A stretch of 46,449 bases of DNA, taken from the NCBI GenBank assembly GCA_035287825.1, contig DATEBK010000382.1:1-46449 (forward strand), given 5' to 3'. This document shows positions 1-46,449 of the stretch, piece after piece. The stretch is from Terriglobales bacterium. GTDB taxonomy: Bacteria > Acidobacteriota > Terriglobia > Terriglobales > Acidobacteriaceae. The position numbers were made by a program, and so were the translations under genes. Each line of letters opens with the position of its first letter. The stretch's first letter is position 1. Under the pieces are notes generated by a model that was given only the letters and a program-made list of their open reading frames with translations, was not told the origin of the DNA and searched no databases.

Positions 1-329
1 AGAATGATCCCGTGAACCCGCAGTCGCTGGCCATTGATCCAGAAAAAAGATGAGCTGCGGAAGAGTGAGCCAAGGTGCATAGTCAAGGATGAGTTCCTAA
101 GGGTAAATCATAGAGAGGGCGTTCAAGCTCCATAATCAACGCATAATCAGGAGCTTGGCGGGATGTACTTCCGATTGGGCCAGGGGATGGCACTTTGGTG
201 CTATACCGCGTCACCGATGTGCTATTGGGGTGGAGGCTTAATTCACGATACCTTAAGAATCACACGACGGCGAAGTAGTGTCCCGAGAGTGTACGTAGCG
301 AGGGACGGTCGTTTGATTGGGGGCATGCA

Positions 330-500
330 GTGATCCAGAAAATCCGTCAACTTTGGTCTGAGGAAAGCGGTCAAGACGTTGCTGAATATGCCGTCATGCT
401 CGCAGTAATTCTGGTCATCGTGATCGGTACGGTCAAATTGATCGGCAGCAACGCCAACAACGTCTTTTCGCAAGTCGGCAGTTCGATGCAGTCGCAATAA
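330..500 (+). CDS. flp: Flp/Fap-family type IVb (Tad) pilin precursor, 56 aa, GTG start; absent from supplied ORF track
   Basis: Hand translation of the frame ending at TAA 498-500 gives (M)IQKIRQLWSEESGQDVAEYAVMLAVILVIVIGTVKLIGSNANNVFSQVGSSMQSQ. It carries the Flp prepilin signature (G followed by xxxxEY) and then a ~20-aa hydrophobic helix. A GGGGG Shine-Dalgarno lies at 319-323, 6 nt before GTG 330. An in-frame TAG at 276-278 limits upstream extension. Confidence 0.85.
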   Translation: MIQKIRQLWSEESGQDVAEYAVMLAVILVIVIGTVKLIGSNANNVFSQVGSSMQSQ

Positions 501-618
501 TGTAAATCCAAGCCCTGCCGCATCATGCGCGGGGATTTCTCTGTTTGTCTCTGCTCGATATCCCAGCGCAAAATTGCAGGCCATGACAAACCAACTGGCG
601 TGCGTTTCGCGCCAGAAC

Positions 619-2256
619 CTAAATCACCACGGCTTCCTTGTATTCCCCATACACCTTGCGCATCGCGTCTGAGATTTCGCCGACCGTGGCATTCGCTTCC
701 ACTGCCGTCAGAATCCGCGGCATGAGGTTTTCTCCGGAACGCGCCGCATCTTCCACCGCGCCGAGGGCGGCTTTCCAGGTCGCGACATTTCGTTTTGCCC
801 GCAGCGCCCTCACCCGCTCGACCTGACGCGGCTCGAGCACCGGATCAATCCTCTGGATCGGCACGGCGCGCTCTTCTCCCACCTGAAAGCGGTTTACGCC
901 CACCACCACCGCCCTCTCGCTATCGACCGCTTGCTGATATTCGTAGGCCGCGTTCTGGATCTCCTGCTGCACGTACCCGCGTTCGATCGCCTTGAGCATG
1001 CCGCCCATAGCTGAAATTTTTTCCAGATAATCGAACGCCCGCTTCTCGATTTCATCGGTCAGCGATTCAATGTAATACGAGCCCGCCAGAGGATCGACCG
1101 TCTGGGGCGCGCCTGATTCAAAAGCGATCACCTGCTGCGTGCGCAGCGCGATGCGCGCTGAGGCCTCGGTCGGAAGCGCCAGCGCCTCGTCAAACGAATT
1201 CGTATGCAGAGACTGCGTTCCGCCGAGCACCGCAGCCATGGCCTGAATCGCCGTCCGTACAATGTTGTTCTCCGGTTGCTGCGCCGTCAGCGTGGAGCCG
1301 GCGGTCTGCGTGTGAAAACGTAGCATCCACGATTTCGGGTTCTTCGCCGCAAAGCGTTCGCGCATGATCTTCGCCCACATGCGGCGCGCAGCGCGGAATT
1401 TCGCAACCTCCTCAAGAAAATTGTTGTGCGCGTTGAAGAAGAATGAAAGCCGTGGCGCGAACTGGTCGACTTCGAGCCCGGCTTTGATCGCCGCTTCCAC
1501 ATAGGCAATCCCGTTGCCCAGCGTAAACGCGACTTCCTGCACCGCCGTCGATCCCGCCTCGCGCATGTGATAGCCGGAGATCGAAATCGTGTTCCAATCG
1601 GGCACGTTTTCATTCGTCCAGGCAAAAAGATCGGTGATGATGCGCATCGCCTGTTGCGGCGGATAAATATAGGTTCCGCGCGCGATGTATTCCTTGAGCA
1701 CGTCGTTCTGCACTGTGCCCGAGAGCTTGCGAACGTCCATCCCCTGCCGCCGCGCCACGGCCACGTATAACGCCAGCAGAATCGATGCCGTGGCGTTAAT
1801 TGTCATGGAAGTGGAAATTTTGGTCAGATCGATGCCATCGAACAGGCGCTGCATGTCTTCAATCGAATCGATGGCCACGCCAACTTTGCCGACCTCGCCG
1901 ACAGCCAGAGGATTATCCGAATCAAGCCCAATCTGTGTCGGCAGATCGAACGCAACCGAGAGCCCAGTCGTTCCGTTGGCCAGCAGATATTTGTAGCGTT
2001 TGTTCGACTCCTCAGCATCTCCCATCCCGGCATACTGGCGCATGGTCCAGAGACGGCCGCGATACATCGTCGCCTGCACACCACGCGTGTAAGGGAATTG
2101 TCCGGGATAACCGACGTCGCGGTCGTAGTCCCAGGCCGCGAGATCGGAAGTTGTGTAGAGCGGGCGCACTTCAATGTGGGAAGATGTCTCTTCCCTCACT
2201 GATGAATCGGCGGGCGTTTTCTTTGCTGCGGGTTCGGACGTCTTGAACTCCGTCAT
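619..2256 (-). CDS. methylmalonyl-CoA mutase-family catalytic (large) subunit, split type without a fused B12-binding domain
   Basis: The 545-553 aa ORF contains [26 protein letters not shown] and [21 protein letters not shown]. Tyr and Arg at the substrate-specificity positions fit MCM rather than isobutyryl-CoA mutase. No C-terminal cobalamin-binding domain is present. I prefer the ATG at 2256; a GTG at 2280 is the alternative. Confidence 0.9.
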
Positions 2257-2334
2257 GAATCGCTCTTCCACACCGCCCACTCACGACCGCCCTTGTTGTC
2301 ATTGCGCTTCGACTGCAGCGCTCACTTCTTGACT

Positions 2335-2694
2335 TTAGCTCTTGGATCGAGCTTTTTTCCTGTTGACCCGCCAAAACGAACTGAGCCCGAACCAAGCGAA
2401 AGAAACCGTGAAGCAGATCGCGAGGATTAGCCGTCCCGCCCCCATCTCATGTCCAATGGCGCGGCCGGATTGGTAACGCCCGTATTCTCGCACCAGGGAA
2501 ATAGCCCCCACCCCGGCCATCGCCAGAAAGGTGAATCCCGTGACTTCCAGCCAGAGTTGGTGCACCGTCTGTCCCACCGAGCGCGCTGCCGCCCGAACCC
2601 CCGCCACAAACGCACCGCCGGCACGGCTCTGCTCAAGCCAGCGAACCAGCGTTCCCAGAACTCGTTTGATCCTTGCCGCCGGGCCGTCGATCAT
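2335..2694 (-). CDS. hypothetical membrane protein (two predicted TM helices), 119 aa
   Basis: ATG start with a GAGG 7 nt upstream. Hydrophobic segments are FTFLAMAGVGAISLV and LILAICFTVSFAWFGLSSF. It lies directly upstream of the mutase gene in the same orientation. I recognise no family. Confidence 0.55.
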   Translation of the reverse strand: MIDGPAARIKRVLGTLVRWLEQSRAGGAFVAGVRAAARSVGQTVHQLWLEVTGFTFLAMAGVGAISLVREYGRYQSGRAIGHEMGAGRLILAICFTVSFAWFGLSSFWRVNRKKARSKS

Positions 2695-2845
2695 TCTTGG
2701 CCTCTAACCAAAATCGTTCCTCTAATCGATCTTCAACAGAACTCACTCTCGTTCGATTTTAGCAGTGGCGGGGCGTACAATAACCGTGGGTGCATCACAA
2801 AGAACGCGATCGTGGCGTGAGCGAAGTCCGATTCCAGGGGGACTC

Positions 2846-3133
2846 GTGGACCAGCAACTGAAGCAACTTATGAAAGAGCTCGGAGATGCGATCAACGAGT
2901 CTCTTTCCGATTCCGATTCGATCGCCGAGGTCGTGTCCCGCATTAGAGAAGGCGGCTACGACATTTTCCTCGTCCTCGAAGCTACCATCGGTGTTAGCAA
3001 GCAAGGGGAACATACTACTGACAAAACTTCGCTTGTCTCTACGCTCAGCACCAACGCCGAACTCAAGATCAGCGATCAGGATCTGAAGTTTCTCAAATCG
3101 CTGCGCATCAAGTTCGACGAAGAAGAGGACTAG
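2846..3133 (+). CDS. small acidic hypothetical protein (~95 aa)
   Basis: The ORF track gives 2765-3133. I prefer GTG 2846, which is preceded by AGGGGGA. The product begins VDQQLKQLMKELGDAINESLSDSDSIAEVVSRIREGGYDIFLVLEATIG and ends FDEEED. Third-position GC bias supports coding. Function unknown. Confidence 0.55.
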   Translation: MDQQLKQLMKELGDAINESLSDSDSIAEVVSRIREGGYDIFLVLEATIGVSKQGEHTTDKTSLVSTLSTNAELKISDQDLKFLKSLRIKFDEEED

Positions 3134-3502
3134 GTCGCAGGGTTTGGGTTCGTCACGTGGAAACTGGACCCGAGTTTGGCCTCTGCCGCGGGCAGAAAAT
3201 TCCGAGAAAAATCTTCCGGTTTTCCACCCAACTTTTCCCTTCCCGAAATAGGAAAAACCTTGCAGATGCCTTGCTGTCTCTTAATAAGATGATTTTTCCG
3301 TAGTCTAAGTAGCCGCTAAACAGCATCTTATGGAAGTAGTCAATTGGTCGAAATTGGCCTTCGGCGTGCACTTCAGATCCGTGGAAGTGCCGTCCCCCGC
3401 GTTCTTTACAGCGCCAGTCAAGTAATTGCCGGGCGCAGTTTTCCCGGGATAGGTCATTTCTCTATCCAGCGCTGAGCTGGTAGGTTACATGAGGTACCGG
3501 AT

Positions 3503-4546
3503 ATGGACTCCCAGGCTTCACAATTGACCCTTGGCCTTCTTCCCGAGCCTCGCACCCGCCGGGAAAAGTTCGTTCTTAGCTATGCCGTGCAGTCGGTTCT
3601 GGTGGCGTTCATCGTAATTTCCGCCATCCTGCATCCCGACGTCCTTGTGCCGCAGGACCGCGACTACCATTTTGTCAGCTTGGTGGATACGCCGCCACCG
3701 ATCCCGCAGACTCCCGCGCCGGTCAGGCATTTCCCGGTTCCCACTCCAAAGGTTACCGAGCCTGTGGCTCCGCGGCCGGAAGCAATGCGTGTTCCTCCTG
3801 AGTTAGTCCAGAAAAAGCAACCAATACCCGAAGAACAGGCACCAAAGATCACGCTGGCGGCGAAGAAAGAAATTCTGCCGGATGTGAAATTGGCGATTCC
3901 GCGACCGCCCGTCAAGACCAACGTGTTTGCAGGAAGTTCGGCAACACCTACGATGGCCGCCGCGCCGGCGAAGGTGCAAACCGGCGGGTTCGGCGATCCT
4001 AATGGTATGCCCAATCAGGATACTCACGGCCATCCCATCACCATAGCCCAAGCCGGCGCTTTGGATATGCCGAACGGCGGAGGCTATGGCAATGGCACTG
4101 GCGGATCGCACGGCGCTCGCGGCGTCGTGGCCAGCGCAGGTTTTGGGAGTGGTATTGCCACCGGTGACGGCTCCGGCATTTCCGGCTCGCGCGGAGTTGT
4201 CCGCCAGGCCGGCTTCGGAGATGCCGACGTGGCCGCTGCTTCGCAGCCCAAGAAGGCCGCCGAAGCCGCCGTTAAGACTTTTCCGGTGGAAATCACTTAC
4301 AAGCCGCGTCCGGTCTACACCGACGAAGGGCGAAAACTCAAGATCGAAGGCGAAGTTTTATTGGATGTCGTGTTCTCCGCGACTGGCGAAATTCGCATCA
4401 TAAAGGTTGTGCACGGCCTCGGTCACGGACTGGATGAATCCGCGGTTCACGCGGCGGAGAAGATCCAGTTCAAGCCCGCCCAAAAGGACGGTCACCCTGC
4501 CGATTTCGAGGCGGTGTTGCACATCGAGTTTCTACTGGCTTCCTAA
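3503..4546 (+). CDS. energy transducer TonB-family protein
   Basis: It has an N-terminal TM anchor (VLVAFIVISAILHP), a Pro-rich spacer, and a C-terminal TonB_C-like domain (YTDEGRKLKIEGEVLLDVVFSATGEIRIIKVVHGLGHGLDESAVHAAEKIQFKPAQKDG). A GAGGT Shine-Dalgarno lies 7 nt upstream of the ATG. Confidence 0.85.
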   Translation: MDSQASQLTLGLLPEPRTRREKFVLSYAVQSVLVAFIVISAILHPDVLVPQDRDYHFVSLVDTPPPIPQTPAPVRHFPVPTPKVTEPVAPRPEAMRVPPELVQKKQPIPEEQAPKITLAAKKEILPDVKLAIPRPPVKTNVFAGSSATPTMAAAPAKVQTGGFGDPNGMPNQDTHGHPITIAQAGALDMPNGGGYGNGTGGSHGARGVVASAGFGSGIATGDGSGISGSRGVVRQAGFGDADVAAASQPKKAAEAAVKTFPVEITYKPRPVYTDEGRKLKIEGEVLLDVVFSATGEIRIIKVVHGLGHGLDESAVHAAEKIQFKPAQKDGHPADFEAVLHIEFLLAS

Positions 4547-4569
4547 GCTGCGATTGCGTCGTTGATAGC

Positions 4570-4578
4570 TGGTAGAAT
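4570..4578 (+). promoter_or_regulatory. extended -10 promoter candidate TGgTAGAAT for the M48 peptidase gene
   Basis: TGgTAGAAT lies 15 nt upstream of ATG 4593, which implies a very short leader. There is no good -35. Confidence 0.25.
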
Positions 4579-4592
4579 GAAAACAAATTAAA

Positions 4593-6347
4593 ATGCTGCG
4601 TCCCCCATTAGCAGTACTTGCGCTCTCTTTAGTCTGTGTTATATCTCTGTTCACGCAGACTTCGTTCACGCAGACTTCGCCTGCACAGACCGCACCCGAC
4701 CCAAAACTTTCCACTCGCGATGCCGCTGCGGCGCAACAATCCAGCGCCGCCGCCAACAGCTTCGATGAGGTCATCGATCGCGCCATTGAACGCGAACATT
4801 TCTTCATGGCCCAGATGAAGCAAATGCATCCGCTGGTTGAAACCTACCTCCAGAATCTGAAAGACGATAAAGAGCTCGGTGCGCCGGTGCCCAGCAGCGA
4901 TGTCTACTTTCTTGGCCGGCTGGATATGAGCGAAGGTACCGACGACCGCACTTTCAGTTCGCCCACCACGGCCGGACTCGGCAAGCGGATGCTGGACAAG
5001 CTGAAGGATGCCTATGCTATGAAGTTCCTTCCCCTGGGATTCGCCCAGATGGTGATACTTGACCGGGATTTCCAGCGCCAATATTACGACTTCACTTTCG
5101 TGCGCCGCGAGTTTCTCGGCGAAATACGCTGCGTGGTAATGGATGTTGCCCCTAAGAAAGACGCTTCCGGCGGTCGCTTCGAAGGCCGCATCTGGATTGA
5201 GGACCAGGACTACAACATCGTTCGTTTTAATGGCACCTACACGCAAAAGCGCCGTAACAGTTATTTCTTTCACTTCGACAGCTGGCGGCAGAACCTGCGG
5301 CCCGGCACCTGGCTGCCCTCGATGGTTTATTCCGAAGAGAGCGACCTTAAGCACGGCGCCCTCGGTCAGACGCTCCGTTACAAGGCTCAAACCCGGCTCT
5401 GGGGTTATAACCTCAAGGATTTCCGCCGCAACTCCGAATTCACCGAAATCACCATCGACCAGCCGCAGTCCGTCCAGGACCAGAGCCAGAAGGCGCAGGA
5501 TGCGTCGCCCGTCGAAGCGCAGCGAGCCTGGGAACGTCAAGCGGAAATCAACGTCCTCGACCGCCTGCAGCAGATCGGCTTGTTGGCGCCCGAAGGTGAG
5601 ATCGATAAGGTCCTTCAGACTGTCGTCAACAACGTGATGGTCACCAACAACCTCGACATTCAGCCCGAGATCAAATGCCGCGTGCTCATGACCACGCCGC
5701 TCGAATCCTTCACCATCGGCAGGACCATTGTCGTCAGTCGCGGCATGATCGATGTGCTGCCCGACGAAGCCGCTCTGGCCATGATCCTCACTCACGAATT
5801 GGCCCACATTGCGCTCGGCCATCACCTCGACACCAAGATGGCGTTCAACGACCGCATGTTCTTTCCCGATGAGCGCACCTTCGAGCGCATGGATTTCGCT
5901 CGCGATCGGGCCGAAGAAGAAGCGGCCGACAAGAAAGCCATCGAACTACTCAATAACTCGCCTTACAAAGACAAACTTACCAATGCAGGTTTGTTCCTCA
6001 AGGCGGTCCAGGCGCGCGCGCCGGCGCTGAAAAACCTCATCCGGGCGCACCTCGGCGACAGCCTGCTCAATGGCAACGCTACACGGATGTCGTCGCTCAT
6101 GACCGCTTCGCCGCAGTTCGATCCGAAGAAGACCGACCAGGTAGCGGCGCTCCCGCTCGGCGGACGCGTCAGGATCGATCCGTGGACCGATCAGCTTGAT
6201 CTGGTCAAGACCAAGCCGGTTGCTATCACCAGTGCGGCGGAGAAGATGCCGTTTGAAGTTACACCGTTCTTTCCGTTCCTGACACGGCTTGGAGATAAAA
6301 CAGCGCCCACACCGGAGAAAACGGCCTCGGCACCAACAGGACAATAA
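4593..6347 (+). CDS. secreted M48-family zinc metallopeptidase
   Basis: N-terminal signal peptide (MLRPPLAVLALSLVCVISLF). HExxH zinc motif in LTHELAHIALGHH. 584 aa. Confidence 0.8.
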   Translation: MLRPPLAVLALSLVCVISLFTQTSFTQTSPAQTAPDPKLSTRDAAAAQQSSAAANSFDEVIDRAIEREHFFMAQMKQMHPLVETYLQNLKDDKELGAPVPSSDVYFLGRLDMSEGTDDRTFSSPTTAGLGKRMLDKLKDAYAMKFLPLGFAQMVILDRDFQRQYYDFTFVRREFLGEIRCVVMDVAPKKDASGGRFEGRIWIEDQDYNIVRFNGTYTQKRRNSYFFHFDSWRQNLRPGTWLPSMVYSEESDLKHGALGQTLRYKAQTRLWGYNLKDFRRNSEFTEITIDQPQSVQDQSQKAQDASPVEAQRAWERQAEINVLDRLQQIGLLAPEGEIDKVLQTVVNNVMVTNNLDIQPEIKCRVLMTTPLESFTIGRTIVVSRGMIDVLPDEAALAMILTHELAHIALGHHLDTKMAFNDRMFFPDERTFERMDFARDRAEEEAADKKAIELLNNSPYKDKLTNAGLFLKAVQARAPALKNLIRAHLGDSLLNGNATRMSSLMTASPQFDPKKTDQVAALPLGGRVRIDPWTDQLDLVKTKPVAITSAAEKMPFEVTPFFPFLTRLGDKTAPTPEKTASAPTGQ

Positions 6348-6398
6348 GATTGGAGTCACAGACGGCGTCGGTGGCTTGATCGTCAGATTTGGCTTTAG

Positions 6399-6581
6399 TC
6401 AGTTCGCCAGTTTGTAGTCGCAGGCTGTGCGGCAGGGGTCGCAGTAGAGCAGCCCATCGGTGCAGAGGCGCACGTCAAGTTCGGACTGGCACAGCACACA
6501 GAATTTTTCGCACCAGCAGCTTTTTTCGGGCTGCTCGCATTGCGCGCATAGAATCTGACGAAGGCCCGGTTTCGAGGACAT
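6399..6581 (-). CDS. small cysteine-rich (CWC-type) putative zinc-binding protein, 60 aa
   Basis: MSSKPGLRQILCAQCEQPEKSCWCEKFCVLCQSELDVRLCTDGLLYCDPCRTACDYKLAN has 11 Cys, including three CxxC pairs and a CWC motif. Third codon positions are strongly G/C-biased. The longer track ORF (to 6692) adds a non-conserved-looking extension, and the overlapping ORFs 6389-6583 (+) and 6395-6631 (-) lack any motif. Confidence 0.6.
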   Translation of the reverse strand: MSSKPGLRQILCAQCEQPEKSCWCEKFCVLCQSELDVRLCTDGLLYCDPCRTACDYKLAN

Positions 6582-6819
6582 GATTGCAGTGTAGTGCTGC
6601 GCTCCCGGCGAAGAAACATAACCGAAGTCACAACAAGAGCAAGCCGTGTTCGTCGCGCTCCCGTTTCTCAATTCTGATTTTCCTAAGACCAAGGAACAAG
6701 ACCCAAGACCTGCCCTTGTGACCTGAGGCCCGCGCCTGTGTTAACTTAAACAGTTCCAGATTCCGGCGGCCCAGCCACTGTCGGAACTCGATTTTTGATG
6801 ATCTCGACAGAGGTTCTGC

Positions 6820-7986
6820 TTGTCCGTTGTTGAAGCCACTCCGCTAGCGACGCCGCAAAACGTGCGCAAGACTGCGCTGAATGCCGTCCATCGCCAGATG
6901 GGCGCGAAAATGGTGGAGTTCAACGGTTGGGACATGCCTGTCGAATACCCCGCCGCCATTGGCTGTGGCATCGTCAACGAGCACCTGGCGGTGCGTAACG
7001 GAGTTGGCATCTTCGACGTCAGTCACATGGGCGACATTCGTCTGGCCGGCCGTGAAGCGCTGGCCGCCGTGCAGCATATCTCGATGAATGATGCGTCTCG
7101 CCTCGCCATCGGTCAGGCGCAATATTCGGCGTTGCTTTATCCCCAGGGAACGTTCGTGGACGATGTAATCGTGCATCGCCTCGGCGAAGACGAATATCTG
7201 CTGGTGATCAATGCCGGTACCCGCGAAAAAGACTTCAACTGGGTGCGCGATAACACGCGCCAGTTCGACTGCGCCGTCGAACATCTCTCCGATGATTTCA
7301 CGCAGATTGCGATCCAGGGGCCGAAGGCCGTCGATCTGCTGCAGAAGTTGACCGACGCCGACTTGAGCGCGGTGAAATTTTATTGGGTGACGCGCGGTAG
7401 TTTATGCGGGTTGAAAAATATCCTGCTGGGTCGCACCGGCTATACCGCCGAGGATGGTTTCGAGATTTATATTCCTTCCGACGAAGAAACGAGCGCGCGC
7501 GTGTGGTACGCAATACTTGACGCGGGTAAGGAATTCGGCGCAGTTCCGTGCGGCCTCGGCGCCCGCAACACGCTTCGTCTCGAAGGCAAGCTCCCGCTCT
7601 ACGGACACGAGATCTCGGACACAATCAACGTCTGGGAAGCCGGGCTCGACCGTTTCTGCAAGATGGAGAAGCCAGATTTTATCGGCCGCGCAGCCCTCGA
7701 ACAGGCAAAAGCTGCGGGCGTGAAGAGAACGCTGGTCGGACTTGAAATGGTGGATCGCGGCATCGCGCGCGATGGCTACAAAGTGCTCGACAACGCCGGG
7801 CATGAGATTGGCTATGTCACGAGCGGTTCTCCGGCGCCGTTTTTGAAAAAAAATATTGCACTCGCCTATGTCCCGCCGGAGCAGGCGGCGATCGGGAATA
7901 CGGTGCAAGTGGAAATTCGCGGCCAGGGCGTCAAGGCGCAAGTGGTGCCGACGCCATTTTATAAACGCCCGAAAAAAACTTCATGA
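6820..7986 (+). CDS. gcvT: glycine cleavage system aminomethyltransferase (T protein)
   Basis: N-terminus RKTALNAVHRQMGAKMVEFNGWDMPVEY plus FDVSHMG are typical of GcvT. It is the first gene of a gcvT-H-PA-PB array. The start is uncertain: TTG 6820 or GTG 6862. Confidence 0.95.
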   Translation: MSVVEATPLATPQNVRKTALNAVHRQMGAKMVEFNGWDMPVEYPAAIGCGIVNEHLAVRNGVGIFDVSHMGDIRLAGREALAAVQHISMNDASRLAIGQAQYSALLYPQGTFVDDVIVHRLGEDEYLLVINAGTREKDFNWVRDNTRQFDCAVEHLSDDFTQIAIQGPKAVDLLQKLTDADLSAVKFYWVTRGSLCGLKNILLGRTGYTAEDGFEIYIPSDEETSARVWYAILDAGKEFGAVPCGLGARNTLRLEGKLPLYGHEISDTINVWEAGLDRFCKMEKPDFIGRAALEQAKAAGVKRTLVGLEMVDRGIARDGYKVLDNAGHEIGYVTSGSPAPFLKKNIALAYVPPEQAAIGNTVQVEIRGQGVKAQVVPTPFYKRPKKTS

Positions 7987-8038
7987 AGAATAGAGACAAA
8001 ACGAATACCAAATAGGTAAAGCTAGGAGCCAGAAGCCG

Positions 8039-8419
8039 ATGTCCTACCCCACCGACCGCAAGTACACCAAAGAGCACGAATGGATCACCCCCGAGGGCGC
8101 CATCGGCATCACCAACCACGCACAGGATTCGCTCGGCGATATCGTGTTCGTCGAGCTGCCTAAAGTTGGCACTGAAATCTCCGCAGGCAAGACCTTCGGC
8201 ACAGTCGAGTCGGTCAAGGCCGTTTCCGATCTCTACGCTCCGGTTTCGGGTACTGTGACCGCCGTGAACGAGGCTCTCGCGACCGCCCCGGAGCAGGTGA
8301 ACAAAGACGCGCACGGCGCCTGGATGCTCAAAATCAAGATCAAAGATCCGGCGGAATTGAACGGTCTCCTCTCCGCCGCAGACTATGAGAAATTTGCCAG
8401 CGAGGAGGCGGGACACTGA
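8039..8419 (+). CDS. gcvH: glycine cleavage system H protein (lipoyl carrier)
   Basis: 126 aa with the lipoyl-lysine motif TVESVKAVSDLYAPVSG. An AGGAG Shine-Dalgarno lies upstream. Confidence 0.95.
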   Translation: MSYPTDRKYTKEHEWITPEGAIGITNHAQDSLGDIVFVELPKVGTEISAGKTFGTVESVKAVSDLYAPVSGTVTAVNEALATAPEQVNKDAHGAWMLKIKIKDPAELNGLLSAADYEKFASEEAGH

Positions 8420-8422
8420 GGA

Positions 8423-8534
8423 CGATTGCAGAGGCTCGAGGGCAAATTGCAGAATTGAACGGATTGCCCTCATTGATGGCTGCTGGAAGCCGGGACTTTC
8501 ACCTCTGCAATTTGACCTTTGACCTCTGCAATCG
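8423..8534 (+). repeat. nested inverted-repeat / direct-repeat element in the gcvH-gcvPA spacer
   Basis: 12-bp perfect arms at 8423-8434 / 8523-8534. 10-bp perfect arms at 8444-8453 / 8504-8513. An alternative 8-bp pairing at 8438-8445 / 8464-8471. A 14-nt direct repeat (1 mismatch) at 8498-8511 and 8519-8532. Confidence 0.85.
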
Positions 8535-8569
8535 TTTCACCCGCTGTGCACATCCAATTAAAGGTTGCT

Positions 8570-9958
8570 ATGAGATATCTGCCTAAATCTCCCGCGGACC
8601 GCGCCGCCATGCTGAAAGCGATCGGCATCCGCTCTGTCGATGAACTTTTTTCTCCCATTCCCGCCGAGTATCGCCTGGCGCGCGATCTGGAGATTCCGCG
8701 GCAAATGGCGGAATCGGAAATCGTCGACTGGTTCAAGCAGCGGGCCAAACAAAACGGCGAGGGCTATACCAGTTTTCTCGGAGCCGGAGCCTACTTCCAC
8801 TACCGCCCGGTCGTAATCGATGCGCTGGTGCAGCGCGGCGAATTCCTGACGTCTTACACTCCATATCAAGCCGAGTTTGCGCAGGGGACCCTCCAGGCCA
8901 TCTTCGAGTTCCAGACAATGATCTCCGAACTCACCGGTATGGATCTCGCCAACGCGTCAATGTACGACGGCTCGACGGCCGCGGCTGAAGCGGTAATGAT
9001 GGCGGTTCGCGTTACCGGAAAAAATGGGGCCGTGATTGCCCGCAGCGTTCATCCTGAGTATCGCGAAGTGCTCACCACCTACGCCACGCACCAGGAGATT
9101 CCGCTGACGACGGTGGGATTCGTCGACTCGGGACGCATCGATCTGAAGGAACTCGAAAAGGCTGTCGGTGACGACACGGCGTGCGTCTTGATTCAGTCGC
9201 CAAATTTCTTCGGCACCATTGAGGATGTTGAGGCGATTGCCCAGATCGCCCACAAACGCGGGGCGCTGTTGATTGTATCGATTGCCGAGGCGGTTTCGCT
9301 CGGCATTGTCGAGCCTCCGCGCAGCGCCGACATCGTGGCCATGGAAGCACAATCGTTCGGCGTGCCGCTTGGTTTCGGCGGCCCGTATTGCGGAGTGCTC
9401 GCAACCAAAGACAAATTTGTTCGCCAGATGCCGGGACGGCTCGCCGGCCAGACCGTCGACAAGAACGGCAAGCGCGGATTTGTGCTCACGCTGGCAACGC
9501 GCGAGCAGCACATTCGCCGCGAGAAGGCGACTTCGAATATCTGCACCAATCAGGCGCTGGTCGCGCTGATGGTGAATATCTTCATGACGGTGTATGGCAA
9601 GGTTGGGCTGCGCGAACTGGCGAAGCAGAATCTGGCCAAGACCGCATACGCGGTCGGCCAGTTTGGCAAACATGCCAAAGTGTTCTTTGCGGGCGCGCCG
9701 CGATTCAACGAATTTGTGGTCGAGACCAGCGAAAGCCCTTACGCCATCAACTCGCGATTGCTGGGATACAAGATTGTCGGCGGTCTCCCGCTGAAAAAGT
9801 TCTATCCAGAGCTGGGCAATGCCGCCTTGTGGTGCTGCACGGAATTGACAACCCGTTCCATGATCGACACCGCCGTCGGACTAGTGGCCGAGAGCGAGCG
9901 TTCGGTTCGAAGTTCCGAACCAGGCAAAGAGGCCGAGATCGAGGAGGTGGCGCGATGA
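8570..9958 (+). CDS. gcvPA: glycine dehydrogenase (aminomethyl-transferring) subunit 1
   Basis: [27 protein letters not shown] is a typical GcvPA N-terminus, and [21 protein letters not shown] is also present. The track ORF starts at TTG 8519, but ATG 8570 preceded by AAAGG fits homolog N-termini better. Confidence 0.93.
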
Positions 9959-11454
9959 AGCACATGACCCGCAAAGCCACGCGCCACATCAGTCAGAACG
10001 AAGGTTTGATCTTCGAGAAGTCCTCTCCCGGCAAAGCTGCATGGAAGTTGCCGCCGCTCGATGTTCCCGAAGTTGACACCAAGGCGCTTCTCGGTTCACA
10101 AGAACGAAAAGATCTCGGCAACATGCCCGAAGTCAGCGAGATTGAGATCATCCGTCATTTCACGCGCCTCTCGACCTGGAATTACGCCATCGATCTTGGC
10201 ATGTATCCGTTGGGCTCCTGCACCATGAAGTACAACCCGCGCGTCAACGAATTTGTCGCGCGCGTCGAGGGTCTCGCCAACGGACATCCGTATCAGGCAG
10301 AGAAGATCTCGCAGGGCGCTTTGCAAATCATGAAGACCCTGAGCGACTGCCTGCTTGAAATTACCGGCATGGACGCGATTACGCTGCAACCCGCGGCCGG
10401 CGCGCAGGGAGAGCTCACCGGATTGCTGATGGTGCGTGCCTACCACCAGTCACACGGCAACGCGCGCAAGAAAATTCTGATTCCCGATTCGGCGCACGGA
10501 ACAAATCCCGCCACCGCGGCCACAGTCGGCTACGCTGTAGAAAATTTGAAGTCGAACGACCGCGGCATGGTTGACGTTTCCGCGCTGGCGGCGCAGATGA
10601 ATGAAGATGTCGCGGCGCTCATGGTGACCAATCCCAACACGCTCGGCGTTTTTGAGCAGGAGATCCACAAGATTGCTGACCTGCTGCACGAAAAAGGCGG
10701 ATTGCTTTACATGGATGGCGCCAACATGAACGCGCTGGTTGCCAAGGCGCGCCCCGGCGATTTCGGCGTCGATGTCATGCACCTCAATTTGCACAAGACG
10801 TTTTCTACGCCACATGGCGGAGGCGGTCCCGGCTCCGGTCCGGTTGCGGTCAAGAAACATCTCGCGCCGTTTCTGCCGACTCCGGTCGTCATTACCAAGC
10901 CCGATGGCACCCTTGGCCTTGAATACAACCGTCCGCAGTCGGTCGGGCGCGTGCGCGCATTCTATGGCAACTTCGGAATGTTCATTCGCGCTCTCGCTTA
11001 CATCTTCGCCAACGGCCCCGACGGATTGCGCCAGACCACCGAAGACGCCGTCCTCAACGCCAATTACATTCGCAAGGGCCTCGAAGGTGTTTACGATTTG
11101 CCTTACTCGACGCCGTCCATGCATGAGGTGGTTTTCAGCGACAAAGTCCAATCGAAAAAAGGCGTCAAGACCATGGACCTGGCGAAACGCCTGATCGATT
11201 ACGGATTCCATCCCTACACAACGGCGTTCCCCCTGATCGTTCCCGGAGCACTTATGATCGAGCCGACCGAGAGCGAGCCCCTGGAAGAATTGGATCTATT
11301 CATCGAAGCCATGAAGTCGATCGCAGAAGAAGTAGAAGAAGATCCGCAGTATGTCTTAGACGCTCCCCACAACACGCGCATCTCCCGTCTCGATGAGACC
11401 GCCGCCGCCCGCAAGCCAATCCTGCGCTGGAAGCCGGAAAGTGAGCCGGCATAG
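9955..11454 (+). CDS. gcvPB: glycine dehydrogenase (aminomethyl-transferring) subunit 2
   Basis: The ATG at 9955 overlaps the gcvPA stop (ATGA). PLP-lysine region [16 protein letters not shown]. The upstream part of the 9388-11454 track ORF is an out-of-frame overlap with gcvPA. Confidence 0.93.
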
Positions 11455-11470
11455 CCAAGTGATCGGCCTG

Positions 11471-11499
11471 GGGTTGGGTCTCAAAACCCTTTAAGATTT
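11471..11499 (+). terminator. weak candidate terminator after gcvPB
   Basis: GGGTT-gggtctcaa-AACCC followed by TTTaagaTTT. The stem is only 5 bp. Confidence 0.25.
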
Positions 11500-11561
11500 G
11501 TCATCCCGAACGAAGTGAGGGACCTGCAATTTCGTCGCGAGATGCGGACCGACGGAATGAC
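11500..11561 (+). repeat. REP-like intergenic element (GTCATCCCGAACGAAGTGAGGGACC...)
   Basis: GTCATCCCG (11500-11508) pairs 8/9 with CGGAATGAC (11553-11561). It shares the GTCATCC(C/G)GA(A/G)CG(A/G)AG...GA(G/A)GGACC skeleton with 17627-17688. It lies just after the gcvPB stop. Confidence 0.6.
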
Positions 11562-11584
11562 GACCCATCTGCGGGACGACCGCA

Positions 11585-11615
11585 TTGAATATCCCAGGGA
11601 GCGCCTTGCTAGAAT
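11585..11615 (+). promoter_or_regulatory. promoter candidate TTGAAT-N19-(TGc)TAGAAT for the TPR gene
   Basis: Extended -10 TGcTAGAAT at 11607-11615, and -35-like TTGAAT at 11585-11590. The ATG is at 11634. Confidence 0.3.
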
Positions 11616-11633
11616 CACCTAAGCCGTTCTTTT

Positions 11634-12023
11634 ATGCCCGACGACGCAGCCAGCTCCGAGCCTGAGATCGCCCGCGAACAAGCTCGCCAGTTGGCCGAGC
11701 ACCACTACTACGCCGCGCTCGATCTGGTTCTCGAAGGCCAGCACGAGCAAGCAGTCGAGGAATACCAGAAGGCTGTGGCGGCCGATCCCAAGTTTACCGA
11801 CGCTCTGCATGGACTCAGCCGGGCTCTCCAGGACCTCAACCGCTTCGACGAAGCGATTGAAGTTGCCCAACAAATCTCGGCAATCGATCCCGACGACATT
11901 CTCGCGCACACCAGCCTCTCCATCCTCTATCAGAAAAAAGGAATGGTTCCCGAAGCCGAAGCCGAAGGAAACAAAGCCCGCGTGCTGGGCTGGAAGCAAC
12001 AATTGAAAAAAAGCAACCCTTAA
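11634..12023 (+). CDS. tetratricopeptide (TPR) repeat protein, 129 aa
   Basis: Repeated A-x-x-Y/A-x-x-A-x-x-x-P TPR pattern (HEQAVEEYQKAVAADPKF, FDEAIEVAQQISAIDPDD). Confidence 0.75.
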   Translation: MPDDAASSEPEIAREQARQLAEHHYYAALDLVLEGQHEQAVEEYQKAVAADPKFTDALHGLSRALQDLNRFDEAIEVAQQISAIDPDDILAHTSLSILYQKKGMVPEAEAEGNKARVLGWKQQLKKSNP

Positions 12024-12087
12024 ACGACCGATCCGCAAACAAAACGATCCGTCTGCAAAATCCAGTCCCTCGCCGCAATATTGCTCC

Positions 12088-12116
12088 TTGACACCTGCCT
12101 GCGACGAGCGGACAAT
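12088..12116 (+). promoter_or_regulatory. sigma70-like promoter candidate TTGACA-N17-GACAAT for the GloVer-repeat gene
   Basis: Perfect -35 at 12088-12093, a 17-nt spacer, and -10 GACAAT at 12111-12116. It lies about 80 nt upstream of ATG 12196. Confidence 0.35.
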
Positions 12117-12195
12117 CCCAGCGATCCTGTCGCGACGCGAAGTCGGCGTCCCGTGCGGGTTTCCACCATCACCCCATGCTCATCGGAGAATCTCA

Positions 12196-13596
12196 ATGAC
12201 ACGAAAACTTTTCGCTGCCTTCCTTCTTTGCGTCGCGCCCCTGGCTTCCGCGCCTGCACAGACCTTCCGCGCTCTGCACGGCTTCATTGGTAGTGATGGC
12301 GCCAATCCCTACGTGGGGATGATTCAGGGAACCGATGGATACCTCTATGGCACCACCATCGATGGCGGAGCCAACGGCAGCGGCAATGTGTTCAAAATGA
12401 CCACCAGCGGCAAAGTGACATCGCTCTATGATTTCTGCTCGCAACCTAATTGCACGGACGGCGAATATCCCGTCACCATATTAGTCGAGGGCGCCGACGG
12501 CAATTTCTACGGCACAACGCAATCAGGAGGAACCGCAGGCGGCTACGGCACGGTTTTCCAGCTTACGCCCACCGGCACGCTGACCACCCTGCATAGCTTC
12601 TCCGGAAATGATGGCGCTGCCCCTTACGGTTCACTGCTGCTCGCGGCCAATGGAGATTTCTACGGAACTACCAACGTGGGCGCTGCCTACGGAGCCGGTA
12701 GCGTCTTCACCATCACATCAGCGGGCGTATTAACCACGCTTTATAACTTCTGCTCGCAAAGCGGTTGCAGTGACGGTCAATATCCCGTTGGCCCGCTCAC
12801 CCAAGCCGCCAACGGAGACATCTACGGCGTCACGAACGCCGGCGGTGACTACGCGGCCTGCAACGTCAATGGATGCGGCACTGTTTATAAAATCAGTCTC
12901 AGCGGCAAACTTACAACCTTGCACACTTTTGCTGCGACCGATGGCGATTACCCGCACACGGGAGTTATCGCAGGCCCTGACGGGCTGTTCTACGGAACCG
13001 CAAGCAGCGGCGGTGCTAACGACGACGGCACCATCTTCACCGTCAACTCCAGCGGTGCCTTCAACACCCTCTACAATTTCAGCGGCTCTGACGGTATCAA
13101 TCCCTCCGCTATGTTGCTCGCGAGCGACGGCAACTTTTACGGGACCACCTTATATGGCGGCACCACCTACCCCAGGGGCTCGGTCTTCGAAATAACTCCT
13201 GGCGGCACTCTGACCAACCTGCATACCTTTGACGGCAGGCACGGCAAGAACCCCTACGGCTTGGTCCAGGACACCAATGGCACCTTCTATGGCACCGCCT
13301 ACTTTGGCGGCGCCGACAACGACGGCATTCTCTTCAGCGTATCGAATGGCCTTGCGCCATTTGTTGAAACGCAACCAACCTCCGGCAATATTGGAATGGC
13401 CGTCACGATTCTGGGGGCAAGCCTCAAGAATGCGTCTGCCGTTAGCTTTAACGGGACGCCCGCCGCGTTCACTGTAATATCAAGCACCGAAATCACCACC
13501 AATGTTCCGGCCGGTGCCACCAGCGGCTCGCTGACGGTAGTGACATCTAAAGGCGCTACGCTCAAGAGCAACGTAGAATTCCGCGTAGCAAAGTAG
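12196..13596 (+). CDS. secreted GloVer-type (Gloeo_Verruco) tandem-repeat beta-propeller protein with C-terminal IPT/TIG domain
   Basis: Signal peptide MTRKLFAAFLLCVAPLASAPAQ. Seven ~48-aa repeats follow the pattern G-x-x-P-x-(5-7)-DG-x-(F/L/I)YG-(T/V)-(T/A)-x-x-GG-x(3-9)-G-(T/S/N)-(V/I)F-x-(5-8)-G-x-x-(T/N)-(S/T/N)-L-(Y/H)-x-F. The C-terminal FNGTPAAFTVISSTEITTNVPAGATSGSLTVVT resembles an IPT/TIG fold. The track ORF start at 12088 is the TTG inside a promoter-like TTGACA. Confidence 0.8.
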   Translation: MTRKLFAAFLLCVAPLASAPAQTFRALHGFIGSDGANPYVGMIQGTDGYLYGTTIDGGANGSGNVFKMTTSGKVTSLYDFCSQPNCTDGEYPVTILVEGADGNFYGTTQSGGTAGGYGTVFQLTPTGTLTTLHSFSGNDGAAPYGSLLLAANGDFYGTTNVGAAYGAGSVFTITSAGVLTTLYNFCSQSGCSDGQYPVGPLTQAANGDIYGVTNAGGDYAACNVNGCGTVYKISLSGKLTTLHTFAATDGDYPHTGVIAGPDGLFYGTASSGGANDDGTIFTVNSSGAFNTLYNFSGSDGINPSAMLLASDGNFYGTTLYGGTTYPRGSVFEITPGGTLTNLHTFDGRHGKNPYGLVQDTNGTFYGTAYFGGADNDGILFSVSNGLAPFVETQPTSGNIGMAVTILGASLKNASAVSFNGTPAAFTVISSTEITTNVPAGATSGSLTVVTSKGATLKSNVEFRVAK

Positions 13597-13727
13597 CTCG
13601 TGCGTTTTCGCACCACGACCGGCAGAATGGGGTTCAGCATCGGGTGTGCTCGCTCGGACGGGCGAGCGTACCCGCCCCGTTCGCCGGCGTGACGTTTTCT
13701 ACGCCTTCAGAGAGTTAAAATCACTGT

Positions 13728-14906
13728 ATGCGTGAAGTCGTCGTTGTTTCCTCCGTCCGTACTCCCGTAGGGCGAGCGTATAAGGGCACACTCCGTGCCA
13801 CGCGTCCCGATGAACTGGCCGCCGTCGCCATCAAGGCCGCTCTTGACCGCGTGCCTCAGCTTGACCCCAAAGAAATTGAAGACGTTATCCTCGGCTGCGC
13901 CATGCCCGAAGCCGAACAGGGAATGAATGTCGCCCGCATCGCCTCCTTGCGCGCTGGTCTTCCGGTCGAGGTCTCGGCGGTGACCATCAATCGCTTCTGC
14001 TCCTCCGGATTGCAAGCGATTGCCATGGCTGCCGAGCGCATCATGTCCGGCGCCGCCGAAGTCATGCTCGCCGGCGGAACTGAATCCATGACGATGATTC
14101 CGATGGGCGGCAACAAAATTTCGCCCAACCCGTGGTTGGTAGATCATTTCCCCGGCGCCTACCTCTCAATGGGCTTGACCGCCGAGCGCGTCGCGCAGCG
14201 CTTTGGGATTACGCGCGAGCAGTGCGACGAGTTCTCGCTGCGCAGCCATCAGAAAGCACTGGCGGCAATCGCCGCGGGCAAGTTCGAGGAGGAGACGGTT
14301 GCCGTCCCGGTCACCTTCACCACTCCCAACGGATCGAAGCCTAAACGTCAGGAAATCTCATTCAAAGTAGACGAAGGCCCGCGCGCCGATACTTCGATCG
14401 AGGCGCTGGCCGCCCTCAAGCCCGCATTTCACGTGAAGGGCGTGACTACGGCGGGAAATTCTTCGCAGATGTCGGATGGCGCGGCCGCCGCGGTCGTCAT
14501 GTCGGCCGACCGTGCGAAGGCGCTGGGCATCGCTCCCCTGGCCCGCTATGTGGCATTTGCAACCGCCGGATACAAGCCGGAAGAGATGGGACTCGGACCG
14601 GTGTTCGCCATCCCCAAAGCTCTGAAACTCGCCGGTTTAAAACTTTCGGATATCGACGTCATTGAGCTGAACGAAGCGTTTGCCGCGCAATCGCTCGCAG
14701 TGATTCGCGAAGCTGGAATTGATCCGGAGCGCGTGAATCCGAATGGGGGCGCGATTGCGCTCGGCCATCCGCTGGGTTGCACGGGCGCAAAGTTGACCGC
14801 CAGCGTCCTCCGCGAATTGAAGCGGCGCAATGGCCGTTACGGCATGGTGACCATGTGCGTTGGCGGCGGAATGGGTGCGGCAGGGATTTTCGAAAACCTG
14901 GCCTGA
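13728..14906 (+). CDS. acetyl-CoA C-acyltransferase (thiolase)
   Basis: Active-site Cys region [12 protein letters not shown]-terminal [16 protein letters not shown] and [10 protein letters not shown]. 392 aa. Confidence 0.93.
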
Positions 14907-15047
14907 AAACTGGCCATCGGAGTTGCTTTGTCCAAATTGTTGTGTTTTCAGCGGCTATTCTGCGGTAAGATGTCGCTCGAGCGGTTCCGACTAGAGGCAA
15001 GGCCACCAATCTAGCCTCGACTGTATCCCCGCTGCGGGAGGTGCTTC

Positions 15048-15605
15048 ATGCGGCTCTCTGGTTTGCTCGTCGTGTCCATCCTGTTGTGTTCAGCCGTCGT
15101 CTTTGCGCAGCATGGAGGCGGCGGTGGGGGCTCTCATGGCTCAAGCTCCGGCGGATCTTCTTTCGCCAGTTCGGCCGGCTTCAGTTCCTCGCGCGGTACT
15201 ATCACGGCGAGCTCGCACAGCAGCGGCACCGTCAGGGTTTCTTCGGCAAAGACATCTGCAAAATCAGAACGGAAAGTATTCGCCAATAAGATCGAGAAGA
15301 CGTCTTTCGGCTGTGCCAAGGGTCAAAATTGCACCTGCCCGGGCGGAGCACGAAGTGGTTTCGGTGGCTGCACCGCCCCGAAGATATCATCATGTTCATC
15401 CGGAGCCTGGAACGGCTATTCTTGCGGCGCAGAAGGATGGTTCAACGATTGTCGCCAGTTAGCCGACGAAGTGTCGCTCCAGCAGCGCCAGTTGAATCGA
15501 AATGGTATTCGCGACGGCCTTCGCTTTCGGTTGCTCCACGATCAATACGATTATTGCCAGCGCGCATTCCGTGGCACCCTGCCCTGGCTCGAGCTACAGG
15601 AGTAA
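15048..15605 (+). CDS. secreted hypothetical protein with a Gly/Ser-rich low-complexity region and a Cys-rich C-terminal domain
   Basis: A GGGAGG Shine-Dalgarno lies 7 nt upstream. Signal peptide MRLSGLLVVSILLCSAVVFAQ is followed by HGGGGGGSHGSSSGGSS and then 9 Cys in about 80 aa. I recognise no family. Confidence 0.6.
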   Translation: MRLSGLLVVSILLCSAVVFAQHGGGGGGSHGSSSGGSSFASSAGFSSSRGTITASSHSSGTVRVSSAKTSAKSERKVFANKIEKTSFGCAKGQNCTCPGGARSGFGGCTAPKISSCSSGAWNGYSCGAEGWFNDCRQLADEVSLQQRQLNRNGIRDGLRFRLLHDQYDYCQRAFRGTLPWLELQE

Positions 15606-15635
15606 GCAGTTCTTTTAGGCAAAGATCTGGCGTTT

Positions 15636-15664
15636 TGCGCGACTTCCCGCGCAGTCGTTGTTTT
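15636..15664 (+). terminator. candidate rho-independent terminator after the secreted Cys-rich protein gene
   Basis: TGCGCG-acttcc-CGCGCA stem-loop (6-bp GC-rich stem) followed by gtcgttgTTTT, 31 nt after the stop at 15605. Confidence 0.4.
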
Positions 15665-15813
15665 CGGCTGCGCCTACCTTTCAGGGCTTTTCATAAGCTT
15701 CCTCATACTCTCAAGCTTGAATCCCAAAAGCTCTCACCCGTGTAGTCCTTAGCCTATAATCGTCTGATACCAACTTACTCGGCCGGTTTGCCGCATCCAC
15801 CACGGAGCTTGAC

Positions 15814-17610
15814 ATGGCGACGACTGCGATTCCAAAAACCAAAATTTCTGGCGGCAGCTTTTTGCTCGAAGAGCGCCAGACTGCCGATGTATTCACCCCC
15901 GAAGATTTTTCCGAGCAGCACCGGATGATCGGCCAGACGGCGGAAGAATTTTCCGTCAACGAGATTCTGCCGCAAGCGGAAAAGATCGAACACAAAGACT
16001 ACTCAGTCTCGCGCGATCTGCTGAAAAAAGCGGGCGATCTCGGCCTGAGTGGAGTCGAAGTCCCCGAAGCCTACGGCGGCCTGGAGATGGATAAAGTCAC
16101 CGCCGCTATCATCGCCGACCACATTGCCAAGTATGCCGGATTCGCCACCACTTGGGGCGCGCACAGCGGCATTGGCATGTTGCCCATCGTTTATTTCGGG
16201 ACGGAAGAACAGAAGAAAAAATATCTGCCGCGCTTGGCCTCGGGAGAAACGGTTGGCGCTTACGCCTTGTCGGAAGCGACTTCCGGTTCCGACGCGCTCA
16301 ATTGCCGTGCCCGAGCCGTGCTTTCGCCCGATGGCAAAAACTACATCCTGAACGGCGAGAAGATGTGGATAACCAACGCCGGTTTTGCCGATTTGTTCAC
16401 CGTCTTCGCGAAAATCGACGGCGAAAAGTTCTCCGCGTTTCTGGTCGAACGAGGCTTCCCCGGATTTTCGACCGGCGCCGAAGAGCACAAGATGGGCATT
16501 CGCGGATCCTCCACTTGTCCTGTGATTCTCAACGACTGTAAAGTGCCGGTGGAGAATTTGCTGGGCGAGATTGGTAAAGGGCACGTCATCGCCTTCAATA
16601 TTCTGAACGTCGGCCGCTTTAAACTCGGTGCCATGTGCGTCGGCGGCGCGCGGGTCTCGATTGAGAGCGCTGTGTCGTATGCCAAGCAGCGCAAGGCTTT
16701 TGGCAAGACCATCGGCGATTTCGGACTTGTGCGGGAAAAAATCGCCAACATGGCCACGCTGATTTATGTTGGCGAATCGCTCGTCTATCGCACCGTGGGA
16801 ATGATGGACGAGTTGCTCTCACAGATCGACTCCGCGAATCCCGAAGCGGCGAAAGAACAACGCAAGGCCATCGAAGAGTATGCGGTCGAGTGCTCGATCC
16901 TTAAAGTGTGGGGATCGGAAATGATCGATTACGTCGTCGACGAGACGCTCCAGATTTATGCCGGCTATGGATTCGTGGAAGAGTATCCAGCCGAGCGCGC
17001 CTATCGCGACGCCCGCATCAATCGCATCTTCGAAGGTACAAACGAAATTAACCGGCTCATCATCACCGGCTTCCTCCTGAAGCGCGCGATGAGCGGGCAG
17101 TTGCCCCTGATGCCCGCGATCAAAAAGTTGATGGATGAAGTGTTGAGCGGGCCGTCGATGGGCGACGAAATCGAAGGTCCGCTCGCGGAGGAACGCAAAC
17201 TGGTGGCCCAGGCAAAGAAGCTTGGCTTGTTTGTTTCCGGCGCGGCGACGCAGAAATACATGGCGGCGATCCAGGACCAGCAGGAAGTAATGGGCGCGAT
17301 TGCCGATATGACCATCGAAATCTACGCCATGGAGTCAGCAGTCCTGCGCGCGCAAAAAATGGTGAAACAGAAAGGTGAAGCGTCGGCCGCACTGCCGATT
17401 GCGATGACGCAGGTCTATCTGACCCAGGCGCTGGAGAAAATCGAAGCCGCAGCCAGAAAAGTAATCGCCGACGTGGCCGAAGGCGACATGCTCCGCACGC
17501 AACTGGCGATTGTCCGGCGCCTGTCGAAGCACGAACCGTTCAATACCATCGCGCTGCGCCAGCAGATTGCCCAGAAAACAATTGATGCTGGGAAATACAC
17601 AGTGGCTTAG
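15814..17610 (+). CDS. acyl-CoA dehydrogenase, long VLCAD-like type with C-terminal extension (598 aa)
   Basis: YALSEATSGSDA, KMWITNAGFADLFTVFAK, and the catalytic-base region RINRIFEGTNEINR. A ~180-aa extra C-terminal helical domain resembles VLCAD/ACAD9-type enzymes. Confidence 0.92.
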   Translation: MATTAIPKTKISGGSFLLEERQTADVFTPEDFSEQHRMIGQTAEEFSVNEILPQAEKIEHKDYSVSRDLLKKAGDLGLSGVEVPEAYGGLEMDKVTAAIIADHIAKYAGFATTWGAHSGIGMLPIVYFGTEEQKKKYLPRLASGETVGAYALSEATSGSDALNCRARAVLSPDGKNYILNGEKMWITNAGFADLFTVFAKIDGEKFSAFLVERGFPGFSTGAEEHKMGIRGSSTCPVILNDCKVPVENLLGEIGKGHVIAFNILNVGRFKLGAMCVGGARVSIESAVSYAKQRKAFGKTIGDFGLVREKIANMATLIYVGESLVYRTVGMMDELLSQIDSANPEAAKEQRKAIEEYAVECSILKVWGSEMIDYVVDETLQIYAGYGFVEEYPAERAYRDARINRIFEGTNEINRLIITGFLLKRAMSGQLPLMPAIKKLMDEVLSGPSMGDEIEGPLAEERKLVAQAKKLGLFVSGAATQKYMAAIQDQQEVMGAIADMTIEIYAMESAVLRAQKMVKQKGEASAALPIAMTQVYLTQALEKIEAAARKVIADVAEGDMLRTQLAIVRRLSKHEPFNTIALRQQIAQKTIDAGKYTVA

Positions 17611-17626
17611 CGGCTATAACAGCCAT

Positions 17627-17688
17627 GTCATCCGGAGCGGAGCAAGAGGATTCGCAAAGAGAATCGTCTTGCGGAGTCGAAGGACCCT
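17627..17688 (+). repeat. REP-like intergenic element, second copy, with an internal 10-bp hairpin
   Basis: GTCATCCGGAGCGGAGC, then the hairpin AAGAGGATTC (17644-17653) / GAATCGTCTT (17661-17670) with 9 of 10 pairs and a 7-nt loop, then GCGGAGTCGAAGGACCC. It starts 17 nt after the ACAD stop, in a convergent gap. Confidence 0.6.
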
Positions 17689-17764
17689 AAATGTTCAACT
17701 GCACCCGCAACCGCGGCTCAGTTTTCTCCACGGCATCGAAAGCGCTAGGAAATACGCCGCGACA

Positions 17765-18409
17765 TCACTCTTTCGGAAAATTCGGGTCTGCCTTCACTTC
17801 TTCGATCTGTTTGGTATGCCGCTCGGAATGCGCCGAGATCAGCAAAATCCACTGATACGCATCGAGTGGCCCCAGCAGCGGATGGGGGTAGATGTGATCG
17901 CGAAGGTCGTCGTTGGTGGTCCTCACGTAATCCATCGTGGCCATGCGTTCCTGCTCGAAAGTCTTGACAAGTTCCGCTTGAGTTGCCCAGCGGCTGGTGG
18001 GTTTCAGCATTTCTGGAGCCTGTACTTTATGGCTGCGGTCGGGAATCAGCGTCAGAATCTGCTGATCCGTCACTTTCACATCGGCGCGTTTGTCGGGCGT
18101 TGCTGCGGAGGTCATCATCTTTTGCGTTACCAGCCCGAAGATTGTCGATTCGGAAATTGTGATGTGCTCTGACACTTCGGCGACAGACCAGCGGTCGGGA
18201 GCCGGCTTGAACCTCCACTGTTTCTCCGATAATCCCGCGATGGACTTTAGAAATGCGTCGTGGGTGGCTTGCAGATTCTGGAGCGCGGCCTGGCGCTCCG
18301 CAGGCGTGAGCGGAGTGGGCGCAGGAGCCGGAACCGTTTGGCCAATCGCGGCTAGCGTAATCGTGAGGACGAGGCACAGATATGCCAGGTGTTGCCAGAG
18401 AATTTTCAT
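17765..18409 (-). CDS. DinB-family (DinB_2) metal-dependent protein with signal peptide
   Basis: I prefer the ATG at 18409 (MKILWQHLAYLCLVLTITLAAIGQ). DinB-type His motifs are WSVAEVSEHI and SAHSERHTKQI. The upstream part of track ORF 17765-18604 is Arg/Cys-rich junk. Confidence 0.8.
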   Translation of the reverse strand: MKILWQHLAYLCLVLTITLAAIGQTVPAPAPTPLTPAERQAALQNLQATHDAFLKSIAGLSEKQWRFKPAPDRWSVAEVSEHITISESTIFGLVTQKMMTSAATPDKRADVKVTDQQILTLIPDRSHKVQAPEMLKPTSRWATQAELVKTFEQERMATMDYVRTTNDDLRDHIYPHPLLGPLDAYQWILLISAHSERHTKQIEEVKADPNFPKE

Positions 18410-18494
18410 TTGTAGCCCCTCTGAGATTCGAATCGCGGTCTGACGATTATGCGGGGCGAAGCGGCAAAGCGCAAATCGTTTTGCTCGAGCTGGC

Positions 18495-18641
18495 TTACTC
18501 GAACCAGCCACTGCGGTAAGCGATCCACCACGAAACGTAAACGATTGGGATCGTCGCACCCACAGCCCACCACAACGGAAGCACCACATCGGCGAGCAGC
18601 CCAAGCACGGTCATCGACCCCCAAAAGATCTTGCGCTCCAT
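18495..18641 (-). CDS. small Trp-rich hydrophobic membrane protein, 48 aa; absent from supplied ORF track
   Basis: Hand translation: MERKIFWGSMTVLGLLADVVLPLWWAVGATIPIVYVSWWIAYRSGWFE, ending at TAA. Third codon positions rarely carry A. It is co-oriented between the 99-aa ORF and DinB. The Shine-Dalgarno is weak (AGG only). Confidence 0.45.
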   Translation of the reverse strand: MERKIFWGSMTVLGLLADVVLPLWWAVGATIPIVYVSWWIAYRSGWFE

Positions 18642-18765
18642 ACCTGGATTGTAAGTCTTTCGCGTCGCGTGCAAGCCCGTTTTAGCGGACTGCAGAAAAA
18701 CTTCAGTTTTGTATCGAAAGTGTCTGCCAATCGCAGAAGATCGGCTCGGCCAAATCTTGCTCGAC

Positions 18766-19065
18766 TCACACCTTGCGCTTGAGTTCTTCCATCACGCTCT
18801 GAATCAGCTCTTTAGCGTCGGTAAGATTCTTCATGATGAGCTGAATATCCATCACCGGCTTGCCCGGCCAGCGCTGGCTCTGGCAGTAAACGCCATGCTG
18901 GCCGACCAGCGCCATCGCGTCTGTCACAAGATCCATGGTGACGGCGAGACGTCCGCGGGGTACGCCCATGCGCGTTTCGAAATTTTCGAGTTCTTCCTGC
19001 TTCTCGTTGAACACGGCCATCCACAGATTGTAGCCGGGATGTGGGTATAATTCAGCAGACACCAA
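18766..19065 (-). CDS. hypothetical protein, 84-99 aa
   Basis: GTG start at 19065 with an AAGG upstream; an alternative ATG lies at 19020. Product MAVFNEKQEELENFETRMGVPRGRLAVTMDLVTDAMALVGQHG... belongs to no family I recognise. Confidence 0.5.
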   Translation of the reverse strand: MVSAELYPHPGYNLWMAVFNEKQEELENFETRMGVPRGRLAVTMDLVTDAMALVGQHGVYCQSQRWPGKPVMDIQLIMKNLTDAKELIQSVMEELKRKV

Positions 19066-19152
19066 TTAGCCTTGCGCCATGCGCCGAAACGAAAATGTTT
19101 TGGCTGAGTGCTAACGGTAAGTGCTAAGCGCTATCCCAGGAGGAACAAATAA

Positions 19153-19710
19153 ATGATGAAGAAGTTTGCCTTAATTGCAGCTTTACTCTTTACGGTCGCA
19201 ACCCTTGCTTCGGCGCAGATGGGCGATTCGAAGGATAAATCCAAACGTCCCAGCCCGCCCGCCAGTGCGACCTGCAAGTTTTCTGATGGAAAGACCGTCA
19301 AGATCGACTATTCCAGCCCTCGTGCAAAAGGACGAAAGATTTTCGGCGAGTCGAGCGAGGGAGCACTGGTTCCCTACGGCCAAGTCTGGCGCACCGGCGC
19401 GAATGAATCGACCACCTTCGTCACCGATGCCAATCTGACCATCGGAGGCAAGTCGATTCCTGCCGGCAGCTACACCATCTTTACCGTCCCCAAGGCCGAC
19501 CAATGGTGGCTGGTTATCAGCAAGAAAACCGGCGAGTGGGGAACTGACTATCCCGGCGAGAAAGAAGATCTGGCGCGCGTGCCAATGAAAGTGTCGCAGA
19601 ACGGCCCGCCGGTTGAAAATTTCCTGATCGCCTTCGATCAGGCCGGCAACAACTGTACCCTGCGCATGGAGTGGGCAACGAGCATCGCCAGCGTCGACAT
19701 CACGAAGTAG
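19153..19710 (+). CDS. DUF2911 domain-containing secreted protein
   Basis: Signal peptide MMKKFALIAALLFTVATLASAQ. DYSSPRAKGRKIFGESSEGALVPYGQVWRTGANESTTF is the characteristic DUF2911 core. An AGGAGG Shine-Dalgarno lies upstream. Confidence 0.8.
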   Translation: MMKKFALIAALLFTVATLASAQMGDSKDKSKRPSPPASATCKFSDGKTVKIDYSSPRAKGRKIFGESSEGALVPYGQVWRTGANESTTFVTDANLTIGGKSIPAGSYTIFTVPKADQWWLVISKKTGEWGTDYPGEKEDLARVPMKVSQNGPPVENFLIAFDQAGNNCTLRMEWATSIASVDITK

Positions 19711-19747
19711 AGACGGCCTTTGCTCCGATCGACATAGCAATCCGGTG

Positions 19748-19769
19748 GAGACGCGGCGATCCGCGTCTC
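19748..19769 (+). terminator. perfect 9-bp hairpin GAGACGCGG-cgat-CCGCGTCTC after the DUF2911 gene
   Basis: It starts 38 nt after the stop at 19710. There is no U-tract (tgccgg follows), so it may be a non-canonical terminator or an RNA stability element. Confidence 0.3.
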
Positions 19770-19804
19770 TGCCGGAGTCATCCTCCGCGCTATACTGACA
19801 ATCG

Positions 19805-20068
19805 ATGCGGCCGATGCTGCGCTTTCTCTGGAATTCCACTCGTGGGCACCGCATTGCGCCTTGGCGCAGTCCCTATCTTCTATGGCGCATCGAAACCTTT
19901 ACCGGCGTCAAGATGACCCAGATCGGTTTCCTCGAATTCTGGGAATTTGTGTGGACCGAACGCGTCAGTCTGTGGCGCTTTCTAAAGTGGACGGCGGAAA
20001 TGGATCACTATATCCATCTGACTGCAGGGAACCAGCACGCAGTTCCCAGTTTCCAGAAAAAGCCGTGA
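19805..20068 (+). CDS. Trp/Arg-rich hypothetical protein, 87 aa
   Basis: MRPMLRFLWNSTRGHRIAPWRSPYLLWRIETFTGVKMTQIGFLEFWEFVWTERVSLWRFLKWTAEM... has no obvious Shine-Dalgarno. A TATACT lies 9 nt upstream of the ATG. Function unknown. Confidence 0.45.
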   Translation: MRPMLRFLWNSTRGHRIAPWRSPYLLWRIETFTGVKMTQIGFLEFWEFVWTERVSLWRFLKWTAEMDHYIHLTAGNQHAVPSFQKKP

Positions 20069-20099
20069 CTCGCTGACGCTGGCAACTGGGTACTCGCTT

Positions 20100-20927
20100 T
20101 CATCCTCCCATCACCACATTCACTTCGCTGCCTTTACCCGCGCCCAGCAGTTGATTGGCGGATCCTCGATTGGCGGCAATCTCCAGAAAACCCATGCTGC
20201 CTAAAATCCCGAAAACCTCGCCGGGAGTGCCTTCGGCATAATTCGTGCAGATGCGTGTCGCAGGCGCTTTCGCTCCAATCGTGATTTTGAACGCTGGCGG
20301 CGTCGCTCCGAATAGCTGGGGCGCGTCTTTTGGAGTGATGTTCGTGATGAGGTTGCCAAAACGGTCCACCTTCAGTACCACGCCGCGTAGTGTGCGCTCA
20401 TCAACTGGCTTGGGACGCGGTGCGCCGAAACGCACGTAATCCGTAATCTCTTCACCGAAGCGGTCGGCCTCCACTCCTTTAGCAAGATACGCGGCGATCG
20501 GCGAAAAGATATCGCGCGCATGGAACGTATTGCTGAGCGGCTGCAGAAAGTAATGTTCGGCGGTGATGTGGCGAACGGACTTGCGTTCCTCGCGGTCGTA
20601 TATGAGCGAAAGCACGCCGTTATCGGGAGCCACAAAAAGGTGGCGCTCACCCGTCATCATCACCGGCCGCCGCGCCGTTCCCACTCCCGGATCGACGATA
20701 ACCATGTGCACCGTGCCGGAAGGGAAGTACGAGTAAGCCTGCGAGATGGTTAGCGCGCCATCCAGAATATCGAATGGTTGCACCGCATGGCTGATGTCGA
20801 CGATCTGCGCATCGGGAGCAATCTCGAATATCACGCCTTTCATCGCGCCGATGAAATGATCGTTGAGTCCGAAATCGGTGGTCAGAGTGATGATAGAAGT
20901 GCGTGCCAAATCGTTACCTCGTGGCAA
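20100..20927 (-). CDS. SAM hydrolase / SAM-dependent halogenase family protein (DUF62, S-adenosyl-L-methionine hydroxide adenosyltransferase-like)
   Basis: IITLTTDFGLNDHFIGAMKGVI near the N-terminus, plus VIVDPGVGT, are characteristic of the DUF62 family. The start is TTG 20927 or TTG 20909. Confidence 0.85.
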   Translation of the reverse strand: MPRGNDLARTSIITLTTDFGLNDHFIGAMKGVIFEIAPDAQIVDISHAVQPFDILDGALTISQAYSYFPSGTVHMVIVDPGVGTARRPVMMTGERHLFVAPDNGVLSLIYDREERKSVRHITAEHYFLQPLSNTFHARDIFSPIAAYLAKGVEADRFGEEITDYVRFGAPRPKPVDERTLRGVVLKVDRFGNLITNITPKDAPQLFGATPPAFKITIGAKAPATRICTNYAEGTPGEVFGILGSMGFLEIAANRGSANQLLGAGKGSEVNVVMGG

Positions 20928-21015
20928 GAAAAATCAAGACTTACTCGAAGTATCGAATGCCGCACCGTAGCGCGTCAAGGCAAGTACGTACTCCAGTTCG
21001 CGAGCCGCCAATAAC

Positions 21016-23565
21016 TCAGTGCGAAAGTCGCGCTCTTTCCGCAAGAAAGTCGTCCTGGCATTTTTTCGCCGCCACCAGCAATTGCTTGTATTCGGGCATA
21101 TCTCGCAGCGAGACCAGCAGAGCGTCCTTCTGCAAGGCCTGATAGATGCAATAGTGCCCCGTAATCGAAGACTCGAGTAACCTCACCGCTTCTTCTTTCT
21201 GGCCGCAGAAGGCCATCAGGGTTCCCGAAATGTATCGGCCCTCCGGATCGGGATTGCCCATCAACTCGGGTGCGATTTCGCGGGCGATCCGACCCACCTC
21301 AGCGGACGGCGATTGCGTGGGCGACCGAAGGTCAGAACAGGCGTCGGAAAGCGGCTTCCTGGGATTACCTGCTGGTGCCTGCTGCTCCGCCTCGCGGGCC
21401 TCCGCCAGTTTTCCAGCTCTCCATAACACGTACACGATGGATCCCCTGTACCACTCCGATCCTGCGTCAAGACGCATGAAGTCAAGCGCGCCCTCGACGT
21501 CTCCCGAGGCTGCAAAAGCGATCGAGCAGGAGCGCAAGCCAAAGTTTCCTGGGTCTTTCGACCGTGCGATCTCGCACTCTCGTGCGGACTCGTCGAGCAA
21601 CCCGGCATAGCGCAGCACGTAACTGCGCGCGAAGTGCGCGAAAGAGGAGTTCGGTGCGCGCTTCACCAGATCGTCAGCGTCCATGCTCGCCTTGGCTAGT
21701 TCGCCTCGTTCCACCCGATTGGCGATGTTCTGCACCGCTGCCTCGACGAGGTTTGGATCGAGAGTCAGCGCCCGCTGCAGTGCGGTGTTTGATTTCTGGA
21801 ACGCCGCTTCGCCTCCGTCCGAATACTGCGAGTCCCAATAGTAGCGGAGGCCCAGCTCGCTCCACGCCGGTGCATAAGTCGGGTCGAGGCTGACGACGCG
21901 CTCCAGCGTTGCAATGGCTTCTTTGTTCGGAGCGGCGTCCCGCCCCTGAGCCAGGCTGCGCAGGTAGAGGTCGTAGGCTTCTTCATTCTTGGGACGAGTG
22001 CCCGTTTCTGTCGTGTCGGTGCCCGCGCCCAGCGCCGGAACCAGTCCCTGCCGGACTTTCTCTGCGATCTGTCCGCGCATGGCAATCATGTCGGGAGCGG
22101 CGACGTTCAGAGTGTCGCGCCACAGCGTTCGGTTGTTTTCCACATCGATCGCTTCCAGCGTGATCTGCAACTGGTCGCCCTCTTTCAGGTAATGACCGGT
22201 GACAATGTCGGTGACGCGCATCTCGCGTCCCGCCTGCTGCAGGTCAAGGCCCGCGGCCGCGTACTTGCTAGTCGTTGCAAAAGGACGGATCGACAGTGTA
22301 TGCACATAGCTCAGCGCCGTCGCGATTTCGTCCGGCATAGCGAGACTGAGAAAATCGACCGCCTTATCGCCGCCGACATTCTGAAACGGAAGAACTGCAA
22401 CCGTGGTCGGCGCAGCCGAGCCTTTCGCCCGATCCGCATGTTGCCGCGACTGCGGGAACAATGACTGCCAGTAGAAAATGCCCACTGCGACCAATGCGAT
22501 CGCCGCGACCAGCCCAGCGATCATCCCATAAGAGATCTTTCGTGCTGGAGTTGCAACCGCGCTGGAAGTGCTTGGTGCGCGATGCGTAGCCGAACTCGCC
22601 GCTCCACTAGCCGCGGCAATCGAGCTTCCGGATACTTCGTTTTCGCCGCCTGCGACAGCAGTCAGTGTTCGTGAAGTGTCCGTGTCGCGCTTCAGCCGTT
22701 GCAGGTCGCTCCGCATTTCAGATGCGTGCTGGTAACGCAAGTTGCGGTCTTTCTCCAGCGCCTTGTTGATGATGTCTTCCAGTTTGGCCGGGACATCCCG
22801 GTTCAGCCGCACCACTGCGACCGGCGGGCGATTCATGATGGCTTCGCAAATGACCGCCGAGCTTTCTCCGCGGAAAGGCACGTCGCCGGTCGCCATCTCA
22901 TACAGCACCGCGCCGAAAGAAAACAAGTCAGTGCGGGCATCGAGCTCGCGCGCCCGAACTTGCTCCGGCGACATATAGGCGACCGTGCCGACCATGGTGC
23001 CCGGACTGGTAAGGTGGGCCGTGTCCATCGTCAGAGCGGCTCCCTGCGTCGATCCCAGAGTGTCCTTCGATGAGCCCCGCGCGTCGGCAACCTTCGCCAG
23101 GCCAAAATCGAGAACCTTGGCGTGGCCCCGCTTGGTCACAAATATATTTGCGGGCTTGATGTCGCGGTGGATAATTCCTTCCGCGTGCGCTGCGTCGAGC
23201 GCGTCCGCAATCTCAATTGCCAGCGCGAGCAGCGTCTCGCTATCCATGGGACGGCCCATGACCATGTGCTTCAGCGTCATGCCGTCCAGATATTCCATGG
23301 CGATGAAACGCCTCGCCTTCTCCGCTGGACCGTACTCGCCAATCTCGTAAATTGTGCAAATATTCGGATGGTTCAGCGCCGAGGCGGCGCGGGCTTCGCG
23401 GCGAAAGCGTTCCAGCGCCTGTGCATCTTGCGCGACATCGTCCGGCAGAAATTTCAGCGCGACAAAGCGCCCCAGTGACGTGTCTTCGGCTTTGTAGACA
23501 ACGCCCATGCCGCCGCCGCCCAGCTTTTCGACGATGCGGTAGTGCGAAATGGTTTCGCCGATCAT
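21016..23565 (-). CDS. membrane Ser/Thr protein kinase with extracytoplasmic TolB-N/LpoB-like and TPR domains (849 aa)
   Basis: Hanks kinase motifs [26 protein letters not shown] and SPEQ. One TM segment ([19 protein letters not shown]). Then [13 protein letters not shown]... followed by TPR-like repeats. Confidence 0.92.
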
Positions 23566-23608
23566 CGGTCAGATTTTGAACGTGTCATCCGAAAGTGGCG
23601 CCGAATTC

Positions 23609-24067
23609 CTACTCCTCATCCAGATATTCCTCGGGGACGTCGTCTTCGGGCACTTCATGCGTGTGTACTTCTCTCTCGTCGTGTTCGTCGGCATCCTCAA
23701 CGCCTCCCACCACTCCGGCTTCGAATGCGTTTCCTTCTTCCACCAATTCGTCAACGCTCTCCGAATCCGCGCTTTCGGTGTTAGACAAGCCCTGCAAATC
23801 TCCTGATTCTTCGGTTGACCGCCGCGCCGGAAGCTCCAGGTCGAATTCTGCGTCGCCCCTCTGCTTCTTCGTACTCGCAGCTTTCTTCTGCGCTGCCTTC
23901 TTCACGACCTTCTTTGGAGCCGTGCGTTTTTTCGCAATGATCCGCTTCTTCGCCGGCTTCTTCGCAGCTTTCTTTTTCGGCGTCGCCTTCTTGATACCCT
24001 TTACCTTACGCGCCGCCGGTTTCTTGGACTTCTTCGTCTTCTTGGCAGGTTTTCTTTTGTTAGCCAT
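23609..24067 (-). CDS. bipartite histone-H1-like Lys/Ala-rich protein with a strongly acidic C-terminal half (152 aa)
   Basis: MANKRKPAKKTKKSKKPAARKVKGIKKATPKKKAAKKPAKKR... (about 70 aa of KKxA repeats), then ...ESADSESVDELVEEGNAFEAGVVGGVEDADEHDEREVHTHEVPEDDVPEEYLDEE. Its stop lies 43 nt upstream of the kinase start on the same strand. Confidence 0.7.
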   Translation of the reverse strand: MANKRKPAKKTKKSKKPAARKVKGIKKATPKKKAAKKPAKKRIIAKKRTAPKKVVKKAAQKKAASTKKQRGDAEFDLELPARRSTEESGDLQGLSNTESADSESVDELVEEGNAFEAGVVGGVEDADEHDEREVHTHEVPEDDVPEEYLDEE

Positions 24068-24132
24068 GGGCGAAGTCTAGCACTGCTCCTTGCCGCCAGC
24101 CAAACCGACCGATTCATTAAGTTTCCAAAATC

Positions 24133-24160
24133 CGACTTCGAGTTTCCGGCATCGAAGTCG
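24133..24160. promoter_or_regulatory. perfect 9-bp inverted repeat (CGACTTCGA-n10-TCGAAGTCG) in a divergent promoter region
   Basis: It lies between the H1-like/kinase operon (start 24067, minus strand) and the aldo/keto reductase gene (start 24192, plus strand), 32 nt upstream of the latter. Confidence 0.3.
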
Positions 24161-24170
24161 CATGGAGTAG

Positions 24171-25088
<918 letters not shown>

Positions 25089-25328
25089 CTCAGAAGCTGG
25101 CCAGACAAGACCACGCTGATGCGAGGGAACGTCAGAGAGGCCATCAGACTTGAAGAGTGCTGCCATTCACCAGTACTGGGCTTGATATTGTCCAACGCCT
25201 GAGAGATCATTGGCATCCGCACTTAGGTCGACCGCCCGTGTAAAATGCCGTACCTGAACATTTGGCACGAGCGATGCGGGGATTGCTATCTCGATTGCGA
25301 TGGCAAGGCAGGTACACCGAGGTGGAAG

Positions 25329-26534
25329 ATGCACTCTCTATCGAAACACAAGGTCGTAATCGGAGTAGTGCTTTGCTTGATCGTGGTCGGCGCGATCGTT
25401 GCTGCCGTGCTTCCGTCAAAGCATGCATCAGGGGCGCAGTCTGGCACGCCACTTGTCGAAGTCCTGCAGGTCGAACAGAAAGACGTTCCGATTTATGGGG
25501 AGTGGATCGGCACTTTCGACGGACTCGTCAACGCCGATGTTCGCGCGCAAGTTTCAGGCTACCTGCTTGAGCAGGGATATCAGGAAGGCGCGTATGTCAA
25601 GAAGGGTCAGCTTCTGTTCCAGATCGACCCGCGTCCGTTTCAAGCCGTGCTCGACCAGGCTCAAGGGCAGCTAGCGCAAGCGACCGCACAACTCGCCAAT
25701 GCCGAAGCCGTCCAGCGCCGCACCGAGCTCGATGTCAACCGTTACACGCCGCTGGCAAAAGAGCAGGCTGCCAGCCAACAGGATCTTGACAACGCCGTCC
25801 AGAACAATCTCGCCGCTATAGCCACGGTCCAAACCGCCAAGGCCCAGATTCAGACCTATGCAGCCACAGTTGAAACGGCAAAGATCAATCTCAGCTTTAC
25901 CCGGCTCGTTGCGCCCATCGACGGCATCGCCGGACAAGCCCAACTTCAGGTGGGCGCTCTGGTCAGTCCCAGCAGCGGCCCCGTCACCTCGGTTTCTACT
26001 GTCGAGCCTATCAAAGTTTATTTCACCGTCAGCGAGCCTCAATATCTCGCGTGGCGCAAGCGCTTTCCCACCGACGCTACTCGTCTTGAGGCCGACAAGA
26101 ATCTTCGCCTTCAACTGACTCTGGCCGATGGCTCCATCTATCCCCACGACGGAACCTTCTATTTTGCCGACCGCCAGGTCAACGAGAGCACCGGTGCAAT
26201 TCGCATTGCCGGGTTGTTCCCCAATCCGGGAAACGTTCTTCGGCCCGGAGGTTACGCCAAAGTGCGTGCCGTGATCCGTCTGCAGAAAGATGCGCTGGTC
26301 GTGCCGCAGCGCGCGGTCTCAGAACTGCAGGGCGGATACCAGGTGGCTGTCGTCGATAGCGAAAACAAAGTCAGCATTCGTACCGTCACCGTCGGCGACC
26401 AGGTTGGCAAAGACTGGGTGATCGCCGACGGCCTGAACCGTGGTGACCGCATCGTTGCCGAGGGCGTCCAGAAAGTACGCGCGGGCGCGCACGTGAACCC
26501 CAAGCCGTTTGTCACCCAGACGAAGGGAGACTAG
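25329..26534 (+). CDS. efflux RND transporter periplasmic adaptor (membrane fusion) subunit
   Basis: ATG 25329 has a GAGGTGGAAG Shine-Dalgarno. TM anchor [20 protein letters not shown], a coiled-coil hairpin, and [12 protein letters not shown], typical of the AcrA/HlyD_D23 family. Confidence 0.9.
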
Positions 26535-26538
26535 CCCG

Positions 26539-29500
26539 ATGTCAAAGTTTTTCATCAATCGCCCCATCGTCGCCATGGTGATTTCCATCGTCATGGTGCT
26601 GGTGGGCACCTTGACGATCCTCACTTTGCCCATCGCACAGTTTCCCGCCATTGCCCCGCCCGAGATCCAGGTCCTCTCCACTTACGTCGGCGCCGATGCT
26701 CAGACCCTGGAGCAAGCCGTTGCCACTCCCATCGAGCAGCAGATGAATGGCGTGGACAACATGAACTACATGTATTCGCTGAATGCCACGGCCAACTCCA
26801 GCAGCACGCTGATTGTCGACTTCGACATAAAAACCGATCCCAACACCGATTTTATTCTTGCTCAATCGCGTGAAACCCAGGCCGCTTCTCAGCTTCCGCT
26901 TGACGTTACCAATTACGGAGTCACGGTTCGAAAGTCCGTTACCGCTCCGCTCCTGCTGGTTTCCGTCTACTCACCGCACTCCACCTACGATGCGACGTTT
27001 CTAGCGAACTATGCCTACATCAATTTGGCCGATCCGCTCTCCCGTTCACCGGGCATCGGCCAGGTTCAGGTATTCGGTGCCGGCCAGTACGCGATGCGGA
27101 TGTGGGTGAAACCCGACACCTTGGCCAAACTCGGAATCACGGTCCCGGAAATCGTCAGCGCCATCCAGGCCCAAAATACCGTGAACCCCGCGGGCAAGGC
27201 GGGAGGCGAGCCAGCCCCCAAAGGCCAGGAATTTACCTACACGGTTCTGGCGCAGGGCCGCCTGCTCACGCCCGAACAATTCGGACAGATCGTGGTGCGC
27301 GAGACCCCTGACGGAGGCATCGTTCGAGTGCGCGACTTGGCCCGCATCGAGCTGGGATCTCAGGACTACAGCACCGCTGGCCGTTTTAATGGAAAGCCGA
27401 GCGCCGTCGTCGCCTGCTACCAGCTGCCGGGCTCGAATGCCGTGGATGCGGCCGCCGGCGTCCAGAAACTCATGACGCAGATGAAGCAGCGCTTTCCCGA
27501 GGACCTCGATTTTGTCGTGTCGCTCGACACCACGCGCGCAGTCACACAAGGTATCAAGGAAATTGTCGTGACCCTCTTGATCGCCCTGGCGCTGGTGATT
27601 CTCGTTGTCTATATCTTCCTTCAAGGCTGGCGTGCCACGCTGATCCCGCTTCTTGCCGTGCCCGTTTCGCTGATCGGCACGTTCGTACTTTTTCCGTTGT
27701 TCGGTTTTTCCATCAATACGCTTTCTTTGTTTGGCCTGGTACTGGCAATCGGCCTTGTCGTCGACGACGCGATCGTCGTGGTCGAAGGCGTGGAACGTCA
27801 TATCGAAGAGGGCATGACGCCGAAGGACGCGGCGTTGAAAGCCATGGAAGAACTTTCCGGCCCGGTGGTCGGCATCGCCCTGGTTCTTTCCGCTGTCTTC
27901 GTTCCAACGGCTTTCATTCCAGGAATCACCGGCAGACTCTATCAGCAGTTTGCCGTCACTATTGCCATTTCCGTCCTTCTCTCTGCCTTCAATGCTCTTA
28001 CGCTCAGCCCCGCGCTGGCTGCGCTGCTGCTTCGGCCGAAAGAAGAAAGCCATGGACTGTTGCGCAGATTCTTCGATTGGTTCAACCGGATCTTCGACCG
28101 GGCCACCGACGGATATGTTCGTTGGAGCGGTGTGCTGCTCCGCAAAGGCGCCGTAATCGTTGTACTGCTCGTTGTTTTTGGCGTGGCGGCAGGGTTTTTT
28201 GCCAACCGCGTGCCATCCAGTTTTCTCCCGGACGAAGATCAGGGTTACGCCTACGTTAACGTGCAACTGCCCAATGGCGCCTCCCTCGAACGCACGACTG
28301 CGGTTTCGAAACAGGTGGAACAAATCATCATGAAGACGCCGGGTGTCCAATACTGCACCGGCTTCATCGGGTTTAGTTTGCTCAGTTTCGTCCGTACCAG
28401 TTACAACGCCACCTATTTTGTCACCTTCAAACCGTGGGACGAACGGAAAGCAAGGGCCGAGCAATTTCAGTCGCTCAAGGTGCATTTGAACCAGGAGTTC
28501 GCCAAGTTGCCGGAAGCTGTGGTCTTCGGCTTTTCGCCGCCCGCCATACCTGGGGTCGGTACCTCCGGTGGTTTCACCTTCATGCTCGAAGACCGTTCCG
28601 GCGGCGATATTCAGTTCCTCGCCAAAAACCTCAACACCTTTCTCGAAGCGGCTCGCAAGCGGCCGGAAATCGCCAGCCTCAGTACCACGTTCTTGCCTAA
28701 TGTCCCCCAGAAATTTGTTGATGTTGACCGCGACAAAGTTCTGAAACAGGGTGTGAGCCTCAACGATGTCTACCGCACGATTCAGGCGTTCATGGGTGGC
28801 TATTTCATTAATTACTTCAATCGCTTCGGCCGGCAGTGGCAGGTTTATATCGAAGCCGAGGGCGAAGACCGCGCGAATGCCGAAAACGTGGGACAGTTCT
28901 ACGTTCGCAATAACAAGGGAGAAAATGTTCCGCTTTCAACGCTGGCCACCGTTAAATCGCGCCTCGGCCCGGAATTCACCCTGCGCTTCAACGAATTCCG
29001 TTCCGCTCAAATCAACGGTGCCGCCGCTCCCGGCTTCAGCGCCGAGCAGGCGACCGATGCGCTCGAAGATGTCTTTAAGCAAACCATGCCGCGCGAGATG
29101 GGATTCGATTACTCCGGTATTTCGTTTCAGGAGCAGAAAGCTCGCCAGGGCGTTCCGCCTGCGGTGGTCTTCGGACTTTCGCTGTTGTTTGTCTTTTTGA
29201 TTCTTTCCGCGCTCTATGAAAGTTGGTCCTTGCCATTCAGCGTGTTGCTGAGCACGCCGGTTGCGATCTTCGGAGCGTTCTTCATTCTCTGGCTCCGGCG
29301 CGTCATTCTGAACGCCTTGTTGCCTCCTTATATGGTTCAAATCGAGAGCGACATCTATTCGCAGATCGGACTCATCGTCTTGATCGGCCTCGCCGCCAAG
29401 AACGCGATTCTCATCGTGGAGTTTGCCAAGGACGAATACGAGCACGGCAAGCCTTTGGCTGACGCGGCGCTCGAAGGCGCCAGGCTTCGCCTGCGGCCGA

Positions 29501-29742
29501 TTCTCATGACGTCGTTCGCGTTTATCCTCGGATGCGTGCCCCTGTGGACCGCCTCCGGCGCCGGCGCAGTCTCGCGTCAGATCATGGGAACGGCGGTGAT
29601 CGGCGGCATGATTGCCGCCAGCGCCATCGGAATCTTCTTCGTCCCCGGAATTTTTTATCTGGTGGAGAAGTGGTCAGGTGCGGGCAAAGAGCCTGCTTCC
29701 GGACCGTTGCCGGCAGCGCCTGCCCCGGCGCCGGGAGATTGA
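26539..29742 (+). CDS. efflux RND transporter permease (AcrB/HAE1-like), 1067 aa
   Basis: N-terminus [23 protein letters not shown]. 12-TM architecture with two large periplasmic loops. [15 protein letters not shown] proton-relay motif. Confidence 0.95.
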
Positions 29743-29784
29743 TATGCTTCGAAATCCAACGCTCGGGAAAAAACACGAGTGGGC

Positions 29785-29853
29785 TTCGCGCACCTCGAGT
29801 TCGCGCGCCTGGAGTTCGCGCGCCTGGAGTTCGCGCGCCCGGAGTTCGCGCAG
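29785..29853 (+). repeat. 15-bp tandem repeat TTCGCGCGCCTGGAG, 4.6 copies
   Basis: Copies at 29785-29799 (ttcgcgcacctcgag), 29800-29814, 29815-29829 (identical to the previous one), 29830-29844 (one change), and a partial copy at 29845-29853. It ends 1 nt before ATG 29855. The period is 5 codons, in frame with the OMF ORF. Confidence 0.95.
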
Positions 29854-29854
29854 T

Positions 29855-31261
29855 ATGAAACCTGCAAACTTTCTGATGGCGACGTTGCTGGCGATCTTGG
29901 CTTTGATTCTGCTCGGCTGTAAGGTCGGACCGAATTACCATCGTCCAGCTCTTCAACCCCCGGCAGCCTATCGCGATCTCGCGGAAAATCCCCAACTTCA
30001 GGCCCAGACCGCTTCTTATGCCGACCTTCCCTGGTGGCAAGTCTTTCAGGATCCCAAGCTGCAGGAGTTGATTCGCACCGCGCTCAAACAAAATTACGAT
30101 TTGCAGCTTGCTACCGAGCGCATCAATGCCGCTCGTGCCCAACTCGCGATCACTCGTTCCAGCCTGTTTCCGCAGGTGCAAGGCAACGCCGATTTCGGTG
30201 GCGGCAAAGATTACTCGACCCAGTCCAAGTACAACTTTCTCGGCCTGACAGCCGACGCCGCATTCCAGTTGGATTTCTTCGGCCGCCTCCGCCGCGCAAA
30301 TGAAGCTGCACGCGCCCAACTTCTCGCGACCGAGGCAGCCCGCCAAACCGTCGTACTCACCGTCGTCAGCGACGTTGCCAGCGCCTACTTCACTCTGCTG
30401 CAACTCGATCTGCAACTTCAGATCGCCCATGACACCGTGAATACTCAGATTGATTCCGTCAAGCTCACCAACCTGCGCCTCGACCACGGCGTCGCCACAA
30501 AGCTGGATGTGCTGCAGTCCCAGCAAGTACTCGATACCGCGAATGCCCAGGTCCCTGATCTCGAGCGCCAAATCGCGCAGGTGGAAAACGCCATCAGCAT
30601 CCTCGTCGGTAATTACCCGCAGGATGTCGCGCGAGGCCTTCCTCTCGTCGAGCAAAACCTTCCGCCTGAAGTGCCCCCCGGTCTTCCGTCTTCCATCCTC
30701 GAGCGTCGCCCCGATATTCGCGAAGCTGAGCAGGAACTGATCGCTGCCAACGCGGAAATCGGCGTCGCCAAGGCCCAGTTCTTTCCTCAAATCTCGCTGA
30801 CCGGGTCGGGCGGTGGCGCATTCGGACGCAGCAGCCTGTTCACCAGCATGATGAGTTCTCAACTCGGCATCTGGACTTACGGCGCAACCGTCACTCAGCC
30901 GATTTTCACCGGCGGCGCGCTGCGCGGCAATCTTCACCTCGCCGAGTCCGAGCAGAAGCAGGCAGTCATCGCCTACAAGCAGGCCATCCAGCACGCTTTC
31001 GGAGATGTCTCCGACGCCCTGATCGGATATCAGAAACTTCACGAAGTCCGCCTGCGCAACCAGCAATCAGTGGCCGATTTGCAGGAGTCGGTCCGCCTCT
31101 CGAACCTGCGCTATAAAGGAGGCACGACCACCTACCTCGAAGTGCTGGATGGTCAACGCTCGCTCTTCTCCGCTGAACTGACGCTCGCCCAGTCGCGTGG
31201 CGACGAATACCAAAGCCTGGTGCAAATCTACCGTGCCCTCGGAGGCGGTTGGCAGCAATAG
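29855..31261 (+). CDS. efflux transporter outer-membrane factor lipoprotein (NodT family)
   Basis: Lipoprotein signal MKPANFLMATLLAILALILLGC (lipobox LLGC). WWQVFQDPKLQELI and two OEP repeats. An in-frame upstream ATG at 29744 (GGGAG Shine-Dalgarno, 1 nt after the pump stop) would add 37 aa encoded largely by the tandem repeat. Confidence 0.88.
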   Translation: MKPANFLMATLLAILALILLGCKVGPNYHRPALQPPAAYRDLAENPQLQAQTASYADLPWWQVFQDPKLQELIRTALKQNYDLQLATERINAARAQLAITRSSLFPQVQGNADFGGGKDYSTQSKYNFLGLTADAAFQLDFFGRLRRANEAARAQLLATEAARQTVVLTVVSDVASAYFTLLQLDLQLQIAHDTVNTQIDSVKLTNLRLDHGVATKLDVLQSQQVLDTANAQVPDLERQIAQVENAISILVGNYPQDVARGLPLVEQNLPPEVPPGLPSSILERRPDIREAEQELIAANAEIGVAKAQFFPQISLTGSGGGAFGRSSLFTSMMSSQLGIWTYGATVTQPIFTGGALRGNLHLAESEQKQAVIAYKQAIQHAFGDVSDALIGYQKLHEVRLRNQQSVADLQESVRLSNLRYKGGTTTYLEVLDGQRSLFSAELTLAQSRGDEYQSLVQIYRALGGGWQQ

Positions 31262-31347
31262 TCGCAACCGCCAGCCGGTCTTCATCAGGCTCCGGACGCT
31301 TGCCTTTTCACGTTAGTCGCTCTTTTGTTATAGTTACCCTCACATTT

Positions 31348-31362
31348 ATTGGCGCAGCCAAT
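31348..31362. promoter_or_regulatory. candidate TetR operator: palindrome ATTGGC-gca-GCCAAT
   Basis: Perfect 6+3+6 inverted repeat 39 nt upstream of the TetR start, just downstream of a TATAGT -10-like hexamer (31329-31334). Palindromes of this size are expected about ten times per window by chance, so only its position supports the call. Confidence 0.3.
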
Positions 31363-31400
31363 TTACCGCTTGCCGTCAATCGATGCCGGAGGGATAATCC

Positions 31401-32066
31401 ATGCCCGCTATGCTCGCGACCCGGAGCTCGGCCGCGGAAGCCGTCCATAATAACGTCGACGCGAAGTTCGAAGTCGGTCTGCGCGAACGCAAAAAAGCCC
31501 GCCTGCGCCAGCAGATCATCGACACTTCGATCAAGCTGTTTCGCAAGCGCGGCTATGAAGCCACACGCATCGACGATATCGTGCACGTCCTCGAAATCAG
31601 TCAACCCACGTTCTTTCGCTATTTCCCCAGCAAAGACGCGGTCTTGCGCGAAGTCGGAGAACGCGGCTACGCCTGCATCTGTGACCGGCTGCGTTCCGAG
31701 CTTTTAAGCAAAGAGCGCACCGGCGAGCGCCTGCGCCGACTCTACGTAACTATGGCGCGAGAAGTTGAAGCCGATCGGCAACTGTGGCAGGCGGTAGTTT
31801 TGTCGGGCGCAATGGATCCAGTTCGCTCCGCCGAACTGCGCGATCACGAAGAAGCTGCCGTCAGCCTGCTCCGCGAAATTCTCACCCAGGGCCAGAAGCG
31901 CGGCGAAGTGACACGCGCGTTCCCCGTCGTGCATCTCGCCGAATTCATGGAAGGCCTCTACAGCACGGTCGTGCGCCAGTGGGCCGTCGATCTCACCGGT
32001 CCACACAAACTCACAGACCGCGTGCGCAGCGCCGTCGACTTTTTTATGTGCGGCATTCGACCGTAA
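31401..32066 (+). CDS. TetR/AcrR-family transcriptional regulator
   Basis: N-terminal HTH: KLFRKRGYEATRIDDIVHVLEISQPTFFRYFPSKDAVL. 221 aa. It lies 41 nt upstream of the ADH gene and is the first gene of the co-directional array. Confidence 0.9.
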   Translation: MPAMLATRSSAAEAVHNNVDAKFEVGLRERKKARLRQQIIDTSIKLFRKRGYEATRIDDIVHVLEISQPTFFRYFPSKDAVLREVGERGYACICDRLRSELLSKERTGERLRRLYVTMAREVEADRQLWQAVVLSGAMDPVRSAELRDHEEAAVSLLREILTQGQKRGEVTRAFPVVHLAEFMEGLYSTVVRQWAVDLTGPHKLTDRVRSAVDFFMCGIRP

Positions 32067-32107
32067 GAACTCTTGTGTCAAAATTCTTGGAGAAAATTGC
32101 GATTCCG

Positions 32108-33124
32108 ATGAAAGCCGCTGTTCTGCACGCATTCAAGACCCCGCTATCGATCGAAGAAGTCCCGCGTCCACAGATCGCCGCCGATGAAGTCTTGATCCAG
32201 GTCGAAGTCTGCGGAGTCTGTCATTCCGATCTCCATGTCGCCGACGGCGATTGGGCGCAATTTGCCGGGATTGTAAAAAAGCCGCTGATTCTCGGACACG
32301 AAATCGTGGGTCGCGTCGTCGAATGTGGCGCAGCCGTCGAAACTCTCAAAGTAGGCGACCGCGTCGGCGTGCCTTGGCTGCAATTTACCTGCGGCCAATG
32401 TGAGTTTTGCCGAGAAGGCAATGAAAACCTATGCACCCGCCAGCGCATCACCGGAGTCATGGTCGATGGCGGCTATGCGGAGTTTGCCAAGTCTCCCGCC
32501 AGTCACGCTGTCAGAATTCCTGACGCGCTTTCCTCCGAGCAGGCCGCCCCTCTGCTGTGCGCGGGAGTGACCGTCCATCGCGCGTTGAAGCAGGCCAAGC
32601 TTCGTTCTGGCCAGTGCTTGGCCGTCTTCGGCATTGGAGGACTCGGCCACATCGCCGTCCAGATCGGTCGCGCCGCCGGCGCAGAAGTCACTGCCATCGA
32701 TATTTCTGAAGAGAAACTCGCCCTCGCGAAATCGCTCGGCGCCACTCGCACCCTGAACGCCACGACCTCTGAGGTCGTAAAAGAAATCCGCCGCGCCGGA
32801 GGAATGCATGTTGCCATCGTTACCTCCGCTGCCAAATCCGCCTACGATATGGCGTTCTACTGTGTACGGCCAACAGGCGCGCTTCTCGTGGTTGGCTTGC
32901 CCGCAAAAGAAATTTCATTTCCGCCGATCATGATGGCCGCCGGCGAAATTCACATCAAAGCCTCCGCCGTCGGTACGCGCGAAGACCTGCGCGAAGTTCT
33001 GGAGATGGGCGCAGCCGGAACTATTCATTGTCAGGTCGCAACGCGTCCTCTGGCAGATGTCCAGCAAGTTCTCGAGCAGTTGGCCCGCGGAGAAATCTCG
33101 GGCCGCGTCATTCTTCGGATGTAA
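32108..33124 (+). CDS. zinc-dependent alcohol dehydrogenase (MDR family)
   Basis: MKAAVLHAFKTPLSIEEVP, catalytic Zn motif GVCHSDLH, structural Zn CGQCEFCREGNENLC, and a GIGGLGH Rossmann motif. Confidence 0.92.
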   Translation: MKAAVLHAFKTPLSIEEVPRPQIAADEVLIQVEVCGVCHSDLHVADGDWAQFAGIVKKPLILGHEIVGRVVECGAAVETLKVGDRVGVPWLQFTCGQCEFCREGNENLCTRQRITGVMVDGGYAEFAKSPASHAVRIPDALSSEQAAPLLCAGVTVHRALKQAKLRSGQCLAVFGIGGLGHIAVQIGRAAGAEVTAIDISEEKLALAKSLGATRTLNATTSEVVKEIRRAGGMHVAIVTSAAKSAYDMAFYCVRPTGALLVVGLPAKEISFPPIMMAAGEIHIKASAVGTREDLREVLEMGAAGTIHCQVATRPLADVQQVLEQLARGEISGRVILRM

Positions 33125-33138
33125 GCAGTCGGCGTTCG

Positions 33139-33168
33139 TTGACGTTAGTGACTCTATTATGATATTAA
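33139..33168 (+). promoter_or_regulatory. internal promoter candidate TTGACG-N18-TATTAA upstream of the SDR gene
   Basis: It sits in the 70-nt AT-rich ADH-SDR gap, the largest gap in the TetR-led array. The -35 is at 33139-33144 and the -10 at 33163-33168. Confidence 0.3.
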
Positions 33169-33194
33169 CTATCGCGTTTGCCTGATACCACGTC

Positions 33195-33986
33195 GTGGGG
33201 AAAGCGCTTCTCAAGGTGGATGCCAAACAACTTTTCGATTTGACTGGCCGTGTCGCCATCGTCTCCGGCGGCTCAATGGGACTTGGGCGTCAGATGGCCG
33301 AGGGTTTGGCCGAAATGGGCGCGAATCTCGTGCTCTGCGCTCGAAAGAAAGAACGCTGCGAAGCGGCAGCCGAATCGTTGCGCCGTCTCGGCGTAGAGGT
33401 GTTGGCGCTCGGATGCGACGTCAAAGACAAATCGTCAATCGACGACGTCGTGGAAAAGACGCTCGCAAGATTTGGCCGCATCGACATCCTCATCAACAAT
33501 GCGGGCGTGTCCTGGGGAGCTCCAATCGAAGAGATGACCCTCGATCAGTGGGATAAAGTCCTCTCCACCAACCTGACCGGCACGTTTCTCTTTTGCCAGG
33601 CCGTCGCCAAACCCATGACCGCGCAAAAATCAGGCAAGATCATCAACATCGCCTCCGTAGCGGGTTTAGGCGGAGGGTCCGCCGAACTACAGGCCATCGG
33701 CTACCATGCCAGCAAAGGCGGCGTGATCGCCTTCACCAAAGACCTCGCGTGCAAATGGGCGCAGCATAACATTCAGGTGAATGCTATCGCGCCCGGCTGG
33801 TTTCCCACCCACATGTCAGAGTGGGTCATCGAGCACCGCAAAGATTCTCTGCTCTCGAAGATTCCTTTAGGACGCTTCGGCAGCGATCACGATTTAAAAG
33901 GAGCCGCGATATTTCTCGCCTCCAACGCATCGTCCTACGTGACCGGCCACGTGCTGGTGGTCGATGGCGGACAGACAGCTTGGTAA
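33195..33986 (+). CDS. SDR-family NAD(P)-dependent oxidoreductase
   Basis: Cofactor motif VSGGSMGLG, NNAG, and catalytic YHASKGG (YxxxK). GTG start at 33195. Confidence 0.9.
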   Translation: MGKALLKVDAKQLFDLTGRVAIVSGGSMGLGRQMAEGLAEMGANLVLCARKKERCEAAAESLRRLGVEVLALGCDVKDKSSIDDVVEKTLARFGRIDILINNAGVSWGAPIEEMTLDQWDKVLSTNLTGTFLFCQAVAKPMTAQKSGKIINIASVAGLGGGSAELQAIGYHASKGGVIAFTKDLACKWAQHNIQVNAIAPGWFPTHMSEWVIEHRKDSLLSKIPLGRFGSDHDLKGAAIFLASNASSYVTGHVLVVDGGQTAW

Positions 33987-34002
33987 TAAATTATTGCTTG
34001 AC

Positions 34003-35583
34003 ATGAATCTGCCACTCACTCCCGTCCGTTTCCTCCGTTACGCGGAGCAGCAGTTCCCCCGCAAAACGGCCGTCGTATGCGGCGAGCACCGCTTTACCTA
34101 CTCAGAGTTTGCCGATCGCGTTAGCCGCCTCGCTGGAGCATTGCGTTCCGCAGGCGTGAAGCCCGGCGATCGCATCGCCTTTCTCAGCCTGAATTGCCAT
34201 CGCCTGCTCGAAGCTTATTATGGGGTTCTCGAGGCCGGCTGCATTTTGCTCCCGCTCAACATTCGTCTCAACGGAGCCGAGCTCACCTACATCCTCAACG
34301 ATTCGGGCGCAACCATGCTCTTCCTCGAAGAAGAGTTCGCCGGCCTCGTCGATTCCTTCCGCCATGATCTTCGCACCGTCCGCAAGTTTCACCTGTTGGA
34401 TGGAACTCCGCCAGCGCCATGGCTTTCCGCTCAAACCTACGAACAAATGCTCGCCTCTGCCGCGTCCTTCCGCGAAGACTTGATGGTGTTCGACGAAAAT
34501 GCCGTGGCCGAAATTTTCTACACCAGTGGGACCAGCGCCAGTCCAAAAGGCGTGATGCTTACGCACCGCAACGTCTATCTCCACGCCCTCAATCTCGCCA
34601 TCTATCACCACACTCGCTACGAGAACGTGCTAATGCACACCATCCCGCTCTTTCACGCCAACGGCTGGGGAGCGGCCCACACCATCACCTCTGTTGGCGG
34701 AACGCACGTCATGCTCCCGCGCTTCCTGCCCGAAGAAGTATTTCGTCTCGTGCAAGCGGAAAAAGTCAGCGCGCTGAGTCTTGTCCCCATCATGGCCATG
34801 GTGCTCATCAATTCGCCCGCGCGCTCCAAATACGATCTCAGCAGTGTGGAGTGGTCCGTGATTGGTGGAGCGGCCTCTTCTCCGACGTTGATCCGCGAGG
34901 TCGAAGAAAAGCTCGGCTTCAAATGTTTTTCTGGCTACGGCCTCACCGAGTGTTCGCCCTCGCTCGCCACTGCCGAATTAAAGCCCGGCATGCACGGCAC
35001 GCTCGAGGAAGAACAGGCGATCCAGGCTATGACTGGCTACGCCTACCCCGGCTCCGAGCTGCGCGTAGTCGACGCTGACGACAACGATATTCCGCGCGAC
35101 GGTGTCACCATGGGAGAAATCATCGCCCGCAGTGACGGTGTGATGGCCGGCTACTGGGGCCAGCCCGAAGCCACCGCGGAAGCCTTGCGGGGCGGCTGGT
35201 TTCACACTGGCGACATGGCCGTGATCGAGCCAAATGGATACATCCGCATCGTCGATCGCAAGAAAGATATCATCGTGAGCGGCGGAGAAAATATTTCTTC
35301 ACTCGACGTTGAAAAAGTTCTGGCATCGCATCCCGAAGTTTTCGAAGCGGCCGTGATTCCCGTGTCTCACCAGAAGTGGGGCGAAGCACCGAAGGCGATC
35401 GTCGTAGCCAAACCGGGATGCAAACTCAACGAAGTGGATCTGATTGAATTTTGCCGCGCGCGTCTCGCCCACTACAAGTGTCCACAATCGATTGAATTCT
35501 GTGACAGCTTGCCCAAAACCGCTACCGGAAAAGTCCTTAAACGAGAGCTGAGAAAAAAGTATCAGGTGGAAACTCCCCTATGA
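34003..35583 (+). CDS. acyl-CoA synthetase / fatty-acid--CoA ligase (class I adenylate-forming)
   Basis: AMP-binding motif YTSGTSASPKGV, GYGLTE, and TGDMAVIEPNGYIRIVDRKKD. Its stop overlaps the next start (ATGA at 35580-35583). Confidence 0.92.
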   Translation: MNLPLTPVRFLRYAEQQFPRKTAVVCGEHRFTYSEFADRVSRLAGALRSAGVKPGDRIAFLSLNCHRLLEAYYGVLEAGCILLPLNIRLNGAELTYILNDSGATMLFLEEEFAGLVDSFRHDLRTVRKFHLLDGTPPAPWLSAQTYEQMLASAASFREDLMVFDENAVAEIFYTSGTSASPKGVMLTHRNVYLHALNLAIYHHTRYENVLMHTIPLFHANGWGAAHTITSVGGTHVMLPRFLPEEVFRLVQAEKVSALSLVPIMAMVLINSPARSKYDLSSVEWSVIGGAASSPTLIREVEEKLGFKCFSGYGLTECSPSLATAELKPGMHGTLEEEQAIQAMTGYAYPGSELRVVDADDNDIPRDGVTMGEIIARSDGVMAGYWGQPEATAEALRGGWFHTGDMAVIEPNGYIRIVDRKKDIIVSGGENISSLDVEKVLASHPEVFEAAVIPVSHQKWGEAPKAIVVAKPGCKLNEVDLIEFCRARLAHYKCPQSIEFCDSLPKTATGKVLKRELRKKYQVETPL

Positions 35584-37790
35584 ATAATTTAGTAAAAGTC
35601 ACCCGAGCGAATCAGAACGATAGTGAGAGTGAGAAAAATAACGGCATCGCCATCATCACCATCGATAACCCGCCCGTGAACGCGCTCAGCCCCGGCGTTC
35701 CTGAGGCCATCTCGGCGGCAATCGACGAGATCAATGCCGACCCCGCCGTCAAAGCCGCCGTCGTAATCGGCGCGGGCCGCACGTTCGTTGCCGGAGCCGA
35801 TATCAAGGAATTCGTCAAGATGACCGCCGCTGGAGCGCGCCGCGCAACTTTGCTTCCTCTGCTGCTTCGCATCGAAGATAGCGCCAAACCCATCGTCATG
35901 GCGATTCACGGAAGCGCATTCGGTGGCGGCCTGGAACTCGCCATGGCCGGCCACTACCGCGTAGCGTCACCCACGGCGCAAGTCGGCCAGCCCGAAGTCA
36001 AACTCGGCATCATTCCCGGAGCCGGCGGGACCCAGCGCCTCCCGCGCCTCGTCGGTTTAGCCAAAGCAGTCGAAATGTGTGCCGAGGGCAAGCCCGTTTC
36101 CGCGCGTGATGCCGCTGAGCTCGGCCTCATCGACCAGCTTATCGAAGGCGACCTTCTTACCGGAGCAATATCTTTCGCCCATGATGTCGCTGGCAAACCC
36201 GCTCCCAAAACCCGCGAGCGTACCGCCAAGCTCGGAACTCCCACCGAGAACGCCGCCATCTTCGCTGCGGCACGCTCCGTTGCTGCCAAAAAGCAACGTG
36301 GATTAAAAGCTCCGCTTGCCGCCATCGATGCCATCGAAGCCGGAACCAGGTTGTCATTCGACGAAGGCTGCCAGGCTGAGGCGAAGCTTTTCACCGAATG
36401 TCTTTTCTCCGATCAATCGAAAGCGCTCATTCACGTTTTCTTCGGCGAGCGCGAAGTCGCGAAGATTCCTGACGTCCCCAAAGAAACTCCGACTCTGCCC
36501 GTGAATCGTGCGGCGGTTGTCGGCTCCGGAACCATGGGCGGAGGTATCGCCATGGTCTTCGCCAATGCCGGCATTCCTGTACTGCTGAAAGACGTTGACG
36601 AAGCCGCGCTCGCAGCCGGAATCGCAAAAATTCGTAAGAACTACGCGACCTCAGTCGAGCGTGGACGCTTCACTCAAGCATTCGTCGATGAACGCCTGCA
36701 AATGATCACCCCTGTCCAAAGCTACGATGCGTTTTCCAGCGTAGACATGGTGGTGGAAGCCGTATTCGAAGGCATGGCCCTCAAGAAAGAAGTTTTCGCT
36801 GAACTCGACCGCGCCTGCCGCCCCGGAGCGATTCTCGCCAGCAACACCTCGACTCTCAACATTGACGAAATCGCCGCTGCCACATCTCGGCCCGAATCTG
36901 TGATTGGAACGCACTTCTTCAGTCCCGCCAATGTCATGCGCCTGCTCGAAATCGTTCGTGGAAAAAAGACCAGCAAAGAAGTTATTGCCACTTGTATGCA
37001 GCTCTCAAAGAAACTCGGCAAGATAGGCGTGCTGGTCGGCAACTGTCGCGGCTTCGTCGGCAATCGCATGTTCGGCCCCTATCGCCGCGAAGCGCAATTC
37101 CTCATCGAAGAAGGGGCCGACATCGAAGCTGTCGATCAAGCGCTGGTCGCATTTGGTAATGCCATGGGGCCGCTCGCCACCGGAGATCTCGCAGGTCTCG
37201 ATGTAGGTTGGCGTATTCGCAAAGAATATCGTCACCTCGAAAAACCAGGAATCCGGCAGCCCTTCGCAGAAGACCGCCTTTGCGAACTCGGCCGCTACGG
37301 CCAGAAGACCTCGAAAGGCTGGTATCGCTACGACGAAAACCGGCGTCCGGTCGCCGATCCCGAGGTCATTGCGCTAATTCGAAAGTGGAGCGCCGATGCC
37401 GGCATCCCGCAACGCCAGATTTCCTCCGATGAGATCGTTGATCGCTGCACATATGCGCTCGTCAACGAAGGCGCGCGAATTCTCGAAGAGGGCTACGCAC
37501 TGCGCGCCGTCGACATCGACATCATCTATCTCAACGGTTACGGATTTCCCGCCTACCGCGGTGGTCCGATGTGGTATGCCGACACGGTGGGATTGTCGAA
37601 GGTTTATCAGCGCGTTTGCGAGTTTCAGCAGCAGCACGGAGAAATCTGGGCGCCCGCACCTCTATTGAAACGTTGGCCGAAGCTGGCAAAACATTCGCCG
37701 AGTTTGACAAAGAGCAGCTCGTGGCCGCCTAACCACCGGTGCGAAGCTGGGTTCTCAGTTGATTTTGACACACAGAAGTTGAGGAGCTGA
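35580..37790 (+). CDS. bifunctional enoyl-CoA hydratase / 3-hydroxyacyl-CoA dehydrogenase (FadB/FadJ-like); the 3' end is probably frameshifted
   Basis: Crotonase part ITIDNPPVNAL, HGSAFGGGLELAMA. Dehydrogenase Rossmann VVGSGTMGGGIA. After ...APAPLLKR (about 37671) the annotated frame reads WPKLAKHSPSLTKSSSWPPNH..., while the +2 frame reads LAEAGKTFAEFDKEQLVAA and stops at 37730-37732, which looks like the native tail. Confidence 0.85.
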   Translation: MNNLVKVTRANQNDSESEKNNGIAIITIDNPPVNALSPGVPEAISAAIDEINADPAVKAAVVIGAGRTFVAGADIKEFVKMTAAGARRATLLPLLLRIEDSAKPIVMAIHGSAFGGGLELAMAGHYRVASPTAQVGQPEVKLGIIPGAGGTQRLPRLVGLAKAVEMCAEGKPVSARDAAELGLIDQLIEGDLLTGAISFAHDVAGKPAPKTRERTAKLGTPTENAAIFAAARSVAAKKQRGLKAPLAAIDAIEAGTRLSFDEGCQAEAKLFTECLFSDQSKALIHVFFGEREVAKIPDVPKETPTLPVNRAAVVGSGTMGGGIAMVFANAGIPVLLKDVDEAALAAGIAKIRKNYATSVERGRFTQAFVDERLQMITPVQSYDAFSSVDMVVEAVFEGMALKKEVFAELDRACRPGAILASNTSTLNIDEIAAATSRPESVIGTHFFSPANVMRLLEIVRGKKTSKEVIATCMQLSKKLGKIGVLVGNCRGFVGNRMFGPYRREAQFLIEEGADIEAVDQALVAFGNAMGPLATGDLAGLDVGWRIRKEYRHLEKPGIRQPFAEDRLCELGRYGQKTSKGWYRYDENRRPVADPEVIALIRKWSADAGIPQRQISSDEIVDRCTYALVNEGARILEEGYALRAVDIDIIYLNGYGFPAYRGGPMWYADTVGLSKVYQRVCEFQQQHGEIWAPAPLLKRWPKLAKHSPSLTKSSSWPPNHRCEAGFSVDFDTQKLRS

Positions 37791-39004
37791 TGAGAGAAGC
37801 AGTCATCGTAACCAGTTCGCGTACCGCGCTAGCCAAATCATTTCGCGGATCATTCAACCTGACGCGTCCCGAAGAACTCGCCGCGCATTGCATTCAAGAT
37901 GTGCTGCGCAAAACACCGCAACTCGATCCCCGCGAAGTCGAAGACGTCATTCTCGGTTGCGGACAGCCTCACGGCCCGCAAGGTCACAACATCGCACGAG
38001 TCGCCGCTCTGCTGGCCGGTTTGCCGACTTCAGTCGGCGGCCTCACTCTCAACCGCTTCTGCTCTTCCGGTCTTCAATCCATCGCGCAGGCCGCGTATCA
38101 AGTCGTCAGCGGAGGCAGCGACGCAATAATCGCCGGCGGCGTCGAAAGCATCACGCTCGTGCCGCGCAACAGCGATCCCAATCCCCGCCTGCTGGAAAAA
38201 TATCCCGGCGTCTACATGGTGATGGGCGACACCGCCGAAGTCGTAGCCAAGCGCTACAAAATCAGCCGTCAGGCGCAAGACGAATACGCTCTGCTCAGCC
38301 AGCAGCGCACCGCTCGCGCCCAGCAGGAAGGCTTCTTCGGGAAAGAAATTGCTCCCATGCACGTCATTCGAGCCACGCTCGATAAAAAAACCGGCGAAGT
38401 CATCGCGAAAGAAGAAGTCTGCGCCGATAAGGACGAATGCAATCGCCCCGATACGACGCTCCAAGGCCTACTGGCTCTCAAGCCGCACTTCGACACGACC
38501 AGCGGCAGCGGAACCGTCACCGCCGGAAATTCTTCCCAGCTTTCCGACGGCGCATCCGCCACGCTCGTAATGTCGCGCCAACGCGCCGACCACCTTGGCA
38601 TCCCGTACAAATTAATTTTTCGCGGCTTCCAGATCGCCGGCTGCGATCCCGACGAAATGGGAATCGGCCCCGTATTCGCCGTTCCAAAATTGTTACAGCG
38701 CGCCGGCCTCAAATCGAGCGACATCGATCTTTGGGAGCTCAACGAGGCCTTCGCCGTTCAAGTCATCTACTGCCGCGACCGCCTCCAAATCGATCCCGAG
38801 AAAATGAATGTCAACGGCGGTTCCATCTCCATCGGCCATCCCTTCGGCATGACCGGCTCGCGCATGGTCGGAACTCTGGCCAATGAAATGGCGCGTCGCA
38901 GATCCAACAACAAAACTCGCTACGGAGTTGTCACCATGTGCGTCGGTGGCGGCCAGGGCGCCGCCGGACTCTTTGAATCTGCACACGGGGAAAGCGCGGC
39001 ATGA
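37790..39004 (+). CDS. acetyl-CoA C-acyltransferase (thiolase), second copy
   Basis: [44 protein letters not shown] Shine-Dalgarno lies upstream. The start overlaps the upstream stop by 1 nt (TGATG). Confidence 0.93.
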
Positions 39005-39017
39005 AAGTGCAAAACGC

Positions 39018-39746
39018 ATGAGCCACATCGTCCTCGTGCGTCACGGGCAAGCTTCTTTTCTCGGAGCCGATTATGACAAGCTTTCCGCCAACGGCGAAGC
39101 GCAAGCGAAGTTGCTCGGGGAATACTGGTCGCGCCGTGCCACCGTTTTTGCCAGCGCATACTCCGGCCCGCGTGTCCGCCAACGCGAGACCGCCCGCATC
39201 GTGGCTGATGCATATCGCGCCGCCGGCGCCGACTTTCCCGAGCCAAAGATCATGACCGATTTCGACGAATATCAAGCGGAAGCCGTCTTGCGTGAATGTC
39301 TGCCGCAACTGCTGCAAGTGGATCCCGCGATCCGGGAAATGCGTCTCGCTTTTGAAAACGCGAAAGGCTCCGGTGATTCTCTCGATCGCCGCAAAACATT
39401 TCAAAAGCTGTTTGAAGCCGTAATAGCGAAATGGGTCGCAGGAGACGTCACCGCCCCCGGCATTGAATCGTGGTCCGATTTCTGCCTGCGCGTAGAACGA
39501 GGACTGGCCGAAGTCGTTCGCGCCACTCCCGCCGCCGCGGCCGCTGTCATCTTCACATCTGCCGGCCCGATTGGAGCGGCCATGCGCCGCGCATTGCATC
39601 TGTCCGCCCAAGACATGCTGCAGATCACCTGGGCGTCGCTCAACGCCTCTTTCAGCACTTTTCTCGCTTCCGGCGACCGCTTCTCTTTGGGCGCGTTCAA
39701 CGCGTACCCGCATCTTGATGGCGATGGCTTGTTGACGTACCGATAG
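39018..39746 (+). CDS. histidine phosphatase (phosphoglycerate-mutase-like) superfamily protein
   Basis: MSHIVLVRHGQASF carries the RHG catalytic motif, and LSANGEAQAKLLG and RQRETA are family-typical. The region expected to read SHG reads SAG (A182, codon 39561-39563). Confidence 0.8.
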   Translation: MSHIVLVRHGQASFLGADYDKLSANGEAQAKLLGEYWSRRATVFASAYSGPRVRQRETARIVADAYRAAGADFPEPKIMTDFDEYQAEAVLRECLPQLLQVDPAIREMRLAFENAKGSGDSLDRRKTFQKLFEAVIAKWVAGDVTAPGIESWSDFCLRVERGLAEVVRATPAAAAAVIFTSAGPIGAAMRRALHLSAQDMLQITWASLNASFSTFLASGDRFSLGAFNAYPHLDGDGLLTYR

Positions 39747-39760
39747 AAAGAGTTACAACT

Positions 39761-40837
39761 ATGGTTGCGCTTTGTGATCAAGCGGGAATGGTGAGGGCCG
39801 GTGAAGCACTCGACATCGCCCGGCTGGAGCCGTTCTTACAAGAGCGCTTCGCCTCCACGGGCAACCTATCCGTCGAACAATTTCCCAGCGGCCACTCGAA
39901 CCTCACCTACCTTGTTCGTCTCGGCAGCAGGGAACTCGTTCTGCGCCGTCCGCCGTTCGGCAGCAAAGTCCGTTCTGCGCATGACATGTCGCGCGAGTAT
40001 CGCGTGCTCTCGAAATTGCACACTGCCTATCCCGTCGCCCCCAAAGCGCTCCTCTACTGCGATGATCCGTCGATTCTCGGCGCGCCGTTCTATCTGATGG
40101 AACCAATTCACGGAATCATCCTGCGCCGCGATCCGCCCGCCGGTGTGCCGTTTCCGCCGGAGACTGCGCGGCGATTAAGCGAAGCGTTCATCGCCAACCT
40201 GGCGCGCTTGCATTCGCTCGACTACGCTGCTATCGGATTTTCTGATCTTGGAAAGCCGCAAGGCTATCTCGAACGCCAGGTCACTGGCTGGATCGAGCGC
40301 TATCACAACTCAAAAACGCACGACCTGCCGGAAGTCGAAAGCATTTCCACTTGGCTCACGGCGCGACTCCCGGACATTCTCGAGAAAGCGCACCAGCCCG
40401 CGATCATCCACAACGATTACAAGTACGACAATGTTGTGCTCGATCCAAGCGATGCCACCAAAATCGTCGGCGTTCTCGATTGGGAAATGTGCACCATCGG
40501 CGATCCGCTCTCCGATCTAGGAACCGCACTGGCCTACTGGACCGATCCGCAAGATCCGAACGATTTCCAGGAAATTCGCAGCGCGCCTACCACCTTGCCC
40601 GGCATGCTGACGCGGTTACAACTCATCGAGCGTTATGCAGCCGCCACTGGCCGTGATCCGCGTGGCATGGTTTTTTATCTCGCCTTCGCCCGCTTCAAAG
40701 TTGCCGTCATCATTCAGCAAATCTACTACCGCTTCGCCCAGGGACTAACACAGGACGAACGTTTCGCGACCCTGCCCGCGAAAGTCCACACCTTGCTGCG
40801 CGCCTCATGGCGCTGCGCGGAAAGCGGAACTATATGA
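39761..40837 (+). CDS. APH-fold phosphotransferase of the ACAD10/ACAD11 N-terminal-domain-like type
   Basis: FPSGHSNLTYLVRLGSRELVLRRPPFGSKVRSAHDMSREYRVLSKL resembles the ACAD10/11 kinase-domain N-lobe. Catalytic loop IIHNDYKYDN (H217-x-D219-x4-N224) and Mg-binding D240 (VLDWE) are intact. Confidence 0.82.
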   Translation: MVALCDQAGMVRAGEALDIARLEPFLQERFASTGNLSVEQFPSGHSNLTYLVRLGSRELVLRRPPFGSKVRSAHDMSREYRVLSKLHTAYPVAPKALLYCDDPSILGAPFYLMEPIHGIILRRDPPAGVPFPPETARRLSEAFIANLARLHSLDYAAIGFSDLGKPQGYLERQVTGWIERYHNSKTHDLPEVESISTWLTARLPDILEKAHQPAIIHNDYKYDNVVLDPSDATKIVGVLDWEMCTIGDPLSDLGTALAYWTDPQDPNDFQEIRSAPTTLPGMLTRLQLIERYAAATGRDPRGMVFYLAFARFKVAVIIQQIYYRFAQGLTQDERFATLPAKVHTLLRASWRCAESGTI

Positions 40838-40845
40838 CCAGGCAC

Positions 40846-41328
40846 TCATTTCGCGTAGTAGCGGATGAGCCACTCGGCAACGCAACAAGGTTTTTCCGCC
40901 GCCGCGCCGCTCGCATCCTGACTCTCAACTTGAACAAGAAAAACGGCATCGACAAACCCAACTGCTTCCTTAACCGAAAGCAACGTAATCCGGCCCCGCA
41001 CCGCCGATCCAGCGCGCAGCGTCGACGGAAAGCGAACTCTGTTCAGTCCGTAGTTGACCGTCATCGCCAGTCCCGAACGAATATGAATCGCCTCCTTCAG
41101 AAAATGTGGCAGCAGCGAAAGCGTCAGGAACCCGTGCGCGATGCTGCCGCCGAATGGCGTCTCACGCCCTGCCCGTTCCGCGTCCAGGTGGATCCATTGC
41201 CGGTCCTCGGTAGCGTCGGCAAACCTCTCGATGCGCTCCTGCGTGACCACGAACCACTCCGTCGCCGGAAACTGGCGTCCCTCGCACGATTTCAAGGAAT
41301 TACAATTTTCAATCTCAAAAGGTGGCAT
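40846..41328 (-). CDS. MaoC-family (R)-specific enoyl-CoA hydratase / hot-dog-fold dehydratase
   Basis: FADATEDRQWIHLDAERAGRETPFGGSIAHGFLTLSLL is the MaoC hydratase motif. It is the only minus-strand gene between 31.4 and 46.4 kb. Confidence 0.88.
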   Translation of the reverse strand: MPPFEIENCNSLKSCEGRQFPATEWFVVTQERIERFADATEDRQWIHLDAERAGRETPFGGSIAHGFLTLSLLPHFLKEAIHIRSGLAMTVNYGLNRVRFPSTLRAGSAVRGRITLLSVKEAVGFVDAVFLVQVESQDASGAAAEKPCCVAEWLIRYYAK

Positions 41329-41339
41329 AGGAGTTTGTC

Positions 41340-43115
41340 ATGACGACATTAACAGACATCTCGCGCAAAACCACAAAGGGCGTTGCGTTCCTCATCGAAA
41401 ACTCTACCCCGCACGACATCTTCACGCCTGAAGATCTAAGTGACGAACATCTCGCCGTCGGCCGCATGGTCGATGAATTCTGGGCCAACGAAGTCGAACC
41501 GAATCTGCCCGCCATCCGCGAAAAAAAGCCCGGCGCTGCCATGGCTGTGCTGCGCAAGTCGGTCGACCTCGGCCTCACCGCCATGGCCATCCCCGAAGAA
41601 TATGGAGGCATGGCCATGGATCTCCCATCTCTGATGGTCACCGCCGAGCGCATGGGTCGCGACGGTTCCTACGGAGGTTGGCACTCCGCTCATACCGGTA
41701 TCGGTACCTTGCCCATCGTCTACTTCGGCAACGAACAGCAGAAAAGAAAATATCTTCCGAAGCTGGCGAAAGTTGAACTGCTCGCCGCTTACGCGCTTAC
41801 CGAGCCTCTCGCCGGATCGGACGCGCTTTCCGCTCGCACCCGCGCCGATCTTGCCCCCGATGGCATGCACTACATCCTCAACGGCCAGAAAATGTGGATC
41901 ACCAACGGCGGCGCTGCCGATCTCTTTACCGTCTTTGCGAAAGTCGGCGGAGAAAAGTTCACCGCATTTCTCGTTGAGCGCAACTTTCCCGGCGTGAGCA
42001 GCGGAGCCGAAGAACACAAAATGGGAATCACCGGCAGTTCGACCACCGCCGTTTATCTCGATAACGTCGCCGTGCCGCTCGAAAACGTCCTCGGAGAAAT
42101 TGGCCGTGGCCACGTCATCGCCTTCAACATACTCAACATCGGCCGTCTCAAACTCGGCCCCGCGTTAGTCGGAGCCGCAAAAAACGTCTTGGCCGTCAGT
42201 ATCAAATACGCCAAACAGCGCAAGGCATTCGGAACGACCATTTCTGAGTTCGGAGCAATCCAGCACAAACTCGCCGAAATGATGATTCGCATCTTCGTCG
42301 CCGAATCGATGGCGTGGCGCGTTGTCGGACTGATCGAAAGTCAAATGCACGCCGTCGAATCAGCTAACAATCCGAACCAGGAACTGAAGGCCATCGAAGA
42401 GTTCGCCGCCGAGTGCTCCATGGTCAAGGTCTATGCCGCAGAGATGCTCGACTACGTTGTCGACGAAGGCGTCCAGATCCACGGCGGTTACGGATACCAC
42501 CAGGACTACGCCGTCGAACGCTACTACCGTGACGCGCGCATCAACCGCCTGTTTGAAGGCACCAGTGAAATCAATCGTCTGGTGATCACCGGCATGCCGC
42601 TAAAACGCGCTGCCCGCGGACTTCTGCCGCTGTTCGAGGCCGCCAGCGAAGTCCTCCAACAACTCAATCAGCCGCTCAAGTCAGCCGGCAACGCCGCCGA
42701 CGCCGAAATGACCCTCGTCCACAATGCGAAACAAATCGCGCTCCTCACGCTCGCCGTCGCCCACCAGAAATTCGGTACCCAACTCGAGCAGCAACAGGAG
42801 ATCGTCATGAACCTCTCCGACATCATCATGGAGGTCTTCGCCATGGAATCCGCCCTGCTCCGCTCTCGCAAACTCGCCGCCGCCGGCGGGGGTCTCAATG
42901 CTGCCGACGCCTGCGCCGTCCACTTGCGAGACGCCATCGCCAAAGTCGAGCTCTCATCTCGCACCATTCTGAGTGCCGCCGTCCAAAGCGGCGACGACTT
43001 GCGCCGCTATCTTTCTCGCGTCCGCGAATATGCCAATCACGATCCTGTGAACTCCATCGCGCTCCGCCGTCAGATCGCCGTCCGCTTGTTGGCAAGTGAG
43101 CGCTATACCGTCTGA
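41340..43115 (+). CDS. acyl-CoA dehydrogenase, VLCAD-like long type (591 aa), paralog of 15814-17610
   Basis: YALTEPLAGSDA, KMWITNGGAADLFTVFAK, RINRLFEGTSEINR. An AGGAG Shine-Dalgarno at 41329-41335 abuts the MaoC start codon. Confidence 0.92.
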   Translation: MTTLTDISRKTTKGVAFLIENSTPHDIFTPEDLSDEHLAVGRMVDEFWANEVEPNLPAIREKKPGAAMAVLRKSVDLGLTAMAIPEEYGGMAMDLPSLMVTAERMGRDGSYGGWHSAHTGIGTLPIVYFGNEQQKRKYLPKLAKVELLAAYALTEPLAGSDALSARTRADLAPDGMHYILNGQKMWITNGGAADLFTVFAKVGGEKFTAFLVERNFPGVSSGAEEHKMGITGSSTTAVYLDNVAVPLENVLGEIGRGHVIAFNILNIGRLKLGPALVGAAKNVLAVSIKYAKQRKAFGTTISEFGAIQHKLAEMMIRIFVAESMAWRVVGLIESQMHAVESANNPNQELKAIEEFAAECSMVKVYAAEMLDYVVDEGVQIHGGYGYHQDYAVERYYRDARINRLFEGTSEINRLVITGMPLKRAARGLLPLFEAASEVLQQLNQPLKSAGNAADAEMTLVHNAKQIALLTLAVAHQKFGTQLEQQQEIVMNLSDIIMEVFAMESALLRSRKLAAAGGGLNAADACAVHLRDAIAKVELSSRTILSAAVQSGDDLRRYLSRVREYANHDPVNSIALRRQIAVRLLASERYTV

Positions 43116-43142
43116 GCCGCGCACGATACCGAAGGAGCCATC

Positions 43143-44153
43143 ATGCCCCCAACTAATCACAAGTTTCTTCTCGCCGCGCGTCCCGTTGGCATGCCCAAGC
43201 CAACCGACTGGACCTTCACCGAAGAACCGCTCCCAGAGCCGAAAGACGGCGAATTCCTCGTCCGGATCCTCTACATCTCGCTCGATCCTGCCATGCGCAT
43301 GTGGATGAACGACGTACGTTCCTACATCCCGCCCGTCGCCATCGGAGAAGTGATGCGCGCTCTTGCCCTCGGTGTCGTCACCGCATCGCGCAATCCCCGC
43401 TTCGCCGTTGGCGATCACGTCTCTGGAGCATTCGGCGTTCAGGAATACGCGCTCACCGACGGCCGCCGCGTCACCAAGATCGATCCTAAACTCGCACCTC
43501 TGCCAAAATTTCTCAGTGTCTTCGGCATGACTGGCATGACCGCATATTTCGCTCTGCTCGATACCGGCCAGCTCCAGCCCGGAGAAACCGTTGTCATCTC
43601 CGCCGCTGCCGGAGCCGTCGGCGCGCTCGCCGGCCAGATCGCCAAAATCAAGAATTGCCGCGTCGTCGGCATCGCCGGCGGAGCAGAGAAGTGCCGCTAC
43701 ATCGTCCACGAACTCGGCTTCGATGCCGCCATCGATTACAAATCCAATAATGAAGATGTCAAGCAGTCGCTGCGCAAGCATTGCCCCGACGGAATCGACG
43801 TTTATTTCGATAACGTCGGCGGCACGATTCTTGAGGCCGCGCTCGCCAACATCCGCATGCACGCACGCATCGTGATCTGCGGCGCCATCTCCCAGTACAA
43901 CAACACCGGCCCCGCCACTGGCCCGCGCAACTACATGTCGTTGCTCACCAATCGCGCCAGCATGAAAGGCATGCTGGTCATGGATTACGCCGACCGTTTT
44001 CCCCAGGCCCTCGCGGAAATGGCAACCTGGGTCGCCGCCGGCAAACTGAAATCCCGCGAAGACATCGTCGAAGGCATCGCAACCTTCCCCGAAACCCTGC
44101 TCAAGCTTTTCAAAAGCGAGAACACCGGCAAGCTGATGCTAAAGGTGAACTAA
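43143..44153 (+). CDS. NADP-dependent oxidoreductase of the PTGR1/LTB4-12-HD/CurA (alkenal/enone double-bond reductase) MDR subgroup
   Basis: The N-terminus NHKFLLAARPVGMPKPTDWTFTEEPLPEPKDGEFLVRILYISLDPAMRMWMND parallels E. coli CurA/YncB. Cofactor motif AAAGAVGALAGQIAK. No zinc ligands. Confidence 0.85.
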   Translation: MPPTNHKFLLAARPVGMPKPTDWTFTEEPLPEPKDGEFLVRILYISLDPAMRMWMNDVRSYIPPVAIGEVMRALALGVVTASRNPRFAVGDHVSGAFGVQEYALTDGRRVTKIDPKLAPLPKFLSVFGMTGMTAYFALLDTGQLQPGETVVISAAAGAVGALAGQIAKIKNCRVVGIAGGAEKCRYIVHELGFDAAIDYKSNNEDVKQSLRKHCPDGIDVYFDNVGGTILEAALANIRMHARIVICGAISQYNNTGPATGPRNYMSLLTNRASMKGMLVMDYADRFPQALAEMATWVAAGKLKSREDIVEGIATFPETLLKLFKSENTGKLMLKVN

Positions 44154-44161
44154 GGTACTGA

Positions 44162-44992
44162 ATGTCATTCGTCGAAAACCAAGGCGTGAAAATCTACTGG
44201 GATGAACAATCCCCCCAGCCAGGCCCCGCCCGCGCCGAAGCCCCGCCGCTCCTGCTGATCATGGGTCTCGGCTATGCCTCGGCTCTATGGCATCGCATTC
44301 GCCCCGTGCTGGCGCAGCATTTCCGCACCATCGCCTTCGACAATCGCGGCGTCGGATCAAGCGCTGTCCCGCCCGGGCCTTATCCCATCGCGACCATGGC
44401 CTCCGATGCTGCCGCCGTTCTCGACGCCGCCCGCATCGCCCGCGCCCACGTCTTCGGAGTCTCCATGGGCGGCATGATCGCCCAGGAGTTCGCCCTGCAA
44501 TATCCCACCAGAACGCGCTCCCTCATTCTCGGATGCACCTCGTCCGGCGGTCCTTCAGCCGTGCGCGCCGAAAGTAAAGTCATCGACATTTTGTTCTCGC
44601 GCGGCATGACCCTCGCGCAAGCACGCGAGGCCATCATCCCCTACATCTACGATGCGGCGACGCCGCGAGAAAAAATCGCCGAAGATATGGCCCTTCGCCA
44701 GTCCTGCCTGCCCACGCCCGAAGGCTACATGGCGCAACTCCAAGGCATTCTCGCCTGGGAAGCCTACAGCCGCATCGCTCAGATCACTGCGCCTACCCTC
44801 GTCATCCACGGCAAATCCGATGCCCTCGTTCCTCCCGGCAACGGCCAACTCATCGCCGCGCGCATTCCCGGAGCGAAACTCCTCCTCCTCGATCACGCCA
44901 GTCACCTGTTTCTCACCGATCAACCTGAAGCCTCGCAAAAAGCGATCCTCGAATTTCTCTCGCCCCACTCCTCCAGCAGAGAACCCGCCTAG
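44162..44992 (+). CDS. alpha/beta-fold hydrolase
   Basis: Oxyanion region LLLIMGLG, nucleophile elbow GVSMGG, and a C-terminal His in DHASHLF. 276 aa. Confidence 0.85.
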   Translation: MSFVENQGVKIYWDEQSPQPGPARAEAPPLLLIMGLGYASALWHRIRPVLAQHFRTIAFDNRGVGSSAVPPGPYPIATMASDAAAVLDAARIARAHVFGVSMGGMIAQEFALQYPTRTRSLILGCTSSGGPSAVRAESKVIDILFSRGMTLAQAREAIIPYIYDAATPREKIAEDMALRQSCLPTPEGYMAQLQGILAWEAYSRIAQITAPTLVIHGKSDALVPPGNGQLIAARIPGAKLLLLDHASHLFLTDQPEASQKAILEFLSPHSSSREPA

Positions 44993-45075
44993 CCAACAGC
45001 CGCTCCGCAGCGCTTTACTCGCCAAAAATCGCCCCCAAATCGACATTCGCCACAAGCATAGAGCATTATCAAAAC

Positions 45076-45092
45076 AATTCATTTGATGAATT
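45076..45092. promoter_or_regulatory. candidate operator: palindrome AATTCAT-ttg-ATGAATT upstream of the TonB-dependent receptor
   Basis: Perfect 7+3+7 inverted repeat in an AT-richer gap, 243 nt upstream of ATG 45335. It is flanked by ATTATC (the reverse complement of the GATAAT Fur hexamer) at 45065-45070. Confidence 0.3.
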
Positions 45093-45334
45093 CCGCAATC
45101 GCGGATACCCTCACGCCCATCATGCAAACGTTGCGCTCTGATGCGGCAGGAGCGTGGGAAGTAGTCGCTCGTTTTCAATCGACTGATCCTCAATGGAATG
45201 ATCCAACCAAAACTGGACCAAACGCGGCAGACGCTGACGGCTGATGCCCGAAGCTCGATGCCTGACAGTAGCGCCCTGCGAGTGATTTTGTAGTCAGTCA
45301 AAACTGCGATACGGAAAGTTTGGGGTAGGGAAAT

Positions 45335-46449
45335 ATGGATTTTGGACAACGTTGTCTCACGCGAGTGTTTGTTGTTTTCGCAATCCTCGCCTGCTTCCTC
45401 TGTCTCGCGCTCCCGTCTCATGCCCAGGGCGTCGGCTCCTCCGGAGAAATCACCGGTACCGTCACCGACTCCTCCGGAGGCGTTCTGCTCAAGGCGACCG
45501 TCGAGATCGTCGATACCCAGACCGGTCTCCGGCGCACAGTCACCACCAACTCCAGCGGCCAGTTCCGCGTTACCGGACTCTCTCCCGCCACCTACGACGT
45601 CAGCGCGCAAATGACGGGCTTCGCCACCGGTATCCGTAAAGCCGTAACCGTTGCCGTCGGCCAGACCGTCGTTTCCGACTTCAAATTGACTTTGTCCAAA
45701 GTTGCGACCGTCGTCGAAGTCACCGATCAACCTCCCGTCGTTGAAACCGAACGCGGCAGTCAGGCCGATCGCATCACCCAGCAGTACATCGCCGACCTGC
45801 CCGTTGACCGGCGCGACTATCTCACGTTTACCTTGCTCGCGCCCGGCGTCTCCGATTCCACCCGCCTCGCTGGCGATCAGGATTTCCGCGTCAAGCAAAC
45901 GCCGCAAAGTGGTCTGTCCTTCTACGGCAGCAACGGCCGCGGCAACAGCATCACTGTCGATGGCGGAGAAACTTCCGGCGACAGTGGCGGCGTCCGTCTC
46001 ACCGTGAGCCAGGACGATGTACAGGAATTCCAGATCAACCGCAGCAACTATGCCGCCGAGCTCGGCTCCGCCACCGGAGCTTCCGTCAACATCGTCACCA
46101 AGTCCGGCACCAACGACGTTCACGGCTCCCTCTACGGATTTTTCCGTGACGATGCTCTTGGCGCCGCCAGTCCCTTCTCCTTCAGCCAGGCCTTACAACC
46201 CGGAGAGGTTTTTAATCCCGCCAATCCCGACACCTTCGGCTCGCCCGTCAAAGACACTCTCACTCGCCAGCAATTCGGCGGTACGTTCGGTTTCCCCATC
46301 TATAAAGACAAAACATTTCTCTTTGCCGATTTCGAGGGCCTTCGCCAGAACGCGCAAAATGCCGTTCCGCTGCTCACCGACACTGATATTTTTCGTCCCA
46401 CGGCAGCGCAAAACGCCATCATCGCTAATCTGGCAACCTCGGCAAACCC
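45335..46449 (+). CDS. TonB-dependent receptor with N-terminal carboxypeptidase-regulatory-like domain (5' partial, continues past the window end); absent from supplied ORF track
   Basis: Hand translation from ATG 45335 shows no stop through 46449: MDFGQRCLTRVFVVFAILACFLCLALPSHAQGVGSSGEITGTVTDSSGGVLLKATVEIVDTQTGLRRTVTTNSSGQFRVTGLSPATYDV... then the plug region DRRDYLTFTLLAPGV...GSNGRGNSITVDGGE...NIVTKSGTNDVHGSLYGFFRDD. Confidence 0.88.
   Translation, partial: MDFGQRCLTRVFVVFAILACFLCLALPSHAQGVGSSGEITGTVTDSSGGVLLKATVEIVDTQTGLRRTVTTNSSGQFRVTGLSPATYDVSAQMTGFATGIRKAVTVAVGQTVVSDFKLTLSKVATVVEVTDQPPVVETERGSQADRITQQYIADLPVDRRDYLTFTLLAPGVSDSTRLAGDQDFRVKQTPQSGLSFYGSNGRGNSITVDGGETSGDSGGVRLTVSQDDVQEFQINRSNYAAELGSATGASVNIVTKSGTNDVHGSLYGFFRDDALGAASPFSFSQALQPGEVFNPANPDTFGSPVKDTLTRQQFGGTFGFPIYKDKTFLFADFEGLRQNAQNAVPLLTDTDIFRPTAAQNAIIANLATSAN

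Follow-up and report, generated by a model that had tools for sequence, protein, structure and literature searches.

A Putative TetR-Controlled Beta-Oxidation Array of a Terriglobales Acidobacterium That Probably Includes a 4-Hydroxyacyl-CoA Kinase Module

A kinase inside a fatty acid gene array

The window analyzed here, a stretch of 46,449 nucleotides from a soil bacterium of the Terriglobales, raises the question of why genes for an APH-fold kinase and a histidine-phosphatase-fold protein should lie amid genes for beta-oxidation. A preliminary description read twelve of its genes as a catabolic array for 4-hydroxy and 4-oxo lipids that departs from known systems in its acyl-CoA dehydrogenase (ACAD) and its separate phosphatase. 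As an entry route for such compounds this reading remained the best explanation, backed by the clade of the kinase and by gene co-conservation, but neither of the two features claimed to set the array apart survived comparison. The locus is probably a TetR-controlled beta-oxidation operon that has absorbed a widespread bacterial module admitting 4-hydroxyacyl-CoAs to beta-oxidation. The underlying chemistry, a kinase paired with a lyase, is established for homologues, including P. putida LvaA/LvaC, a pair from B. pseudomallei, and ACAD10/11. With a kinase-based 4-hydroxy fatty acid route already known in Pseudomonas and in mammalian ACAD10/ACAD11, the array adds an example to a known system and does not define a new one.

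In the proposed route, the acyl-CoA synthetase would activate hydroxy and oxo fatty acids, some of them first freed or trimmed by the hydrolase, Zn-dependent alcohol dehydrogenase (Zn-ADH), and enone reductase, and the FadE-type ACAD, FadB, and thiolase would shorten the acyl chains by ordinary beta-oxidation cycles. With the hydroxyl or oxo group at C4, a short-chain oxidoreductase (SDR) would set the 4-hydroxy state, the ACAD10/11-type kinase would phosphorylate the 4-OH, and an LvaC/ACAD11-type flavoenzyme, encoded 8.3 kb downstream and outside the window, would eliminate phosphate to give a 2-enoyl-CoA that MaoC or FadB could process onward.

Gene order and conservation of the array

All twelve open reading frames described earlier are present, and their eleven junctions were recomputed at exactly the same values (41, 70, 16, −4, −1, 13, 14, 8, 11, 27, and 8 nt). 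The domain assignments made for all twelve proteins were borne out by Pfam profile search; matches to NCBIfam models are given below in bits against the cut-off of each model. The order of the array genes is repeated in 15 related acidobacterial genomes, where kinase identity is 68 to 81%, and a core gene set recurs in most of the 80 loci compared, so the array is not a chance juxtaposition. This survey of neighborhood conservation, in which gene presence was counted in 60 full loci and adjacency to the kinase in 76 (phosphatase) or 78 (MaoC) loci, showed that in acidobacteria the kinase is co-conserved with the SDR, acyl-CoA synthetase, MaoC, and beta-oxidation genes. A module of ACAD, SDR, kinase, and phosphatase genes also occurs in Alpha-, Beta-, and Gammaproteobacteria, Actinomycetota, and Deinococcota.

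All array genes lie on the forward strand except that for the MaoC-type (R)-specific enoyl-CoA hydratase (40846 to 41328, reverse strand; Pfam MaoC_dehydratas). Its antisense orientation means that the array cannot be a single simple transcription unit, and together with flanking junctions of 8 and 11 nt it is a poor fit with simple cotranscription. The arrangement is nevertheless a recurrent one: in 63 of 78 loci the next gene after the kinase is an opposite-strand MaoC, which in relatives ends an operon of enoyl-CoA hydratase, LvaC-type ACAD, and MaoC genes that converges on the kinase.

The SDR gene, in the position of LvaD (33195 to 33986; Pfam adh_short; NCBIfam PRK08213 subfamily, 362 bits, cut-off 279), is found in 52/60 full loci, and SDR genes flank that of the kinase in each of the six annotated loci outside the Acidobacteriota; we infer that the enzyme interconverts 4-oxoacyl-CoA and 4-hydroxyacyl-CoA. 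Compared with the module of Deinococcus radiodurans, the SDR is 47% and the MaoC protein 44% identical to its counterpart. The acyl-CoA synthetase gene (34003 to 35583, with an alternative start at 33964; Pfam AMP-binding and AMP-binding_C; PRK06187, 536 bits, cut-off 476) is present in 56/60 full loci. It is followed by genes for a FadB/FadJ-type enoyl-CoA hydratase/3-hydroxyacyl-CoA dehydrogenase (35580 to 37790; Pfam ECH_1, 3HCDH_N, and 3HCDH), whose nearest NCBIfam models, FadJ and FadB, both score under cut-off and which occurs in 44/60 full loci, and for a 3-ketoacyl-CoA thiolase (37790 to 39004; Pfam Thiolase_N/C; TIGR01930, 429 bits, cut-off 241).

Three further enzymes are accessory, present in 21 to 27 of the 60 full loci, and could serve at the front end of the route. 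The AdhP/Ahr-like Zn-dependent alcohol/aldehyde dehydrogenase (32108 to 33124; Pfam ADH_N and ADH_zinc_N) falls below the cut-offs of its nearest models, AdhP (305 bits, cut-off 344) and Ahr, and is largely confined to window-type loci. The CurA/PTGR1-type NADPH enone (alkenal/one) reductase (43143 to 44153; Pfam ADH_N_2 and ADH_zinc_N; nearest model CurA, 381 bits against 440) occurs in 21/60 full loci and the alpha/beta hydrolase (44162 to 44992; Pfam Abhydrolase_1) in 27/60. The hydrolase lies nearest to the 3-oxoadipate enol-lactonase PcaD (154 bits against 256) and is possibly a lactonase or esterase; one Deinococcus locus additionally carries an SMP-30 lactonase and an alpha/beta hydrolase.

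Kinase and histidine-phosphatase-fold protein

The assignment of the kinase (39761 to 40837; Pfam APH, 180 bits) to the ACAD10/11-N (LvaA-type) clade, which had been suggested earlier, was confirmed by sequence matches in the PDB. These were led by 9o56 (6e-110), 3dxp (1e-50), and mouse ACAD11 (3e-49), with the next APH families at 1e-10 or weaker. The protein is 51% identical to 9o56, the structure of a Caldalkalibacillus “ACAD10 kinase,” and 36% identical to the kinase domain of mouse ACAD11; an alternative start at 39788, picked by gene callers on near-identical contigs, would give 349 amino acids. Residues defining the kinase clade, like the lyase motifs considered below, were taken from published work (PMC13596139, PMC12440821). 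All catalytic residues are present, with R62, E79, D219, K221, N224, D240, and E242 kept, and R78 (beside the alphaC Glu) and R172 (of ERQV) fall, in the alignment, at the positions of the arginines with which ACAD11 contacts CoA. The predicted activity, that of a 4-hydroxyacyl-CoA kinase, has a precedent in B. pseudomallei, where a standalone kinase and ACAD substitute for the ACAD10 domains in vitro and the kinase acts on 4-hydroxyhexanoyl-CoA (PMC11342911).

The histidine-phosphatase-fold protein (39018 to 39746; Pfam His_Phos_1, 65 bits, cut-off 21.7), which matched no solved structure by sequence, represents a distinct subfamily and retains the RHG nucleophile. In 56 of 76 acidobacterial loci its gene immediately precedes that of the kinase, and orthologues adjoin the kinase in all six annotated loci from four phyla (Azospirillum, Deinococcus, Ideonella, Streptomyces, and Pseudoalteromonas among them); in the window 14 nt separate the two genes, and in five of the six non-acidobacterial loci they overlap or lie no more than 15 nt apart. 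A separate phosphatase, described earlier as a departure from known systems, is therefore the usual bacterial arrangement, and the levulinate-induced cluster of P. citronellolis, ordered lvaA, His phosphatase, lvaC, lvaD, had already been noted to have a phosphatase gene beside lvaA, as in the window (PMC6692424). Across 138 representative clusters of the subfamily, R8, H9, R54, E84, S181, G183, and H232 are conserved, but no His is found at positions 180 to 184 apart from one at 180 in a single sequence. Phosphatase activity is uncertain because this canonical second catalytic His is missing. Most likely, by analogy with the HAD domain of ACAD10, this separate protein is a conserved third component that would hydrolyze stalled, mis-made, or off-pathway phosphorylated intermediates.

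A competing explanation, which we consider unlikely, is that the protein is not a phosphatase and instead assists the kinase in a noncatalytic or regulatory capacity, functionally resembling P. putida LvaB; the loss of the second His throughout the subfamily and the tight coupling of the two genes would both fit such a role. Pseudoenzymes usually lose catalytic residues, however, and here clusters that are at most 50% identical to one another almost all keep the nucleophile His9 together with Arg8, Arg54, and Glu84, while the additional conserved His232 could replace the missing one. Comparison with other organisms cuts both ways, as the P. citronellolis phosphatase gene occupies the lvaB position in a cluster with no lvaB homologue (PMC6692424), but the kinase of B. 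pseudomallei is active in vitro on its own (PMC11342911).

Acidobacteria make ether-linked lipids, and the pair might instead comprise a 1-O-alkylglycerol kinase and a lipid-phosphate phosphatase that act on glycerol ether lipids and merely lie inside a fatty acid operon. The C. thermarum enzyme noted above for its 51% identity, which among homologues with a solved structure is the nearest to the kinase, phosphorylates a 1-O-alkylglycerol (chimyl alcohol) in vitro, and the ACAD10 HAD domain has been reported as an ether-lipid phosphatase, with such a role proposed for ACAD10 (PMC13596139). Homology alone thus does not settle the kinase substrate. Genomic context makes ether lipids an improbable target, since across phyla the two genes are found with those for acyl-CoA enzymes (LvaC-type ACADs, SDRs, and MaoC), and no glycerolipid genes were found in the kinase/phosphatase neighborhoods compared. 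A CoA-linked substrate is also favored by the conserved arginines aligned with the ACAD11 CoA contacts, by the stimulation of the C. thermarum enzyme by acetyl-CoA and its predicted CoA site (PMC13596139), and by the activity of the B. pseudomallei homologue on 4-hydroxyhexanoyl-CoA (PMC11342911).

TetR and conserved upstream blocks

The TetR-family regulator (31401 to 32066, forward strand; Pfam TetR_N, 49.9 bits) shows a weak NCBIfam likeness, under the cut-offs, to the TetR-type fatty acid regulator FadR and to KstR, and is likely an acyl-CoA-responsive repressor of the array. In the alignment its start codon, the ATG at 31401, does not vary, and upstream of it lies a promoter/operator-like block beginning TTCACGTTAGTCGCTCTTTTGTTATAGT (31305 to 31345, forward strand; promoter scan match at 31305 to 31334), which in relatives contains a −35 hexamer, TTGACG, and an extended −10, TGTTATAGT. 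Alignment of 11 window-type loci shows almost no variation within the block, amid surrounding sequence that cannot be aligned. In 13 loci the motif is present exactly one time each, in every case ahead of TetR, and the window too has a single copy. A second conserved block, TTGACGTTAGT-N-GATATT (33139 to 33176, forward strand; promoter-like site at 33139 to 33166), lies upstream of the SDR gene and is kept in window-type loci; in more distant loci a GTTAGTNNCTAAC palindrome lies shortly before the SDR gene. At no more than one mismatch, TTGACGTTAGT is found in the window only at 31307 and 33139, with 0.25 matches expected by chance, and the sharing of this element by both blocks supports TetR control of the array.

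TetR-family repressors commonly control RND-type efflux pumps, and genes for a membrane-fusion protein, an AcrB-type pump, and an outer-membrane factor (25245 to 31261) lie directly upstream of TetR on the same strand. It is nonetheless very unlikely that TetR controls this pump and that the array fails to form a single regulon: in none of the related loci is the pump syntenic with TetR, synteny of TetR with the ADH, SDR, and following genes extends over 15 loci, and TetR is preceded by a conserved promoter block of its own, part of which recurs upstream of the SDR.

Two acyl-CoA dehydrogenases

The ACAD within the array (41340 to 43115, forward strand; Pfam Acyl-CoA_dh_N/M/1 and Acyl-CoA-dh_C) is VLCAD-like, with 3owa and 2z1q as its best PDB matches, and is a conventional beta-oxidation dehydrogenase rather than a phosphate-eliminating enzyme. 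That the array is self-contained, with this protein having taken over phosphate elimination from a FadE2/LvaC-type enzyme, is scarcely credible: its gene stands two genes downstream of the kinase, where other loci have the LvaC-type ACAD, but the product passes the Bacillus-type FadE equivalog model (NF058590, 748 bits, cut-off 600), retains the catalytic Glu (FEGT at 405), and lacks the ADGP motif together with HCMR, the upstream Arg, and the Asp by which phosphate-eliminating ACADs are defined (PMC12440821), a 49%-identical paralogue elsewhere in the window has no kinase beside it, and a genuine LvaC-type gene lies in the same genome region. What had been taken for a departure from the lva and ACAD10/11 systems is thus a FadE found in only 14/60 full loci.

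The LvaC/ACAD11-type ACAD, present in 43/60 full loci, directly adjoins MaoC in most relatives, where it has HCMR and the catalytic Asp. In the window's lineage the lyase gene is on the other strand, with four genes between it and the kinase, and the closest relatives have it 8 to 9 kb downstream, although it is absent within the 10 kb fetched from 6 of 15 window-type loci. A metagenome contig, L084, whose reverse complement overlaps window positions 46271 to 46449 (179 nt, no mismatches), carries the gene 2.7 kb past the window end (equivalent to 49102 to beyond 50178, reverse strand), encoding GRIHHCMR and RIADGPDEVH; its 5′ end is unread there, the contig piece ending in an odd Asn/Asp-rich stretch. 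Between the array and this gene stands a gene for a TonB-dependent-receptor-like outer-membrane protein, whose 5′ part is cut by the window end (45335 to 46449, forward strand, open from the ATG at 45335) and whose frame continues on L084 with OMP_b-brl_4 and TonB_dep_Rec domains.

Gene content of the array

The twelve-gene array at 31401 to 44992 is probably a beta-oxidation operon that holds a bacterial entry module for 4-hydroxyacyl-CoAs. The open reading frame list agreed exactly with the preliminary description, with junctions of 41, 70, 16, −4, −1, 13, 14, 8, 11, 27, and 8 nt, and Pfam profile searches agreed with its domain calls for all twelve proteins. On the plus strand, these are a TetR-family regulator (31401 to 32066), a Zn-ADH (32108 to 33124), an SDR (33195 to 33986), an AMP-dependent synthetase of the long-chain subfamily (34003 to 35583, with an alternative ATG at 33964), a FadB/FadJ-type bifunctional enzyme whose gene overlaps that of the synthetase by 4 nt (35580 to 37790), a thiolase (37790 to 39004), a His_Phos_1 protein (39018 to 39746; 65.3 bits against a cutoff of 21.7, in two stretches), an APH-fold kinase (39761 to 40837; 179.6 bits against a cutoff of 23.2 for Pfam APH), an ACAD with an extra C-terminal domain (41340 to 43115; Acyl-CoA-dh_C, 91 bits), an enone reductase (43143 to 44153; ADH_N_2), and an alpha/beta hydrolase (44162 to 44992). 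The nearest models for the last two proteins were CurA and the enol-lactonase PcaD, respectively, both with scores under the cutoff. Gene callers on near-identical contigs start the kinase at Met10.

The remaining gene, encoding MaoC (40846 to 41328), lies on the minus strand, wedged between an 8-nt gap to the kinase gene and 11 nt that separate its start codon from that of the downstream ACAD gene. Given these junctions, the MaoC promoter must lie within the ACAD (FadE) coding sequence, and the array is therefore not one simple transcript.

Relationship of the kinase to ACAD10/11 kinase domains

Placement of the kinase in the ACAD10/11-N clade, as first proposed, is upheld by its PDB ranking, its catalytic residues, and its CoA-contact arginines. 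Searched against all PDB sequences, the protein matched 9o56 at 6e-110, 3dxp at 1e-50, and the mouse ACAD11 cryo-EM chains 8v3v and 8v3u at about 3e-49, followed by much weaker matches at 1.8e-10 and 4e-10 and by APH(2'') at 3e-4. Over the printed alignments, the protein shared 51% identity with 9o56 and 36% with the kinase domain of mouse ACAD11. The sole NCBIfam match was to thiamine kinase, at 25 bits against a cutoff of 299.

The catalytic set that was tested (beta3 Arg, alphaC Glu, the Asp and Lys of HxDxK, Asn, and the DWE motif) is complete, as R62, E79, H217-N-D219-Y-K221, N224, and D240-W-E242. Residues R62, E79, D219, K221, N224, D240, and E242 align with R61, E78, D214, K216, N219, D234, and E236 of 9o56, which are the residues reported for the Caldalkalibacillus thermarum "ACAD10 kinase" (Ye et al., PMC13596139). 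Because all seven residue numbers in that paper fall on those residues in the chain, we infer that 9o56 is the C. thermarum enzyme, an identification drawn from this match and not from the PDB record. Two further arginines, R78 (S-R-E-Y, beside the alphaC Glu) and R172 (L-E-R-Q-V), align with arginines that contact CoA in the ACAD11 model, including R176 (PMC12440821); the match of R78 rests on the alignment, and the numbering is a few residues off that in the paper. By these comparisons, the kinase is nearer to the kinase domains of ACAD10/11 and their homologues in bacteria than to kinases for aminoglycosides, choline, homoserine, or thiamine, and it is predicted to be a 4-hydroxyacyl-CoA kinase of the ACAD10/11-N-like (LvaA) type.

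Gene neighborhoods across Acidobacteriota

A scan for the kinase in one genome per GTDB species yielded 80 loci, nearly all from metagenome-assembled genomes of Terriglobia, with kinase identities of 55 to 81%; the window's own species is not among them, and the top identity was 81%. Window proteins, together with four reference proteins from one of these loci (L058), were mapped onto the loci by tblastn. Such a survey had been suggested from the sequence alone, and it showed the kinase to be co-conserved with the phosphatase, MaoC, SDR, synthetase, and FadB. The common layout, read on the kinase strand, is SDR, synthetase, an optional pair of PimC/PimD-like ACADs, FadB, an optional thiolase, histidine phosphatase, and kinase, after which MaoC, an ACAD, and an enoyl-CoA hydratase on the opposite strand converge on the kinase. 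The ACAD of this converging group is of the LvaC type, the flavoenzyme (lyase) class that eliminates phosphate from 4-phosphoacyl-CoA; the L058 representative (L058:11654-13018) carries the motifs GRIHHCMR and RLADGPDEVH and has a match of 3.5e-145 to the ACAD domain of ACAD11.

The phosphatase is the kinase's direct upstream neighbor in 56 of 76 loci, and MaoC its direct downstream neighbor in 63 of 78. In the 60 loci where the kinase has flanks of 9 kb or more on each side (here called full loci), the synthetase was found in 56, the SDR in 52, FadB in 44, and an LvaC-type ACAD within 10 kb of the kinase in 43 (within 1.5 kb in 33). Genes that accompany the kinase in the window were less frequent in the same 60 loci: hydrolase in 27, enone reductase in 21, and TetR and the VLCAD-like ACAD in 14 each.

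The exact layout of the window was restricted to 15 loci with 68 to 81% kinase identity, in which a VLCAD-like FadE, the enone reductase, and the hydrolase take the place beside MaoC. In 9 of these 15, an LvaC-type ACAD is encoded on the minus strand 8.1 to 9.2 kb downstream of the kinase, and the other 6 stop at the 10-kb flank. One such displaced ACAD (L003:19372-20619) matches 4hr3 at 9e-166 and ACAD11 at 1e-137. The antisense MaoC gene of the window looks like a remnant of the ancestral enoyl-CoA hydratase, LvaC-type ACAD, and MaoC operon that converges on the kinase.

The PimC/PimD-like pair, named for pimeloyl-CoA dehydrogenase subunits and scoring under the NCBIfam cutoffs, lies between synthetase and FadB in 32 of the 60 full loci (for example, L058:3442-4629 and 4641-5744; L003:3448-4635 and about 4650-5755), including some of the window's closest relatives. 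As a candidate for the lyase it was set aside, having no close match to ACAD11 and being missing from the window.

The ACAD of the array and an LvaC-type lyase beyond the window end

Phosphate-eliminating ACADs are defined by an HCMR motif, a catalytic Asp, and an upstream Arg (Rashan et al., PMC12440821; Paquay et al.). The idea that the VLCAD-like ACAD of the array (41340 to 43115) stands in for a FadE2/LvaC-type lyase fails on these features. The protein retains the catalytic Glu (F-E-G-T at 405 to 408); a search for the lyase Asp found no ADGP motif, and a search for the 4-phosphate-binding HCMR with its upstream Arg found no H.MR, the segment at that place reading NILNIGRLKLGPALVG. It passes the NCBIfam equivalog model NF058590 for Bacillus-type FadE at 748.4 bits against a cutoff of 600 (residues 13 to 591), its best PDB matches are the VLCAD-like bacterial 3owa and 2z1q followed by ACAD9 and VLCAD, and it is 25 to 28% identical to the LvaC-type ACADs of related loci. 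Judged by motifs and models, the array ACAD is an ordinary beta-oxidation dehydrogenase.

Synteny with the window-type loci predicts the lyase gene near 49.1 to 50.4 kb in window coordinates, and the window ends at 46449. When 35 nt from the window end were searched for exact matches among JGI metagenome contigs, a single contig was retrieved, the 79-kb Ga0210385_10000137. A 3.9-kb piece of it (L084), reverse complemented, is the same as window 46271 to 46449 over 179 nt with 0 mismatches. This piece carries on the gene for a TonB-dependent-receptor-like outer membrane protein begun at 45335 and, on the strand that is minus in the window, then encodes an ACAD sharing 64% identity with that of L058 and containing GRIHHCMR and RIADGPDEVH, read without the 5' third of its gene. 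The stop codon falls at window-equivalent 49102, 8.3 kb downstream of the kinase on the opposite strand. With an LvaC-type ACAD on this overlapping contig, the window's genome region does encode the canonical lyase partner, and the impression of a VLCAD-like substitute is a product of the window boundary. The lesson for genome scanning is that an apparent novelty, a lyase replaced by a VLCAD-like ACAD, can be created by where a window ends.

Exact-sequence look-up of the window's kinase among contigs gave no match, and look-up with the hydrolase gave short contigs only, ending inside the outer membrane protein gene. At L084:1-60 (window-equivalent about 50119 to 50178, minus strand), an AT-rich, in-frame, Asn/Asp-rich stretch, PGSNSNSGDNHNDNNHNDNN, immediately precedes the LvaC-type ACAD's conserved GAGLTNVEYAPLAE; this stretch may be either a low-complexity insertion or an artifact of assembly or storage. 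The TonB-dependent-receptor-like gene (45335 to 46449, continuing into L084) has a CarboxypepD_reg-like N terminus and an OMP_b-brl_4 domain, separates the array from the LvaC-type ACAD both in the window and in its closest relatives, and is a possible uptake component for pathway substrates.

A second VLCAD-like ACAD of Bacillus type (15814 to 17610), 49% identical to that of the array, has no kinase adjoining. Together with a second thiolase (13728 to 14906), from which it is separated by a 185-amino-acid open reading frame without a Pfam match, it looks like a separate beta-oxidation gene set about 24 kb upstream.

A histidine phosphatase that accompanies the kinase

The preliminary description counted the histidine-phosphatase-fold protein (39018 to 39746) as one of two differences from known systems. 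It lies beside the kinase in 56 of 76 acidobacterial loci, and the association extends beyond the phylum. A tblastn search of PLSDB with the kinase returned 307 records, of which six annotated neighborhoods were read (Azospirillum, Deinococcus radiodurans, Ideonella, Streptomyces, Pseudoalteromonas, and Deinococcus sp. NW-56). All six have the order ACAD, SDR(s), phosphotransferase, and histidine phosphatase, often followed by another SDR; the ACADs bear HCMR, and the phosphatases are 32 to 36% identical to that of the window and have its signature in common. The Deinococcus loci additionally have MaoC and a PaaI thioesterase, and the module regulators in other phyla are LysR or TetR. On the Deinococcus sp. 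NW-56 plasmid (locus L090), the cluster also includes an SMP-30/gluconolactonase-family gene and an alpha/beta hydrolase gene (723-1811 and 7357-8289), independent but circumstantial support for lactone substrates.

In Pseudomonas citronellolis LA18T, a levulinate-induced cluster has, in this order, an lvaA homologue, a histidine phosphatase, an lvaC homologue, and an lvaD homologue, with no lvaB, and its authors suggested, as a proposal only, that the phosphatase dephosphorylates 4-phosphovaleryl-CoA (PMC6692424). A full-text literature search combining histidine phosphatase family, phosphotransferase family protein, and acyl-CoA dehydrogenase found no further paper on the association. The association is thus already on record, and the role of the phosphatase is a question for the whole bacterial module, not for the window alone.

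Conservation was assessed over 60 acidobacterial orthologues and 138 full-length representatives of clusters at 50% identity. The RHG nucleophile (R8-H9), R54, and the acidic proton donor E84 each occur in 137 or more of 139 sequences, and the near-invariant positions comprise Arg8-His9, Arg54, Glu84, Ser181, Gly183, Asn209, Asn228, and His232. The canonical second catalytic His of the "SHG" motif is absent from these sequences, which read F-T-S-[G/A]-G-P there and have no His at positions 180 to 184 except for one at 180 in a single representative; in a weak profile alignment to 3c7t, Ala182 stands opposite the catalytic His of that structure. The conserved C-terminal His232 might compensate. 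The phosphatase sequence matched nothing in the PDB at an E value of ≤0.01, a profile search of the PDB gave weak N-terminal matches only, and the AlphaFold2 model was poor (mean pLDDT of 59, from a shallow alignment of 18 sequences). The family comprises 2,736 clusters (50% identity) at an E value of ≤1e-3 and at least 294 at ≤1e-30; none of the latter appears characterized. Signature-sharing phosphatases linked to the kinase are also found at L058:9269-9988, L085:8058-8771, L086:8121-8834, and L087:8058-8750.

One tentative possibility is that this subfamily (at least 294 clusters, without the second His), which travels with the kinase and the LvaC-type lyase over at least five phyla, is a dedicated 4-phosphoacyl-CoA or 4-phosphoacid phosphatase. 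If so, bacteria, with the histidine-phosphatase fold, and animals, with the HAD domain of ACAD10, would each have attached a phosphatase to the kinase independently, which would point to proofreading or throttling of the phosphorylated intermediate as a general requirement. The additional wiring of the acidobacterial module into a full beta-oxidation operon may let these soil and peat bacteria use gamma-lactones and mid-chain-hydroxylated fatty acids of plant or microbial origin. That the protein is instead a noncatalytic, LvaB-like partner of the kinase would account for the missing second His, but we consider this unlikely, as the near-invariant nucleophile and arginines fit poorly with a noncatalytic protein. 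Whether or not it is such a dedicated phosphatase, this atypical member of the histidine phosphatases is the conserved third protein of the bacterial module. The role of its ACAD10 counterpart, the HAD domain, is debated, and the bacterial clusters offer a simple genetic system for settling the phosphatase's part in the pathway.

Putative operators of the TetR regulator

Operator-like blocks were found by cross-genome alignment. Across 11 aligned loci, a block of about 40 nt upstream of TetR is nearly invariant in otherwise unalignable surroundings (31305 to 31345 in the window); in relatives it reads TTGACGTTAGTCGCTATTTTGTTATAGT, which includes a −35 hexamer and an extended −10, and each of 13 loci has a single copy of the motif. 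A second conserved block (33139 to 33176), in the 70-nt gap upstream of the SDR, has the same start, TTGACGTTAGT. Allowing at most one mismatch, the 11-mer TTGACGTTAGT has just two sites in the window, the two blocks, against 0.25 expected by chance, a count matched in 3 of 100 shuffles. Distant loci without a TetR gene nearby have the palindrome GTTAGTNNCTAAC just upstream of the SDR (L034:883-895, L037:873-885, L044:1651-1663, L048:2100-2112, and L068:715-727). The absence of TetR from the fetched regions of these palindrome loci implies a regulator encoded elsewhere that would use the same operator half-site as the window's two blocks. From this pattern, the ancestral regulated unit may have begun at the SDR, with the window's lineage gaining TetR-ADH plus an operator copy, and TetR is the putative regulator of both promoters.

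Around TetR, a generic search for inverted repeats detected no palindrome in intergenic DNA, a terminator scan was at chance level (22 sites versus 17.2 ± 5.5 in shuffles), and an Rfam search of the window found no match. Directly upstream of TetR and on the same strand is an RND efflux operon (25245 to 31261; membrane fusion protein, AcrB-type pump, and outer membrane factor), a synteny that was seen in none of the related loci.

Proposed pathway and comparison with known systems

In the proposed route, the synthetase would activate the acid, the SDR would set the 4-hydroxy or 4-oxo state, the kinase would phosphorylate the 4-OH, and the LvaC-type flavoenzyme encoded downstream would eliminate phosphate to form a 2-enoyl-CoA, which could then pass to MaoC, FadB, and thiolase, with FadE serving ordinary cycles. 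This chemistry is carried over entirely from homologues, namely LvaA/LvaC, ACAD10/11, and a standalone kinase/ACAD pair of Burkholderia pseudomallei that substitutes for ACAD10 domains in vitro (PMC11342911). Medium- to long-chain substrates are suggested, because the synthetase is of long-chain type and FadE is VLCAD-like. Attractive, if speculative, is a scheme in which hydroxy fatty acids of the mid-chain type would be shortened to the point where the hydroxyl sits at C4. The hydrolase, enone reductase, and Zn-ADH genes are accessory, and their products could plausibly funnel in lactones and 4-hydroxyalkenals.

Among bacterial relatives of the kinase with a solved structure or an assay, the closest are C. 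thermarum 9o56, Cupriavidus 3dxp, and the B. pseudomallei pair. The B. pseudomallei pair performs 4-hydroxyacyl-CoA reactions in vitro, whereas for the C. thermarum enzyme the substrates assayed were 1-O-alkylglycerols rather than acyl-CoAs. The main live alternative is that the kinase/phosphatase pair acts on 1-O-alkylglycerol-type lipids, as reported by Ye et al. for ACAD10 and for the C. thermarum enzyme in vitro (PMC13596139), but the linkage of the pair to acyl-CoA enzymes across phyla, the conserved CoA-contact arginines of the kinase, and the stimulation of the C. thermarum enzyme by acetyl-CoA (PMC13596139) make this quite improbable.

With the Pseudomonas putida lvaABCDE and P. citronellolis LA18T systems, the array has in common a same-clade APH-fold kinase, an SDR, an acyl-CoA synthetase, and, in the same genome region, an LvaC-type ACAD with HCMR and the catalytic Asp. 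The SDR and synthetase classes are co-conserved with the kinase, and by enzyme class they are putative counterparts of LvaD and LvaE. As in the window, P. citronellolis has a histidine-phosphatase-family gene beside the kinase gene, where P. putida has lvaB (PMC6692424); junctions of at most 70 nt leave no room in the array for an extra gene. Unlike lva, which is under the sigma-54-dependent LvaR, the array has a TetR-family regulator (Pfam). The module is also embedded in a complete FadB/thiolase/FadE operon with a long-chain-subfamily synthetase, its lyase gene lies 8.3 kb away on the other strand, and MaoC, the enone reductase, the Zn-ADH, and the hydrolase are added.

The mammalian ACAD10 and ACAD11 proteins are fused kinase-lyases, whereas the array's counterparts are separate proteins whose genes are not adjacent in the window's lineage. 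The array kinase has the catalytic residues and CoA-contact arginines of the mouse ACAD11 domain at 36% identity, and the partner ACADs of its relatives, which carry HCMR and Asp, match the ACAD domain of ACAD11 at 1e-137 to 3.5e-145. ACAD10 also ties a phosphatase-fold protein to the kinase, although as an N-terminal HAD domain rather than a histidine-phosphatase fold. A different precedent is the Bacillus subtilis fadN-fadA-fadE operon, which like the array places FadB-like, thiolase, and VLCAD-like FadE genes under a TetR-family regulator, in B. subtilis FadR. In the array, kinase, phosphatase, and MaoC genes are inserted between thiolase and FadE, and the array TetR scores far under the cutoff of the FadR model (40 bits against 200). 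The array is an acidobacterial member of the known lva and ACAD10/11 route, with the unusual architecture of being TetR led, embedded in beta-oxidation genes, and displaced from its lyase. Abundant soil and peat Acidobacteria thereby join the organisms with a kinase-dependent entry route for 4-hydroxy fatty acids, here wired directly into a beta-oxidation operon under regulation. Such wiring suggests that they take part in soil carbon turnover by consuming hydroxy fatty acids, lactones, or lipid peroxidation products.

Other genes in the window, at 619 to 2280 (minus), 6820 to 11454 (plus), 20100 to 20927 (minus), and 21016 to 23565 (minus), are unrelated, being housekeeping or other; such genes encode methylmalonyl-CoA mutase, the glycine cleavage T and P proteins, a SAM hydroxide adenosyltransferase-family protein, and an 849-amino-acid Ser/Thr protein kinase with TPR repeats.
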